Assembly: GCA_039817185.1 (NCBI GenBank)
Contig: JBCBWI010000008.1
Location: 33,335-81,334 of the forward strand
Source of the DNA: Cyanobacteria bacterium J06648_16
GTDB lineage: Bacteria > Cyanobacteriota > Cyanobacteriia > Phormidesmidales > Phormidesmidaceae
Direction of reading: 5' to 3'
DNA length: 48,000 nucleotides
This document shows, piece by piece, positions 1-48,000 of this stretch. Numbering within the stretch: the first letter of the stretch is position 1; each line of letters starts with the position of its first letter. Under the pieces are notes generated by a model that did no database searches, was not told the origin of the DNA, and saw only the letters and a program-made list of their open reading frames with translations. Position numbers and translations under genes: made by a program.

Positions 1-2
1 CC

Positions 3-197
3 GAGCCCGCTTCAAATCAAGAGACCGTCCGCCATATGCTGTTTGGCAGCCCCGACGCCGTCCGGCTTAGCATTCGAGACCTGCACCGCAGGCAGTACGC
101 TGAACCCAACGACTGGAGCAGGTTGCTACCCACCGGCAGACCTAACGAAGTCATGGCCATTTTGACCCGGCGGGTGAAGTTGTCAGCAACGCAATAG
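3..197 (+). CDS. C-terminal end of a hypothetical protein (5' end lies outside the window)
   Basis: Frame +3 is open from the window edge to TAG at 195-197. It reads ...VRHMLFGSPDAVRLSIRDLHRRQYAEPNDWSRLLPTGRPNEVMAILTRRVKLSATQ*, which has protein-like composition. The antisense track ORF 17..292 looks like noise. No family assigned. Confidence 0.4.
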   Translation, partial: EPASNQETVRHMLFGSPDAVRLSIRDLHRRQYAEPNDWSRLLPTGRPNEVMAILTRRVKLSATQ

Positions 198-385
198 CCA
201 TTGCCCCCGCTTCGTATCGCAAAAGTTGCGGCTTGTGTTACACAAACGGTACTTGATGCTGCATAAGCCGCACGTCGCTTGGCAAGATCCACCCACGCCC
301 GTCGCCAGATATCCCAAACTCATATGTGACTCAGGGCTGCCTAAACTGACTGCTGACCAGTCTAGACCCCATGAGCGCTATGGCG

Positions 386-415
386 CTAAACAGATTGAAC
401 CTAAACAGATTGAAC
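386..415. repeat. Perfect 15-bp tandem duplication (ctaaacagattgaac x2) covering the sulfotransferase stop codon
   Basis: Direct reading of 386-400 and 401-415. On the minus strand it encodes VQSV* twice. Confidence 0.9.
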
Positions 416-1384
416 AGGAACTCTCGTTTCACTGTAGCCGAGGCAAGCAAGCCTGTCTCCAGCAATCTCTTGACAGAGACTAATCTCTTCGGGGGACAGC
501 GACCGCTTCCAGTCTCCGACAGCGCCTTTACGAATGTACTGCCCGTCACCTTTGCGGCGAATCTTGCTGATATCTGTGGCACGAATGATGTGACTGATTT
601 GAGCATCATTCCAGCTTAAGTGTGCAAAATCAAATAGGCGCTTGAGATTGGCAACCGGCTCGGATTTGAGGCTTTCGTACCGAACGGCGTGAATTCGAGG
701 GGATAGCTCAGGCTGGGCGCGGTAGCGTTCACCCCAGTCAATGCAGCGACGCCACTGGCGAATCGCCCCCGCTGTGCCAATGTTGGCCCAGGACTGGGTA
801 GCGGCTAGGGCATTGTAAGAGGCGCAAACATCTCTGCCATCGCGAATGACCTCAACCACTTTGGCGTCTGGAAAACGCTGCAGAATCCGATCAACGTAGC
901 GAATGTGCAGGGGCGTTTTTTCAAGCAGCGTCAGACCAGGGCAGTTCTGCTGTTGAAAAAAGTGATCTAGCAGCAACTGAATCAGGTCCTCGGCCTGGGC
1001 TGAGGCGGGTTTAGAATTTTTCTGTGCTGCCGCGACCAACGCTCTGAAGTCAGCCGCATCGGCAAGACCGTGTAGCCCGTGACTGTGGGGGTGATTGAGG
1101 ATGTCATAGTCGCGCAGGATCCCTCGCCAGATATCAGCGGGGGTAAACCCCAACAGCAGCGGCTTAGGGCCGTAGCGTCGTAAAATTCCCCTCCAGCTGC
1201 GTCGCCGCTGAGCCAGGGGCTGATCGGGCAGGGTCAAAAAAGGTTCGTAGATGAGCCGGTATGCATGGGTCTCGACCGGAACAGCCACTACTTCTGGATG
1301 GCCTGCGAGCAGCGAGGTTACCCAGGAGGTGCCTGACCGGGGGCAGCCAACCACGAACAGCTTGGGGTAAGGGGCATTACTCAT
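401..1384 (-). CDS. Sulfotransferase family protein (PAPS-dependent)
   Basis: N-terminal 5'-PSB-like loop FVVGCPRSGTSW and a 3'-PB-like motif VIRDGRDVCASY. Its start overlaps the upstream GT gene by 8 nt. Confidence 0.8.
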   Translation of the reverse strand: MSNAPYPKLFVVGCPRSGTSWVTSLLAGHPEVVAVPVETHAYRLIYEPFLTLPDQPLAQRRRSWRGILRRYGPKPLLLGFTPADIWRGILRDYDILNHPHSHGLHGLADAADFRALVAAAQKNSKPASAQAEDLIQLLLDHFFQQQNCPGLTLLEKTPLHIRYVDRILQRFPDAKVVEVIRDGRDVCASYNALAATQSWANIGTAGAIRQWRRCIDWGERYRAQPELSPRIHAVRYESLKSEPVANLKRLFDFAHLSWNDAQISHIIRATDISKIRRKGDGQYIRKGAVGDWKRSLSPEEISLCQEIAGDRLACLGYSETRVPVQSV

Positions 1385-2531
1385 ACTGGCGCACTAGGGT
1401 ATGGGTAGGGGGCAAGGTAGAAACAGCAATCGTTTCTGGACTGAGCAGGGTCGCAAACGCTTGGGCACAGATCGCGAGGGTACGAGTTTGGTATTGTTGG
1501 TGGGCGTTGGTGGCGACAATTTGTAAGGACGTCAGCAGGTCGGGCGTATGGAGATGCAGGGCCGTCAGTTCAGCGGTAGAGAGGTAGTGCCGCCCCGAAA
1601 CCACGCCGTCCTGAGGGCGCAGCGATTGCTGATTGTTGATGGGCAGCAGTCCGTGGGCACAGTAGGCCGCATAGACCGTTGATTTTGCCAGATTGTTCGG
1701 GAATCGGCGGTAGTCAAACAGACCGGCAAAGCTTTCTTCCATCAGCTGGCTTACTTGTTCTGCAGGCAGAAACCCCGTTCTAATCAGCCTGATTTGGAGG
1801 TGAGATGCCACCTCCTCTAGCGTCTCGTCAAGCGGGCGACCGACATCGTAGAGCGTCTGAATGCCAAGCTGGCCGCAGAGGGTTTGCAGCGTTGACAGGT
1901 TATTGCGGTAGGCACGACTGCGATCGCTACTGCCAAACACCACCAGGGCGCGGGTGCGATCGCACAGTGGCTTCCCCCCCGCTGACTCCCCCACCGTCGA
2001 GAAATTGGGCAAGCAGCGGACCGATCCTGTCACCCAGGTCGACAGCGTTTGCTGAAAGGCCGTATTGTTGGTCACCACCGCATCGGCAACCTGGGCCAGG
2101 CGACGCGAAACCTGCCGCTGAATCGGGTTGGGGCAACGAATGCGGCGATAACGGAGCGTTGGCAGCTCGTGAAACATGACCACTACTCGCACCCCGCGCT
2201 GTTTGAACGCCGCGAGCCCAGCCACTAGCCAACCCGGCGCGTCCAGTTTGCCACGCAGATAGGGATAGTTACTGTACTGGAGCAAAACGGTATCGATCGC
2301 CTTGGGAACGCATGCCAGCAAACCGTCAATCGTGTGCTCAGTCAGCCGATGCACTGGAAACCCTGCTACCTGCTGAGTCGTTCGACGACTCGGTCTAAAA
2401 ACCAGAAATTCGGAGGCAATCTGGTGCTGTCGGGAAAGCTGTTGGGCCAGCTGTAGCGCATAGTCACCCACCCCATCCACATCAGGAGACAATCGAGGAA
2501 CAATTTGTAGAACTCTGCAGGGCTTCGTCAT
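1377..2531 (-). CDS. Glycosyltransferase-like protein (GT-B fold, GT4-like N-terminal half)
   Basis: The N-terminus RVLQIVPRLSPDVDGVGDYALQLAQQL resembles a GT4 N-domain, and there are MFHE and VADAVVTNN segments. I did not see a canonical EX7E motif, so the call is tentative. Confidence 0.5.
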   Translation of the reverse strand: MTKPCRVLQIVPRLSPDVDGVGDYALQLAQQLSRQHQIASEFLVFRPSRRTTQQVAGFPVHRLTEHTIDGLLACVPKAIDTVLLQYSNYPYLRGKLDAPGWLVAGLAAFKQRGVRVVVMFHELPTLRYRRIRCPNPIQRQVSRRLAQVADAVVTNNTAFQQTLSTWVTGSVRCLPNFSTVGESAGGKPLCDRTRALVVFGSSDRSRAYRNNLSTLQTLCGQLGIQTLYDVGRPLDETLEEVASHLQIRLIRTGFLPAEQVSQLMEESFAGLFDYRRFPNNLAKSTVYAAYCAHGLLPINNQQSLRPQDGVVSGRHYLSTAELTALHLHTPDLLTSLQIVATNAHQQYQTRTLAICAQAFATLLSPETIAVSTLPPTHTLVRQYE

Positions 2532-2580
2532 GATGGAGAATGCGGTTATTTTTAGAACCGATGAGAACCTAATTGAGCAG

Positions 2581-5076
2581 CTATGGTGAGGCTTGCCTAG
2601 CTAAATGCTGCTGAGCCAAATGCTGCTGAGCCAGATGCTGCCGCACCCGCTCGGCTAGCAGCGGTCCAGACCGCTGATTGAACAGATTGCCAAAGAATCC
2701 AGGGATATTGATAATCTCGATCGGGTCTTTGGCAACAACCTGCCAGCCCAGAGACGGCCCAAAGTACCAGTCCAACGTCTGTACCCGCGCGCGAAAGAGC
2801 GTCATGCGACCAGCGTAGAGTTGGGGATCGTAGCGATCAGCAGCGGTCTCGTTGGCTGCCTGGGCGCGGGCATAGCGATATTCGTAGGGAATGGCCCCGG
2901 TCGGGTCAGGTACCGTGTCAGAAGAGACAGATTCAGACTGCGCTGCAGCAGACTGCACAGTGACGGCCGCAGGCCGAATGCGCCGCCAGATTTTAGTCGG
3001 TAGCTGTGCCAGCCGCTCCCAGCCGCCATGGTAGTAGTAGTTTTTGCGCAGCCAAAAGTAGGCCTGCTGGAGCTGAAGCTGCCGCTGTACCAAAGGTTGG
3101 TTCGCTAAAGACGCGGGCCGATACGCATCAATCAGAACAATCTCCGCAATCTCTTCGCCCGCTGCCTGCAGCTGTTGGGCAATTTCAACGGCAACCGCAC
3201 CGCCAAAACAGTGTCCGCCTACCAGATAGGGACCTGCGGGCTGCACCATCCGCATTTCTTTGATGCAGTCTGTTGCCAGGGCTTCGACCGTGTGATGGAC
3301 GACGTCGCTACCGTCTAGATCGGGCCGCTGCAGGGCATAAAAGGGCTGTTCGGGGCCGAGCAGGTGAGCAAACCGCGCCCAGGTAAGCGCGTCAGCAGAT
3401 CCCCCGTGAAAGAACAGAGGTGGTTGGCTGCCGCTGGTTTGAATCGGGACGAGACTGGTCCACTGAAGCGATGTTTGCCGCTGGCTGAGCAGGGCTGCAA
3501 ACTGACGAACGTTCGGGGCTTGAAAGAGCGTCGCCAGGGGCAGCGCACAGTCAAGCTGCTGCTGCATTTGATTAAATAGCTGAACGGCCAGGAGCGAGTT
3601 ACCCCCCAGGTCAAAGAAACTGGCCTCAACGCTGAGGGGACGCACCTCTAGAACCGTCTCCCATATCTGAGCTAGCTTGAGCTCTAGTGGATTGGCCGGT
3701 GCGACAAAGGTCTCCTCCAGGGTTGCTCGACTGAGGTCACGGGCGTAGGCAGGATTATCTGGCGCAGTTGCGGCAAGCGTTATATCTAGAGTGGGTAGCC
3801 CGCTCCCGAGCGGTTGAGTAGGCGCCTCGACCAGCGATATCAGCAGAGACTGAAACTGTTGCAGCACTGATTTGAGCGTCGCTGAGTCAAACCCATTGCC
3901 TTCGATTTGTAGCGTGATCGCCGCACCTGGTTTAACTATCAGGGTTAGCCCGTAGGTGCTGACCACGCCCGACTGAATGTTGTTTACCTGCAAGCTGCCA
4001 TTTGCGTTTGCCTCGCGGATGGGGTAGTTCTCAATCACTAGCAGACTATCGAACAGCTGCCCTGAAATACTGCACCAGTCTTGAATCTGCGCCAGCGATG
4101 CGTAGGCGTATTGACTGGCAGTGGCCTGCTGGGCTTGTAACGTCTGCAGCCAGCTCAGCCCATTCTGTTCTAAAGCAACCTGCACTCGTACAGGTAGGAC
4201 GCTGATCAACAGGCCGACGATAGATTCAACCCCAGGTAGGTCTGCCTGCCGCCCCGAGACCGTAGTGCCAAAGAGAATATCGGTTTGACCCGTGAGCTGG
4301 TGCAGTAACAGTGACCAGACACCTTGCATCAGCGTGCTGAACGTGATTCGGTGCGATCGCAATAATGCCGTCACCTGCTCACCCAATGCGCTGTCTAATG
4401 TCAGAGAAGCTTTCGCCTGCGGTTTCTTTGTGTCCTGGCGTAGACTGCCGTCTAGCAGACGCCCTGCCTCGGTCCCCCCCGCCAGGGTCTGCTGCCAGAA
4501 CGCCTCCGCTGCGTCCTTATCCTGCTGCTTCAGCCATTGGATGTACGCTTGATACGGGGTAACCCGTTTGACCTCCAAAGCCTGCCCCTGCTGCAGCTGG
4601 GCGTAGGTGTCGAACACCTGATTGAGGACCAGCGCGCCAGACCAGCCGTCGAGCATCAGATGGTGGCAGGTCCAGACCAGTTCGTACTGGCTATCGGTCA
4701 GGCGAATGAGGGCTAGCCGCATGATGGGTGCTTGAGTGAGGGTGAGGGTGCGATCGCAATCGGCGCTCAAGAAATCTTCTAAAACCCGTTGGGGATGATC
4801 CCGACCGTCCACCTCAGCCCAGGGGAGCGTCACCTGCCGAGCAACCACCTGCAGCGGCTGCTTGACGCCCTCCCAGTGAACCGAAGTTCTGAGCGCAGGG
4901 TGCTGACCGACGACCCACTCCCAAGCCTGTCGCAGCTGTTGAACATTGACTAAGCCCTGCAGGGTGCAGCGCACATGCAAGAGACCTGCCTGAGCAGAGG
5001 TCTGCAGGCTATGCCAGAGAAACGCCTGCTGCAGCGGTGCTAGGGGATAGATCGCTTCGATATTCTGTTTGTCCAT
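2581..5076 (-). CDS. NRPS terminal module C-T-TE with no A domain
   Basis: C domain: IYPLAPLQQAFLWH and HHLMLDGWS. T domain: FFDLGGNSLLAVQL. TE domain: PPLFFHGGSA and YLVGGHCFGGAVAVE. No A-domain core motifs lie between C and T. The start overlaps the upstream stop (TAATG at 5074-5078). Confidence 0.9.
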   Translation of the reverse strand: MDKQNIEAIYPLAPLQQAFLWHSLQTSAQAGLLHVRCTLQGLVNVQQLRQAWEWVVGQHPALRTSVHWEGVKQPLQVVARQVTLPWAEVDGRDHPQRVLEDFLSADCDRTLTLTQAPIMRLALIRLTDSQYELVWTCHHLMLDGWSGALVLNQVFDTYAQLQQGQALEVKRVTPYQAYIQWLKQQDKDAAEAFWQQTLAGGTEAGRLLDGSLRQDTKKPQAKASLTLDSALGEQVTALLRSHRITFSTLMQGVWSLLLHQLTGQTDILFGTTVSGRQADLPGVESIVGLLISVLPVRVQVALEQNGLSWLQTLQAQQATASQYAYASLAQIQDWCSISGQLFDSLLVIENYPIREANANGSLQVNNIQSGVVSTYGLTLIVKPGAAITLQIEGNGFDSATLKSVLQQFQSLLISLVEAPTQPLGSGLPTLDITLAATAPDNPAYARDLSRATLEETFVAPANPLELKLAQIWETVLEVRPLSVEASFFDLGGNSLLAVQLFNQMQQQLDCALPLATLFQAPNVRQFAALLSQRQTSLQWTSLVPIQTSGSQPPLFFHGGSADALTWARFAHLLGPEQPFYALQRPDLDGSDVVHHTVEALATDCIKEMRMVQPAGPYLVGGHCFGGAVAVEIAQQLQAAGEEIAEIVLIDAYRPASLANQPLVQRQLQLQQAYFWLRKNYYYHGGWERLAQLPTKIWRRIRPAAVTVQSAAAQSESVSSDTVPDPTGAIPYEYRYARAQAANETAADRYDPQLYAGRMTLFRARVQTLDWYFGPSLGWQVVAKDPIEIINIPGFFGNLFNQRSGPLLAERVRQHLAQQHLAQQHLARQASP
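2584..3444 (-). other. Thioesterase domain with Cys at the nucleophile position (GHCFGG; TGT codon at 3208-3210)
   Basis: The minus strand at 3201-3230 translates to YLVGGHCFGG. The expected C-terminal GxH motif reads IPGFFGNLF, with no His. Confidence 0.75.
2603..2647. repeat. 15-bp tandem repeat (aaatgctgctgagcc x2 plus one degenerate copy) encoding HLAQQ x3 at the NRPS3 C-terminus
   Basis: Direct reading. The protein tail reads QHLAQQHLAQQHLARQASP*. Confidence 0.85.
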
Positions 5077-7028
5077 TACAGCACCTCCTGCATCAGCTGG
5101 CCGATAAAGCTGTCTAGCTCGGACTGGTCGAGGTCAGCATCGGGAAAGTCTGAGGGCGTAAAGCCGCCGCTGTTGTTCGTGCAGTCGGCGATCAGCGTCT
5201 TGAGATTGCGAATATAGCAATGGGCCAGATCGCCAATGGTCTCAGACCGATAGGCCCCCGTATCGTAGGCCCAGTTCACCTGGAGCTGACTGTCTGCCAC
5301 CCAAGCATTGATTTCGAGCGGGTAGCCCCTTGCATTCTGTGGATGTCGCAGGCAGCCCAGGTGAATATCTTCCCTAACGGATAGGTTACGAGTTGCCCCC
5401 TGCTGTCCCAGGTAGTTAAACAAAATCTCAGGAGACGACTGTGCCAGCTGAGCCCGAGTCGCTTCATCGCCGAGATAGCGCAGCAGGCCATAACCAATGC
5501 CTCGCTTGGGAATTTGGCGGAGCTGTTCTTTGACTGACTTGAGCGCTGCGGTCGAATTTATTTCTGAAAGCGTCAGTCTGACGGGATAGGTGGTCGTGAA
5601 CCAGCCAATCGTACGAGAGAGATCGCTTTGGGGAACAATGTGCTCTCTTCCATGCGCTTCGACTTCAACCCGGACGCTGCCTGTAGCCTCGCCCGCTGAC
5701 TGCAGCAGCGTTTGGACAAGGGCGGTCAGCAGGGCGTCGTTGATTTGGGTATTGTAGGCCGCAGGCACAGACTGGAGCAGCGCCTGGGTATCGGCACTGT
5801 CCAACGCTACGGTTAGGGTGCAGGTAGCAGCCTCGGTTGTGGACGCCGATTCGAAATCTCTGGATAAGGAGATCCCCGGCTCTTCAACCTGAGAACGCCA
5901 GAAGGCGATTTCTTCGGTCGGCAGATGATGCGGCAGGGCCTCCGCCCAGGTCTTGAAGGCGGTTGTCTTAGCGGGCAGGCCGTCAGCTGTGGTCAGCACA
6001 CGAGTCAAATCTTCTAATAGAATCTGCCAGGAGATTGCATCGATGACCCAGTGATGCAGGCCCAAGAGTAGCCAGTTCGGCTCGTGGGAGCCCCGCTGAA
6101 AATACGCGACCTGCATTAGACCAGCCGGGTCGGTACTGCGATAGAGCGGGTTGCCCTGTTGAGAGACTGCTTGGATTTGTTCGGCTTGACTCTGTCCTGC
6201 AATATCAAAAACCTCAAGGGCGGGCGGCTGGGCGCTGTCCTGGTTGTGCTGCTGCCAGCCGGTTTCGGTTGGATAAAAAGACAGCCTGAGGGCATCGTGG
6301 TGGGACCAGAGGGTTGCGATCGCACGCTCTATCGCTTCTAAATCGACCCCCTCGGGTAGCTCAATCAGTCTGGCCTGATGCCAGTGATAGGGGTCCGCCA
6401 TCCCCTGCTGCAGAAACCAGTGCTGAATCGGCGTCAGCGGGACCACACCGGTAACCTCGTCCTGGCTGATGACGGCTTCAGGTGACAGATTTGCCGCCGC
6501 TGCCAGTTCGGCAATAGTGGGTCGCTCAAACAGCTGGTTGGGTGCTAGCCTCAGACCTGCTTCCCTTGCCTGAGACACGATCTGAATGCTGAGAATCGAA
6601 TCGCCCCCAAGTTCGAAAAAGTTGTCGTGAATACCGACCGAATCGAGGCCCAGCACGCTACTCCAAATCTGAGCCAGGCTTGCTTCGGCAGGCGTGCGGG
6701 GTGTAGCTGATACGCTGGGAGGCGTTAGCTGAGGCGCAGGCAGCGCCTGGACATCGACTTTGCCGTTGGCATTACGGGGCATAGCCTCTAGCGGCACGAT
6801 AGCTGCTGGCACCATATAGTTGGGCAGTTTGGCAGCCAGTGCATGTCTCAAGTCGTTGGGCTGAGGCGCGTTTTCTTTTAGAACAACGTACGCCACCAGT
6901 TTTTGAGGCAGCTGGCTCGACGAGGGGGGCGCTACCCCAAGCTGACGCGCCAGGGCCTCTCGCTGGCGCGGCGAGAGCGACCTTACTCGTTGATATAGTG
7001 CCTGATTGGGGGCCATTGCAGAATTCAT
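5076..7028 (-). CDS. NRPS fragment: A-domain C-terminal piece (A9-A10), T and E domains
   Basis: The protein begins with an Arg-rich leader. It then reads KLVAYVV...LPNYMVPAAIVPLEAMPRNANGKVD (A9/A10) and FFELGGDSILSIQI (T). The E domain shows PLTPIQHWFLQ, HHWVIDAISW, EAHGRE and FNYLGQ. No A1-A8 motifs are present. Confidence 0.9.
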   Translation of the reverse strand: MNSAMAPNQALYQRVRSLSPRQREALARQLGVAPPSSSQLPQKLVAYVVLKENAPQPNDLRHALAAKLPNYMVPAAIVPLEAMPRNANGKVDVQALPAPQLTPPSVSATPRTPAEASLAQIWSSVLGLDSVGIHDNFFELGGDSILSIQIVSQAREAGLRLAPNQLFERPTIAELAAAANLSPEAVISQDEVTGVVPLTPIQHWFLQQGMADPYHWHQARLIELPEGVDLEAIERAIATLWSHHDALRLSFYPTETGWQQHNQDSAQPPALEVFDIAGQSQAEQIQAVSQQGNPLYRSTDPAGLMQVAYFQRGSHEPNWLLLGLHHWVIDAISWQILLEDLTRVLTTADGLPAKTTAFKTWAEALPHHLPTEEIAFWRSQVEEPGISLSRDFESASTTEAATCTLTVALDSADTQALLQSVPAAYNTQINDALLTALVQTLLQSAGEATGSVRVEVEAHGREHIVPQSDLSRTIGWFTTTYPVRLTLSEINSTAALKSVKEQLRQIPKRGIGYGLLRYLGDEATRAQLAQSSPEILFNYLGQQGATRNLSVREDIHLGCLRHPQNARGYPLEINAWVADSQLQVNWAYDTGAYRSETIGDLAHCYIRNLKTLIADCTNNSGGFTPSDFPDADLDQSELDSFIGQLMQEVL

Positions 7029-7057
7029 GGGTCAAGTACTCGGGGAAGCCACAGCTG

Positions 7058-8446
7058 TTACGGGATAGATTGTGCGTGTCTGGGAGGAGACCCGTTTTTC
7101 GCAGGGGACCGTTTCTGCTTTGCCAGCAGGGCTTCAACAATCTGAGCGGCTCGCTGTTCGTGGCGATAGCGACGGGTGCGATCGCACATCTGCTCAACGC
7201 AGTTTCGATAGGACGGCTCAGTCAGCAGGGTTCGAATAGAATCACGAATCTGACCAGCCGTGTCCTGCTCTCGATCACCAACAAGGCCCAGTCCGTGGTA
7301 GGCCACGCGAGCCGCGTTCCCGTTCTGGTCGGCATGACCCAGCGAATAAACCAGCATGGGCACGCCCGAGTCGATGCACTCGTTGATGGTGTTAATTCCG
7401 GCGTTAACAACAGCGCAGTCTGCCTGCTTTAGCACCTCAAGCTGAGGCACCCAGCCAAAGGCGTAGACAGTGGGGGGGAGCGTGCCCAGCTGTTCTCGAT
7501 CGAGCTGGTTGCCAAGCCCAACAACCAGGTCCCATTCTGGGCAGTCGGCGACAGCCGCTATCACTTTGCTCAACCACTGCCGATGCCCTTTTGCAAAAGT
7601 GCTACAGCTGCAGTAAATTAGCGTTCGCCCACGAGAACGTCGGTTTTCAAAGCGCTGTTCTAAAATCTTCCAGGTGTCAGGCGTAACGCGCGAATTTTGA
7701 CGGGCCTCGCTCACCATTGGGCCAGCGTAGTGCATCAGGGGATGGGGCTCATGGGGGAAATCGAGCTCTGAGGCGTTAAAGCAGAGGACGGGCAGCTGAC
7801 CTTGACCGAAAGGAATCAGCCACTGGGTAAAGCCAGACTGTTCTGAAAATGGGTAGCCAATCTGCCGGGCATAGCAGCCCCAAATCGATCTTCTGTCGAG
7901 CCCTACCCTCACCCATCGCTGTTGCTGGACTGCTTTCCAGGTCGTAAATCCGTTGCGTAGCCAGCTCAATTCAGCCCTTAACCAGCGGCCCCACCGATCT
8001 TTTGCGGGCATGATAGGGCTACTGATGGCGGGCAAACAGGGCCGTTTCCAAATGGACAGAAACTGGCAAAGCAGCACCATTGGGAGCCCGCTCATCACGC
8101 CTGCCATGATGTGGGGCGTCATTTCCATGTCAATTAGAACCAGATCGGGTTCGAGATTTTGAAGCGTTTGAGTAAAAGACTGAACCCCTAGCTCATCGAC
8201 GGCCCGCTGCTGGCGTGCCTGCAGCGTCAACAGCTTTTGCCATCGGCTCATCGGCGGATCGGCGGGTTGAACCAGCCATCGGTCGAGCTGCACGTAGTCG
8301 ATGCCCTGTGCGGTCACCGCTTGGCGAAAGTCGTGAGGGCTCGCATAGGTAACCCGGTGGCCCGCCTGCGTTAACTGCTGAACAAGTGCCAGACTGGCAT
8401 GGAAGATACCAGTCAGTCCCCCGGTAATACAGACAATATGTGCCAT
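7058..8446 (-). CDS. GT1-family (MGT/UDP-glycosyltransferase-like) glycosyltransferase
   Basis: The C-terminal nucleotide-sugar signature is GWVPQLEVLKQADCAVVNAGINTINECIDSGVPMLVYSLGHADQNGNAARV. The N-terminus is IVCITGGLTGIFHASLALVQQLTQAGHRV. The start lies 2 nt after the MT stop. Confidence 0.8.
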   Translation of the reverse strand: MAHIVCITGGLTGIFHASLALVQQLTQAGHRVTYASPHDFRQAVTAQGIDYVQLDRWLVQPADPPMSRWQKLLTLQARQQRAVDELGVQSFTQTLQNLEPDLVLIDMEMTPHIMAGVMSGLPMVLLCQFLSIWKRPCLPAISSPIMPAKDRWGRWLRAELSWLRNGFTTWKAVQQQRWVRVGLDRRSIWGCYARQIGYPFSEQSGFTQWLIPFGQGQLPVLCFNASELDFPHEPHPLMHYAGPMVSEARQNSRVTPDTWKILEQRFENRRSRGRTLIYCSCSTFAKGHRQWLSKVIAAVADCPEWDLVVGLGNQLDREQLGTLPPTVYAFGWVPQLEVLKQADCAVVNAGINTINECIDSGVPMLVYSLGHADQNGNAARVAYHGLGLVGDREQDTAGQIRDSIRTLLTEPSYRNCVEQMCDRTRRYRHEQRAAQIVEALLAKQKRSPAKNGSPPRHAQSIP

Positions 8447-8448
8447 GA

Positions 8449-9171
8449 CTAAGCTCCCCCCCGGTCAGACTTTCGAGCCAGGACGCAAAGATCCTCGACC
8501 GGCATGTTGTGGGTAAACGGAACGGAGGCGAGCGGATCGAGCAGGTCCAGCCGCCGGATGTGGCTGAACTCGTTGACTCTCTCAAGCTGATACTTCAAAC
8601 CCTCATAGTCGTAGCTCCACTTGTGGATCTGCCCAGGCTCGTCGACCGGGGCATAGCCGAACTGATGGGCGTGGAACGAGAAGAGAAAGCTGGCAGGCGC
8701 GTCCTTGGGAATTCGACGCTGGGCGTATTTCACGAAATAGTCCATGTGGCGATAGTTCGTGAAATATCCGTTGATGTGGGCTCGCAGGTCTGGAACCGTG
8801 ATTAACAGATAGCCGTTAGGTCTCAAGATGCTGGCACAAAATTTCAGCAGGTCCACGCCTTCTTCAAAGCTGAAGTGTTCGAAAACGTGCTGCATCCTAA
8901 TCAGGTCAAAGTCGCCTAACCGCTTCCGGTCAGACTCTCCTAACTGATAGATGTTGGCCTCGTAATATCGCTTGGCCAGCTCAGGAGACAGATCTTTGCT
9001 AGAGCCCAGATCGAGACAGATAAAGCCCGCTTCAAACCGTCGACTGCCCAGGTCTAACCAGCGAGTTTGGCCTGCATCAAGGAGCTGCTGTCTCAAGCGT
9101 CCACCCTGATAGAGCCCCAATTTCTTGAGCCCTCTAACGGCGGTGTGTTTTAACCAGGCTGTATTAGTCAT
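8449..9171 (-). CDS. Class I SAM-dependent methyltransferase
   Basis: Motifs WLDLGS (motif I-like), FDLIRMQHVFEHF and LRPNGYLLITVPD (Methyltransf_11/23-like). The glycine-rich loop is degenerate, so confidence is moderate. Confidence 0.6.
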   Translation of the reverse strand: MTNTAWLKHTAVRGLKKLGLYQGGRLRQQLLDAGQTRWLDLGSRRFEAGFICLDLGSSKDLSPELAKRYYEANIYQLGESDRKRLGDFDLIRMQHVFEHFSFEEGVDLLKFCASILRPNGYLLITVPDLRAHINGYFTNYRHMDYFVKYAQRRIPKDAPASFLFSFHAHQFGYAPVDEPGQIHKWSYDYEGLKYQLERVNEFSHIRRLDLLDPLASVPFTHNMPVEDLCVLARKSDRGGA

Positions 9172-9228
9172 TCGCTTCTTTGAGGGGCTTTTGAAATATC
9201 TGTTCGATACGGGTAATCGGGGTCAGTG

Positions 9229-11994
9229 CTACGGCTCACTTTCGACAGCTGCCAACAGTACTTCAGCTTTATCAGGCTCCAAGGCAGAAAGGGCTGCCAC
9301 CAAATCCTCAACGTCATCACGGCGCTGGGTTGCCACTACTACCGCCTCCCGTACGGTGTCGTGAGCCTGTAGCGCTGCTTCAATCTCTCCTAGCTCAATC
9401 CGATAGCCTCGGATTTTCACCTGCCGGTCGCATCGCCCGAGCCATTCCAGCAAACCATTAGCGCGGCGACGGGCCAGGTCGCCGGTTCTGTAGAGGCGAA
9501 TCCCCGACGGCAGGAGAGAAGACTGATCGGATGTAATAAACGCTGCAGCGGTCCGTTCGGGCTGGTTAAGATAGCCCTGCGCGACCCCGTCACCGCCGAT
9601 GTAGACCTCGCCAACAGCCCCAGTTGGAACCGGCATTAGCTGCTCATCCAACAGATAAATCTGAGTGTTGGGAATGGGATGACCAATGGCAACCGGTCCC
9701 GGCCCTGGCTCCACCGGAAAGCGGTAGACCGTACACCAAACGGTCGCTTCGGTCGGTCCGTATTCGTTGTACAAAGTTGCACTGGGTAGCTTGGCGTAGT
9801 GCTCGGTGGTGAGGGTTTGCGGGCAGGCTTCACCGGCAACAATGACCGTTTGCAGCGTTGCTAGCTGTTGCGGTGTCGCAGCATCCAACAACAGCGAGTA
9901 GAGCGTGGGGACACATAAAGTATGGGTAATTTGCTGGTCGGCGACCAGATGGGCCAGCTGCTGCAGGTCTTGTTCGATTCGCTGGGGCGGTAGCACTAAC
10001 GTTCCCCCCTGGCAGAGCGTCCAAAAGATACCTGCCACCGAGCTATCAAAGGCAATGGACGAGAGCAGCAGGAAGCGGCCCACCGGTTCTGGGTAGAGGT
10101 GCGATCGCACCGCCGTAGAATGCATCAAATTCCGATGGCTGACCATCACGCCTTTGGGACGTCCCGTCGACCCAGAGGTGTAAATGATGTAGGCCAGATC
10201 GTCGGGCTGAGGTGGGCGAGCCGGGGCGGCAGGCATTTCCGGTGCGCTGATAGAGGGCTGAATTGCCCCATCCTTGTCCAGATAGATAGTCGAAATCTCT
10301 CCGTGGGGCCGATCGAGTTTCGATTGGGTTAGCAGCAGCCGGGGCTGAGTGTCCTGCAAGCAGTACGCCAGCCGATCCGCCGGGTACGCCGGGTCCAAGG
10401 GCACGTAGGTTCCCCCAGCCTTCAGCACCGCTAGAATGCTGACGATTCTCTCCAGGGATGGATTCAGGCACAGAGCAACCCGCTCACCGGGGGCAACGTC
10501 GTGCGATCTCAACACCTCAGCCAGCCAATCGGCCCGCTGATTAAGTTCATCGTAGGTCAGCGTTTGGCCTTCAAACACGACCGCCTGCGCCGTTGGCGTG
10601 CGCTCAACCTGAGCTTCAATTAGCTGGTGAATGGTCTGGTCGTGAGGGTAGTCAATCGTCTCCCAATGAGCGAGCTGCTGCTGTTCAGCGGGCGTCAGAC
10701 AGGGTAGCTGGCCCAGCTTGGCCTGGGGCTGTTCAACAAAGGCATTGAGCAACAGTGCCAAGTGATCCTGTAGGTTGGCAATGGCCCCTGCTTCAAATCG
10801 TCCCGAATCGAATAGCATTAGCAGCGTCAGCGATTCGCCGGGAACAACCAGTAGTGCCAGGGGATAGTTGCTCTGCTCTAGATACTGCACCTGGTGAGTT
10901 TCAAAGCCAAGGTCGGCGGCGGCGGGCGTTGGATAGTTTTCGAAGACAACGATGCTTTCAAATAGAGGACTGCCCTTGGGCAGATCGCTCCAGCGCTGGA
11001 TATCGCTCAGGGCAGTGGACTCATACTGTCGTAAGTCAAGCAGCTGCTGTTGCCGGGCCTGTAACCAGTCGATCAACGGCTGCTCAGGCTCGACCCGCAC
11101 CCGCAGCGGCAGCGTGTTGATAAACAGCCCCACCATCGACTCAACGCCGCTCAGTTCAGTTGGGCGACCCGATATAACCGAACCATAGGTGACCTGAGCC
11201 TCACGACTGTAATGGTTGAGCAAGATGGCCCACGCGCCCTGAATGAGCGTATTCAACGTTAAATGATGCTGTTGGGCAAAGTTTTTAAGCGCTTTTGTCA
11301 GTGCTGGGGAGAGCACCTGACTCCGCTGCTGATAGTGCTGGGCGGGCCCGGTACGGGCAGCTGGTAAAGGTGTTGGTTCGGTAAAACCCTCAAGCTGACT
11401 GCGCCAAAAAGACTCTGCTACCGTCAGATCTTGCTCTTGCTGCCAGGCAATGTAGTCTCGGTAAGGGCGAACCGGAGCCAGTCGGGGAACCGTCTCTTGC
11501 TGCAGCGCGCCGTAGTAGGTCAGCATGTCTTGCCAAATCAGCGGCAGCGACCAGCCGTCAAACAGCAGGTGGTGAGAACTCCAAACGAGCTGGTAGGTGT
11601 TGCTGTTTAGATGCATTAGCGTCAGGCGTAGTAGGGGAGCCTGGTCTAGGGCAAATCCCTGGTTGCGATCGCACTTTAAAAATCCCGCCAGCGCCGTCGC
11701 TTGCTCACGCTCGTCCATGCCTCGCCAGTCCAGCTCTCGCCAGGGCAGCGTCACCTGCTGGCGCACCACCTGCAGCGGCTCATCTAGCCCGTCCCACAGA
11801 AATGCCGTACGCAGCACCGGATGTCGCACCAGCGTCTGCTGCCACGCCTGCTGTAATAGCGCTGGCTGAAGAGTTCCCGTCAGCCTACAGGTGTACTGGT
11901 TGATGTAAACACCTGTCTGGGTGTCGGCCAGGGTATGAAACAGCATTCCTAGCTGCGTCGGCGAAAGCGGATAGATATCAGCGACGTTTTCCAT
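9229..11994 (-). CDS. NRPS fragment: C domain plus A-domain motifs A1-A8 only
   Basis: C domain: IYPLSPTQLGMLFH and HHLLFDGWS. A motifs: LTYDEL, LKAGGTYVPLDP, YIIYTSGSTGRPKG, FDSS, NEYGPTEATV, GEVYIGGDGVAQGY, YRTGDL and GRCDRQVKIRGYRIELGEIE. The ORF ends 40 aa after A8 with an acidic tail. A9/A10 and a T domain are absent. Confidence 0.9.
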   Translation of the reverse strand: MENVADIYPLSPTQLGMLFHTLADTQTGVYINQYTCRLTGTLQPALLQQAWQQTLVRHPVLRTAFLWDGLDEPLQVVRQQVTLPWRELDWRGMDEREQATALAGFLKCDRNQGFALDQAPLLRLTLMHLNSNTYQLVWSSHHLLFDGWSLPLIWQDMLTYYGALQQETVPRLAPVRPYRDYIAWQQEQDLTVAESFWRSQLEGFTEPTPLPAARTGPAQHYQQRSQVLSPALTKALKNFAQQHHLTLNTLIQGAWAILLNHYSREAQVTYGSVISGRPTELSGVESMVGLFINTLPLRVRVEPEQPLIDWLQARQQQLLDLRQYESTALSDIQRWSDLPKGSPLFESIVVFENYPTPAAADLGFETHQVQYLEQSNYPLALLVVPGESLTLLMLFDSGRFEAGAIANLQDHLALLLNAFVEQPQAKLGQLPCLTPAEQQQLAHWETIDYPHDQTIHQLIEAQVERTPTAQAVVFEGQTLTYDELNQRADWLAEVLRSHDVAPGERVALCLNPSLERIVSILAVLKAGGTYVPLDPAYPADRLAYCLQDTQPRLLLTQSKLDRPHGEISTIYLDKDGAIQPSISAPEMPAAPARPPQPDDLAYIIYTSGSTGRPKGVMVSHRNLMHSTAVRSHLYPEPVGRFLLLSSIAFDSSVAGIFWTLCQGGTLVLPPQRIEQDLQQLAHLVADQQITHTLCVPTLYSLLLDAATPQQLATLQTVIVAGEACPQTLTTEHYAKLPSATLYNEYGPTEATVWCTVYRFPVEPGPGPVAIGHPIPNTQIYLLDEQLMPVPTGAVGEVYIGGDGVAQGYLNQPERTAAAFITSDQSSLLPSGIRLYRTGDLARRRANGLLEWLGRCDRQVKIRGYRIELGEIEAALQAHDTVREAVVVATQRRDDVEDLVAALSALEPDKAEVLLAAVESEP

Positions 11995-14900
11995 TACCTT
12001 TGGCCTCCAGGACGATCCGCTTTGTTGAGCAGGGCCGAGAGCCTGTCGAGCTTTTTGCTGTTGAGCTTAGCCAGGGGAAAATCGGTTGCCGTGACCTGCC
12101 TACTTGGGGCCATTAGCAGCGTTCGCAGATGCTGCATGACGCCGTCGGCTAACGCCTGCACGGTATCGGCCTCTAGACCGCTGTAGCGCCAGTCAATGTG
12201 GAGCTGTCCCCGGCTAATATAAGCGCTGATTTCGAGGGGGTGCGATCTCACCTGCTTGGGACTGCGAGAAACCTGCAGCGGCTGCGCAAACTGGAAGATT
12301 GAGGCAGGTGGCAACAGCTGCTCCAGCGTGCCGAGATAGTTGAACAAAATTTCAGGCTGGGTTGGCTCAACGCCGATTTCGCTGAGGTAGCGCAAAATGC
12401 CATATCCGATGCCCTTTCGCGGTACCTGTCTGAGGGCTGTTTTAACGAACTGCAGGGTTTCATCCGCACTCGCCACCGTCTGAAACCTCACCGGAAAGAG
12501 TGACGTAAACCAGCCCACCGTCCGCGTGAGACGGCTGTTGGGGACCATCGCCTCTTCTCGCCCATGACCTTCTAGCGCGACCTGTACCCTTTCCTGCCCG
12601 GTCTGCTGCCGCATGGCCAGCGCCAGGGCCGCCAACAACATTTCTTGAGGGCGGGCAAGAGCCGCCTGCAGAAACGCCTGGGTTAGCTTATCGCTTAGCT
12701 GTCGAGAAATCGTGCGGGCTTCGGCCTCAGTCTGAGCGCTTCCGCCTAGCTGCCTCAAAGGAAGGGATTGGCCCTGCCAATAGCTAACTTCTGCCTGGGG
12801 TAACGTCACTTCTGTTAGACCATTAGCCCATGACTTGTAAGAGCTGGTTTTGAGCGGGAAATCCGGTGTCTTTCCCCGGTTTAGCTGCTGATAGGCCGTT
12901 TCTAAATCTTGAATGAGTGTCAGCCAAGAGAGGGCATCCACTGCAAGGTGATGAATCACCAGTCCCAGTTGCTGCCGGTCACCCCAGTCGAACAACACGG
13001 CTCTCACCAGATCGCCTCTGGTCAGGTCAAGCTGGGCCTGCAGTTGAGCAATCGCGTCAGAGACGGTTTGTTGGGGATTGGGCTGGGCGGTCAAGTCCAG
13101 CTTCATCACAGATACCGAGTCAACCCTTTCGCCGTAGCGCTGCTTCCAGCCCGTGGAAGTCTGGGTATAGCGGAGACGCAGGCTGTCGTGGTGGTTGACC
13201 ACTGCCGTCAGCGCAGACCGCAAAACTGGCAGCTGAAGTGTTTCTGCGACATCTAGCAGCACCGTCTGCGTAAACTGCTCCGGTTCGGGTGACGGTTGTT
13301 CAAAAAAGGCACGCTGGATCGGCGTCAGCGGCACCGGACCCGTCAGATCTTCTGGCGCTGTCTCTACTTCGGGCGCAACCACGGCGGACAGCTGGGCCAA
13401 GGTGGGGTGCTGAAAAATCTGGTTAGGTGAAAGCGCAAACCCCGATTCCGACAGGCGAGCCGCAATCTGAATAGCCATAATCGAGTCGCCGCCCAGCTCG
13501 TAAAAGTTATCGTGAACGCCGATGCGGTCTAGCTTGAGTACCTGTTGCCAGGTCTTTGCCAGCGTTTTCTCAACTGCCGTTTGAGGCTCCACAAAGGCTG
13601 ACTGCAGCTCTGGGCGCGTCGCTTGAGGGTCTGGCAGGGCCGCAAAATCGACCTTGCCGTTGGCCGTTAGCGGCATCTGTTCAAGCGGGATGAGGTAAGC
13701 AGGCACCAGATTGCCAGGTAATTGTTGGGCTAAAAATGTTCTCAAATCCGTAGGAGAAACCGCTCCCACATAGTAGGCAGCCAGCTGCGCTTTGTTGATC
13801 TGAGCGTCTTCGTAGCCAATCTCCTGTAGAATTCTCTCGACCTCAGCAACGTCGATCTCGTCGTTGAGTTCATCGATCGCAGCCTCGACAGTCTTATGGC
13901 CCATGCGCACGTCCCAGCTGTAGGGCAGAGCGTAGTTGTGATAGCCCCGCTGTTGGGTATGCAGGTGAATGCCCACGTTGTTGATCAGGCAGTTGGTCGA
14001 GCGTCCCGTATCTGACGGTCGAATCCAGGGAACCTGATCCTGCAAGAAGGCCAGCATTTCTGCCAGCTCAACATCGCAGTAGCGGTAAAAGTCAACAATT
14101 TCGACCGCCTCAAAAATATCGTCAGTTTGAAATACCGCAACGTCCATCAGCTGAGAGACCGCATCGTCAGTTCGGTGATAGGCCTTACGGGCCTCTAGGA
14201 TGGTTTGGTCGATCTGCTCGACGTCGAAACGCTCCTGACCAAATAGCTCAGTAAACCACTCTTCCGTCAGTCGGGTTTCAAAGAATTGCCCTCTAGAAAG
14301 CCCCGTCACAATGCAGGGAATGCCTTTCTCGTAGGCCAGTTGCATACTCAGGGTGTAGATGGTCTTGAAACAGCCGTTGCAAACGTTGCAGTGGCGGTTC
14401 AGACTATCGACAAATATCTCGTTCATGGCTGGCGTGGTGCCAAACTGGTGGTCTACGCCCAACGTCCTGACCACACGACGGATATTGTCTTTGGCCTGGT
14501 CTGAGATGTAGCCATTGTCTAGGGTGAAGGCAAATACGCGATAGCCCATTGTGACCAGCTGAGCCAGGGCATAGGTACTGTCCTTGCCGCCGCTGAGCAG
14601 CATCATACAGTCGTATTCGCCCTGCCGACGCTGGCGAGCCGCCGCCAGACGAACCTTGAGCACGTCCATCGACTTGAAGTACTGCTGGGTGCGATCGCAA
14701 TAGGTCTCGTAGGTCTGGCAAATATCGCAGACGCCCGCTTGATCGAAAGTAATGCCCGGATAGTTAGAGGCGATACCGCAGCGAGTGCAGTAGGTTACCG
14801 GCCCGGTCTGGGCAGGTGCCGTTGTCAGAACCAGGCTAACTGCGCTAGCGCTAACGCCGGGATGGGCCACCAGCGCGGCCTCAATCTCGCCTAGCTCGAT

Positions 14901-17471
14901 GCGAGTGCCGTGGATTTTGACCTGGCGATCGCCCCGACCCCGATAGGCCAGCTGCCCGTTTTCTTGCCAGCGCCCCAAATCGCCCGTGCGGTAAAGTCTC
15001 TGCTGCCCTCGGTAAACAAACCGCTCTGCGGTCAGTTCAGGCCGATTGAGGTAGCCCCGCGCTAGCCCCGGTCCGCCAATAAAGATTTCACCCACAGCGC
15101 CCTGAGGCACCAGGTTAAGCCGCTCATCTAGCAAGTAAATCTCCGACCCAGCTGCCGGTCTACCGATAGCAACAGAGGTAGGGGCAACAGGGGCCGGTTC
15201 AAAACGATGGATCATGCAGCCGACGGTGGCTTCTGTCGGCCCATACTCGTTGTAAATCTCGATTGGGTGATCGCTGGCGTTAGCAATCGCTCCAGCCAAG
15301 GATGTTTTTAGATCTTCCCCACCTAAGATCAGCGTCTTTACGCGAGAACCGATAGGTTGTCCCTGGACGAGTGCTAAATGGGAGGGCGTCAGCTTGATAA
15401 TATCGACCCGATTCTCTTCAAAGAGGCGTTGCAGCGAGAGATCGATTGCCTCATCTCTTTCGGGGTAAACAACAATCTGCCCACCTGACAGTAGCGGAAC
15501 GAAGATAGAGGTAACGGTGAGATCGAAAGTGACTGGCGAGAACAGGGGAAACGCTAAGGTGCGACCGCGTACGTAGTGCTCAATAGCCCAAGAGACGTAG
15601 TTCGTCAGATTTCTGTGTTCAATCGCCACGCCCTTAGGCTGTCCGGTAGACCCCGAGGTATAGAGCAGATAGGCCAGCTGATGGGTCGTTGGGCACGTAT
15701 CGAGGTTGTTGTTCGGCTGCGCGTCTAAGACTAGCTGGTCCAGCAGCAGTGCCTCAGTCTGTCCGTCCAGGCAGTGCGAGAAGCTTGAGTGCGTCAGCAC
15801 CCAACGCGCCTGGGTATCGTTCAAGATGTGGGCGATCCGCTTTTGGGGATGAGCTGGGTCGATGGGCACGTAGGCTCCGCCTACCTTGAGCACCCCCCAA
15901 ATCGCAATCAGCATCTCAGCCGAGCGGCGCAGGCAGATGCCGACGGGGGCCTCAGCCGCTACGCCCCGCTGGCAGAGGTAGTGGGCTAACTGATTGGCCT
16001 TCGCGTTCAGCTGCTGGTAGGTAAGGGTTTGGTCGTCGCAAATCAGCGCTACCGCGTTTGGGGTCTGGGTGACCTGGGCCTCAAACCACTGCACCACGGT
16101 CTCGCTTACCTCACGCGGTTCACCGCACGCCAGGTCTATTAGCTGGGACCGCTCCGGTTCTTGAACCAGCGCGACCTCAGCAATTGGGCGGTGAGGGTTT
16201 GCCAACATCGCATCGACTAGCGCCAGAAAATGACTCGTTGCCCGTTCCTGCAGAGCGGGCTCAAACAGGTCGCAGTTGAAGTCAAAGTGCAGCTGCAGAA
16301 GGCCTCGGTCATCAAAGTCATGGACCTGTAGTCTCAGGTGATGACGCGGATCGCCTGCCCCTGGATGAATCCATTCGGAACGAACCGGTAGCCCATTGAA
16401 GTCAGGCAGCTGGTTGTGAATAAAGTTGAGAACAACGTTGGGGCTGCGACTAGCGGCCTCGCTCGCACCGGATTGGGCGTAGCGCAGCAGGCCGCTACTG
16501 GCGACATTGACCTTCTTGAACAGGGTCGAGAAGGTTTCTCCTGGGTCGATCTCTGTCTGTAGAGGAAACAGCTCAATGAACACCCCGACAGTCTCTTTTA
16601 GCTCAGCCGTGGGCCGACCGTGGGCGGGGGTGGCAAACGCGACTGAGCGGTTGCCACTGACCCGGTGCAGGTAAGCCAGTAAAATGCTGGCGATCAGGTT
16701 AAACAGTGACAGCTGGGGAGTCAGCGCCTGGGCTTCGGACTGAACAGCGAGCCGTTTGAGCCGGGCCGTTTGTTGCGCATCTAGCTCGCACGAAACGCGC
16801 CGCGTTTGAGCCGAGACCTGGGTAGCGCTGCGCTGATAAAGGTCGGACGGTGTCGCTGGCCGCTGTCGCCAGTAAGCCAATGCTCGATTAGATGGGGGCG
16901 GCAGCGAGATCTGGCTAAAGGCCGGAAGTTCGGGAGCCTGGGCTAGGGTACCCTCTACAGCACGCCGATAGAAATCAGCCATAGTCTGGTACAACAGCTG
17001 CACCGAGGCAATGTCAGTAATGAGATGGTGCTGATTGAGATACCAGGCGTAGCCATCAGGCCCCAGGCGAATGAGCGCCGTATCAAAGAGCGGTTTGGAC
17101 AGATCAAACCGCTGCTGGCACCGCTGCTGCGCCCAGTCTCGGGCCACCATCGCCGGGTGCTCGCAATGGCTGAAGTCGAGCATGGTCACTTCGCTGTGAC
17201 TGCTGGCTAGCACTCGCCGCTGGCTCACACCGTCAACGTCTTCAAACACCATTCTCAGGGCATCGCAGCGCAGAACGAGCGCCTCGAACGCCGCCTGAAA
17301 ATGGGTTGGACTAACCTCGCCCGCCAGCGTAAAGAGAAACGCCATATTGTAAAGCGGCGAATCGGGAGCCAGCTTTTGACCGAGCCACAGTAGCTGTTGC
17401 GCGGTTGTCAGCTCGGTTTGCGTTGACGTTGCCGCGTCTAAGTCGGGTAAGGAACGGGGGACTGCAATCAT
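11994..17471 (-). CDS. NRPS module C-A(interrupted by a PP-loop module)-T-E
   Basis: C domain: TTAQQLLWLGQ and HHLITDIAS. A motifs: LAYLLYTSGSTGQPKG, FDLTVTS, NEYGPTEATV, YRTGDLGR and GRGDRQVKIHGTRIELGEIE. After the insert the A domain resumes as LPGNLVPAYLIP and TANGKVD. T domain: FYELGGDSIMAIQ. E domain: PLTPIQRAFF, HHLAVDALSW, EGHGRE and FNYLG. Confidence 0.92.
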   Translation of the reverse strand: MIAVPRSLPDLDAATSTQTELTTAQQLLWLGQKLAPDSPLYNMAFLFTLAGEVSPTHFQAAFEALVLRCDALRMVFEDVDGVSQRRVLASSHSEVTMLDFSHCEHPAMVARDWAQQRCQQRFDLSKPLFDTALIRLGPDGYAWYLNQHHLITDIASVQLLYQTMADFYRRAVEGTLAQAPELPAFSQISLPPPSNRALAYWRQRPATPSDLYQRSATQVSAQTRRVSCELDAQQTARLKRLAVQSEAQALTPQLSLFNLIASILLAYLHRVSGNRSVAFATPAHGRPTAELKETVGVFIELFPLQTEIDPGETFSTLFKKVNVASSGLLRYAQSGASEAASRSPNVVLNFIHNQLPDFNGLPVRSEWIHPGAGDPRHHLRLQVHDFDDRGLLQLHFDFNCDLFEPALQERATSHFLALVDAMLANPHRPIAEVALVQEPERSQLIDLACGEPREVSETVVQWFEAQVTQTPNAVALICDDQTLTYQQLNAKANQLAHYLCQRGVAAEAPVGICLRRSAEMLIAIWGVLKVGGAYVPIDPAHPQKRIAHILNDTQARWVLTHSSFSHCLDGQTEALLLDQLVLDAQPNNNLDTCPTTHQLAYLLYTSGSTGQPKGVAIEHRNLTNYVSWAIEHYVRGRTLAFPLFSPVTFDLTVTSIFVPLLSGGQIVVYPERDEAIDLSLQRLFEENRVDIIKLTPSHLALVQGQPIGSRVKTLILGGEDLKTSLAGAIANASDHPIEIYNEYGPTEATVGCMIHRFEPAPVAPTSVAIGRPAAGSEIYLLDERLNLVPQGAVGEIFIGGPGLARGYLNRPELTAERFVYRGQQRLYRTGDLGRWQENGQLAYRGRGDRQVKIHGTRIELGEIEAALVAHPGVSASAVSLVLTTAPAQTGPVTYCTRCGIASNYPGITFDQAGVCDICQTYETYCDRTQQYFKSMDVLKVRLAAARQRRQGEYDCMMLLSGGKDSTYALAQLVTMGYRVFAFTLDNGYISDQAKDNIRRVVRTLGVDHQFGTTPAMNEIFVDSLNRHCNVCNGCFKTIYTLSMQLAYEKGIPCIVTGLSRGQFFETRLTEEWFTELFGQERFDVEQIDQTILEARKAYHRTDDAVSQLMDVAVFQTDDIFEAVEIVDFYRYCDVELAEMLAFLQDQVPWIRPSDTGRSTNCLINNVGIHLHTQQRGYHNYALPYSWDVRMGHKTVEAAIDELNDEIDVAEVERILQEIGYEDAQINKAQLAAYYVGAVSPTDLRTFLAQQLPGNLVPAYLIPLEQMPLTANGKVDFAALPDPQATRPELQSAFVEPQTAVEKTLAKTWQQVLKLDRIGVHDNFYELGGDSIMAIQIAARLSESGFALSPNQIFQHPTLAQLSAVVAPEVETAPEDLTGPVPLTPIQRAFFEQPSPEPEQFTQTVLLDVAETLQLPVLRSALTAVVNHHDSLRLRYTQTSTGWKQRYGERVDSVSVMKLDLTAQPNPQQTVSDAIAQLQAQLDLTRGDLVRAVLFDWGDRQQLGLVIHHLAVDALSWLTLIQDLETAYQQLNRGKTPDFPLKTSSYKSWANGLTEVTLPQAEVSYWQGQSLPLRQLGGSAQTEAEARTISRQLSDKLTQAFLQAALARPQEMLLAALALAMRQQTGQERVQVALEGHGREEAMVPNSRLTRTVGWFTSLFPVRFQTVASADETLQFVKTALRQVPRKGIGYGILRYLSEIGVEPTQPEILFNYLGTLEQLLPPASIFQFAQPLQVSRSPKQVRSHPLEISAYISRGQLHIDWRYSGLEADTVQALADGVMQHLRTLLMAPSRQVTATDFPLAKLNSKKLDRLSALLNKADRPGGQR
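13790..14829 (-). other. In-frame zinc-ribbon plus PP-loop ATP-pyrophosphatase module inside the A domain, between A8 and A9
   Basis: YCTRCGIASNYPGITFDQAGVCDICQ is a 4-Cys ribbon. DCMMLLSGGKDSTYAL carries the PP-loop SGGxDS motif (nt about 14578-14606). HCNVCNGCFKT is a second Cys cluster. Boundaries are approximate. Confidence 0.8.
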
Positions 17472-17475
17472 TCAG

Positions 17476-17715
17476 TTACAGGCTCCTATTGGCGAGGTAC
17501 GCATCAATGGCCTTGATGGTCCGAAAATGGGTAATGGTGATATCTGACTGGGGAATCTCGCATTCGAACCGGTCTTCGACAAAGGCCACCAGCTGCATAA
17601 CGCCCATCGAGTCGATGATCTCTTCTCCGAGCAGATCGTCATCGGCTTCGACCTGCTGACGCCCGCTGAGAAGCGTTTTGCTGATGTACTGTTTGAGAAT
17701 GTCTTGGGTATCCAT
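17476..17715 (-). CDS. Stand-alone acyl/peptidyl carrier protein
   Basis: 79 aa starting at the ATG at 17713-17715 (MDTQDILKQY...). It carries the phosphopantetheine-attachment motif EIIDSMGVMQLV. It lies 25 nt after the adenylating-enzyme stop and 4 nt before NRPS1. Confidence 0.8.
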   Translation of the reverse strand: MDTQDILKQYISKTLLSGRQQVEADDDLLGEEIIDSMGVMQLVAFVEDRFECEIPQSDITITHFRTIKAIDAYLANRSL

Positions 17716-17740
17716 GAGCGCAAGAGAGTAAAGACGTTGA

Positions 17741-19348
17741 TTAGCTGGCTTGCAGGCTGGGTTGTTGACGGTTGGCTTCGGCCTGCTGCTGCAGAGTACG
17801 GCGGTCAATTTTGCCAGTGCCGGTCCGTGGAAAGGTGGGTGCGATCGCAACCCCTTTCGGGACTGCATAGGCAGGCAGCTTTTCGGCCACAAAGCGCAGG
17901 AGATCGTTTTCGGTTAACCCGGCACCAGCCTTAAGGATGACGGCGGCCTCCACCTGACGGCTGCCGGTATCAGTAGGGACGGCGTAAACAGCGGCTTCCT
18001 CAACCTGAGGATGGCTAACTAGAGCTGCTTCGACCTCGTCTAGCTCAATGCGGTAGCCTCGGGTTTTGATCTGGCGGTCTTTGCGGCCAATGAACTGGTA
18101 GTTGCCGTCAGTCAGCTGCTGCACTAAATCTCCGGTGCGATAAAACACGGCTGCTTGGCTGGCGATTTTCGTTCGGTAAAATACCTGCTCGTTCAGCACT
18201 GGCTGCTGCCAGTAGCCCGCCATCATGGTCGGTGTCCGTACCAGCAGTTCACCCACTTCGCCCGAAGGCACTAGCTGGCCGTCGTCATCGACCACCATTT
18301 CTTCGGCGTTAGCCCAAATCCGGCCAATGGGCGCGACCGCCTCCGGTACGGGCTGCCCCTCGGTCAGCGGCGGCACGTGGTAATAGCTGCACTGGTTGAT
18401 CTCGGCTGGACCGTAAACGTTGCTAAACCGGGCCTGTGGCAGTTGCGCCATCAGGTCGTACATATATTTAGCCGGGTAGGGCTCGCCCCCAAACAGCACC
18501 CACCGAAGTGAGCGTAGGTCTCTTTCGTGAAGGGCCCCGCGCAGCAGTAGCTGAATCAGGGCAAAGGGGACCGAGTACCAAATCGTCAGGGCCTCATCCT
18601 GCGCCAGCTGGGAAAGACTGGCCGGAATTTTTGTGTAGGCCTCGGGAATAATCACGGTTGTTGCCCCCACCAGCGGCCCCGAAAAATAGTCCAGCGTAGA
18701 CATATCGAAGTGGAGCGGTGAGTGATTGCCGAGCCGATCGGTATGGGTCAGGCCGTAGGTATGCGCCGCCATTTGGGCGTAGTTCAACCCGCTGCGGTGG
18801 GTGTGCATGATGCCCTTGGGCGTGCCCGTCGAGCCCGAGGTGTACATAACGTAGGCCAGGTCCTGCTCCATCAGTGAAACGGCGGGCGGCGTCTCGCTAG
18901 GAACAACCTCGGACCAGTCACAGCGCTCGATAGAAGACACCAGCTCGAAACTTTTTGGCAGCCCCAAAATAAACGCCAAGCCGGGAGCCGCGTTGAGCAA
19001 ATCAGGCATCCGGGTGCGCTTAGCTTTTTGGGTGATCAGGTGGCGGATACCACAGTGGTTGATGGCGTAGGCCGTACGGGAAATGGGGGCGCTCGGGTCC
19101 AGAGGGACGTAGGCGGCACCCGCTTTCCAGATGCCGTAAAGTGCGATCGCACTTTCGAACCCTTTATTCAAATAAATGCCGACTCGGTCACCCCGACGCA
19201 CGCCGTGATTGACCAGCATCAGAGCCAGCCCGTTGGCCCGCAGCAGCAGTTGTTCATAGGTAAGCCCCTCTCCCTCAAATCGAAACGCCTCCCGCTGGGG
19301 AAACCGTTCGGCAGAGCAGTCAAGAATCTGGGATAGCAGATACATCAT
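17741..19348 (-). CDS. Stand-alone adenylating enzyme (AMP-dependent synthetase / A-domain protein)
   Basis: Motifs YVMYTSGSTGTPKG, NVYGPAE, YRTGDLV, GRKDRQIKTRGYRIELDEVE and GKIDRR. The start is chosen at the ATGATG at 19343-19348, which is preceded by AGGAG overlapping the ACAD stop. Confidence 0.85.
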   Translation of the reverse strand: MMYLLSQILDCSAERFPQREAFRFEGEGLTYEQLLLRANGLALMLVNHGVRRGDRVGIYLNKGFESAIALYGIWKAGAAYVPLDPSAPISRTAYAINHCGIRHLITQKAKRTRMPDLLNAAPGLAFILGLPKSFELVSSIERCDWSEVVPSETPPAVSLMEQDLAYVMYTSGSTGTPKGIMHTHRSGLNYAQMAAHTYGLTHTDRLGNHSPLHFDMSTLDYFSGPLVGATTVIIPEAYTKIPASLSQLAQDEALTIWYSVPFALIQLLLRGALHERDLRSLRWVLFGGEPYPAKYMYDLMAQLPQARFSNVYGPAEINQCSYYHVPPLTEGQPVPEAVAPIGRIWANAEEMVVDDDGQLVPSGEVGELLVRTPTMMAGYWQQPVLNEQVFYRTKIASQAAVFYRTGDLVQQLTDGNYQFIGRKDRQIKTRGYRIELDEVEAALVSHPQVEEAAVYAVPTDTGSRQVEAAVILKAGAGLTENDLLRFVAEKLPAYAVPKGVAIAPTFPRTGTGKIDRRTLQQQAEANRQQPSLQAS

Positions 19349-19358
19349 CGTTTGGCTC

Positions 19359-20507
19359 CTACAGTCCCAACGACCGGGCAATAATGTTGCGCTGAATGTC
19401 GGAGGTACCTGCGTAAATCACCCCACCAATCGCGTCGCGCAGGTCTCGCTCGACCCCGATTTCAGTCAAATATCCGTTACCCCCGTGAATCCGCACCGCG
19501 TCTAGCCCTGACGCGACAAAGCACTCGCTCAGGTACAGCTTCAGCAGGGCGGCCTCTAGCATGGCGGGCTTTCCTCTCTCTTTTAGCCAGGCCACTTTGT
19601 AGAGCAGCAGTCGCGCCGTCTCTAGCCGGAGCTTCATGTCCGCTACGCGATTAGAAACTGACTGAAACTTGCCAATGGGCTGACCATACTGCTCTCGCGA
19701 CTTAGCGTAGTCCACGGTTTTCTCTAGCTGTCGCTCCATCGTACCTAGCTCACTGGCCAGATTAAAACAGCGATCATACTCCAGAGAGCTATGGGAGAAG
19801 CTGAATCCCGCACCCTCAGGACCCAGCCGGTTCTCGTCGGGGACAAAGCAGTCTTTAAAGAACACTTCGCCAAAGGGCGCGGTTCGCAGTCCCATTTTCT
19901 CTTTGACCGGACCGGTCGAAAATCCCTCTGTTGCCCGCTCAACCAAAAAGGCTGTCAATCCCCACTTGCCCAAAGTCGGATCAAGCGTGGCAAACACCAA
20001 GGCCAGATCGCAAATTGGCGCACAGGTAACAAACTTCTTGCTGCCGTTGAGACGGTAACCCCCTTCACACTTTTCGGCTTGGGTTTTAAGGCTGTATACG
20101 TCCGATCCCGAGTCGGGCTCTGACAGGGCATGAACGCCAATCCACTCCCCCTTGCACAAGCGGGGAAGATAGCGCTGCTTCTGGTCTTCGCTCCCAAACT
20201 GTTGAAGCAAGATTTGAACTGTCCACATCTGAGCGTTGAGGGCCAGCGTCAGGCCGTTGTCTTCGCAGCCATAGCCAAGCGCCTCCATCGCCAGCACCGC
20301 TGTCATAATATCGAGGGCAGGCGAACCGCTGTACGCCTCGGGCACGCACATCCCCTGAATGCCAAACTCCGCGCAGCGACGCCAGTTTTCCCAGGAGAAT
20401 TTGCCGTGATAGTCGCGTTCGATCACGTCATCGTTTAGCTGTTCTTGAGCAAATTGAATGACCCGTTGCGTAAACGCAAGTTGTTCGTCTGACCAGGAAA
20501 AGTCCAT
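19359..20507 (-). CDS. Acyl-CoA dehydrogenase family protein (likely an acyl/aminoacyl-carrier-protein dehydrogenase)
   Basis: ACAD fold motifs: ALSEPDSGSD, the GGNGY region and a C-terminal IYAGTSDIQRNIIAR. The C-terminal motif has Ala where MCAD-type enzymes have the catalytic Glu. A candidate Glu sits in SSLEYDR instead. Confidence 0.85.
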   Translation of the reverse strand: MDFSWSDEQLAFTQRVIQFAQEQLNDDVIERDYHGKFSWENWRRCAEFGIQGMCVPEAYSGSPALDIMTAVLAMEALGYGCEDNGLTLALNAQMWTVQILLQQFGSEDQKQRYLPRLCKGEWIGVHALSEPDSGSDVYSLKTQAEKCEGGYRLNGSKKFVTCAPICDLALVFATLDPTLGKWGLTAFLVERATEGFSTGPVKEKMGLRTAPFGEVFFKDCFVPDENRLGPEGAGFSFSHSSLEYDRCFNLASELGTMERQLEKTVDYAKSREQYGQPIGKFQSVSNRVADMKLRLETARLLLYKVAWLKERGKPAMLEAALLKLYLSECFVASGLDAVRIHGGNGYLTEIGVERDLRDAIGGVIYAGTSDIQRNIIARSLGL

Positions 20508-20573
20508 GAGAAACTAAGGAAGAAGGGGCAAGACGGAGAGCCAGCGAACCGATGACAAACCAACGGCGTGTTC

Positions 20574-21653
20574 TTATAGAGGCGATGAAACGAAGCTATA
20601 GGGGTTCTTGACGTCCGCTGCGGCGCTTTCTAGATGGGTCCAGGTCCCTACCTGCAGCTTGTGAGCGTAGTCGAGCAGCATATTCAGGGCGACCTGGTCT
20701 TCTAGCGCAAACCCGGTGGAGTCAAAGACAGTTGGCTGTTGTTGATAAGGTCCATAGCGCTCCGGATGTTGAATGACCTCAAATAGTTCGGCCCCAATCG
20801 CCTGGGGCGTCATAAGCTGCTGACATTCCCCCTCAACCAGGGCCTGTTCACGAAAGTCAGGACAGACAAAACTGCGCTCTAGCAGGCTAAGCGGCACCTC
20901 AATCTTCCCCGGAAAATCAGCCCCCACCGCATTCACATGCAGCCAGGGGTTAAGGTCGCAATCGGCAAACACCGGCCCTTCACCCACATCCACCGACGTG
21001 GCCGTGCAGAGAATGTCAGCAGCGGCGACGACATCAGTCAGCTCAGCCGGCTGAATCTTGACGGCTTTGATGTTTAGCGGTGCAACTCTTTCCGCAAATG
21101 AGGTCATCACGTCTGGGTCAATGTCGTAAACCCAAACCTGCTTAAGGTCAAAACATCGCGATAGGGCATGAAGCTGCGTCACTGCCTGCGCCCCTGCCCC
21201 CACTAAGCCCAAAACTCGACTGTCGGGACGGGCCAAGTAGCGGCTGGCCAAAGCGGAAGCAGCCCCCGTCCGCAGCGCCGTCAAAAAGGTGCCATCGACC
21301 ACCGCTAACAAATGTCCAGAGGCGGGGTCGTAGGCTGAAATCGTCGAAATAACCGTGGGCAACCCATACCGCTCTGGATTTTGGGGATGATACCCAACCG
21401 CTTTGACGACAATCTGCTGAGACTTTTGAAACAGCGGCATCCACTCAACTAAACCCACGTTCGGTTGGCGGTAGTTGAAGCCTGTACGCACGGGAATGAC
21501 TGTCTGAGCGGGATCGAAATGGCAAAGCGCGTCGTCAAGTCGGACAATCATCTCGTCCATCAGCGCGTCTAGACCGACATGCTGGGCAATTTGGCGAGTA
21601 TCACCAACCGAGAGGATCTGTGTTTGCAAGGGCGTTTGCAAGGGCGATCGCAT
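20574..21653 (-). CDS. Ornithine (or lysine) cyclodeaminase, mu-crystallin family
   Basis: Motifs VEWMP, VGYHPQNP, TALRTGAASALASRYLARP, GAGAQAV, VYDIDP, HVNAVGADFPGKIE and VEGECQQL track the Pseudomonas OCD pattern as I recall it. The start is placed at the internal ATG at 21651-21653, because the first 39 aa of the track ORF look non-coding. Confidence 0.8.
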   Translation of the reverse strand: MRSPLQTPLQTQILSVGDTRQIAQHVGLDALMDEMIVRLDDALCHFDPAQTVIPVRTGFNYRQPNVGLVEWMPLFQKSQQIVVKAVGYHPQNPERYGLPTVISTISAYDPASGHLLAVVDGTFLTALRTGAASALASRYLARPDSRVLGLVGAGAQAVTQLHALSRCFDLKQVWVYDIDPDVMTSFAERVAPLNIKAVKIQPAELTDVVAAADILCTATSVDVGEGPVFADCDLNPWLHVNAVGADFPGKIEVPLSLLERSFVCPDFREQALVEGECQQLMTPQAIGAELFEVIQHPERYGPYQQQPTVFDSTGFALEDQVALNMLLDYAHKLQVGTWTHLESAAADVKNPYSFVSSPL

Positions 21654-21818
21654 CGTCGAAAGGCGATTGTTAGTGGGGGCAGAGAGCGAGGCGATCATGT
21701 AGAAAAGGGCTAATAAATGAAGTAAACACTGGCGTAAGGCGATCAGCCTGTGGGTATCGGCAGACTCCACCGGGCGGTCACCGTCAAAAAGGGATAAACG
21801 GTTTCACTCGCCCTTCGG

Positions 21819-23036
21819 TCAAAGCAGCCCCTGAATGACCGGTAAGACCTGCAGGTTTACATCGAAGGCTCGCTCTACAAACCAATAGAGCGACATTGCC
21901 CCTAGCGCAAGCCCACCCGTCTGCAAGACAAAGCGAGAGTAGAAAAACTGCTTCCGGACCAGATACAGCAGCGGAAAGACAACTGCAATAATCGCCAGCT
22001 GGCCGATTTCGACCCCTAGATTAAAACCGAAAAGAGAAAGCAACGCATGTTGGCTAGTAACGCCCAATTCGGCCAGTACGTCGGCAAACCCAAACCCGTG
22101 GAAAAGCCCGAATAAGAAAATGATCAGCCAGGAGCGACCTTTGAAGATAGGGATAAAAATATCGACCGCAACTAGGCCAATAGAAGCGGCGATGATCGAC
22201 TCGACCAGGCGCGAAGGCACCTGAACAATACCCAAGGTCGCTAGACCTAGCGTCAGACTATGGGCCACGGTAAATGCGGTCGCAATCTTGATGATGTAGA
22301 TAAACGCGGTAGAGAATTTACCAACGGGGTGCCATCGATCATCTTGACGCCGCAGCACCGAAGGTAGCAACAGCGCAACTAGAAACAGAACGTGATCAAT
22401 GCCCTCTACGATATGCTCGATGCCCAGCTTAACAACACCAACGAACCCTTGAAACAAACTTCCCGAAGAGATATCTAGGGTCTGAACTTGCCCTGGCTGA
22501 TTAAAAACCAACAGCGCATTGGATTCGTTACCAAAGGTACCGGTTTTCCAGTTTTCTTCAATGAGTAGTAGGTTAGTGTGCTGAGGCTTTTCAGGCAGGA
22601 TGACGTCATACTGCACCTGCAGGGCATCGGGCAACTGTTCAAAGCCCTCTACCACATAGTTCAGCTGCAGAAACTGAGAAAACGTGGTGTTGAGAAAATC
22701 GTAGTCTTGAAAAACAGCTTCGCAGGTTTGCGGCTCGCAGCCGATGCTCAAATGCTTAGAGACATAGTCTTGGATTCGATCAAGGCTGGGCTTGATATCT
22801 TCGCCGTGAATTTTTTTATCCGTTGGTAGGCCCAGATCGGCGACTTCGTTGAGATCTAGAACGGGAATTTCTGCTCGAGCGGTAACAGTATCTTCGGCAA
22901 TTTGAAAGTAGAGATAGCTCTGACCAGTATTGTGTGCGATCGCACCTGATCCCCAGCCAGATATCACTACACAGAGGCAAGTCAACGCAGTCAGGGTGGC
23001 AAAGACAAAGGTAGAATGCAGCGTTTTTCTGAACAT
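21819..23036 (-). CDS. HupE/UreJ-family membrane protein with a large N-terminal extracytoplasmic domain
   Basis: A signal-anchor sequence is followed by about 190 aa of soluble region, then TM helices carrying GIDHVLFLVALLL, FTVAHSLTLG, LFHGFGFADVL and GVEIGQL. Confidence 0.65.
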   Translation of the reverse strand: MFRKTLHSTFVFATLTALTCLCVVISGWGSGAIAHNTGQSYLYFQIAEDTVTARAEIPVLDLNEVADLGLPTDKKIHGEDIKPSLDRIQDYVSKHLSIGCEPQTCEAVFQDYDFLNTTFSQFLQLNYVVEGFEQLPDALQVQYDVILPEKPQHTNLLLIEENWKTGTFGNESNALLVFNQPGQVQTLDISSGSLFQGFVGVVKLGIEHIVEGIDHVLFLVALLLPSVLRRQDDRWHPVGKFSTAFIYIIKIATAFTVAHSLTLGLATLGIVQVPSRLVESIIAASIGLVAVDIFIPIFKGRSWLIIFLFGLFHGFGFADVLAELGVTSQHALLSLFGFNLGVEIGQLAIIAVVFPLLYLVRKQFFYSRFVLQTGGLALGAMSLYWFVERAFDVNLQVLPVIQGLL

Positions 23037-23921
23037 GACCTTTAAAGGTTTATAGAGAGCGTAGTATCAAGCGCAACGCAGCCTCACTCTTATCAAACAG
23101 CAACAATGGCTATCAGATAAACAATTTCAGTCTTGATTAAAGGGAAGGTGTCGTACATCTAGGACGGAAGCAGTAGCGGATGGCAACTAGTCAGCCAACC
23201 GACCAGCTATTTATGGATGTATCACTTTTAACCAAATAACGAACCCGGACGAATTAATAGAATTACGGACAACCTTCACATACTTTCCTAAATATACATG
23301 AAATATACTTAGGCTCAAGTTATCAAAACCAGGGATAAAAGACCGAAAATTCCGGCTATGTCCTTGCTCTTACTAGGTACTAACTGAGTACGCAAATGGG
23401 TTTAAAGAACGTGTGAAGCATGCTTAAAGTTCCTTTAAAGATGCCCTAGGGTCAGTAGGATCAGGGACAGCCCATCCAGGAAATTGTGTGGGACTAAATT
23501 ATGTGAAATAAATTTCATTGGCATCATTTTTTAGCCAGTCCTCTTTCCATGTATAGAGAACAACATTTTTTCTGACGTTTGAATCGACACACTCTCTATT
23601 GACTCAGGCAGCAGTTAACTGTCGATTAACATCGGGTTGAAATCGACAATTGCTATGTATGGGATTGTCGCCACCGTCGTGCCCGAAAGCGGACGGAATC
23701 AACAAACAAGCGTGCGAGATGGATAGGCTCTGTTATTTAGCTCAATAACAATATGGTCAGAGAAGGGCCGTCATGACATTCCGACTGCGGCAATATCAGA
23801 CAGGTTTCTTTCCAAAATTGGAAAGGGCCAGCGCTGGAGCGAGCAATTTATAGCGTTTCTCACTTGACTTGACTCTCTGTATTCAGATAAAAGCTCGATA
23901 AAGCAGCAGGTCAAGTGAGGC

Positions 23922-23948
23922 GCAAGTTTCAATTGCATTGAAACTTGC
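23922..23948 (-). terminator. Perfect 12-bp-arm hairpin just downstream of the lipoprotein gene
   Basis: gcaagtttcaat-tgc-attgaaacttgc. There is no clear U-tract on either strand. Confidence 0.3.
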
Positions 23949-23954
23949 TATAGG

Positions 23955-24692
23955 TCACGATTTGCCCAAGCCATACTTGACCAGATAGCCTGCGATCACA
24001 ACCAGCGTAATGGCCCCCGCCCCAAGCCCAATCGGGCTTGGCACCCAAAAAATCGCTTCAATATGATTGACCTGCCCCAGCTTCAATATCCAGGTTGTTT
24101 CATGACCGCGCATGAGGGTGTCTCCGACTGCAGACTGCACCCCCCAGGGCGTTACCAGGTGAAACGCCAGATTCAGCACCCGCCAGCTATCCCGCGCTTG
24201 GGCACGTAGCTCCGTCAGCGAGGTCAGATCAATGTCAAGGCTAATCTGGTTACGGAGCGCGAACAGCCAGTTCTTCTGACGCAGGTCCAGGTGGGCAGGC
24301 AGCTGGGGTGACCCTGGTAGTTGGCTCAGGGTGGGGTTGCTGTCAGTATCAAACAGGGCGTTGAAGGTATTGCTCAGGTCTGTGCCGTTGTAAAAGGGCA
24401 CCGTCACTTTTACCGTATTGCCATCCAAGCGTTGGACTTTCCCCCGCGTTTGCTGCTCAAACTGTCGCAGCCATTGCTGGGCGCTGGTGGGGTTAAGCTG
24501 GGCGACCCGCTCACTCAGGTGTAGAGTTTGGGTGAGGGCACCGTGGGTCTGGCTATCGAAACGAATGCCCAAGTCGTAGTCAACACAGCCCGTCAGGCAT
24601 AGGGCCAGGGCAATCAATACCAGGCGTTTAACCGCTAACTGAACCACAGTAAGCCTCCAATCACCAACGCGCAGCCGAACAGGGCGACCCAT
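23955..24692 (-). CDS. Hypothetical lipoprotein with a C-terminal TM helix
   Basis: Lipobox LALCLTGC and a C-terminal hydrophobic stretch GAGAITLVVIAGYLV. The 5' end overlaps the upstream TPR gene, so an in-frame GTG at 24647 is an alternative start. Confidence 0.5.
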   Translation of the reverse strand: MGRPVRLRVGDWRLTVVQLAVKRLVLIALALCLTGCVDYDLGIRFDSQTHGALTQTLHLSERVAQLNPTSAQQWLRQFEQQTRGKVQRLDGNTVKVTVPFYNGTDLSNTFNALFDTDSNPTLSQLPGSPQLPAHLDLRQKNWLFALRNQISLDIDLTSLTELRAQARDSWRVLNLAFHLVTPWGVQSAVGDTLMRGHETTWILKLGQVNHIEAIFWVPSPIGLGAGAITLVVIAGYLVKYGLGKS

Positions 24693-25156
24693 ACGAACTG
24701 GTTGTCCTGGGTATTGACCTTGCTCAAGTCGATGGGCTCCGGTTCAGGCATGGGTCGGCGGCGAGGACGGCTGGCCGTCGTCCCATACTTCGACTGGGTC
24801 AGCGTGTAGTCATTGCCGCCTTCAATATTGCCCAGATCAGGAATCTGACTCATCCACTCGGGTTTGGTCGCCAGCTCAGGCGCTTGCAAAATGTAGGCCA
24901 GCCGCTTGCTTTGCTTGCTAATTTCTGAATCGGGATGTTGGGCTAGCGCTTGACAGGTTGCGATCGCACGATTCCCATCACCCACCGCCGCGTAGGCATT
25001 GGCCAGCCACAGCTGAATTTCACCCCCCAATACGGTCCCTTTGCCTGCCAGCGCCGTTGCCCGCTCGAACTGGGTCACGGCCTCCCGATAACTGCCCCGC
25101 TCAAATGCGGTTTGCCCCACTGCATAGGCCATCCTGGCCTCGTCCTGTTCGCTCAT
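24635..25156 (-). CDS. TPR-repeat protein with a C-terminal membrane anchor
   Basis: TPR-like helices (AYAVGQTAFERGSYREAVTQFERA and LANAYAAVGDGNRAIATCQAL) and a C-terminal segment FVWVALFGCALVIGGLLWF. Confidence 0.6.
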   Translation of the reverse strand: MSEQDEARMAYAVGQTAFERGSYREAVTQFERATALAGKGTVLGGEIQLWLANAYAAVGDGNRAIATCQALAQHPDSEISKQSKRLAYILQAPELATKPEWMSQIPDLGNIEGGNDYTLTQSKYGTTASRPRRRPMPEPEPIDLSKVNTQDNQFVWVALFGCALVIGGLLWFS

Positions 25157-25199
25157 ACTCCGCCTGCTGCACCACTGCTCATTCTAAAAGGGAGGCGGT

Positions 25200-25700
25200 A
25201 TGCTTGGGACTATGAATAAACAAGATTTGATTGAGCAGCTGGGTCTAATTGAACACGTGGAGGGCGGGTACTTTGCCGAGACCTACCGCGCTGAGGCAAC
25301 GATGACGACTGAACGGGTGGGGTGCGATCGCAACGTCCTCACCTCCATCTACTACCTGCTCACCGACGACCGCCCGGTAGATCATCTGCACAAAAATCGC
25401 TCCGACATCCTCCACTACTTTCAGGCCGGTTCGCCGATTACCTACCTGCTCATCACCCCCGACGGACAGCTAGAGACCCACACCCTTGGGCTAAACCTAG
25501 CAGCTGGTGAGGTACCCCAGCTGCTGGTCCCCGGCGGCTACTGGAAAGCCGCCGTACTCAAATCGGGTGAATACGGACTGCTGGGTGAAGCGGTTGCGCC
25601 GGGCTTTGACTACCGCGATATGGAAATTGCGCAAGCCGCGACGATTAAAGCCGAGTTTCCTGACCGATGGGAGCGAATCGCTGCCTACGTCAGGGCTTAA
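25200..25700 (+). CDS. Cupin-fold protein (DUF985-like)
   Basis: LIEHVEGGYFAETYRA together with later beta-rich segments resembles the cupin_5/DUF985 family. Confidence 0.65.
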   Translation: MLGTMNKQDLIEQLGLIEHVEGGYFAETYRAEATMTTERVGCDRNVLTSIYYLLTDDRPVDHLHKNRSDILHYFQAGSPITYLLITPDGQLETHTLGLNLAAGEVPQLLVPGGYWKAAVLKSGEYGLLGEAVAPGFDYRDMEIAQAATIKAEFPDRWERIAAYVRA

Positions 25701-26746
25701 AGCCTCCTGCGCCCGCTTAGCCCCATCAGGCTGCATAGCTTGTAAACAATGCGCGCACCGACGTTGCCATCCCACTCGGTGCTGCCCACCTCACACAGGT
25801 CAAAGCCGATGATTTCTCGTCCGCTGTGAATGACTTCGCGCAGTAGACAGTAGGCCTCTTCTAGCTCAAACCCACCGGGTACGGGCGTACCTGTACTGGG
25901 GCAGAGTTTGGGGTCAAGCCCATCCACATCAAAGCTAACGTACACCTGCTGGGGGAGCTGGGTGACGATCTGCTCGCAGAGAGTATGCCAGGGCGTCCCT
26001 TTGAACTGTTCTTGCTGCAGATGCGCGTCGAAGTAGATTTGCACTCGCCCATTTGACTGCTCGGCAACCTGAACCTCGGGTTGGGAGACATCACGGATGC
26101 CCACCTGCACCAGTCGGGTAATCTGAGGGATCTCCAGCGCGTTGAACATAATCGAGGCATGGGACTGGGTGAAGCCCTCGTAGGCGTCGCGCAGATCGGC
26201 ATGGGCGTCGATGTGGAGAATGCCAAATTCGGCATAGTGCTGGCTGAGCGCCTGAAGGTAGCCGAGCGGAACGCTGTGGTCACCGCCGATCAGGCCCACT
26301 TTTTTATGTTGGTTGAGGGCTTGCAGGGTGCGATCGCACACCCAGTCCGTCATGGCCTCACAGCCTCGATTGACCTCTGCCAGCAGCTGCACCAGCGTCG
26401 GATCGCTCGCTTTTCCCTGTTCAATGCCCTCAATCACACGGGCAGCCTTGGCCCGCAGCTGACGGTTCTGCCGCTGCAGCTCAGCAGAAATGGGCTCCAT
26501 AAAAATGCCCTGCTGCCAGCCCATCGGGTTATCCAGATCGTAAAAATCGAGCTGGGGTGACGCTTTGAGCACCGCAGCCGGGCCTGCTGCAGTGCCCGCC
26601 CGATAGGACACCGTTACCTCCCACGGAACGCCCAAAATTATGATGTCTGCCGAGTCGTAGTCAAAGGGAAACCCAAATAACTGCCCGTTATCAAGCCCTG
26701 CATTGCTGGGGTCAAAATTGGCCAGAATATCTGCTTTAGTCGGCAT
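25697..26746 (-). CDS. speB: Agmatinase / ureohydrolase (arginase family)
   Basis: Mn-binding motifs GGDHSV, HIDAHADL and SFDVDGLDP. Confidence 0.85.
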   Translation of the reverse strand: MPTKADILANFDPSNAGLDNGQLFGFPFDYDSADIIILGVPWEVTVSYRAGTAAGPAAVLKASPQLDFYDLDNPMGWQQGIFMEPISAELQRQNRQLRAKAARVIEGIEQGKASDPTLVQLLAEVNRGCEAMTDWVCDRTLQALNQHKKVGLIGGDHSVPLGYLQALSQHYAEFGILHIDAHADLRDAYEGFTQSHASIMFNALEIPQITRLVQVGIRDVSQPEVQVAEQSNGRVQIYFDAHLQQEQFKGTPWHTLCEQIVTQLPQQVYVSFDVDGLDPKLCPSTGTPVPGGFELEEAYCLLREVIHSGREIIGFDLCEVGSTEWDGNVGARIVYKLCSLMGLSGRRRL

Positions 26747-26879
26747 ACAAAGAGAACGGAATGGGCGTATTCATAGCTTTGACGACTTTGTTTGGGGCAT
26801 CTAAGTGCCGCTGCCCCGCCAATATGGGGCACACCCTGTCGCACAATCACCCATAAAGTGAGCGATGACTACAACAGGA

Positions 26880-28163
26880 TTAGCCCTTGATCAAGTTGGC
26901 AACAAATGTCGGTAAACAAAAAGCCGCCTGGTGAATGCCGCTATTGTAATACTGCAGGTCGAAGGCCGAGGCCACCTCGCAGGACCGCGCCTCATCGAGG
27001 TCGCTGATAGGATGCCGCCCATCTTTAGCACAGTAGGCAAAACTCCACATGCCCGTCGGGTAGGTGGGAATAAACACCAAATAGCTGAAGACCGCTGCCG
27101 GATCAAAGATTTGCCGCAGGCACTTGTTGAGGTCGACAAATGCGCCCTGATTAAAATGGGGCGACTCACTCTGGGCCGTCATGACACCGCCTGGGCGCAG
27201 ACAGCGATACACGTCGCTGTAAAAGCTTTTACTAAATAGCCCTTCCGAAGGACCCACCGGGTCTGAAGAGTCAATCACAATCAGATCAAAACTCTCTGCC
27301 GATGTGTTCTTTAGATACTCGATGCCATCGTCAATAATTAGGTTGAGTTTGGGATGATCAAACGAAGCCGACAATGACGGCAAAAACGCTTTAGATGCCC
27401 GCACTACGGCTTCATCAATTTCCACCATAGTGACCGTTTCGACCGTTTCGTATCGCAAAATCTCGCGAATACTACCCCCATCGCCGCCGCCAATCACAAG
27501 CACGTCCTTGACCTGGGGATTCACCACCATCGGGACGTGAATAATCATCTCGTGATAGGCCTTTTCGTCCTTTTCCGTACACATCACCATCTTGTCAACG
27601 GTGAGCATCTTGCCGTATTTGAACGTATCGAAAATCTCGACCAGCTGATAAGGAGATTTTTCTTTAAAGAGGCTATTTCCCCTATGGCGGATAGACAGCG
27701 CCGTGTCTTCGTCTCGATCGGTAAACCAGACGCTGCGGCTGTACTTGGGCGTTGTTAGTTTTTGGGTCGCTTGGTCACGCAGCTCGCCCAAGTCGATATC
27801 GGTTTTTTCCAACAGCTCTAGCTGTCCGCGATTGATCTCGACCGCCGAACCGTGGGCAGCTTCGAAGGCCGTCTTTAAAAGTTCATAGGAAACCCAGGGA
27901 GAGACTGAATATCCACAGGTAAACAGGTCAACGGCAGCATAGCGATACTCGGGCCAGGTATGAATCGCCAGATGACTTTCTTGAATGACCACGACGCCCG
28001 ACACGCCGAAGGGAGAAAAGTGGTGAAAGACTGAGCTGATAATTGTGGCGCCTGATTCTTTCGCCGCGTTGACCATGCTCGACTCAATCCGAGGTACGTC
28101 GTTGAGAATTTCAGCAGAGCAACCGTGAAACTCGACTAGAATATGCCGACCTAAAGATTTCAT
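26880..28163 (-). CDS. Fusion protein: S-adenosylmethionine decarboxylase proenzyme plus spermidine synthase (aminopropyltransferase)
   Basis: The N-terminal approximately 125 aa read [11 protein letters not shown]...[15 protein letters not shown]...VDLFTCG, a SpeD/SpeH self-processing ES site. The C-terminal approximately 285 aa carry [10 protein letters not shown] and [14 protein letters not shown] (SpeE). Confidence 0.85.
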
Positions 28164-28685
28164 AGGTTCTATCCTTAAAAATTGACAAAATACTGAAGCT
28201 GTGGTCTTGAACCCAGCAGCGGATTGTGTCCGCTTGGGGCGACCTAAACTGAGTCATCGATTTAAGCAGGGACAGGTTCACGCCCGAGGATGCCCAAACT
28301 GAGTGAGAACGCCGTACATCAAAACAAGGAACACTCCCAAATCATCGGGAGAAACGATGACGGTCATCGTTTTCATTCAGAGCCTTTGACGGACAATCCT
28401 AAAAAATCGGGACCAGATTAAGCGGTAGATCAGCCGCAGTGCTTTAGTTGCCAAGGGATATTCAAGCTACAAAACCGGCCTACACAGTGTACGCCACCAC
28501 CTGCAACCCGCTCGCGTTGGTTAGGTCCCGTTGTTACAACCCTTCACGCAGCCAACCGTTGGCCAAAGACACTGAATAGTCTTATTCCCCAAGTACAGGG
28601 GCTCGCACTTGTGACTCAGGTCTGCGCGCCGCAATGTTCGCTTATCGAGCGGTCGAAGCGATTCGACATCGAAGCGGTCGTGGCC

Positions 28686-29696
28686 TTATTGGCCCAGCTT
28701 ATTCAGCGGCAGTTCGGTGGCGGCGGTACCTTGCTTGTACTCCACCTCTAGACCCGGCAACCCTTCTAAGTCTTCGGACTTGTTGATCAAAGCGTGTTTG
28801 GGAACGACTAGCCGGAGCCCTTTGGGAACGCAAACAACTTCTACGGGCGTCTCACCGCAGAGCTCGCCATCAAGTACGACCTTTTGAGGCGGATCGGTCG
28901 CGATCGTGACCGATTCGCTCCGAATAAAGCCCACGTCGTCGCGCTGGGTCGCTTCGCCGCTCATCGCCGAGCGCAGCAGCTCGTACGAGGCGGCAATTGT
29001 GCTTCCCACACCCGCAGGGGCAAAAATAGTGATGTCTAGTAAGCCGTCATCGGCAGAAACCCTTGCAGGTCCCTGGGCCAGAATCGATGTGGGGGGAGCC
29101 ATATTCGCAACCGTGATAGCAGCAGCCTGAACCGAAATGACCTTGTCTTTGGTTTCCAGCGTGACATCAAAGGAGGGGAGATCGCTTAGCTGCTGAAGAC
29201 CAGCCATAATGTAGGCCAGTACGCCTAGCCGATCTTTACGTTCGCGGGGCACGTTTTCGATAACGTCTGCTTCTAGACCGATCCCCGCCAGCAGCACCAT
29301 CGGGCGACCATTACACCGAGCCGTATCCACGTCTCGAACGTCACCGTCAAGGATCACTTGACAGGCCTGGTCTAAATCGGTAGAGATGCCAAGACAGGAG
29401 GCAACGGCATTGGCCGTGCCCCTAGGAATGATCGCAAGGGGGACAGGCGACTGAATCATTGCCTCGGCGGCAGCGTTGATCGTGCCGTCCCCTCCAGATA
29501 CCACAACCAGGTCGACGCCTTGCTCAACCGACTGGGCAGCAAGGGTATTGGCATCGCGCTCGGGGGAGGTCTCAAAAACCGTGAGTTCAAAGGCGGGTTC
29601 AAGGTGCGATCGCACCTGCGCCAAATCCAGCTCAGCATTGCCCTGGCCAGAAACCGGATTGAAAATGAGATGGACGTTGGGGCGCATGGAGACCAT
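28686..29696 (-). CDS. Diacylglycerol-kinase-family lipid kinase (YegS-like)
   Basis: Motifs HLIFNPVSGQG, VVVSGGDGTINAAAE and IIPRGTANA. Confidence 0.8.
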   Translation of the reverse strand: MVSMRPNVHLIFNPVSGQGNAELDLAQVRSHLEPAFELTVFETSPERDANTLAAQSVEQGVDLVVVSGGDGTINAAAEAMIQSPVPLAIIPRGTANAVASCLGISTDLDQACQVILDGDVRDVDTARCNGRPMVLLAGIGLEADVIENVPRERKDRLGVLAYIMAGLQQLSDLPSFDVTLETKDKVISVQAAAITVANMAPPTSILAQGPARVSADDGLLDITIFAPAGVGSTIAASYELLRSAMSGEATQRDDVGFIRSESVTIATDPPQKVVLDGELCGETPVEVVCVPKGLRLVVPKHALINKSEDLEGLPGLEVEYKQGTAATELPLNKLGQ

Positions 29697-30226
29697 TTTG
29701 GGAGAGTAGAGCCATTAAACCAAAGAGACGAATGGGGGGGAACGTCCGTTGGGCAGAGCCTCGGACCGAGCCTCTGCTCTACAGGGCATAAAATCGCTGA
29801 AGTTCGTCCACTTCCTCAACCCCGAAGCCATTGCGGCGTATCTACAGCAAGAAACGACCGAGATAGTGGCTTACCCCAATCGGCGTCAGGTCGAATCGCT
29901 GGCAGCGAGCACCGACCGGGTAACGGTCAGTGGAGCGGTCAAGACAATCGCGGGCACGGATTCCGTGCAGCCTGATCACGTGCTTTAAATCCGAAGACGG
30001 GTGGAATGAGTAAACCCTAGAGAAGGGATATCGACAACGCATCCGTACCCCAGAATGCCGAGTCATTTGCCTCCCCACCGTAGTGCCCTATGCTTAAAAT
30101 GCAGAAATACTTTGTGCCCTAACTTTACACCCTGAAGAGAGGGAAACAAAGCTGTGCAATCCTCTAGATCAGACTTAGCCCCAATCAATCTAGCGTACGG
30201 CGCGACACATGGCTCGTTCTTGATAT

Positions 30227-30790
30227 ATGGCTCGTTTTTCCAGTGATACTCCTGACATTGATCTGGTTCGAAGTCTGAGAGCCGGTGACCGAGCAGCACT
30301 GACGCTACTCTACGACCGCTATGCAGGTTTGGTATACACGGTTGCCATCCGGCTATTAAAACAACCTACCGAAGCTGAAGATTTAGTGCAGGAAATTTTT
30401 CTCAACTTCTGGAAGCAGGAAAAATACGATCCGACAAGAGCCGCACTGAGTACCTACCTAGGTTTGATCACGCGATCCAGAGCCCTCAGCCGTTTGTCCA
30501 AACGTAGCAGCCAACAACGGTCTCTTCAGCGACTCAAGCAGCAGCCTTTGCTCAACCGCAGTTCGACACCGCTAGAAAATGCGTCCAGGTTGGAGCAGCA
30601 CGAAGCCGTCAAACAGGCCCTATCCAAGCTCAAAACACAACAGCGCCAGATCCTAGAAATGAACTTTTATCAGGGCATGCCCCATGCAGCAATTGCCCGT
30701 CAGCTGAACATTCCTTTAGGTACGGTCAAAACTCGCGCTCGTAAGGGTTTGATAGAACTAAGGCAGCAGTTGGGGAGTGCGGTCGAATGA
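30227..30790 (+). CDS. ECF-type RNA polymerase sigma-70 factor
   Basis: Region 2 reads LYDRYAGLVYTVAIRLL...AEDLVQEIFLNFW. Region 4 HTH reads MPHAAIARQLNIPLGTVKTRARKGL. Confidence 0.85.
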   Translation: MARFSSDTPDIDLVRSLRAGDRAALTLLYDRYAGLVYTVAIRLLKQPTEAEDLVQEIFLNFWKQEKYDPTRAALSTYLGLITRSRALSRLSKRSSQQRSLQRLKQQPLLNRSSTPLENASRLEQHEAVKQALSKLKTQQRQILEMNFYQGMPHAAIARQLNIPLGTVKTRARKGLIELRQQLGSAVE

Positions 30791-31560
30791 ATGAAAGTAA
30801 CCTGTCTGATTCACTTTCAAATGATGAAAAAATGCTGGCTGCAGGCTACGTTCTAGGCGATTTGACTGCAGAAGAGAGCCTGAAGCTAGACCAGCTTGCC
30901 GCTGAAAACCCCGACATCTGGCGAGAGATTCACGCGCTCCAAGCCAGCTATGCACTGTTGCCAGCCGCCCTATCGGTGGTCCCCTCCCCGGAACATCTAC
31001 GGGATACAATTGCTCAACCGTCCGCTGCTCAACGCGCTTCTATCCGTCGTCCCAACTCTCAGCCTGCAGCAGTAGCCGCTCTCACTCGACGCTGGCTGCC
31101 AATGACCATTGTTGGCCTAGCAACCCTGACTATCCTGGCACTGGCTGCAGATAACTTTCGGCTCCGCTATCGGCTTGCTCAGGAAGCCATGCCCGAACAG
31201 GTTGCGTCGATTCTACAGCAGCCCAACAGTCGCCTCATTGCACTCACCGACGATAGCAGTGATGCGGCCGGGACTCTGCTGTTTACACCCGGCAATTGGC
31301 AAGAAGTCGTTGTATCTCTGGGAGATTTACCCCCCCAGCCCCCTGACCAAGTTTATCGAATGTGGTTAGCCCTTGAAAACGGTGATGTGATTTACTGCGG
31401 CGAATTCAACACCCGTGCTGACGGTTCAGTCTTTATTCGATTTACCCCCCCAGAGACCCCTCCGAAGGGCACGAAGGCAACCGAAATTTTTGTGACGATC
31501 GATGCCAGCAATGGCATTCCAAATCATTCCGGGGAGCGCGTCATCGCAGGCAGCATCTAA
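30787..31560 (+). CDS. Anti-sigma factor (RskA-like, single TM)
   Basis: A 4-nt ATGA overlap with the sigma gene, a central TM segment (LPMTIVGLATLTILALAA) and a C-terminal VYRMWLALENG segment typical of RskA-like domains. Confidence 0.65.
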   Translation: MNESNLSDSLSNDEKMLAAGYVLGDLTAEESLKLDQLAAENPDIWREIHALQASYALLPAALSVVPSPEHLRDTIAQPSAAQRASIRRPNSQPAAVAALTRRWLPMTIVGLATLTILALAADNFRLRYRLAQEAMPEQVASILQQPNSRLIALTDDSSDAAGTLLFTPGNWQEVVVSLGDLPPQPPDQVYRMWLALENGDVIYCGEFNTRADGSVFIRFTPPETPPKGTKATEIFVTIDASNGIPNHSGERVIAGSI

Positions 31561-31668
31561 AAAAGCAGGACGATCGTTGTGGCAGAGCCTTCCTCAATGG
31601 CAAGGCAGGCAAGCCATTTAAGCTTGATTCTGTCATACAGTACAAGAGGCCGTTCACTAGAAGCTCTG

Positions 31669-33135
31669 ATGACAAAAAAAGTTGTTGTGGTTGGCGCGGG
31701 CTGGGCCGGACTCAGCGCAACCTACCATCTTGCCAAGCAGGGCTATAACGTCACTCTGCTTGAAGCAGGTCCGCAGCCCGGCGGGCTAGTGGCCGGTTGG
31801 AAGACAGCAGGCGGGCGCTCGGTTGAAGCCGGTATTCACGGGTTCTGGTATCCCTACAACAATATTTTCTCCCTGGTAGACGAGCTGGGCATTCAACCAT
31901 TTACGCCCTATACCCGCTCGTCTCAGTATTCCCCGGCGGGGCTAGAGGTAGAATCGCCCCTGTTCCAGCATGAGCCCTATCTACCGAGTCCTTTGGGCAC
32001 CTTTGTCCACACTCGATTCAAACGGCTACCGCTAGCCGATCGGCTCACTGCCCTGCCTTTACTCTATGCCGTCATCGACTTTGACAATTCCGACGACGCC
32101 TGGAAGCGCTACGACAAAGTGACCGCTAGAGAGCTATTCAGACAGTTCGGGGTATCTGAGCGGCTGTATAAAGAATCTTTTGAACCAATGCTGTTGGTTG
32201 GGCTATTCGCGCCCGGTGAGCAATGTTCAGCGGCTGCAGCATTGGGCATGCTGTACTACTTTATCCTGGCGCACCAGCCAGACTTTGACGTGCGCTGGTG
32301 TCGAGGAACAACCGGAGAGATGATCTTTCGCCCCTGGATTGAGCGGATTAAAAGAGCAGGCGGATGCGTACTGGCGAATAAGCGCGTTTCTGATGTACGA
32401 ACAGATGAGAACAATACCGTCACCGGTGTTGTCTGCGATGACGAGGTCTTCGATGCTGACGCCGTGATCTTTTCGGTCGGCATCACTGGAATAAAAAAAA
32501 TCGTTGCCGGTAGCGCTACACTGCGGCAGCGGTCTGAATTTTACAACCTCAGTAATCTGGGCGCGGTCGATGTGCTGGCCACACGCCTGTGGTTCGACAG
32601 AAAAGTCGAGGTGCCCTTGCCATCCAATGCCTGCTTCGGCTTTCACCCCACGACCGGTTGGACTTTCTTTGACCTGAATGCACTACACGACGAGTACGCG
32701 AGCGAACCGGGCAGCGTTATCGAAGTGGACTATTACCATGCCGATCAGTTCTTACCTCTGGACGATGACCAGATTCTGCCGCAGGTACAGAGTAACCTTG
32801 CCGGTTGCCTACCGGCTTTTGCCGATGCCAAGATCGTCGATGCCAGCGTCATCCGCTTGCCTCAGGCAGTAAGTCATTTTTCCCCCGGTAGCTATCAGTA
32901 TTTGCTGCCAGGAACAACCTGCTTTAGCAACGTATTTATGAGCGGTGACTGGGTTGTCAACCGCCACGGGTCTTGGTCACAGGAGAAAGCCTATGTAACC
33001 GGTTTAGAAGCGGCAAACCGCGTTATCGCTCTGTTAGGTCAGGGAACTCGGGCCGACATCATTCCAGTTGTCCCCGATGAACCGCACATTCAGATAGCAC
33101 GGCAAATAAACCGAGCGTTGAGATCATTCAGCTGA
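31669..33135 (+). CDS. FAD-dependent oxidoreductase (amine oxidase / phytoene desaturase superfamily)
   Basis: Dinucleotide-binding motif KKVVVVGAGWAGLSATYHLAKQGYNVTLLEAGPQPGG. The ATG at 31669 is preferred over the upstream GTG at 31579. Confidence 0.75.
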   Translation: MTKKVVVVGAGWAGLSATYHLAKQGYNVTLLEAGPQPGGLVAGWKTAGGRSVEAGIHGFWYPYNNIFSLVDELGIQPFTPYTRSSQYSPAGLEVESPLFQHEPYLPSPLGTFVHTRFKRLPLADRLTALPLLYAVIDFDNSDDAWKRYDKVTARELFRQFGVSERLYKESFEPMLLVGLFAPGEQCSAAAALGMLYYFILAHQPDFDVRWCRGTTGEMIFRPWIERIKRAGGCVLANKRVSDVRTDENNTVTGVVCDDEVFDADAVIFSVGITGIKKIVAGSATLRQRSEFYNLSNLGAVDVLATRLWFDRKVEVPLPSNACFGFHPTTGWTFFDLNALHDEYASEPGSVIEVDYYHADQFLPLDDDQILPQVQSNLAGCLPAFADAKIVDASVIRLPQAVSHFSPGSYQYLLPGTTCFSNVFMSGDWVVNRHGSWSQEKAYVTGLEAANRVIALLGQGTRADIIPVVPDEPHIQIARQINRALRSFS

Positions 33136-33187
33136 GGCGACACCAGCCTACCTCAGCCCAGCTTACCTCAGCCCATTGAAAATAAAG

Positions 33188-33261
33188 GGCGAACGAGGGG
33201 ATTCGAACCCCCGAATGGTGGAACCACAATCCACTGCCTTAACCACTTGGCTACGCTCGCC
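33188..33261 (-). tRNA. tRNA-His (anticodon GTG) with genome-encoded G-1 and no encoded CCA
   Basis: The reverse complement folds by hand into a cloverleaf. The parts are G-1, acceptor GCGAGCG/CGTTCGC, anticodon arm GTGGA-TTGTGGT-TCCAC, T arm GGGGG-TTCGAAT-CCCCT and discriminator C. Confidence 0.9.
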
Positions 33262-33739
33262 GTATTGGGTCCCCAATTATACCATTTTGCTTTTCATTAC
33301 AGCCAGGTCGAAGCGGCTTTTGATCAATCCTCAAATAGGCGATCAACTTCAGTGTAGACAGCGATAGAAATGGGCTTACTAGAATAAAACCACCCGCTAA
33401 GGTGAGAGCCTAAAATCTTTTAAGGGTGTTAGTGTATCAAGACGCACTTGTCTAGGGCGTATCCGCTGAAAGAATGCAAGGCAACGAACATGAGGGCTGA
33501 CAATACAGACTGATAGTACGGTCAAACGACACGGCAGTTCGCTTGCGTTCATTGACTCTGATCGCCCTTGTAGTCAGACACCATCGCCCTTGCAGATGTT
33601 ATGAAAAGCTCAAAACCTGGGGGTAAGGCCCCCTTTAAAGCAGCTTTTGCTACATATATTCTTTACAGAAACCTTGAATAATTAGGTGCAGAGTACGGCC
33701 TCGCCAGACCTTTTGCCTTAAGTATAAAACTGTCGCCCG

Positions 33740-34624
33740 GTGTATCATTTGGAACCTTCCACAGTGTCTACAGCCTATCTTTTAATTGCCCATGGCAGTC
33801 GCGATCCGCGTCCCCAGGCGGCAATGAATCGCCTGGCCCAGCTGGTGCGAGAAAAGCTGTCTCAGGAGCAATCTCACCGACCTGTCATGGCGTCCAATGC
33901 GCTGCGGCCACTCAATCGGTCTCCGCTCAATGCCTCAGCTTGGGGGGCATCAGCTTCGCCCTTTACGACCCCATCGGTAACGACTACACTGCCAAGACCT
34001 GAGCCGTCTGTCCTGAGTCCTGCAGCAATCGTGGGGACAGCCGTTTTAGAATGTGGTCCACTCTCGCTGAAACAGCAGATCTGCGAGTTTGGCAATCGTG
34101 TTAAGGCGGCAGGGATTCAGCAATTGAAGCTAGTTCCCATCTTTTTAATGGCGGGCGTTCACGTGGTAGACGACATTCCTGCAGAGGTATCGGCAGCCCA
34201 ACAGCAGCTGGGCAGTGAGCTCAAACTGAGCCTGTGTGATCATTTAGGCAGTCAACCTGGGCTCAAGCAGCTGCTACAGGATCGGCTAGCCTTACTGCCT
34301 CGCCAAGGGCAGCTCCTAGTTGCTCACGGTAGCCGAAAGCGGCACGGCAACCGGGCAGTAGAGGCCGTCGCCAAACGCTTAGGCACAGCCATTGCTTACT
34401 GGTCAATACCGCCGGATATTGAATCCCAGGTGGTCATGCTCATGCAGCAAGGCGCACAAACCGTGACTATTTTGCCCTACTTCCTGTTTCCAGGCGGTAT
34501 CACTGATGCAGTCGCCCACCGAACAGAGGAGTTGGCAGAGCGCTTTCCTAAGGTCAAATTTCGCCTGCTACCTCCCTTAGGCGCCTCTTCTCGCTTGGCT
34601 GATATCATCGTTGACTTCATTTAG
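33740..34624 (+). CDS. cbiX: Sirohydrochlorin chelatase (CbiX-type, two-lobed)
   Basis: Two lobes, each with an HGSR motif (LLIAHGSRDP and LLVAHGSRKRHG). Also PIFLMAGVHVVDDIP and PYFLFPGGITD. Confidence 0.75.
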   Translation: MYHLEPSTVSTAYLLIAHGSRDPRPQAAMNRLAQLVREKLSQEQSHRPVMASNALRPLNRSPLNASAWGASASPFTTPSVTTTLPRPEPSVLSPAAIVGTAVLECGPLSLKQQICEFGNRVKAAGIQQLKLVPIFLMAGVHVVDDIPAEVSAAQQQLGSELKLSLCDHLGSQPGLKQLLQDRLALLPRQGQLLVAHGSRKRHGNRAVEAVAKRLGTAIAYWSIPPDIESQVVMLMQQGAQTVTILPYFLFPGGITDAVAHRTEELAERFPKVKFRLLPPLGASSRLADIIVDFI

Positions 34625-34755
34625 AAACCGTAGCCTCCGCAGCAAACGTCGTCCAGCATTGTTGTTTAAATAGCAAAGCAGTCCCCGGGTGTCCTAGGAT
34701 AACGGGTACTGCTTTGATAGCCAGAACCAGCCCAGGGTATTGTGCTCGCCATCCG

Positions 34756-34833
34756 GTCAAGGACGCTGAGGGCGCTGCCATGTCAAGGACGCTGAGGGCG
34801 CTGCCATGTCAAGGACGCTGAGGGCGCTGCCAT
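34756..34833. repeat. Three perfect tandem copies of a 26-bp unit (gtcaaggacgctgagggcgctgccat)
   Basis: Direct reading: units at 34756-34781, 34782-34807 and 34808-34833. The array is intergenic between cbiX and cobA. Confidence 0.95.
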
Positions 34834-34919
34834 TGAGGGATACCGTTTTATACCGAGATCCCCCCGGAATGGTAACGATGGCTGGCTAGCTTACAGTCGT
34901 TACAGCTTTCTGGGCAAAT

Positions 34920-35723
34920 ATGGCGTCTAACGTTGGTATGGGTCGCACTGGCAAAGTTTATCTTGTAGGGGCAGGTCCCGGTGACCCGGGTTTGCTCACA
35001 ATCAAGGCCAAGGGACTGCTGGAGGGAGCGGATGTCGTCGTTTATGACGCGCTGGTCAGTCCACCTATACTGGCAATGATCAATCCCCAGGCCCATCGGA
35101 TCGAGGCCGGTAAACGACGGGGACGACACTCACTGAGTCAGTTAGATATTAATCAGTTGCTGCTCGATCAGGCGCGCCAGCACGGTACGGTGGTGCGGCT
35201 TAAGGGCGGTGACCCATTTGTATTTGGTCGAGGCGGAGAAGAAATGGCTGCGCTGCTCGAAGCCGGGGTGGAGGTCGAGGTCGTGCCAGGGATTACGGCT
35301 GGCATTGCGGCACCTGCCTATGCGGGTATCCCCGTGACGCATCGGCAATACAGCTCCTCGGTAACGTTTGTAACGGGTCACGAGGCGACGGGAAAGTACC
35401 GGCCTGAGGTAAACTGGGCAGCGTTGGCCCAAGGCTCAGAAACGATTGTGATCTACATGGGGGTTCACAACTTGCGTAACATTGTGACATCCCTGATGGC
35501 GGGCGGTCAGCCAAACAGTACGGCCATTGCGCTAATTCGCTGGGGCACCCGACCTGAGCAGCAGATGCTGACAGGAACGCTAGCGACGATCGTCGAGCGG
35601 GTTGAGCAGCAAAATTTTCAGGCCCCTGCGATCGCAATCATCGGTCGTGTGGTCGAACTTCATCCCCACCTGATGCCTGGCTCCCCCACTCAATCTTCAC
35701 ACTGGCCTAGCATCACAGGCTAG
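34920..35723 (+). CDS. cobA: Uroporphyrinogen-III C-methyltransferase
   Basis: Motifs VYLVGAGPGDPGLLTIKA, VVYDALV, RLKGGDPFVFGRGGEE and VPGITAG. Confidence 0.9.
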   Translation: MASNVGMGRTGKVYLVGAGPGDPGLLTIKAKGLLEGADVVVYDALVSPPILAMINPQAHRIEAGKRRGRHSLSQLDINQLLLDQARQHGTVVRLKGGDPFVFGRGGEEMAALLEAGVEVEVVPGITAGIAAPAYAGIPVTHRQYSSSVTFVTGHEATGKYRPEVNWAALAQGSETIVIYMGVHNLRNIVTSLMAGGQPNSTAIALIRWGTRPEQQMLTGTLATIVERVEQQNFQAPAIAIIGRVVELHPHLMPGSPTQSSHWPSITG

Positions 35724-35735
35724 CAACACGTATCC

Positions 35736-36734
35736 GTGGCAGACGACTTCTATTCCTATAGCGATTCGTCTGACGAGCCAGACCTATTCGAACGCGAGCA
35801 GGCCATCGATCTGAAGGTCGACACTGATAGCCCCATTAGGATCGATCGCTGGCTGGCCGACCAGCTGCCTCAGCTTTCCCGCAACCGAATCCAAAAACTG
35901 ATTGAACAGCAGGCAGTCCAGGTCAATGGCGTTCCCTGTCCGACCAAGAAGGCCATACTGTCAGCCGGCGACCAGGTCCATGTCCGGGTACCGACGCCCA
36001 TCCCTCTGGCACTGGAACCAGAACCAATCCCGCTCGATGTTCTGTATGAAGACGATGCCCTGATTATCCTTAACAAGCCGGCTGGGATGGTGGTCCATCC
36101 AGCCCCCGGCCATGCCAAAGGCACCCTCGTCAACGCGCTACTGTATCACTGTGGAGACAGCCTAACCGGCGTAGGCGGGGTGTACCGTCCCGGCATTGTT
36201 CACCGGCTCGATAAGGACACCACCGGTGCCATCGTCGTGGCCAAAACGGAAACGGCCCTACATCACCTACAAAATCAAATTCGGGCGAAAACGGCACGCC
36301 GAGAGTATATCGGCCTGGTATACGGTGCGCCGCGTGAGCCCTCAGGGGTCATCGATCAGCCCATCGGACGGCACCCTAAAGATCGCAAAAAAATGGCGGT
36401 GGTTGATATCGCCAAAGGTCGTCAGGCCGTGACCCACTGGCAACTTGGTGAACGGTTGGGTAACTATTCACTACTGCACTACCAGCTAGAAACTGGACGC
36501 ACCCACCAAATCCGCGTACATAGCGCATTCATGGGGCACCCCATCCTAGGGGATGCGACCTACGGATCGGGTCGATCGACAGGCGTTAACCTGACCGGCC
36601 AAGCACTGCATGCGATTCGGCTCACCCTGATCCATCCGGTGACGGGCGTTGCGATCGCAGCTGAAGCGCCCCTCCCCGAAGACTTTTCCAAGCTGTTGCG
36701 ACGGCTACGGCAGCGATCGCAAGCGCCCCCCTAG
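35736..36734 (+). CDS. rluD: RluA/RluD-family pseudouridine synthase
   Basis: An S4-like N-terminus (RIDRWLA), the catalytic HRLDKDTTG, and GRTHQIRVH. Confidence 0.88.
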   Translation: MADDFYSYSDSSDEPDLFEREQAIDLKVDTDSPIRIDRWLADQLPQLSRNRIQKLIEQQAVQVNGVPCPTKKAILSAGDQVHVRVPTPIPLALEPEPIPLDVLYEDDALIILNKPAGMVVHPAPGHAKGTLVNALLYHCGDSLTGVGGVYRPGIVHRLDKDTTGAIVVAKTETALHHLQNQIRAKTARREYIGLVYGAPREPSGVIDQPIGRHPKDRKKMAVVDIAKGRQAVTHWQLGERLGNYSLLHYQLETGRTHQIRVHSAFMGHPILGDATYGSGRSTGVNLTGQALHAIRLTLIHPVTGVAIAAEAPLPEDFSKLLRRLRQRSQAPP

Positions 36735-36780
36735 CCTAGAAGAACGGCTGGCAAGCGCCTGCGCGAAAATAGGCTTAAAA

Positions 36781-36810
36781 CACGGGGATAGGCATGACCT
36801 ATCCCCGTGT
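36781..36810. terminator. Probable bidirectional rho-independent terminator between the convergent rluD and cpcG genes
   Basis: cacggggatagg-catga-cctatccccgtg is a perfect 12-bp stem. It is flanked by aaaa on one side and by ttgagtcgttatttt on the other, so the minus-strand transcript sees tttt after the stem. Confidence 0.6.
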
Positions 36811-36851
36811 TGAGTCGTTATTTTGAGGCTGTTCGAATAGGCCTCTAGCGC

Positions 36852-37646
36852 CTAAGCATCCGACACCGCCGGACCTTTGATCTCAAAATCAACCTTGCGG
36901 TAAGGCACCGACGCACCGATATTGATATTGGCAGTCGCCACACGGGGTGGCTGCACCGCCCGATTTCTCAGGCCACGAGCCATATCCATGTAAAGCGCCG
37001 GACTGCCCGCAGTAGGCTGCTGCTCCTGCGGGATGAAGCGCTTGACTTCGCTCTGCCAAACAATTTGAGGAAAGCCTAAGATAGAACGATAGTACTCATC
37101 GTAGCGAGGCGACTTGATGTTAGTCGGTCGCTCCCCTTCTTCACGACCGGGCAGCACCCGGCGACGCTGGAAGGGTACGACATCGTAGCCAAAGTTCTCC
37201 ATGTACTCTTCGCTATCGAGCAGCTCATCAATGAAGCCCTCAATCCCCTTGGTTCCAATCACAATGGACCAGGCAATTTTTTCACGCTCGCTGTAAGGGT
37301 CGCGACCCAGCGCTCGCTGAATGGTTTGCTCTACAAAACGATAGTTGTTATTCATTTTGTAGAAGCTGTTGCGGTAGGTCTCAGACAGCAGCAGACCCCG
37401 CACAAAGTCGCGCACGGTAATCTGACCATTGCGGAGCTGAGACTCCAGAAACGGCTCGCGATCAGACTTAAAGGCATAAAAGAAAAACTGGCGATAGGCA
37501 GCCTCAATCAGATTCTGCATCGCGTCTGAGTAAGGCGTCGTGGCCTCAGCCGAATAGATTGTCGGCTGGTCGTCGCCGGGCACCTCGTAGCCTTCAACGC
37601 GAGCGTTCTGGCTGCTGGGTCGGTAGTTTAACAAAGGAAGCGGCAC
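36852..37646 (-). CDS. cpcG: Phycobilisome rod-core linker polypeptide
   Basis: The N-terminus is [16 protein letters not shown]. The PBS-linker domain reads [11 protein letters not shown]...[27 protein letters not shown]. The gene has a GTG start. Confidence 0.85.
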
Positions 37647-37779
37647 TGTGCGAGTCTCCAGATTCTTATGAAATCTTACAAACTTGTAAACTCAATCATA
37701 CGGGAGCGCCGGAGCCCTCCCTAGGGAGATGAGAAAAATATTACAGTCCTTAATATTGTGCCTGAGATATTGCGCCTGG

Positions 37780-38427
37780 CTAGCGCGTCTCCATCCTGGG
37801 CTGAGCCCGCTGCCAATCGGCAGGGGTGTTGCAGTTCATCGGGACTGGCTTCGCCAGCAACCACTCGGTGACAGTCTCACAGGCGAGCCAGGGTTGGAAT
37901 GCGGATATACCCTGGGCAATGATAGCGGGCAACCGCTGGCGCAGGTGGGACAAGCGGTAGAACCCATGGAGTGGCTCCCAGCCCTTGGCGGAGCGGGGAA
38001 GATAGGCAACGGTTTCGACGGATAGACTGCTGAGCTGCTGACGGCCTTGCACAAGCACGCTCCCCGACAGCCCCCACCAATCACAGGCGAGCAACAGGAG
38101 CCAGCCGTCAGCCGATGTTAGGCAGCCAAGCGCCTGGGAGAGCGCAACCAAGGGGCCGGGAGCGGTACCGGCTGCTCTGGGTTCAAAGTGTAGGGTAACG
38201 CCAGCGGGCACGTGAGCACGGTAGCGATCGGGCCAGGGCGTGAAGACATGCACGTCATGCGTACAGGCTAAAGCAGCAGTACAGGTCTGCCCTAGCAGGG
38301 TTTGTCCCGCGTAGGAGAGGAGTGCCTTATCTTGCCCCATCCGAGTGCTCAGACCGCCTGCCAGAATGAGTGCGGTACAGCGCAAGTCTGGCACAAGTGT
38401 GCCTAAGAGGGGCGACGGTCGGCCCAT
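37780..38427 (-). CDS. mobA: Molybdenum cofactor guanylyltransferase
   Basis: The N-terminal motif ALILAGGLSTRMGQDKALL. Confidence 0.78.
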   Translation of the reverse strand: MGRPSPLLGTLVPDLRCTALILAGGLSTRMGQDKALLSYAGQTLLGQTCTAALACTHDVHVFTPWPDRYRAHVPAGVTLHFEPRAAGTAPGPLVALSQALGCLTSADGWLLLLACDWWGLSGSVLVQGRQQLSSLSVETVAYLPRSAKGWEPLHGFYRLSHLRQRLPAIIAQGISAFQPWLACETVTEWLLAKPVPMNCNTPADWQRAQPRMETR

Positions 38428-39083
38428 AGCTTGCCCTTAAAAAAGTAGATCAAACTCATCAGCCCGATTAGGACAATATAAACCAGACGAATGAGCCAGC
38501 CCACGGTATTAAACAAGGTGTTGAACAGGCCCGAGTCTACGCCACTGACGGCTGAGAGCTGATCCTGTAAGGCCGCCATATCTTCGGTTGATAGGGTGGT
38601 GAGGTTATTAAACTGCACGGGGGGTTGGGGCGTTGTGGCCGTATAGCGATAGTAGGCCCATGCTCCCGATTCTCCCACCTCGCGCCGCAGGAAAGCATCG
38701 GTCATTTCCTGTGCCTGTACCGGCGAGACCCCGGCTTCAAGACTGACCTGACGAACCCATAACGTCTGTCGGGTGACGTAGCCTGCGGCCATGATCAACG
38801 GCAGGGTGACGACCAGCAAAGCCAGCTTGCTAACTAAGGGCCAGGCTACGGGCAGATAGACCGTCAGCGCGCCCAAACTAACGGCCAACAGCGCTGCCAA
38901 GATTACGGTGGTGACTTCAACCAGCTCTAGACTGGCAAATAGCCCGCCTACCAATGGCAGCGCGTAAAGGTAGGTCTCAACAGCCCAGGTTGCAATAACT
39001 TTGAGACCAATCGTTGCCAAACAGAGGGTCAGGCCAATCAGAAAGTAGAGGACGATTCGGTAATTTTTGGGGTGCGATCGCAT
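38403..39083 (-). CDS. Hypothetical multi-pass membrane protein
   Basis: At least five hydrophobic helices. No family motif recognised. Confidence 0.45.
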   Translation of the reverse strand: MRSHPKNYRIVLYFLIGLTLCLATIGLKVIATWAVETYLYALPLVGGLFASLELVEVTTVILAALLAVSLGALTVYLPVAWPLVSKLALLVVTLPLIMAAGYVTRQTLWVRQVSLEAGVSPVQAQEMTDAFLRREVGESGAWAYYRYTATTPQPPVQFNNLTTLSTEDMAALQDQLSAVSGVDSGLFNTLFNTVGWLIRLVYIVLIGLMSLIYFFKGKLWADRRPS

Positions 39084-39371
39084 GAACTCAGGCAGCTCGA
39101 CTCAGTCGACACAGGGCTAACAGCACTCAACCATCCGCTCTGGCAATCAATATCGAAACCAGATATCCGTAGATAGTCCCTACAAGCAGTGCTTTACAGG
39201 TAGTCTGCGCCAATCCTCACCGGAATACAGCAAAAAGTCAAAACATTATGGGGGACCGTCAGCCACCCGTACGCGCTATCAGCTGAGAGCAAGTCACGAC
39301 AAAGGTCGATTGAGGAATTCAGAAATATTTAGTACATTTGAACCATACAATCCAGTCATGGAGATAAGAGT

Positions 39372-39965
39372 ATGAGTGTGGAGCAAACCACGCAGCTGAT
39401 TGCCCTAATTTTTAACTCAGCGCTGATGGTGCTGCTAACTGGGCTACTTTGGGCCTGGGCCTGGTATCGTCAGACGCAGCTAACAGCTCAGCTTCAGCAG
39501 GTTCAGCGATCTCAGCAAATTTTATTTGTCAATGCCAAGCCCGATCGAGAACATCGCCTGCAGCAGCTGCGACAGCGGCGCTACCGGCTGCGCCGACAGT
39601 TGCGGTTGGCCTACGGGAGTATGCTGATACTGCACTACACGCTGGCAGCCCTCCTATTGAGCGTGTTCCTGCTGGCCCTGCGCATGCTGATATTCGCCAA
39701 TGGGCTGATCATGGCTGCATTGCTGCTGTTTGTAGTTGGCGCCGCCGCAACGCTGACGAGTACGCTGCTGCTGCTGGTAGACATTCATCATGCCCCCGTT
39801 CTGGGCCAGTCGCTAGGGACACTGATAAGTCAGACAACCACCCAGCTACTAGGACAGCTGCATCGACCTCGGCCAACCGGGGGACAGCCGGTGTCGATGT
39901 TGAAAGTGCCTACGAATGCCGCACTGCCACCGCTGTCCGTCCCCAAAACTGGAACTGACACGTAA
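39372..39965 (+). CDS. Hypothetical membrane protein (DUF2721-like pattern)
   Basis: A TM helix is followed by a Q/R-rich amphipathic stretch (LQQLRQRRYRLRRQLRL) and two further TM helices. It is preferred over the alternative-frame ORF 39449..39958. Confidence 0.45.
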   Translation: MSVEQTTQLIALIFNSALMVLLTGLLWAWAWYRQTQLTAQLQQVQRSQQILFVNAKPDREHRLQQLRQRRYRLRRQLRLAYGSMLILHYTLAALLLSVFLLALRMLIFANGLIMAALLLFVVGAAATLTSTLLLLVDIHHAPVLGQSLGTLISQTTTQLLGQLHRPRPTGGQPVSMLKVPTNAALPPLSVPKTGTDT

Positions 39966-40005
39966 GACAAATAGAAGACAAATAGAAGACACACACACCA
40001 ATGAA

Positions 40006-40041
40006 CTCCTCAGCGGTGCAGCATGACGGACCGCTAAGGAG
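40006..40041. terminator. Imperfect hairpin between the convergent membrane-protein gene and dxs
   Basis: ctcctcagcgg-N14-ccgctaaggag has 11-bp arms with one mismatch. There is no U-tract. Confidence 0.3.
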
Positions 40042-40055
40042 CTGATCGGGATTGG

Positions 40056-41975
40056 CTAACCCAGTTCGGCCAGGGCCGGTTCGTTCTGCCCTAGCTTGAA
40101 CCGCTGCAGGATGCGGTCAGCCATCTGAGACGGCGTTAACCCCAGTGCAACCTTTGCCTGGTCGGGCTTCGCGTGATCGACCAGCACGTCCGGCACCCCC
40201 AGACGTAGCAGCCGGGCCATGACATCGTGGTCGGCCAGGAGTTCTGCGATCGCACTGCCAAAGCCCCCCATCAAACACCCTTCTTCCAGGGTGACGACCT
40301 TACCAATTTGCTCGGCCAGCGGCAGAATCAGGTCTCGGTCCAACGGCTTGACGAATCGGGCATTGACAACAGTTGCGCTGATGCCATGCTCACTGAGAAT
40401 TTCAGCCGTCTGTAGTGCTGGCTGGACCATAGTGCCGTAGCCCAACAGCAGCAGGTCGTCACCCTGTCGCAGCAGCTCGCCCTTGCCAATCGGGACGGGC
40501 TCCCAGCCCTCCTCCATCAGGGGCACACCGTAGCCGCTGCCACGGGGGTAACGGACAGCAATGGGACCACTCGTGTGATTGATGCCGGTAACCACCATGC
40601 GCTGCAGCTCGGCCTCGTCCTTAGGCGCCATGACGACGATGTTAGGAATCGAGCGCAGGTAGGCAATGTCATAGAGTCCTTGGTGGGTAGGGCCATCGGC
40701 ACCGACAATGCCCGCCCGATCCAAACAGAAGAAAACGGGCAAGTTCTGAATGCAGACATCATGGACGATCTGGTCGTAGGCCCGCTGCAGGAAGGTGGAA
40801 TAAATCGTCGCCACTGGGCGCATGCCCTCGCAGGCCATGCCTGCTGCCAGCGTCACAGCATGCTGTTCGGCAATGCCCACATCGATGTACTGCTCAGGCA
40901 GTTTGGCCTGCAGCTTGTCGAGGCACGTCCCGGTCGCCATCGCTGCGGTAATGCCCACAATTTTTGAATTGTTCTCCGCCAGCTTGATCAGCGTCTCGGC
41001 AAAGACCTTGGAGTACTTTGGCGGTGTCGGCTTCTTCGGCGGGCGGCCCTTGCCCGTTTTCAGATCGAACGGCGACTGGGCGTGATAGCCCACCTGATCT
41101 TCCTCTGCGATCGCATATCCCTTCCCCTTCACCGTCACTGCGTGGACGAGAACCGGCCCCGGTATTTTATGGGCTTCTTTGAAGGTATGAATCAGTTCGG
41201 CTAGGTTATGCCCATCGACCGGCCCCATATAGGTAAAGCCCAGCTCTTCAAAGACTGCGCCCACCTTGGGCACGGCCAATCGCTTCATGCCCTCCTTGAC
41301 TCGAGTAAATTCGGGCGAGAGTGACTCGCCAACGAAGGGTAAATGCTTGACCTGTTCCTCAATATTGTCCGAGAGAAACTGCATCGGCGGGCTGAGGCGA
41401 ATCTTGTTGAGGTAGCGGGGAATCGCGCCGACGTTAGGCGAAATCGACATCTCGTTGTCGTTGAGGACCACAACTAGATTGGTGTTGGGCAGGTGTCCCG
41501 CATGGTTAATCGCCTCTAGCGCCATGCCACCCGTCAGCGCACCGTCACCAATAATGGCGGCCACCTTGTAGGTATCACCGCTGAGGTCGCGGGCAATGGC
41601 CATCCCTAACGCGGCCGAAATACTGGTTGAAGCGTGTCCAGCCCCGAAGTGATCAAAGGGGCTTTCACAGCGCTTTAGATACCCAGCCACACCGTCTTTT
41701 TGGCGCAGGCTGTGAAAATCGTCGTAGCGACCGGTAATCAGCTTGTGGGGATACGCCTGATGACCCACATCCCAAACGACCTTGTCGCGGTCTAAATCTA
41801 ATGTCTGGTAGAGCCCTAGGGTCAGCTCAACCACGCCCAGTCCGGGTCCGAGGTGGCCGCCGCTAGTGGCGACCGTTTCGAGGTGCTTCTCTCGAATTTC
41901 GCGAGCGATTTGCTCTAATTGGGAGATAGACAGGCCATGCAACTGGTTTGGGTGAGTGATGTCACTCAGATGCAT
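40056..41975 (-). CDS. dxs: 1-deoxy-D-xylulose-5-phosphate synthase
   Basis: Full-length, 639 aa, with [14 protein letters not shown], the TPP motif [16 protein letters not shown]-like segment, and the [11 protein letters not shown] and [15 protein letters not shown] motifs. Confidence 0.95.
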
Positions 41976-42223
41976 ATTGATACCCTCGTATTGTCTGTTT
42001 GATGTGAGCGGGATTAAATCGGATGGAATTAAATCACGATCACCCCTTAACTGTAGATTAGATGGGGGGCACCCGTGGAAACTCTAACGGGAATGTGTCG
42101 AATCGTCAGACTTTACCCGACCCATTTAACCTGACCATAGACGCAATCCGAGCTTCTGCACACTGACTGGCAGGTCCGCCATCCCATAGAATTATCAGAA
42201 CCCTTTGCAGATTTTTACCGCCA

Positions 42224-42730
42224 GTGACTATGACTCCTCTCCATCGCGGCCTGTGGCGACGTGCCTGCCTGTTTCCATTTTCAGCCCTGTCTTTGGCCGC
42301 TTTGGCTATTCAGCCCAGCGTAGCGGCAGATGACGAGTTTTTTGACTGTACCGCTGACCTTTTAGCAGAGGGCATTTCGAGCCCTGCCGCGACAGCTGCC
42401 TGTGCGTCGTCTCGCTATCCGGGACAGCTGAGCAACTGTGCAGTCGATGTAGCAGACGTTACCGGCATTGCCGCTGCCGATGCGCTGAACGTCTGCGAAC
42501 GCTCCCGCCGCCCCGACGAAGTCGCTAACTGCACAATCAATATTCATGACAGTTTGCTGCTGGATGCCTCCCTCGCCGCCCATACCTTCTGTGGTCGCAG
42601 CCTGCTACCGGAGCGCTACGGCGTTTGCGTAGTGGATTTGGTGGATGCGGCTGATCTGTCGGTAGACGATTCGCTGACGCGCTGCATCCGCGCCGGGTAT
42701 CGCCCTTGGGAAGTGGGGCCCCGCCTGTAG
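42224..42730 (+). CDS. Secreted hypothetical protein built from four Cys-pair repeats
   Basis: A signal peptide ends in SVAADD. Four units of about 31-33 aa follow, each with two Cys (for example CAVDVADVTGIAAADALNVCERSRRPDEVAN). Confidence 0.5.
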   Translation: MTMTPLHRGLWRRACLFPFSALSLAALAIQPSVAADDEFFDCTADLLAEGISSPAATAACASSRYPGQLSNCAVDVADVTGIAAADALNVCERSRRPDEVANCTINIHDSLLLDASLAAHTFCGRSLLPERYGVCVVDLVDAADLSVDDSLTRCIRAGYRPWEVGPRL

Positions 42731-42782
42731 CGCTCCCCGCCTGTAGCACTGGCCTTGTGCCCCTGCTTTACCCCTTTTTTGC

Positions 42783-43955
42783 CTACTTCGACGCTCGGGT
42801 CACAAGGAAAATACCGGCAACTAGTCCGATCAACGGCGGCAGCCAGGCCGCAACAACGGGGCTGATCGTCCCCACTTTGCCCATAGCGTCGGTGACAAAC
42901 CCCAGCAGGTAATAGCCAAAAATAATCACGATGCTGACGCCAAAGCTGGTGGCGCGGCTAGTGCGCTGGGGACGAATACCCAGCGCAGAGCCAACGATAC
43001 CGAACACAACGCAAACAATCGGGATGGCGTACTTTTGCTGAATGCGCAACTCCCAGGTCCGAATCTTACGGTCGTCACCACCCTGGCGGATAATCTTGAG
43101 GTAGCGAGTCGCCTCAGCAATGTTCATTTCGGTATCGCTCTTATTCCGCGAGGCCAGGTCAAGCGGGGCACGGGGGAGCTGTAGTTCCTGCTCATCAAAC
43201 TTGACAATCTGGCCAAACGAGCCATCCGGGGAGACCGCATAGATCGTTCCCGCAGAAAAGCGCCAGACGTTTTCTCTGAAGTTCCAAACAGCGGAGTCGG
43301 CGCTGACGATCTGGGCCAGCCCATCCTGGGAAAAGTCTAGAATCGTCAAATCCTGCATGGCTTCACCGTCGAATCGACGGGCATAGAACAGGCGACCCAG
43401 TTCTTCCCCTTCGCCATCGCTGGCAGGCTGAAACTCCTGGTACATGATGTTGCGCTCTTGAAACGGCGGGCGCTCGTCGTTCAGCGCAGTTTCGAGCATG
43501 ATCGCGGCCTGATAGTTGGCCGCCGGGGTAATCACCTCGTTAAAGACAAACGTTAGCCCCGTGACGAAAATGCTCAGGACCACCGCCGGGGCAATAATCC
43601 GCCGTACGCTGATGCCGCAGGCCCGCAGCGCAATCAGCTCACTGTCACCCGAAAACCGACTGAAGGTCATCATCGTGGCCAACAGCGTAGACATGGGAAA
43701 GGCGAGCACGATGAACTCGGGCATCCGCAGCAGAAAGATCTGGGTCGCCAGAGAAATCTGCAACCCCGATTCAGTGACACGGCGAATCAGCTCAAACAGC
43801 GCCCCAATGGACACACCAATGGAAGAAAACGCGCCTACCCCAAATAGGAACGGTAGCGTCAGCTCCCGCGCAATGTAGCGGTCCATGATCGAAATGGGCC
43901 ACCAGCTGTCTCCAGCTGGGAAATCAGGTTGGGTCGGTTGTGCGTCCATATCCAT
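42783..43955 (-). CDS. LptF/LptG-family LPS export permease (YjgP/YjgQ)
   Basis: The N-terminus is IMDRYIARELTLPFLFGVGAF. The topology is TM helices, a periplasmic beta-rich insert, then more TM helices. Confidence 0.8.
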   Translation of the reverse strand: MDMDAQPTQPDFPAGDSWWPISIMDRYIARELTLPFLFGVGAFSSIGVSIGALFELIRRVTESGLQISLATQIFLLRMPEFIVLAFPMSTLLATMMTFSRFSGDSELIALRACGISVRRIIAPAVVLSIFVTGLTFVFNEVITPAANYQAAIMLETALNDERPPFQERNIMYQEFQPASDGEGEELGRLFYARRFDGEAMQDLTILDFSQDGLAQIVSADSAVWNFRENVWRFSAGTIYAVSPDGSFGQIVKFDEQELQLPRAPLDLASRNKSDTEMNIAEATRYLKIIRQGGDDRKIRTWELRIQQKYAIPIVCVVFGIVGSALGIRPQRTSRATSFGVSIVIIFGYYLLGFVTDAMGKVGTISPVVAAWLPPLIGLVAGIFLVTRASK

Positions 43956-44025
43956 AGCTCATTGGATGGGGCTGCTAGTTGGATGGGGCTGCTAGCGGCA
44001 CAGCATGCTGTGCCCGTACAGAGGG

Positions 44026-44817
44026 CTAGCGCTTGAAGCCTTCGCCCAGGTAATGCTGCCGCACCAGCGGATTATCGTAAAGTTCTTCGGCGTTGCCGTA
44101 GGCCAGTATTTGCCCGTTGCTCATGATATAGGCCCGGTCAATGATGCTCAGGGTCTCACGGACGTTATGATCAGTTATCAGAATGCCCATATTGCGATCG
44201 CGCAGTTCGCCGACAATGTGCTGAATCTCAGCGACGGCAATCGGGTCAACCCCGGCAAAGGGCTCGTCTAGAAACAGGAACCGAGGGCCATCGACCCCAG
44301 CGGCTAGCGCCCGGGCCAGCTCGGTCCGGCGTCGCTCCCCCCCCGATACCTGAATACCCAGGGTATTGGCCACCTGTTCGAGGCGAAACTCTTTCAGTAA
44401 CGACTGCAGACGCTTGTCCTGCTCAAGGCGCGACACGTTGGTTTGCTGCATCACCAGGCGAATATTGTCACGTACGGTGAGATGCCGAAAAATGCTCGCT
44501 TCCTGGGCCAGATAGCCAATGCCCAAACGGGCCCGCTCGTGCATGGGCAGATGGGTGATGTCAATATCATTGAGACAGACCCGGCCCATATCTGGCTTTT
44601 CTAAGCCCGTAGCCATGTAAAACGTGGTAGTTTTGCCCGCCCCGTTCGGACCCAGCAGACCGACGATTTCGCCCTGGGCAACCGAAAGGCTCACGCCCTT
44701 AACAATCTGGCGCTTACCGTAGCTTTTTTGAACGCTTTCTACGACCAGTTTCAACGGCGTTGTCCGCGGCAGTAACGACGGTGCTGGCGGCTCAAATTTT
44801 ACCAGAGGGCGTTGCAT
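44026..44817 (-). CDS. lptB: LPS export ABC transporter ATP-binding protein
   Basis: Walker A GPNGAGKTTTFYM, signature LSGGERRRTELARAL and Walker B FLFLDEPFAGVDP. The start is set at the ATG at 44815-44817 to avoid overlap with the upstream lptA-like gene. Confidence 0.88.
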   Translation of the reverse strand: MQRPLVKFEPPAPSLLPRTTPLKLVVESVQKSYGKRQIVKGVSLSVAQGEIVGLLGPNGAGKTTTFYMATGLEKPDMGRVCLNDIDITHLPMHERARLGIGYLAQEASIFRHLTVRDNIRLVMQQTNVSRLEQDKRLQSLLKEFRLEQVANTLGIQVSGGERRRTELARALAAGVDGPRFLFLDEPFAGVDPIAVAEIQHIVGELRDRNMGILITDHNVRETLSIIDRAYIMSNGQILAYGNAEELYDNPLVRQHYLGEGFKR

Positions 44818-44851
44818 CAATGTTCTATATTTTCGAATAAGCAGGGAGGGG

Positions 44852-45391
44852 CTATTCGACGGGTAGATTGGGCAGCTCAGCGGGGATGGGGGCAGTCTCC
44901 GGTAGCGGCGGCAGGGGCTCCGGTTCGCTGGCTGTTTCGGGCGCAGCTTCCGCTTCGGGCAGGATGTAGACAGATTCGACCTGGCGGTCATTTCCGGGCG
45001 TTGCGACGAACCGCTCTTCGTCAATCAAATAGGTGGCGGTCTCGGCTCGCAGCGTGTTGCCCTCCTGCTGAATGAAAACGTTCCCCGTCAGGACAATCCG
45101 ACGCTCCCGGCTGTAGTACTGGGCCTGGGCAGCCGTTGCTGATATTTCGCGAGCCGGATAATCAATCCGGACGTTGCCACGGGCGGTGACGATACCAGTT
45201 CCGGCGTTGGCTTCTTGCACGTCGGCCCGCAAGGTAATGGCATTGCCTGACTGGGCCATCCCCGGACGACCGGCCACTGATAATAATATGCCCAGAAATA
45301 GGCCTGGAAAAAGAATAGACAGGCCTAACCGCGACCGGCGGACACGGGTCAGCGTCCGCACTAATGCCCCTCTAAATGACCCTACATCCAT
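44852..45391 (-). CDS. LptA/OstA-like periplasmic protein with a Pro/Glu-rich tail
   Basis: A signal-anchor is followed by a repetitive beta pattern ITLRADVQEANAGTGIVTARGNVRIDY...IVLTGNVFIQQEGNTLRAETATY. The gene is adjacent to lptB. Confidence 0.6.
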   Translation of the reverse strand: MDVGSFRGALVRTLTRVRRSRLGLSILFPGLFLGILLSVAGRPGMAQSGNAITLRADVQEANAGTGIVTARGNVRIDYPAREISATAAQAQYYSRERRIVLTGNVFIQQEGNTLRAETATYLIDEERFVATPGNDRQVESVYILPEAEAAPETASEPEPLPPLPETAPIPAELPNLPVE

Positions 45392-45560
45392 TTCTGCTCT
45401 AGCTCTTTTGTATATGTCAGAACACTCTCCAGCCTAACTTGCGGCAACCGCTTTAGCGGTTCCGGTAGCCGGTTCGTTGATTGGTTTGGCGTCAATTTGT
45501 GTGAAAACTTCATCAGCGGATGGGAACGAAGGGCGTGCGATCGCACTCTAACAAACCAGC

Positions 45561-45995
45561 TCAGCCTGCAGCACGACTGATATTAGGGACACTCAGCGAC
45601 GCGATTGACTGGTTCCCTGAGGGGCTGCCCGGATCTAGCTGCTGGGCAATTTCGGCAACTCGCTCGGGCCCGGTTTGCTGTAGAGCCGTCAGCCAGTCGG
45701 TACTCTGATCAACCAGATCGGCCACGTCAACCTGTCCATAGTTCGGTTCGAAGGGGCACAGCCGACTGCTGCCTTCTCCGAGCAAGATGGCCGCTCCTCG
45801 CCAATTGCGATTGCGTAGATGATAAAACCCTACCGAAATCTGCAAAATTCCTTGATAGAAGGGTTTATCAACCGCAGGGGCCTCTATCCACAGCGCTTCT
45901 AGCGTGTCGTGGCAATCGTAATAATCGCCCCGGTTGAACTGGGCTAAGCCTTGCCAGAATTCGTCTGGCAGCGATAATTCGTCCGCTGAGACCAT
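45561..45995 (-). CDS. DUF309-domain protein
   Basis: FNRGDYYDCHDTLEALW...QGILQISVGFYH is the pattern I associate with DUF309. Confidence 0.65.
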   Translation of the reverse strand: MVSADELSLPDEFWQGLAQFNRGDYYDCHDTLEALWIEAPAVDKPFYQGILQISVGFYHLRNRNWRGAAILLGEGSSRLCPFEPNYGQVDVADLVDQSTDWLTALQQTGPERVAEIAQQLDPGSPSGNQSIASLSVPNISRAAG

Positions 45996-46204
45996 TGCAA
46001 GAAAGTGAGTTGACGTTAGAAATTAAAAAACTTGTTGCATTTTTCGAAATTCCGGGAAAAGTGCAGACTGTACGGTCCCGTTCTAATCAAGGAATCAGGA
46101 CCGCCAACGGTGGGGACCAGCGCTTGGACCGGCTCATCTTTGTAAACAAACCTTAATAGAGGTGATATTCTCCCACTGTGGATGTGTTGTTTGGAGTGTC
46201 AAGT

Positions 46205-47620
46205 ATGATAGCTGCCCCTTTTCGTATTCAAACCTCGCCCGGTACCGGCTGGCAACCACTCGCGCTGCCCACGACGCCGCTGTTTGGCACCGACGGTATC
46301 CGCAGTCAGGCAGGCGAGCTGCTAACCGCACCGTTGGCCCTGCAGGTCGGCTTTTGTGCCGCCCAGGTGCTCGGACACGATGGCCCGGTGGTCATCGGCC
46401 AAGATTCTAGAAATTCCAGCAGTATGATTGCCGCGGCCCTCTCTGCCGGACTCAGCTCCGCCGGGGTCGATGTCTGGGATATGGGGCTGTGCCCTACGGC
46501 AGCGGTGGCGCACCTGGCCGGACTACCTGAGACGACCGGCGGCATCATGATTTCTGCCAGTCACAACCCACCTGCCGACAACGGCATCAAGTTTTTTGGC
46601 CCGGATGGCACCAAGCTTTCTAAGGCCCAGCAGCAGCAAATAGAGGCAAGCCTGCGCGAAGGGCGATTTAGCGGCGGCACGACCCATAACCAGTGGGGGC
46701 GCAATTACTTCCGCCCGGAGTTGGTCAATCGCTACGTCAGCTTCTTGCACCAGCCCTTCCAGCCTCACCCTGACCTCAGCGGCATGAAGATTATTCTCGA
46801 CCTGGCCTGGGGCGCAGCCACACGGGTGGCGAAAGCAGTCTTTGAGGCCACCGGAGCTGACGTCACCATCATCAACGGCCTGCCGGATGGCGATCTGATC
46901 AATGTAGCCTGCGGTTCGACGCATCTGGACTGTCTAAAAACAGCCGTGCGTCAGCACCAGGCAGACATTGGCTTTGCCTTTGATGGCGATGCTGACCGGG
47001 TCATAGCCGTAGACAGCCATGGACGCGTGGTGGACGGCGACTACATCCTGTACTTCTGGGGCCAGACGCTGAAGCAGCGGGGACAGCTGCCTCATGACAC
47101 CATTGTTTCTACCGTCATGGCTAACCTGGGCTTCGAGCGCGCCTGGGAAAAGCTGGGCGGTCAGCTAGTGCGCACTAAAGTCGGCGACCAGCACGTCCAC
47201 GCCGAAATGGTCCAGCGGGGAGCCATGCTGGGCGGTGAACAGTCGGGCCACATCCTTTGTCATCACTACAGTCTGACGGGCGATGGCATTCTCACAGCGC
47301 TGCACCTAGCAGACCTGATCAAGCGGGCCGAGTGCTGCCTGCCTGACCTGATCGACCAAAGCTTTGAACCCTATCCGCAGCGGCTTAAGAATGTGCGCGT
47401 CGAAGACCGGGAGCGTCGCCGTAACTGGCAGGCTTGCGATGCGCTACAGCAGACGATTAGCCAAGCGGAGCGGGCGATGGGCAATCAGGGTCGGGTGCTC
47501 GTCCGGGCGTCGGGCACTGAGCCTGTCATTCGCGTCATGGTTGAGGCCGCTGACGCCGACCTGATGAATCACTGGACGGATTCCTTGGCGGAGGTAGTTG
47601 CTCGCCATCTCGCGGTCTAA
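46205..47620 (+). CDS. glmM: Phosphoglucosamine mutase
   Basis: LFGTDGIRS, the active-site [22 protein letters not shown] and GGEQSGH. The ATG at 46205 is preferred over the upstream GTG at 46178. Confidence 0.9.
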
Positions 47621-47669
47621 TCTCGGTCGGAACCGCTCTCAAAAACCCCGTTTAGACTATTAAACCAAT

Positions 47670-47709
47670 CCCCCCTTGCTCCGTTTGTCAGGCAGTGGGG
47701 GGTATTTTT
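47670..47709 (+). terminator. Candidate rho-independent terminator after glmM
   Basis: cccccc-N21-gggggg followed by tattttt. The loop is long, so confidence is moderate. Confidence 0.45.
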
Positions 47710-47746
47710 GTGGAAGGTCTTCACAACATTTGAACCTTTATCCACC

Positions 47747-48000
47747 ATGGCTCTCGCCTCTGAACGCACCTTCTATCACCTATTCAGGACCATCGCTAGG
47801 CCGTTCGTTCAACGCAGCGTTCAGATTCGCGTGACGGGACGGGACTATTTGCCGCCTGCAGGGGCGGCTATTCTCGTCAGCAACCACCGCTCGGATACGG
47901 ACCCGGCCATTTTGAGCAGCGCCATCCCCCGCTACATCGCCTGGATGGCAGCCGACTACATGACCCAACTGCCGGTGAGTCGCCTGCTGATGCAGCTGAC
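47747..48000 (+). CDS. 1-acyl-sn-glycerol-3-phosphate acyltransferase-like protein (3' end outside the window)
   Basis: My own translation from the ATG at 47747 gives MALASERTFYHLFRTIARPFVQRSVQIRVTGRDYLPPAGAAILVSNHRSDTDPAIL... This contains the acyltransferase H(x4)D motif NHRSDTD. Confidence 0.7.
   Translation, partial: MALASERTFYHLFRTIARPFVQRSVQIRVTGRDYLPPAGAAILVSNHRSDTDPAILSSAIPRYIAWMAADYMTQLPVSRLLMQL

Follow-up and report, generated by a model that had tools for sequence, protein, structure and literature searches.

[quoted passage not shown] On balance, we consider the array a functional biosynthetic operon of a conserved family, which probably yields a short peptide that contains D residues and is glycosylated, methylated and sulfated. 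Comparison between genomes places the cluster as one member of a widespread marine filamentous-cyanobacterial BGC family, not a one-off. The window (the whole stretch of DNA analysed, 48,000 nt) contains the following features, in order of transcription:

21819–23036, minus strand: HupE/UreJ_2-family membrane protein, 405 aa, first gene (PF13795, 4.7e-44)
20574–21770, minus strand: ornithine cyclodeaminase (OCD)/mu-crystallin family enzyme (PF02423, 7.8e-61)
19359–20507, minus strand: predicted prolyl-carrier-protein dehydrogenase, AnaB-like ACAD (best PDB match AnaB, 4IRN)
17741–19348, minus strand: free-standing A domain of PltF/AnaC type (best single-domain PDB match PltF)
17476–17715, minus strand: free carrier protein of 79 aa, its Ser within a DSM motif (PF00550)
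11994–17471, minus strand: NRPS1, 1825 aa, C(acyl-carrier-accepting)-A(Asn)[AMDH insert]-T-E (Pfam, NCBIfam, specificity code, E motifs)
13782–14795, minus strand: AMDH insert (PP-loop) that separates A8 from A9 in the Asn A domain (BLASTP with the CysH AMDH; TIGR03573)
9229–11994, minus strand: NRPS2a, 921 aa, DCL-type C, A core (A1–A8), first Asub strand and tail (Pfam)
9232–9330, minus strand: NRPS2a tail at the C-terminus, TQRRDDVEDLVAALSALEPDKAEVLLAAVESEP, linker helix and putative docking element (conserved in 13 relatives)
8449–9171, minus strand: small methyltransferase-like gene inside the split (weak PF13489, 1.4e-6)
7058–8446, minus strand: GT1-family (MGT/EryCIII-like) glycosyltransferase inside the split (PF06722, PF00201)
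5076–7028, minus strand: NRPS2b, 650 aa, head helices, second half of Asub (A9, A10 Lys), T and E (Pfam)
6903–7028, minus strand: NRPS2b head at the N-terminus, ..LYQRVRSLSPRQREALARQL.., linker helices and putative partner in docking (invariant residues)
2581–5076, minus strand: NRPS3, 831 aa, C-T-TE without an A domain (Pfam; HHLMLDGWS present)
3208–3210, minus strand: codon of the predicted TE active-site Cys (motif GHCFGG)
1377–2531, minus strand: GT4-like protein, weak assignment (PF13579, 5e-6; PF13439, 1e-5; both under cutoffs)
401–1384, minus strand: sulfotransferase, last gene of the array (PF13469, 2.3e-32)

Recomputation of the ORF layout and junctions reproduced the packing reported in the first-pass annotation: the 13 ORFs span 401–23036, with TAATG stop/start overlaps at 5074–5078 and 11992–11996, an 8-nt overlap of the GT4-like and sulfotransferase genes at 1377–1384, and remaining gaps of at most 66 nt (2, 4, 25, 29, 48, 49, 57, and 66 nt). 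The gap behind the HupE-like gene, given earlier as a start-dependent 48–165 nt, is 48 nt with the GTG start of the OCD gene and widens to 120 or 165 nt if Met25 or Met40 is taken instead. Independent metagenome assemblies (L001–L003) carry the genes in an identical layout, hence the split does not stem from misassembly. Pfam and core motifs agree with the domain order read earlier: HupE_UreJ_2; OCD; ACAD; free-standing A; ACP; then C-A(insert)-T-E; C-A(core, through A8); MT; GT1/MGT-type GT; A(A9–A10)-T-E; C-T-TE; and, at the end, the GT4-like and sulfotransferase genes. The two E domains, each followed by C as claimed, carry the motifs PIQxxF, E(G/A)HGRE, RT(V/I)GWF, and FNYLG, and their T domains carry LGGDSI. 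A motif scan found no MbtH or PPTase motif in any frame of the window, and no cluster-linked ABC exporter was found in the window, where the sole ABC ATPase (44026–45024) adjoins an LptF/G permease and is unrelated; these absences, too, had been noted before. The rest of the window consists of cyanobacterial housekeeping genes, and past the sulfotransferase gene on L001 nothing biosynthetic follows.

The starter cassette proposed in the first-pass annotation (OCD-ACAD-A-ACP ahead of the NRPS genes, Pro-type) is supported by Pfam order and by AnaB- and PltF-like matches. The OCD-family enzyme, which would open the pathway and probably supplies L-Pro from Orn, scores 193 bits against NCBIfam PRK07589, under the 350-bit cutoff, so that its assignment is at the family level only; the gene is missing in relative L017. 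The ACAD matches AnaB (4IRN; 2.1e-126, 425 bits) better than PigA (5ZW0; 3.6e-90, 306 bits), and gives 410 and 362 bits with the NCBIfam PigA and RedW models, below their equivalog cutoffs of 500 and 650. PltF (6O6E, 2.1e-86), which is an L-proline-[prolyl carrier protein] ligase, gives the best single-domain PDB match to the free-standing A domain; the code of the latter, DMLYLGVQCK, was matched to no published Pro code, and Pro is its putative substrate. The mechanical ORF start of this gene is TTG at 19381, translation more probably begins at Met12, and the L001 gene call is 535 aa long; L001 also has a call for the 79-aa carrier protein. The HupE-like protein has an N-terminal extension of about 200 aa, and its adjacency to the cassette is kept in L010, L012, and L017 (52–83% identity). 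By homology, the A domain would load Pro onto the free carrier protein, and the AnaB-like flavoenzyme may then convert it to a pyrroline-5-carboxyl (two-electron) or pyrrole-2-carboxyl (four-electron) starter. A free A domain, a free carrier, and an ACAD-type flavoenzyme are likewise combined in AnaB/AnaC/AnaD (anatoxin-a), PltE/PltF/PltL, and PigA/RedW; among solved structures, the ACAD here is nearest AnaB and the A domain nearest PltF, and ACAD-A-ACP is also the gene order of the ana cluster. Unlike these systems, the cassette here feeds an NRPS C domain, not a PKS or halogenase, and comes with the genes of an OCD-family enzyme and a HupE-like membrane protein.

The opening C domain of NRPS1 is similar to its EntF and MxcG counterparts, acceptors of acyl groups from free-standing carrier proteins, and would join the starter to Asn. 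The A domain of NRPS1, left as "A*" in the first reading, is, by its code and alignment, an Asn-specific domain carrying an AMDH (amide dehydratase/aminomutase) insert of the CysH/AlbIV type. Its code, DLTKIGEV(G)K, corresponds to Asn and is also published for the albicidin cyanoalanine module (codes were read against a GrsA reference, whose own code came out right). The insert occupies aa 893–1230 of NRPS1 (about 340 aa; SGGKDS at aa 960, nt 14577–14594), shares 52% identity with the CysH AMDH domain over 339 aa (BLASTP, E 9e-135; CysH sequence from the source data of the cystobactamid CysH paper, PMC7966384), matches TIGR03573 WbuX (NCBIfam) over its full length, and is the best-conserved region of NRPS1 among relatives (76–89%). 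CysH turns carrier-bound Asn into beta-cyanoalanine or isoasparagine, and every AMDH homologue sits within an Asn-specific A domain (PMC7966384). The insert is predicted to form beta-cyanoalanine or isoasparagine; of the two, beta-cyanoalanine is the product we would place in the pathway. CysH gives dehydration in vitro without CysJ, and cysJ deletion in vivo also leads to Asn and isoasparagine linkers (PMC7966384); since the cluster has no CysJ-type hydroxylase, isoasparagine may also form here. The nitrile is not a family constant, as relatives L014 and L017 have no AMDH insert. The E domain would epimerise the residue after the AMDH step. In CysH and AlbIV, too, an Asn A domain is interrupted after A8 by an SGGKD PP-loop domain some 340 aa long, with A9 following it; however, CysH is a stand-alone A-T protein whose product is shuttled by CysB, while the AMDH here is part, in cis, of a complete cyanobacterial C-A-T-E elongation module, and the cluster has no CysJ hydroxylase, CysQ O-methyltransferase, or PABA chemistry of cystobactamid.

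Module 2 is, as read from its code and motifs, His-specific, with the A domain physically cut between A8 and A9. The NRPS2a code, DSALIAEVWK, corresponds to His (PMC12283262), and DSA(L/C)IAEVW is conserved among relatives. In Pfam terms, NRPS2a has C and AMP-binding without AMP-binding_C or an MT domain, and NRPS2b has AMP-binding_C (27–76), PP-binding, and Condensation, in this order. NRPS2a stops 31 aa past A8 and the strand "EAVVVA"; NRPS2b, separated from it by the MT and GT genes (1.9 kb), picks up at "KLVAYVV" and continues with A9 (LPNYMVP) and A10 (NGKVD), both retained in all relatives compared. The split recurs across about 16 scanned genomes, and at 16 of 16 loci its two parts are ORFs of their own that differ in frame, with A8, A9, and the A10 Lys intact at each locus; the carriers include the culturable Leptolyngbya PCC 7375, Leptothoe, Adonisia, and LEGE 11479. 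The Asub-T part is 54–68% identical among relatives, matching the flanking domains in conservation. The gap holds one to three free-standing tailoring genes (in L004, also a membrane protein); the GT1 gene is present in every family member, and the MT or sulfotransferase genes vary. From this comparative record, the split is real and under selection.

It is very improbable that the split A domain has decayed and lost its function, with module 2 passed over or its T domain served by a different A domain, and that the nested genes simply inserted into a dead gene. Stop codons and foreign genes do interrupt the domain, module 3 already indicates trans-loading in the system, and a few MAG relatives (L013, L015, L009) have extra breaks. 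Yet all core motifs, including the A10 Lys, are kept in both halves at 16 loci of 50–80% identity; the His code is conserved; more than 40 distinct orthologues (about 640–700 aa, at least 50% identity, full coverage) agree in length and start; the tail and head motifs persist out to Verrucomicrobia; and a comparable split, Crz1/Crz2, is active in vitro. In that pair (corallorazine, Corallococcus coralloides; 2024), adenylation in vitro requires both halves, and it is the single experimental precedent for a split A domain found in the literature searched.

A functional module 2 adding His would require the 921-aa C-Acore and 650-aa Asub-T-E proteins to reassemble. The tail of NRPS2a and the head of NRPS2b, which flank the insertion site, probably rejoin the halves as a proposed docking pair, by analogy with Crz1/Crz2; the His residue would then be epimerised. 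In the head, Q13, R14, S19, Q22, and R23 are invariant across 14 sequences, and the AF2 model of NRPS2b has helices at 7–16 and 20–29 (pLDDT of the head helices 59–68), disorder at 31–42, and then a strand/helix/strand. The docking role is proposed from motif conservation: the head profile matches the CurG–CurH docking fusion (4MYY; class 2 type) weakly and without significance (E 0.18), and the NRPS2a tail profile has no match to solved docking domains. Crz1/Crz2 is likewise cut between A8 and A9, the small C-terminal piece opening the next protein; however, the two Crz genes lie side by side and the first protein retains an N-methyltransferase domain, whereas here there is no embedded domain and free-standing genes intervene. 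The sister lineages Nostoc L024 and Verrucomicrobia L026, where the split follows an embedded MT domain, share the Crz arrangement (adjacent ORFs, embedded nMT on the first), and there, too, the tail and head motifs flank the embedded MT. The A8–A9 loop used by both A domains here is the one known from interrupted A domains (Lundy, Mori and Garneau-Tsodikova, 2020); the inserts described there are methyltransferases only, whereas here one site holds an AMDH and the other is filled by whole genes.

The C-T-TE protein would add a trans-loaded unit, which we guess to be Pro from the free-standing A domain, and its Cys-TE would release the chain, possibly with an unusual cyclisation. The motif GHC(F/L)GG is invariant across 15 family loci. 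Cys-dependent NRPS thioesterases include ObiF (beta-lactone) and SulM (beta-lactam), and the sulfazecin cluster also contains a sulfotransferase. The GxCxG nucleophile elbow of the terminal TE is reminiscent of ObiF and SulM; unlike these systems, the cluster has no Dap or beta-hydroxy amino acid supply genes, and the resemblance may serve as a lead only.

The nested GT and MT, the GT4-like protein, and the TPST-like sulfotransferase may decorate the product, and the HupE-like protein may move the product or a metal. The MT-like protein scores 28.6 bits in Pfam (cutoff 27), is 68–75% identical in L004, L005, L006, L008, and L013, and has no relative in PDB. The GT1 enzyme (TIGR01426, 137 bits) is conserved in position in 16 loci. 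A Pro-Cya-His peptide offers no obvious hydroxyl as a GT acceptor, a point against the favoured reading. The second GT and the sulfotransferase at the end of the array, as annotated before, were found again: the GT4-like protein is conserved among relatives at 39–63%, and the nearest solved relatives of the sulfotransferase are protein-tyrosine sulfotransferases (3.8e-12).

Could the assembly line instead build an acyl-peptidyl decoration on a sugar, glycolipid, or polysaccharide, with the GTs and the sulfotransferase acting on the glycan? Bacteroidota L018 and L019 carry ACAD-A-ACP-C-A(AMDH)-T and a GT1 homologue inside Wza/Wzc/Wzy polysaccharide loci, together with GT11, GT4, an acetyltransferase, and a sulfotransferase, and the variable genes in the cyanobacterial split include Stf0-type (carbohydrate) sulfotransferases. 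We nevertheless regard this as unlikely: the cyanobacterial family has a complete TE-bearing termination module, neither the window nor L001 contains Wza/Wzc/Wzy genes, the affinity of the terminal sulfotransferase is to peptide-tyrosine enzymes, and the usual acceptors of GT1/MGT-type enzymes are small molecules.

The BGC family is consistent with an orphan without a known product. NCBI protein names for the cluster are generic only, and the BGCs of the Leptothoe genome paper are mostly without a product. The one paper found on the insert domain ties none of the AMDH homologues, that of Leptolyngbya sp. Heron Island J among them, to a metabolite (PMC7966384); no newer paper on the insert domain was found in the literature searched, nor was a product assignment for the insert domain, the strains, or the split, in a search covering few subscription journals. 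Membership in an already characterised family, with a known product, is highly improbable, even though the individual parts are all known: besides the absence of assignments and the Leptolyngbya homologue named as uncharacterised, Pfam results for the 13 genes contain no anatoxin PKS genes and nothing Choi-pathway-like (aeruginosin), and the assembly lines of albicidin and cystobactamid use PABA and have A-AMDH-T as a stand-alone unit (PMC7966384).

An extension of the favoured reading, speculative and rather doubtful, is that the linker helices recruit the GT (and the MT or sulfotransferase), making the split A domain a non-covalent "interrupted A domain" with on-line glycosylation of the carrier-bound intermediate, and that the product belongs to a new class. 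If so, the product would be a D-configured, glycosylated, sulfated peptide with a cyclic imine or pyrrole cap; the beta-cyanoalanine nitrile would be a possible covalent warhead or a metal ligand beside His; and handling of the product or its metal complex would fall to the co-conserved HupE-like membrane protein.

Thirteen co-directional minus-strand ORFs extend from 23036 down to 401, and the tight packing described in the first-pass annotation is reproduced when all junctions are recomputed: TAATG stop/start overlaps occur at 5074–5078 and 11992–11996, the final two genes overlap by 8 nt (1377–1384), and the remaining spacers measure 2–66 nt. The spacer between the HupE-like and OCD genes depends on the start codon: it is 48 nt from GTG, and 120 or 165 nt from the two Met codons that follow. 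Pfam and NCBIfam assignments bear out the domain order proposed earlier. The cassette genes encode, in order, HupE_UreJ_2, an OCD/mu-crystallin protein, an acyl-CoA-dehydrogenase fold (ACAD), a free A domain, and a 79-aa carrier protein; the assembly-line genes follow as C-A-T-"C" (NRPS1), C-A with the A core only (NRPS2a), a small methyltransferase-like (MT) protein (weak assignment), a GT1/MGT-type glycosyltransferase (GT1), AMP-binding_C-T-"C" (NRPS2b), and C-T-TE (NRPS3); the last two genes encode a GT4-like protein (also weak) and a sulfotransferase. T1 and T2 are each followed by an epimerase, as had been claimed: both C-like domains have PIQxxF, E(G/A)HGRE, RT(V/I)GWF, and FNYLG, and the T domains before them read LGGDSI. 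NCBI protein records of the window genes (MEO0756739-66) carry generic names only.

Four other public contigs encode an identical GT protein with the same neighbours (L001–L003), therefore the unusual gene breaks are not an assembly error. Apart from a DUF6348 gene, contig L001 has only small ORFs past the sulfotransferase, hence the cluster ends at the sulfotransferase. Ordinary housekeeping genes of a cyanobacterium fill the other 25 kb (phycobilisome linker, DXS, LptF/G and its ABC ATPase, CbiX, polyamine genes), and the reported lack of an MbtH-like gene and a PPTase holds, as motifs of neither are found in any frame of the window. Promoter and terminator scans give no signal beyond chance; a single sigma-70-like site upstream of the HupE-like gene (23318–23291, minus strand) is not above chance. 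GC content is 0.46 at 22001–24000, around the 0.9-kb intergenic region upstream of this gene, vs. about 0.57 elsewhere. Just outside the cluster, at 25697–28163, an arginase/agmatinase-family gene adjoins a fused S-adenosylmethionine decarboxylase–spermidine synthase gene (427 aa), the pair forming a polyamine module; at 30227–33135 (plus strand) lies a small unit of an ECF sigma factor, an RskA-type anti-sigma factor, and a flavin amine oxidase.

The Orn/Pro-type starter suggested by the first-pass annotation appears well supported by the AnaB-like ACAD, the PltF-like free A domain, and the upstream OCD-family gene. The ACAD is closest to AnaB (4IRN, 2e-126), the prolyl-ACP dehydrogenase of anatoxin biosynthesis, with PigA second. 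Among single-domain PDB matches, PltF, an L-prolyl-carrier ligase, comes nearest to the free A domain; LgrA, which scores higher, was rejected, its score being a sum over two A domains. The oxidised Pro starter would be either a pyrroline, as with AnaB, or a pyrrole. The HupE-like gene stays with the cassette despite changed orientation in three loci (L010, L012, L017), which suggests that it belongs to the cluster.

Specificity codes of the A domains were extracted using the GrsA anchor. The NRPS1 A domain has DLTKIGEV, the Asn code, and is interrupted between A8 and A9 by a 338-aa insert (aa 893–1230) with a PP-loop SGGKDS and an end-to-end match to TIGR03573. Homologues of the insert number more than 500 at 50–65% identity in many phyla, adjoining AMP-binding_C and PP-binding domains. 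In a code survey, DLTKIGEV is noted for the albicidin beta-cyanoalanine module, where a 342-aa insertion of the alpha-hydrolase superfamily interrupts the A domain. The AMDH (amide dehydratase/aminomutase) domain was named by Gross et al. 2021 (PMC7966384): in CysH it converts carrier-bound Asn to beta-cyanoalanine by dehydration, while on the CysJ-hydroxylated residue it catalyses isomerisation to isoasparagine instead; according to the same authors, all its BLAST homologues lie in Asn-specific A domains, none tied to a metabolite. Compared with the CysH AMDH reference sequence from the source data of that paper, the window insert shows 52% identity over 339 residues (E 9e-135). Because of this identity and the Asn code, the interrupted domain, labelled A* earlier, is of a known kind. 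An N-acetyl-sugar-amidotransferase-like, amidine-forming role of the PP-loop insert (toward a bleomycin-like pyrimidine) was dropped on the CysH match; literature searches for N-acetyl sugar amidotransferases in a nonribosomal context and for the alpha-hydrolase insert returned no relevant paper. Unlike in the CysH system, the window AMDH sits in cis within a C-A-T-E module, and CysJ, CysQ, and CysB partners are absent. By default, NRPS1 is predicted to give D-configured beta-cyanoalanine; isoasparagine or Asn is less likely. Two family members have no AMDH insert in module 1: L014 (3113–4843), where the code is DVWYLGGV and an extra MT gene separates NRPS1 from NRPS2a, and L017 (4955–6865), with the Asn code kept and no E domain.

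The A domain of module 2 (code DSA(L/C)IAEVW, a His signature) is divided between two proteins. NRPS2a ends 31 residues past A8 and the strand EAVVVA; NRPS2b starts with a 42-residue head, followed by KLVAYVV, A9 (LPNYMVP), and A10 (NGKVD, with the catalytic Lys). The break falls in the loop that also accommodates the AMDH insert in module 1 and, in classical interrupted A domains, the M domains; the survey of interrupted A domains (Lundy, Mori and Garneau-Tsodikova 2020) covers M domains only. A frameshift or read-through fusion of the halves is argued against by their different frames and by the own start codon of each downstream gene, and no intein-like motifs are seen by eye in the short tail (the C-terminal linker of NRPS2a) and head.

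Seeding a scan of species-representative genomes with the GT gave 20 loci. The order C-Acore / ... GT1 ... / Asub-T-E / C-T-TE / GT4-like / ST is kept at 50–80% identity in 16 cyanobacterial loci, among them Leptolyngbya cf. ectocarpi LEGE 11479, Leptolyngbyaceae MAGs, Dapis BLCC M126, and Crocosphaera; in each of these, distinct ORFs lying in different frames encode the two A-domain halves (16/16). The GT1 gene lies inside the gap in every family locus, while the other gap genes vary: a small MT, a Stf0-type sulfotransferase, an MT with a Sulfotransfer_3 enzyme, or nothing more. In L004 (LEGE 11479), the gap also contains, upstream of the MT gene, a polytopic membrane protein of 569 aa that belongs to no Pfam family (7547–9256). 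By protein search, NRPS2b has more than 40 distinct orthologues of about 640–700 aa, matching at full coverage with 50% identity or more, in hosts including Leptolyngbya sp. PCC 7375, Heron Island J, Leptothoe spp., Adonisia turfae, CCMR0082, and LEGE 11480. A census by the first 110 aa of NRPS2b gave giant multi-module NRPSs for all of the best 150 matches, which were ranked on summed scores. Given the separate halves in 16 loci and these orthologues, the split is old, conserved, and under selection.

The literature yielded no experimental precedent besides corallorazine Crz1/Crz2 (2024), whose A domain is broken between A8 and A9, behind an embedded nMT, and shows activity only on mixing of the two proteins; its authors call it the first experimental report of such a split. 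Two distant NRPS2a/NRPS2b relatives are, like Crz1/Crz2, split after an embedded MT:

6280–11983, Nostoc L024: C-A-[PF27704 MT] / Asub-T-E
8001–10957, Verrucomicrobia (Verrucomicrobiae) L026: A-[MT] / Asub-T

The embedded PF27704 is a guanidinoacetate N-MT-like domain. Together with about 10 further Acore-MT proteins (about 775–785 aa), these loci indicate that Crz-type splits are commoner than the literature suggests. Another apparent split, in L025, was rejected: its 'Asub-T-E' protein (P0367; 8365–11956) is a frameshift artefact of assembly, the upstream ORF degenerating past the A7 motif and overlapping the next ORF by 47 nt. Derivation of the free MT gene from the embedded MT of the sister lineages was likewise rejected, as it has no similarity to the L024 MT domain.

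The tail motif of NRPS2a (..SLVAAL.AL.PE.AE.LL.A.EE) and the head motif of NRPS2b (..YQRV..LSP.QR..LAQQL) are common to the window family, L024, and L026, and in the MT-containing forms the tail motif stands before the MT. We infer that tail and head are linker helices flanking the insertion site and that, in the window family, they may re-associate NRPS2a and NRPS2b. In the AF2 model, the head forms two short helices (pLDDT about 60–70), followed by a disordered linker and then the half Asub. Against the PDB, the tail and head profiles give only a non-significant match to the 4MYY docking domain (CurG–CurH) and matches to de novo designed proteins.

No family member has an A domain in its last module (C-T-TE), so T3 would have to be loaded in trans; comparison of carrier domains singles out no A domain as its loader. 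The TE nucleophile is Cys, not Ser, with GHC(F/L)GG invariant in 15 of the 15 loci examined (L005–L023):

3208–3210, minus strand: active-site Cys of the window TE (GHCFGG), NRPS3 aa 623

Cys-TEs are rare and linked to strained-ring release; the beta-lactone- and beta-lactam-forming TEs of ObiF and SulM offer a possible parallel to the family Cys-TE. For the terminal sulfotransferase (401–1384), protein-tyrosine sulfotransferases are closest among solved structures (E 4e-12). Sulfotransferases nested in the split of relatives are Stf0-type (carbohydrate) enzymes.

Two Bacteroidota MAG loci (L018, 83–20081; L019, 2057–17106) contain the same ACAD-A-ACP-C-A(AMDH)-T cassette together with a GT1 homologue but no TE; the cassette sits within a Wza/Wzc/Wzy polysaccharide locus that also encodes GT11 or a TylF-type MT, GT4, an acetyltransferase, and a sulfotransferase. 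On a minority reading prompted by this setting, the peptide would decorate a glycan. We consider the overall biosynthetic scheme of the window cluster reasonably probable, and its individual chemical steps less so.

Literature searches on the insert domain, the strains, and the split found no characterised cluster or product for the family. Every enzymatic part of the cluster has a known relative; new are the way the parts are combined, the presence in cyanobacteria of an AMDH module in cis, and, above all, the conserved A-domain split with free-standing tailoring genes in the A8–A9 gap. Known AMDH products are only the gyrase inhibitors albicidin and cystobactamid, and an in-cis AMDH in a cyanobacterial elongation module points to new nitrile- or isoasparagine-containing peptides. 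Culturable hosts (Leptolyngbya sp. PCC 7375, LEGE 11479, Leptothoe spp., Adonisia turfae, Dapis BLCC M126) open the product and its enzymology to direct testing. Split A domains have the single experimental precedent of 2024; the family shows that the A8–A9 break can be old and widespread and tolerates whole tailoring genes inside, which bears on the evolution of interrupted A domains and on NRPS cut sites for engineering.

Follow-up and report, generated by a model that had tools for sequence, protein, structure and literature searches.

Layout of the split module

In the window (the whole 48,000-nucleotide stretch analysed here, from Cyanobacteria bacterium J06648_16), the adenylation (A) domain of one NRPS module is shared out over two proteins, with two further genes lying between them. 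Four ORFs on the minus strand make up the locus, namely 9229-11994 (921 aa), 8449-9171 (240 aa), 7058-8446 (462 aa) and 5076-7028 (650 aa), and they are separated by intergenic gaps of 57, 2 and 29 nt. The stop codon at 9229-9231 ends the upstream half, and separate starts open the methyltransferase (MT) gene, the glycosyltransferase (GT) gene and the downstream half; for the 650-aa protein the start may be the second Met, at 7016, as suggested by the alignment of orthologues. No excess of promoters or terminators was found in 4800-12300, and in PCC 7375 the GT stop codon overlaps the next start; a single transcript probably carries all four genes.

Table 1. Domains and genes of the split module, in order along the minus strand (positions are those of the window)
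Feature	Position	Strand	Evidence
C domain of the split module	10660..11994	-	residues 1-445 of the 921-aa protein; HHLLFDG intact; Pfam Condensation 5-441, E 6.8e-97
A domain part 1: core and first third of the C-terminal subdomain	9319..10632	-	residues 455-892; A1-A8, helix and strand VREAVVVATQ; Pfam AMP-binding 460-809
C-terminal tail of the 921-aa protein, putative C-terminal docking element	9232..9318	-	residues 893-921; two amphipathic helices, DVEDLVAALS / PDKAEVLLAAV
Stand-alone class I SAM methyltransferase-like gene, 240 aa	8449..9171	-	Pfam Methyltransf_23, 28.6 bits (cut-off 27)
Stand-alone GT1 (GT-B) glycosyltransferase gene, 462 aa	7058..8446	-	starts 2 nt after the MT stop; Pfam EryCIII-like_C and UDPGT
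N-terminal head of the 650-aa protein, putative N-terminal docking element	6906..7028	-	residues 1-41; two helices, PNQALYQRVR / PRQREALARQL, and a variable spacer
A domain part 2	6729..6905	-	residues 42-100; strand QKLVAYVVL, A9 LPNYMVP, A10 NGKVD; Pfam AMP-binding_C 42-90
T (carrier) domain	6495..6677	-	Pfam PP-binding 118-178; GGDSI motif, typical of a T domain preceding an E domain
E (epimerisation) domain	5076..6449	-	HHWVID; Pfam Condensation 194-619; TIGR01720 140 bits (cut-off 74); stop codon 5076-5078

The core A-domain motifs are all intact. The 921-aa protein carries A3 (YTSGSTGRPKG), A4 (FDSS), A5 (NEYGPTE), A7 (YRTGD) and A8 (GRCDRQVKIRGYRIELGEIE), and the 650-aa protein carries the strand KLVAYVV, which begins about 40 aa into the chain, followed by A9 and by A10 with its catalytic Lys. 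AMP-binding_C is absent from the Pfam matches of the 921-aa protein, and its match in the 650-aa protein covers only profile positions 27-76 of 76. Part 1 is matched by TIGR01733 at residues 480-886 with 409 of 409 profile positions covered, and aligns with the LgrA A domains as far as the strand after A8. The Condensation match of the 650-aa protein is identified as an E domain by NCBIfam TIGR01720 and by the HHxxxD motif. Read by eye, the Stachelhaus code is DSALIAEVWK. An A domain divided between A8 and A9, with MT and GT genes in between, had been proposed in a preliminary description of this DNA, and the proposal is borne out, its coordinates being exact; the 921-aa protein, which had been said to end 40 aa past A8, in fact ends 49 aa after ..GEIE.

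The break falls inside the C-terminal subdomain, between ..EAVVVATQRR and QKLVAYVV... In unsplit relatives, a tight turn joins these two adjacent strands (..EAVVVAREDxPGDKRLVAYVV..), and the spacing from A8 to A9 is 63-66 aa. The upstream module of the same cluster carries a PP-loop insert between the equivalent strands, so that the break is indeed placed at the hairpin interrupted in the neighbouring module, as had been suggested. The further suggestion that embedded N-methyltransferase domains sit at this same position holds to the extent that both sites lie between A8 and A9. In the Nostoc proteins inspected, canonical N-MT inserts run directly into ..LRxFLxxKLPxYMIP, and the LVAYVV strand was not seen in the approximately 110 residues shown before A9.

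Conservation of the split and of the helices at the cut ends

The sequence across the split is the same in an independent Logan assembly (SRR22824277, L001), which matches positions 1-11628 of the window with 7 mismatches, none of them within 5076-11628, and no continuous ORF is found there. Orthologues of the 650-aa protein form more than 50 protein clusters (at 90% identity) of about 640-700 aa and 97-100% coverage, from Leptothoe, Adonisia, Leptolyngbya PCC 7375, Dapis, Crocosphaera, Xenococcaceae and Nostoc. A search of other cyanobacterial genomes, which had been recommended, recovered the order C-A(A1-A8), gap genes and A9-A10-T-E in about 27 species-representative genomes wherever the contig covers it, including the large scaffolds of PCC 7375 (8.2 Mb) and Adonisia turfae CCMR0081 (7.7 Mb). 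In 8 close pairs, dN/dS came to 0.10-0.22 in the core and 0.06-0.31 in A9-A10, while the tail gave 0.10-0.35 and the head 0.11-0.60. Purifying selection acts on both halves. The split is neither an assembly artefact nor decay, and its conservation in about 27 other species marks the layout as a working design.

At each cut end there is a conserved two-helix element with an amphipathic pattern, which the preliminary description had missed. The 29-aa tail of the upstream protein has the motif VExLVxALxxLxxExAExLLxxxE, shared by 27 loci and by split A proteins from other phyla. The head of the downstream protein, of about 40 aa, has the consensus MxxxxxLxQRVxxLSPxQRxxLAQQL, and this motif opens all 16 of the short (640-700 aa) matches whose N-termini were read. 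Variable spacers part the helices of tail and head from the strands of the A domain, and sequence comparison found neither pair of helices in unsplit relatives. Together, tail and head look like docking domains, a putative assignment.

The two halves were also modelled with AF2 as an artificial single chain from unpaired database rows, in which the helices are sequence neighbours by construction; in this fusion (pLDDT 88.6, pTM 0.83) the four helices lie between the two strands. The tail is helical at fusion residues 440-449 and 453-463 (pLDDT 77-91 by blocks of 10 residues) and the head at 474-483 and 487-497 (81-87). The best global structural match of the model is holo-EntF in the thioester-forming state (TMq 0.79). 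Among solved structures, the tail profile had no match in the PDB and a combined tail and head peptide no meaningful one; the head profile matched the N-terminal docking domain of CurH in 4MYY (CurG/CurH) weakly and not significantly (E 0.095). A contiguous ancestor with a four-helix insert was sought with an A8-tail+head-A10 query in a representative library of 1.84 billion proteins; the matches were mostly giant multi-module NRPSs, and the few full-length stretches were low-complexity linkers.

Genes in the gap

Two complete, conserved genes fill the 2.2-kb gap in the window. In the first, motif I is reduced to WLDxG, so that of the GxGxG motif of the MT, the first Gly is conserved but the remainder is not; a Rossmann-like MT fold is matched by both Pfam and an AF2 model (pLDDT 85.8). 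Foldseek places this model with SAM-dependent methyltransferases (probability 1.0, TM about 0.45-0.5), none of them close. The homologues listed, of 179-286 aa, are without exception free-standing, and some of them occur outside an NRPS context. The second gene encodes a GT with a C-terminal nucleotide-sugar-binding domain of EryCIII/UDPGT type (Pfam PF06722, 45.6 bits, cut-off 31.7; PF00201, 35.9 bits, cut-off 19.5). Its closest solved relatives in the PDB are OleD/OleI, Kcn28, CalG2 and YjiC, with E values of 1e-25 to 1e-20 for OleD, Kcn28 and CalG2, and its score against NCBIfam MGT is 137 bits, under the cut-off of 260.

In related genomes, one to three genes lie between the halves. Counted over 22 loci with both halves and the window, the gap holds GT only (9 loci), MT and GT (8, including the window), GT and a Stf0 sulfotransferase (3), or GT, MT and sulfotransferase (3); one locus has an extra unknown ORF in the gap. 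The GT was in the gap at every GT-recovered locus whose contig covers it, a regularity biased by the recovery route, as most loci were found through the GT itself. For the MT, whose recruitment for on-line modification of the T-bound residue had been raised as a possibility, a role as a sugar-tailoring enzyme is more likely, because many orthologous gaps lack it and because it travels with the GT and sulfotransferases. GT, MT and sulfotransferase could contribute to a glycoside, methylated or sulfated, on the product. Literature searches for that product, covering PCC 7375, sulfotransferases and glycosyltransferases, brought up no publication on this family of clusters.

The MT of sister clusters is a different one, of PF27704 type, and is encoded either as a separate protein or as part of the upstream half. 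It is free in the gap at one locus (L040), and at another (L039) it stands beside the downstream half, with the upstream half on the other strand. In a Nostoc locus (L008) and in 775-aa proteins of Verrucomicrobiae it follows the tail helices as a fused domain. Two Bacteroidota loci (L035, L036) considered as unsplit versions of the split module were rejected, as Pfam identifies them as homologues of module 1, with its PP-loop-interrupted A domain.

Proposed reassembly of the A domain and its relation to known systems

It is probable that the split A domain is rebuilt non-covalently through the tail and head helices, and that the gap is a conserved slot for tailoring genes. The four helices would pack into a small bundle, acting like a docking-domain pair, and would set the strand ..EAVVVA.. 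beside ..KLVAYVV.., restoring a complete domain in which the upstream protein would give the substrate pocket and A1-A8, and the downstream protein A9, the catalytic lysine of A10 and the carrier domain. Each half alone would then be expected to lack adenylation activity, and the reconstituted domain to be active. The need for the fragments to reassemble non-covalently, already raised in the preliminary description, gains support from the conservation of both halves under purifying selection, which leaves such reassembly as the only reasonable way for the module to work. At the level of genes, the space between the halves would correspond to the insert that an interrupted A domain carries, holding a GT1 always and a methyltransferase and/or sulfotransferase variably. 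In a bolder and rather doubtful extension, the helix pair would be a docking module specific to an entire clade of A domains (A4 FDSSxAGIFW) cut at the A8-A9 hairpin, and its bundle would also recruit the GT, MT or sulfotransferase encoded in the gap, free or fused, so that the carrier-bound residue would be glycosylated or methylated. If true, this would be a natural plug-in, a non-covalent interrupted A domain with exchangeable cargo.

The cluster itself offers another way of loading the module. A complete stand-alone amino-acid A domain lies at 17741-19381 (TIGR01733 362 bits, above the cut-off; AMP-binding_C present), and the terminal module is C-T-TE by Pfam, with no A domain, so that some trans-loading must occur in the pathway. 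The split A domain might then be dead or merely structural, with the stand-alone domain loading two T domains in trans, one in the 650-aa protein and one in the terminal module. This is unlikely, however: the A1-A10 motifs, among them A10 with its Lys in the downstream half, are all intact, purifying selection acts on both halves, and the stand-alone domain has a 79-aa carrier protein of its own after it, suggesting a starter-unit role. Moreover, the split A domain of corallorazine biosynthesis (Crz, discussed below) is active when both halves are present. We also consider improbable a neutral accident of gene order, in which a tailoring cassette entered a permissive loop, the subdomain fragments complement each other, the helices are linker remnants with no docking function, and GT and MT act only after release. 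Large inserts are tolerated in the A8-A9 loop (PMC8341866, PMC11355689), and the MT family is otherwise free-standing and also found outside NRPS clusters. However, the tail and head motifs are kept across phyla and across different gap contents, dN/dS is below 1 for both, and unsplit relatives do not have them, which makes functionless remnants hard to reconcile with the data.

The two remaining alternatives have next to nothing in their favor. For a truly continuous ORF obscured by assembly or sequencing error, or for a dead pathway, only the unusual layout itself could be cited; the identical second assembly, the retention of the split in about 27 species, the two complete conserved genes in the gap and dN/dS values of 0.06-0.6 over all segments tested make either exceedingly improbable. 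Decay of the cluster, which had been named as a possible refutation, is excluded by these values and that conservation, and a recent insertion of MT and GT that killed the pathway is excluded by the comparative data. Covalent joining of the halves after translation, by a split intein or ribosomal bypass, has a negligible chance of being correct, with no evidence for it except that the head profile weakly matched an engineered intein peptide by chance (E 0.17). Tail and head fall well below the length of intein halves and have neither the junction Cys/Ser nor the HN motifs, so that a split intein is ruled out by size and motifs; in one relative, moreover, the halves are on opposite strands. Non-covalent reassembly through tail and head thus remains the preferred reading.

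A described precedent, of which the preliminary description did not know, exists in Corallococcus coralloides, where Crz1 (..C-A-nMT) ends after A8 and Crz2 continues with A9-A10-T-TD (PMC11342130). The Crz1 fragment alone was inactive, and mixing it 1:1 with Crz2 led to near-quantitative ATP exchange; the 2024 study called its split, functional A domain unique (PMC11342130), and was the only paper on split A domains that the literature searches brought up. As in Crz1/Crz2, A1-A8 in the window are on one polypeptide, and A9-A10 followed by T on another. However, Crz has an N-methyltransferase domain fused after A8 and two adjacent genes, whereas the window has a short two-helix tail and free MT and GT genes between the halves; the word 'docking' does not occur in the text of the Crz paper (PMC11342130). 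The Nostoc locus with the fused PF27704-type MT has a Crz-like layout (C-A-tail-MT / head-A9-A10-T-E) with the tail and head motifs of the window. The Crz-type cut point is used widely, by about 27 cyanobacterial species for this type of cluster, and the tail motif also closes proteins from other phyla.

Interrupted A domains (A8-M-A9 and related types, as in TioS, KtzH and McyA) likewise have a tailoring function between A8 and A9 (PMC8341866), and the neighbouring module of the window is a true member of this group, its insert lying in the equivalent hairpin. In these enzymes a single polypeptide has the auxiliary domain embedded, whereas in the split module a stop codon divides the chain and the auxiliary enzymes are proteins in their own right; no glycosyltransferase is named among the families at the A8-A9 site in the interrupted-A survey, from which the word is absent (PMC8341866). 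Free-standing tailoring genes can sit between A-domain halves whose cut ends carry conserved helical elements, and the series of forms (embedded domain, fused and split, free gene in the gap) could account for the gain and exchange of inserts by interrupted A domains. Split modules of this kind will be mis-annotated, as truncated or inactive, by genome-mining tools built for contiguous A domains.

Two helices at a C-terminus and two at the following N-terminus are also the arrangement of class 2 (CurG/CurH-type) and four-helix-bundle docking domains in PKSs and hybrid megasynthases, the latter type being found in trans-AT PKSs at intramodular 'split module' junctions (PMC9113145). The head motif V..LSP.QR..LA resembles the N-terminal docking domain of CurH (IKQLSPLQRAALALK), in the match that was not significant. 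Known docking pairs link whole domains (ACP/KS, KS/KR etc.), whereas the pair in the window would bridge a cut inside a folded subdomain. NRPSs have been split inside modules by engineering, with synthetic zippers as appended helical interaction modules that allow non-covalent reassembly. The zipper-split enzymes are artificial, and the module described here would be their natural, conserved equivalent within an A subdomain, providing a natural model for splitting assembly-line enzymes and, for the recombination of NRPS modules, an evolution-tested place to cut together with a candidate docking pair.

Position of the cut and its gene context

A compact gene row on the minus strand (window 2581-19381) contains an A domain that is divided between two proteins. 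The upstream 921-aa protein carries a C domain, an AMP-binding core (Pfam 460-809; all of TIGR01733 covered) and motifs A3, A4, A5, A7 and A8, and it terminates 49 residues past ..RGYRIELGEIE, with no AMP-binding_C found on it by Pfam. In the downstream 650-aa protein, AMP-binding_C is matched just over profile positions 27-76, its final two thirds; this piece holds strand KLVAYVV, A9 (LPNYMVP) and A10 (NGKVD, which includes the catalytic Lys), and PP-binding and an E-type condensation fold come next. In unsplit relatives, a short turn links the post-A8 strand to the LVAYVV strand (..VVAREDxPGDKRLVAYVV..) and A8 lies 63-66 residues from A9, so the cut falls within a hairpin of the C-terminal subdomain rather than at the hinge joining that subdomain to the core. 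The split as given in the preliminary description was borne out by ORFs, Pfam and motif positions, with only minor counts off.

In the upstream module, the space between the equivalent strands is occupied by a PP-loop domain of roughly 350 aa, which interrupts the A domain in the same hairpin and bears an N-terminal CxxC..CxxC element. NCBIfam TIGR03573 (WbuX, N-acetyl sugar amidotransferase) gives a full-length match to this insert, though below the cut-off (E 5.6e-32), and QueC, LarE and TtuA give weaker ones. The same interrupted C-A-T is found in Bacteroidota MAGs, adjoining GT11, GT1 and Wza/Wzc/Wzy-like genes (locus L035); a literature text search found no account of an A-domain insert of the PP-loop kind.

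Features of the gene row and its surroundings in the window
Feature	Coordinates	Strand
Sulfotransferase, at cluster end	401-1384	-
GT4-like gene, at cluster end	1377-2531	-
831-aa C-T-TE protein (terminal module)	2581-5076	-
650-aa protein (A9-A10-T-E)	5076-7028	-
462-aa GT1 glycosyltransferase	7058-8446	-
240-aa methyltransferase (MT)	8449-9171	-
921-aa protein (C, A1-A8)	9229-11994	-
1825-aa C-A-T-E protein, PP-loop insert in A domain	11994-17471	-
PP-loop insert	13767-14819	-
79-aa carrier protein, sequence ..EEIIDSMGVMQLV..	inside ORF 17476-17892	-
Stand-alone A domain, amino-acid type	17741-19381	-
Acyl-CoA-dehydrogenase-like gene, upstream of row	19359-20507	-
Ornithine cyclodeaminase, upstream of row	20574-21770	-
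tRNA, sole Rfam match in the entire window	33188-33260	-

The genes of the split region lie 57, 2 and 29 nt apart, and the stop of the GT gene in PCC 7375 overlaps the start of the gene after it; promoter-like and terminator-like sites in 4800-12300 were not in excess over shuffled expectation. A single operon is the likely reading. The gene set at 17476-21770 appears to resemble the starter cassette that converts proline to a pyrrole-2-carboxyl-S-carrier (PltF/PltL/PltE type), together with a proline supply gene. At the other end, the terminal module lacks an A domain, as it does in every orthologous locus whose contig extends that far; it is joined to the preceding E domain in some of these loci and is present in two copies in LEGE 11480. 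G+C falls to 0.42-0.49 in window 22001-24000, compared with about 0.57 elsewhere, and neither an ORF of at least 150 aa nor an Rfam match was found in 23036-23955.

Conservation and distribution of the split

Several observations bear on whether the split could be an assembly artefact or a sign of decay. The Logan assembly of run SRR22824277 shows seven mismatches to window 1-11628, none of them within 5076-11628. Over 50 database clusters (640-700 aa) each cover 97-100% of the 650-aa protein; they come from Leptothoe, Adonisia, Leptolyngbya (sp. PCC 7375 and Heron Island J), Dapis, Crocosphaera, Xenococcaceae and Nostoc. The same split is seen in gene contexts of LEGE 11480, PCC 7375 and a Crocosphaera MAG. 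When loci were scanned with the GT as query, one genome per species, about 27 of the 30 recovered were cyanobacterial, with the order C-A(A1-A8), gap genes, A9-A10-T-E where covered by the contig; some loci encode the downstream protein as a fusion with the terminal C-T-TE. Across eight closely related pairs, dN/dS was 0.10-0.22 for the A core, 0.10-0.35 for the tail (the C-terminal element of the upstream protein), 0.11-0.60 for the head (the N-terminal element of the downstream protein) and 0.06-0.31 for the A9-A10 piece. On these sequence comparisons, the split A domain is neither artefact nor decay.

The same cut is also found in other clusters and other phyla. At the Nostoc locus L008, C-A-tail-MT makes up the upstream protein, its MT being guanidinoacetate N-methyltransferase-like (PF27704), and head-A9-A10-T-E comes directly after it. 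An MT of this type is a free 263-aa gene within the gap at L040, and at L039 it adjoins the downstream half, with the C-A gene on the opposite strand; the tail and head motifs are shared at all three loci. Verrucomicrobial A-tail-MT proteins of 775 aa and A-only proteins of roughly 500-540 aa (one labelled Tectomicrobia) likewise have no AMP-binding_C and share the tail motif, which either ends the protein or is followed by further chain. The cut and tail motif occur together in P0263, P0289 and P0296 (Verrucomicrobiae/Akkermansiaceae), P0254 (Tectomicrobia), P0266 and P0329, and the A4 motif FDSSxAGIFW is common to all these split A domains. The tailoring enzyme at the cut can therefore occur as a fused domain (L008, the 775-aa proteins) or as a separate gene (L040, L039), and one type can be exchanged for another.

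Cut ends and a proposed mechanism

Both ends carry conserved two-helix elements absent from unsplit relatives in sequence comparison. Past strand ..EAVVVA and a variable spacer, the upstream protein ends with the amphipathic tail VExLVxALxxLxxExAExLLxxxE. The downstream protein opens with the head MxxxxxLxQRVxxLSPxQRxxLAQQL, and (Q/K)RLVAYVV follows after a spacer whose length varies from roughly 5 to 65 residues; this head opened 16/16 short (640-700 aa) matches whose N-termini were read, about 20-45 residues before LVAYVV. In an AF2 model of an artificial single-chain fusion (residues 455-921 of the 921-aa and 1-190 of the 650-aa protein; pLDDT 88.6, pTM 0.83), the two tail and two head helices lie between the two strands, with pLDDT of 77-91 in 10-residue blocks, and the top global match is the thioester-forming state of holo-EntF (TMq 0.79). 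Against the PDB, the tail profile gave zero matches, and the second-best match of the head profile was weak (E 0.095), to a CurG/CurH class 2 docking-domain fusion (IKQLSPLQRAALALK). A review reports docking elements of two helices from cyanobacterial and myxobacterial systems; for trans-AT PKSs it places four-helix bundles at split junctions within modules (PMC9113145). The likeness to known docking domains is a lead and does not prove membership.

It is proposed that the tail and head helices hold the two proteins together, and that their association would re-form the hairpin and restore a C-terminal subdomain able to rotate between adenylation and thiolation states like that of normal A domains. 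Because the A10 Lys and the carrier are both on the downstream protein, no activity is expected of the upstream protein by itself. That expectation agrees with the one precedent studied by experiment, the split A domain of the corallorazine synthetase (Crz1/Crz2), where the Crz1 A2 fragment is inactive alone and shows near-quantitative ATP exchange once mixed 1:1 with Crz2 (PMC11342130).

Gap enzymes and comparison with known systems

In the window and the 22 loci in which both halves are present, every gap holds a GT, partly because the GT was the query that found most loci. It stands alone in nine loci, and is accompanied by a Methyltransf_23 MT in the window and seven others, by a Stf0-type sulfotransferase in three, by an MT and a Sulfotransfer_1/3 enzyme in three, and by an MT and a 569-aa extra ORF in one. 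The cluster-end sulfotransferase of the window is located within the A-domain gap in some relatives. The GT is nearest to OleD/OleI, Kcn28, CalG2 and YjiC. The gap MT is one of a free-standing protein family (179-286 aa) in which some members, including one with 66% identity, occur in contexts without any NRPS; the AF2 model of the gap MT has a class I SAM-MT fold with no close solved relative, and motif I is reduced to WLDxG. Because the MT travels with the GT and sulfotransferases, we infer that it decorates the sugar and not the amino acid. A reasonable idea is that the GT, MT or sulfotransferase might dock on the helix bundle to modify the residue held on the carrier, as the fused-MT relatives put an enzyme physically at the junction.

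A 2020 survey of interrupted A domains mentions neither splits nor glycosyltransferases. The earlier view that the arrangement is without precedent was wrong for the split itself, which Crz1/Crz2 precede (PMC11342130). A literature search found no paper on interposed genes, conserved end helices or such wide distribution. Strictly, the divided domain of the window is not an interrupted A domain, since its polypeptide chain is broken; it belongs with the split A domains of the Crz kind, but with free-standing genes between the halves and no fused MT.
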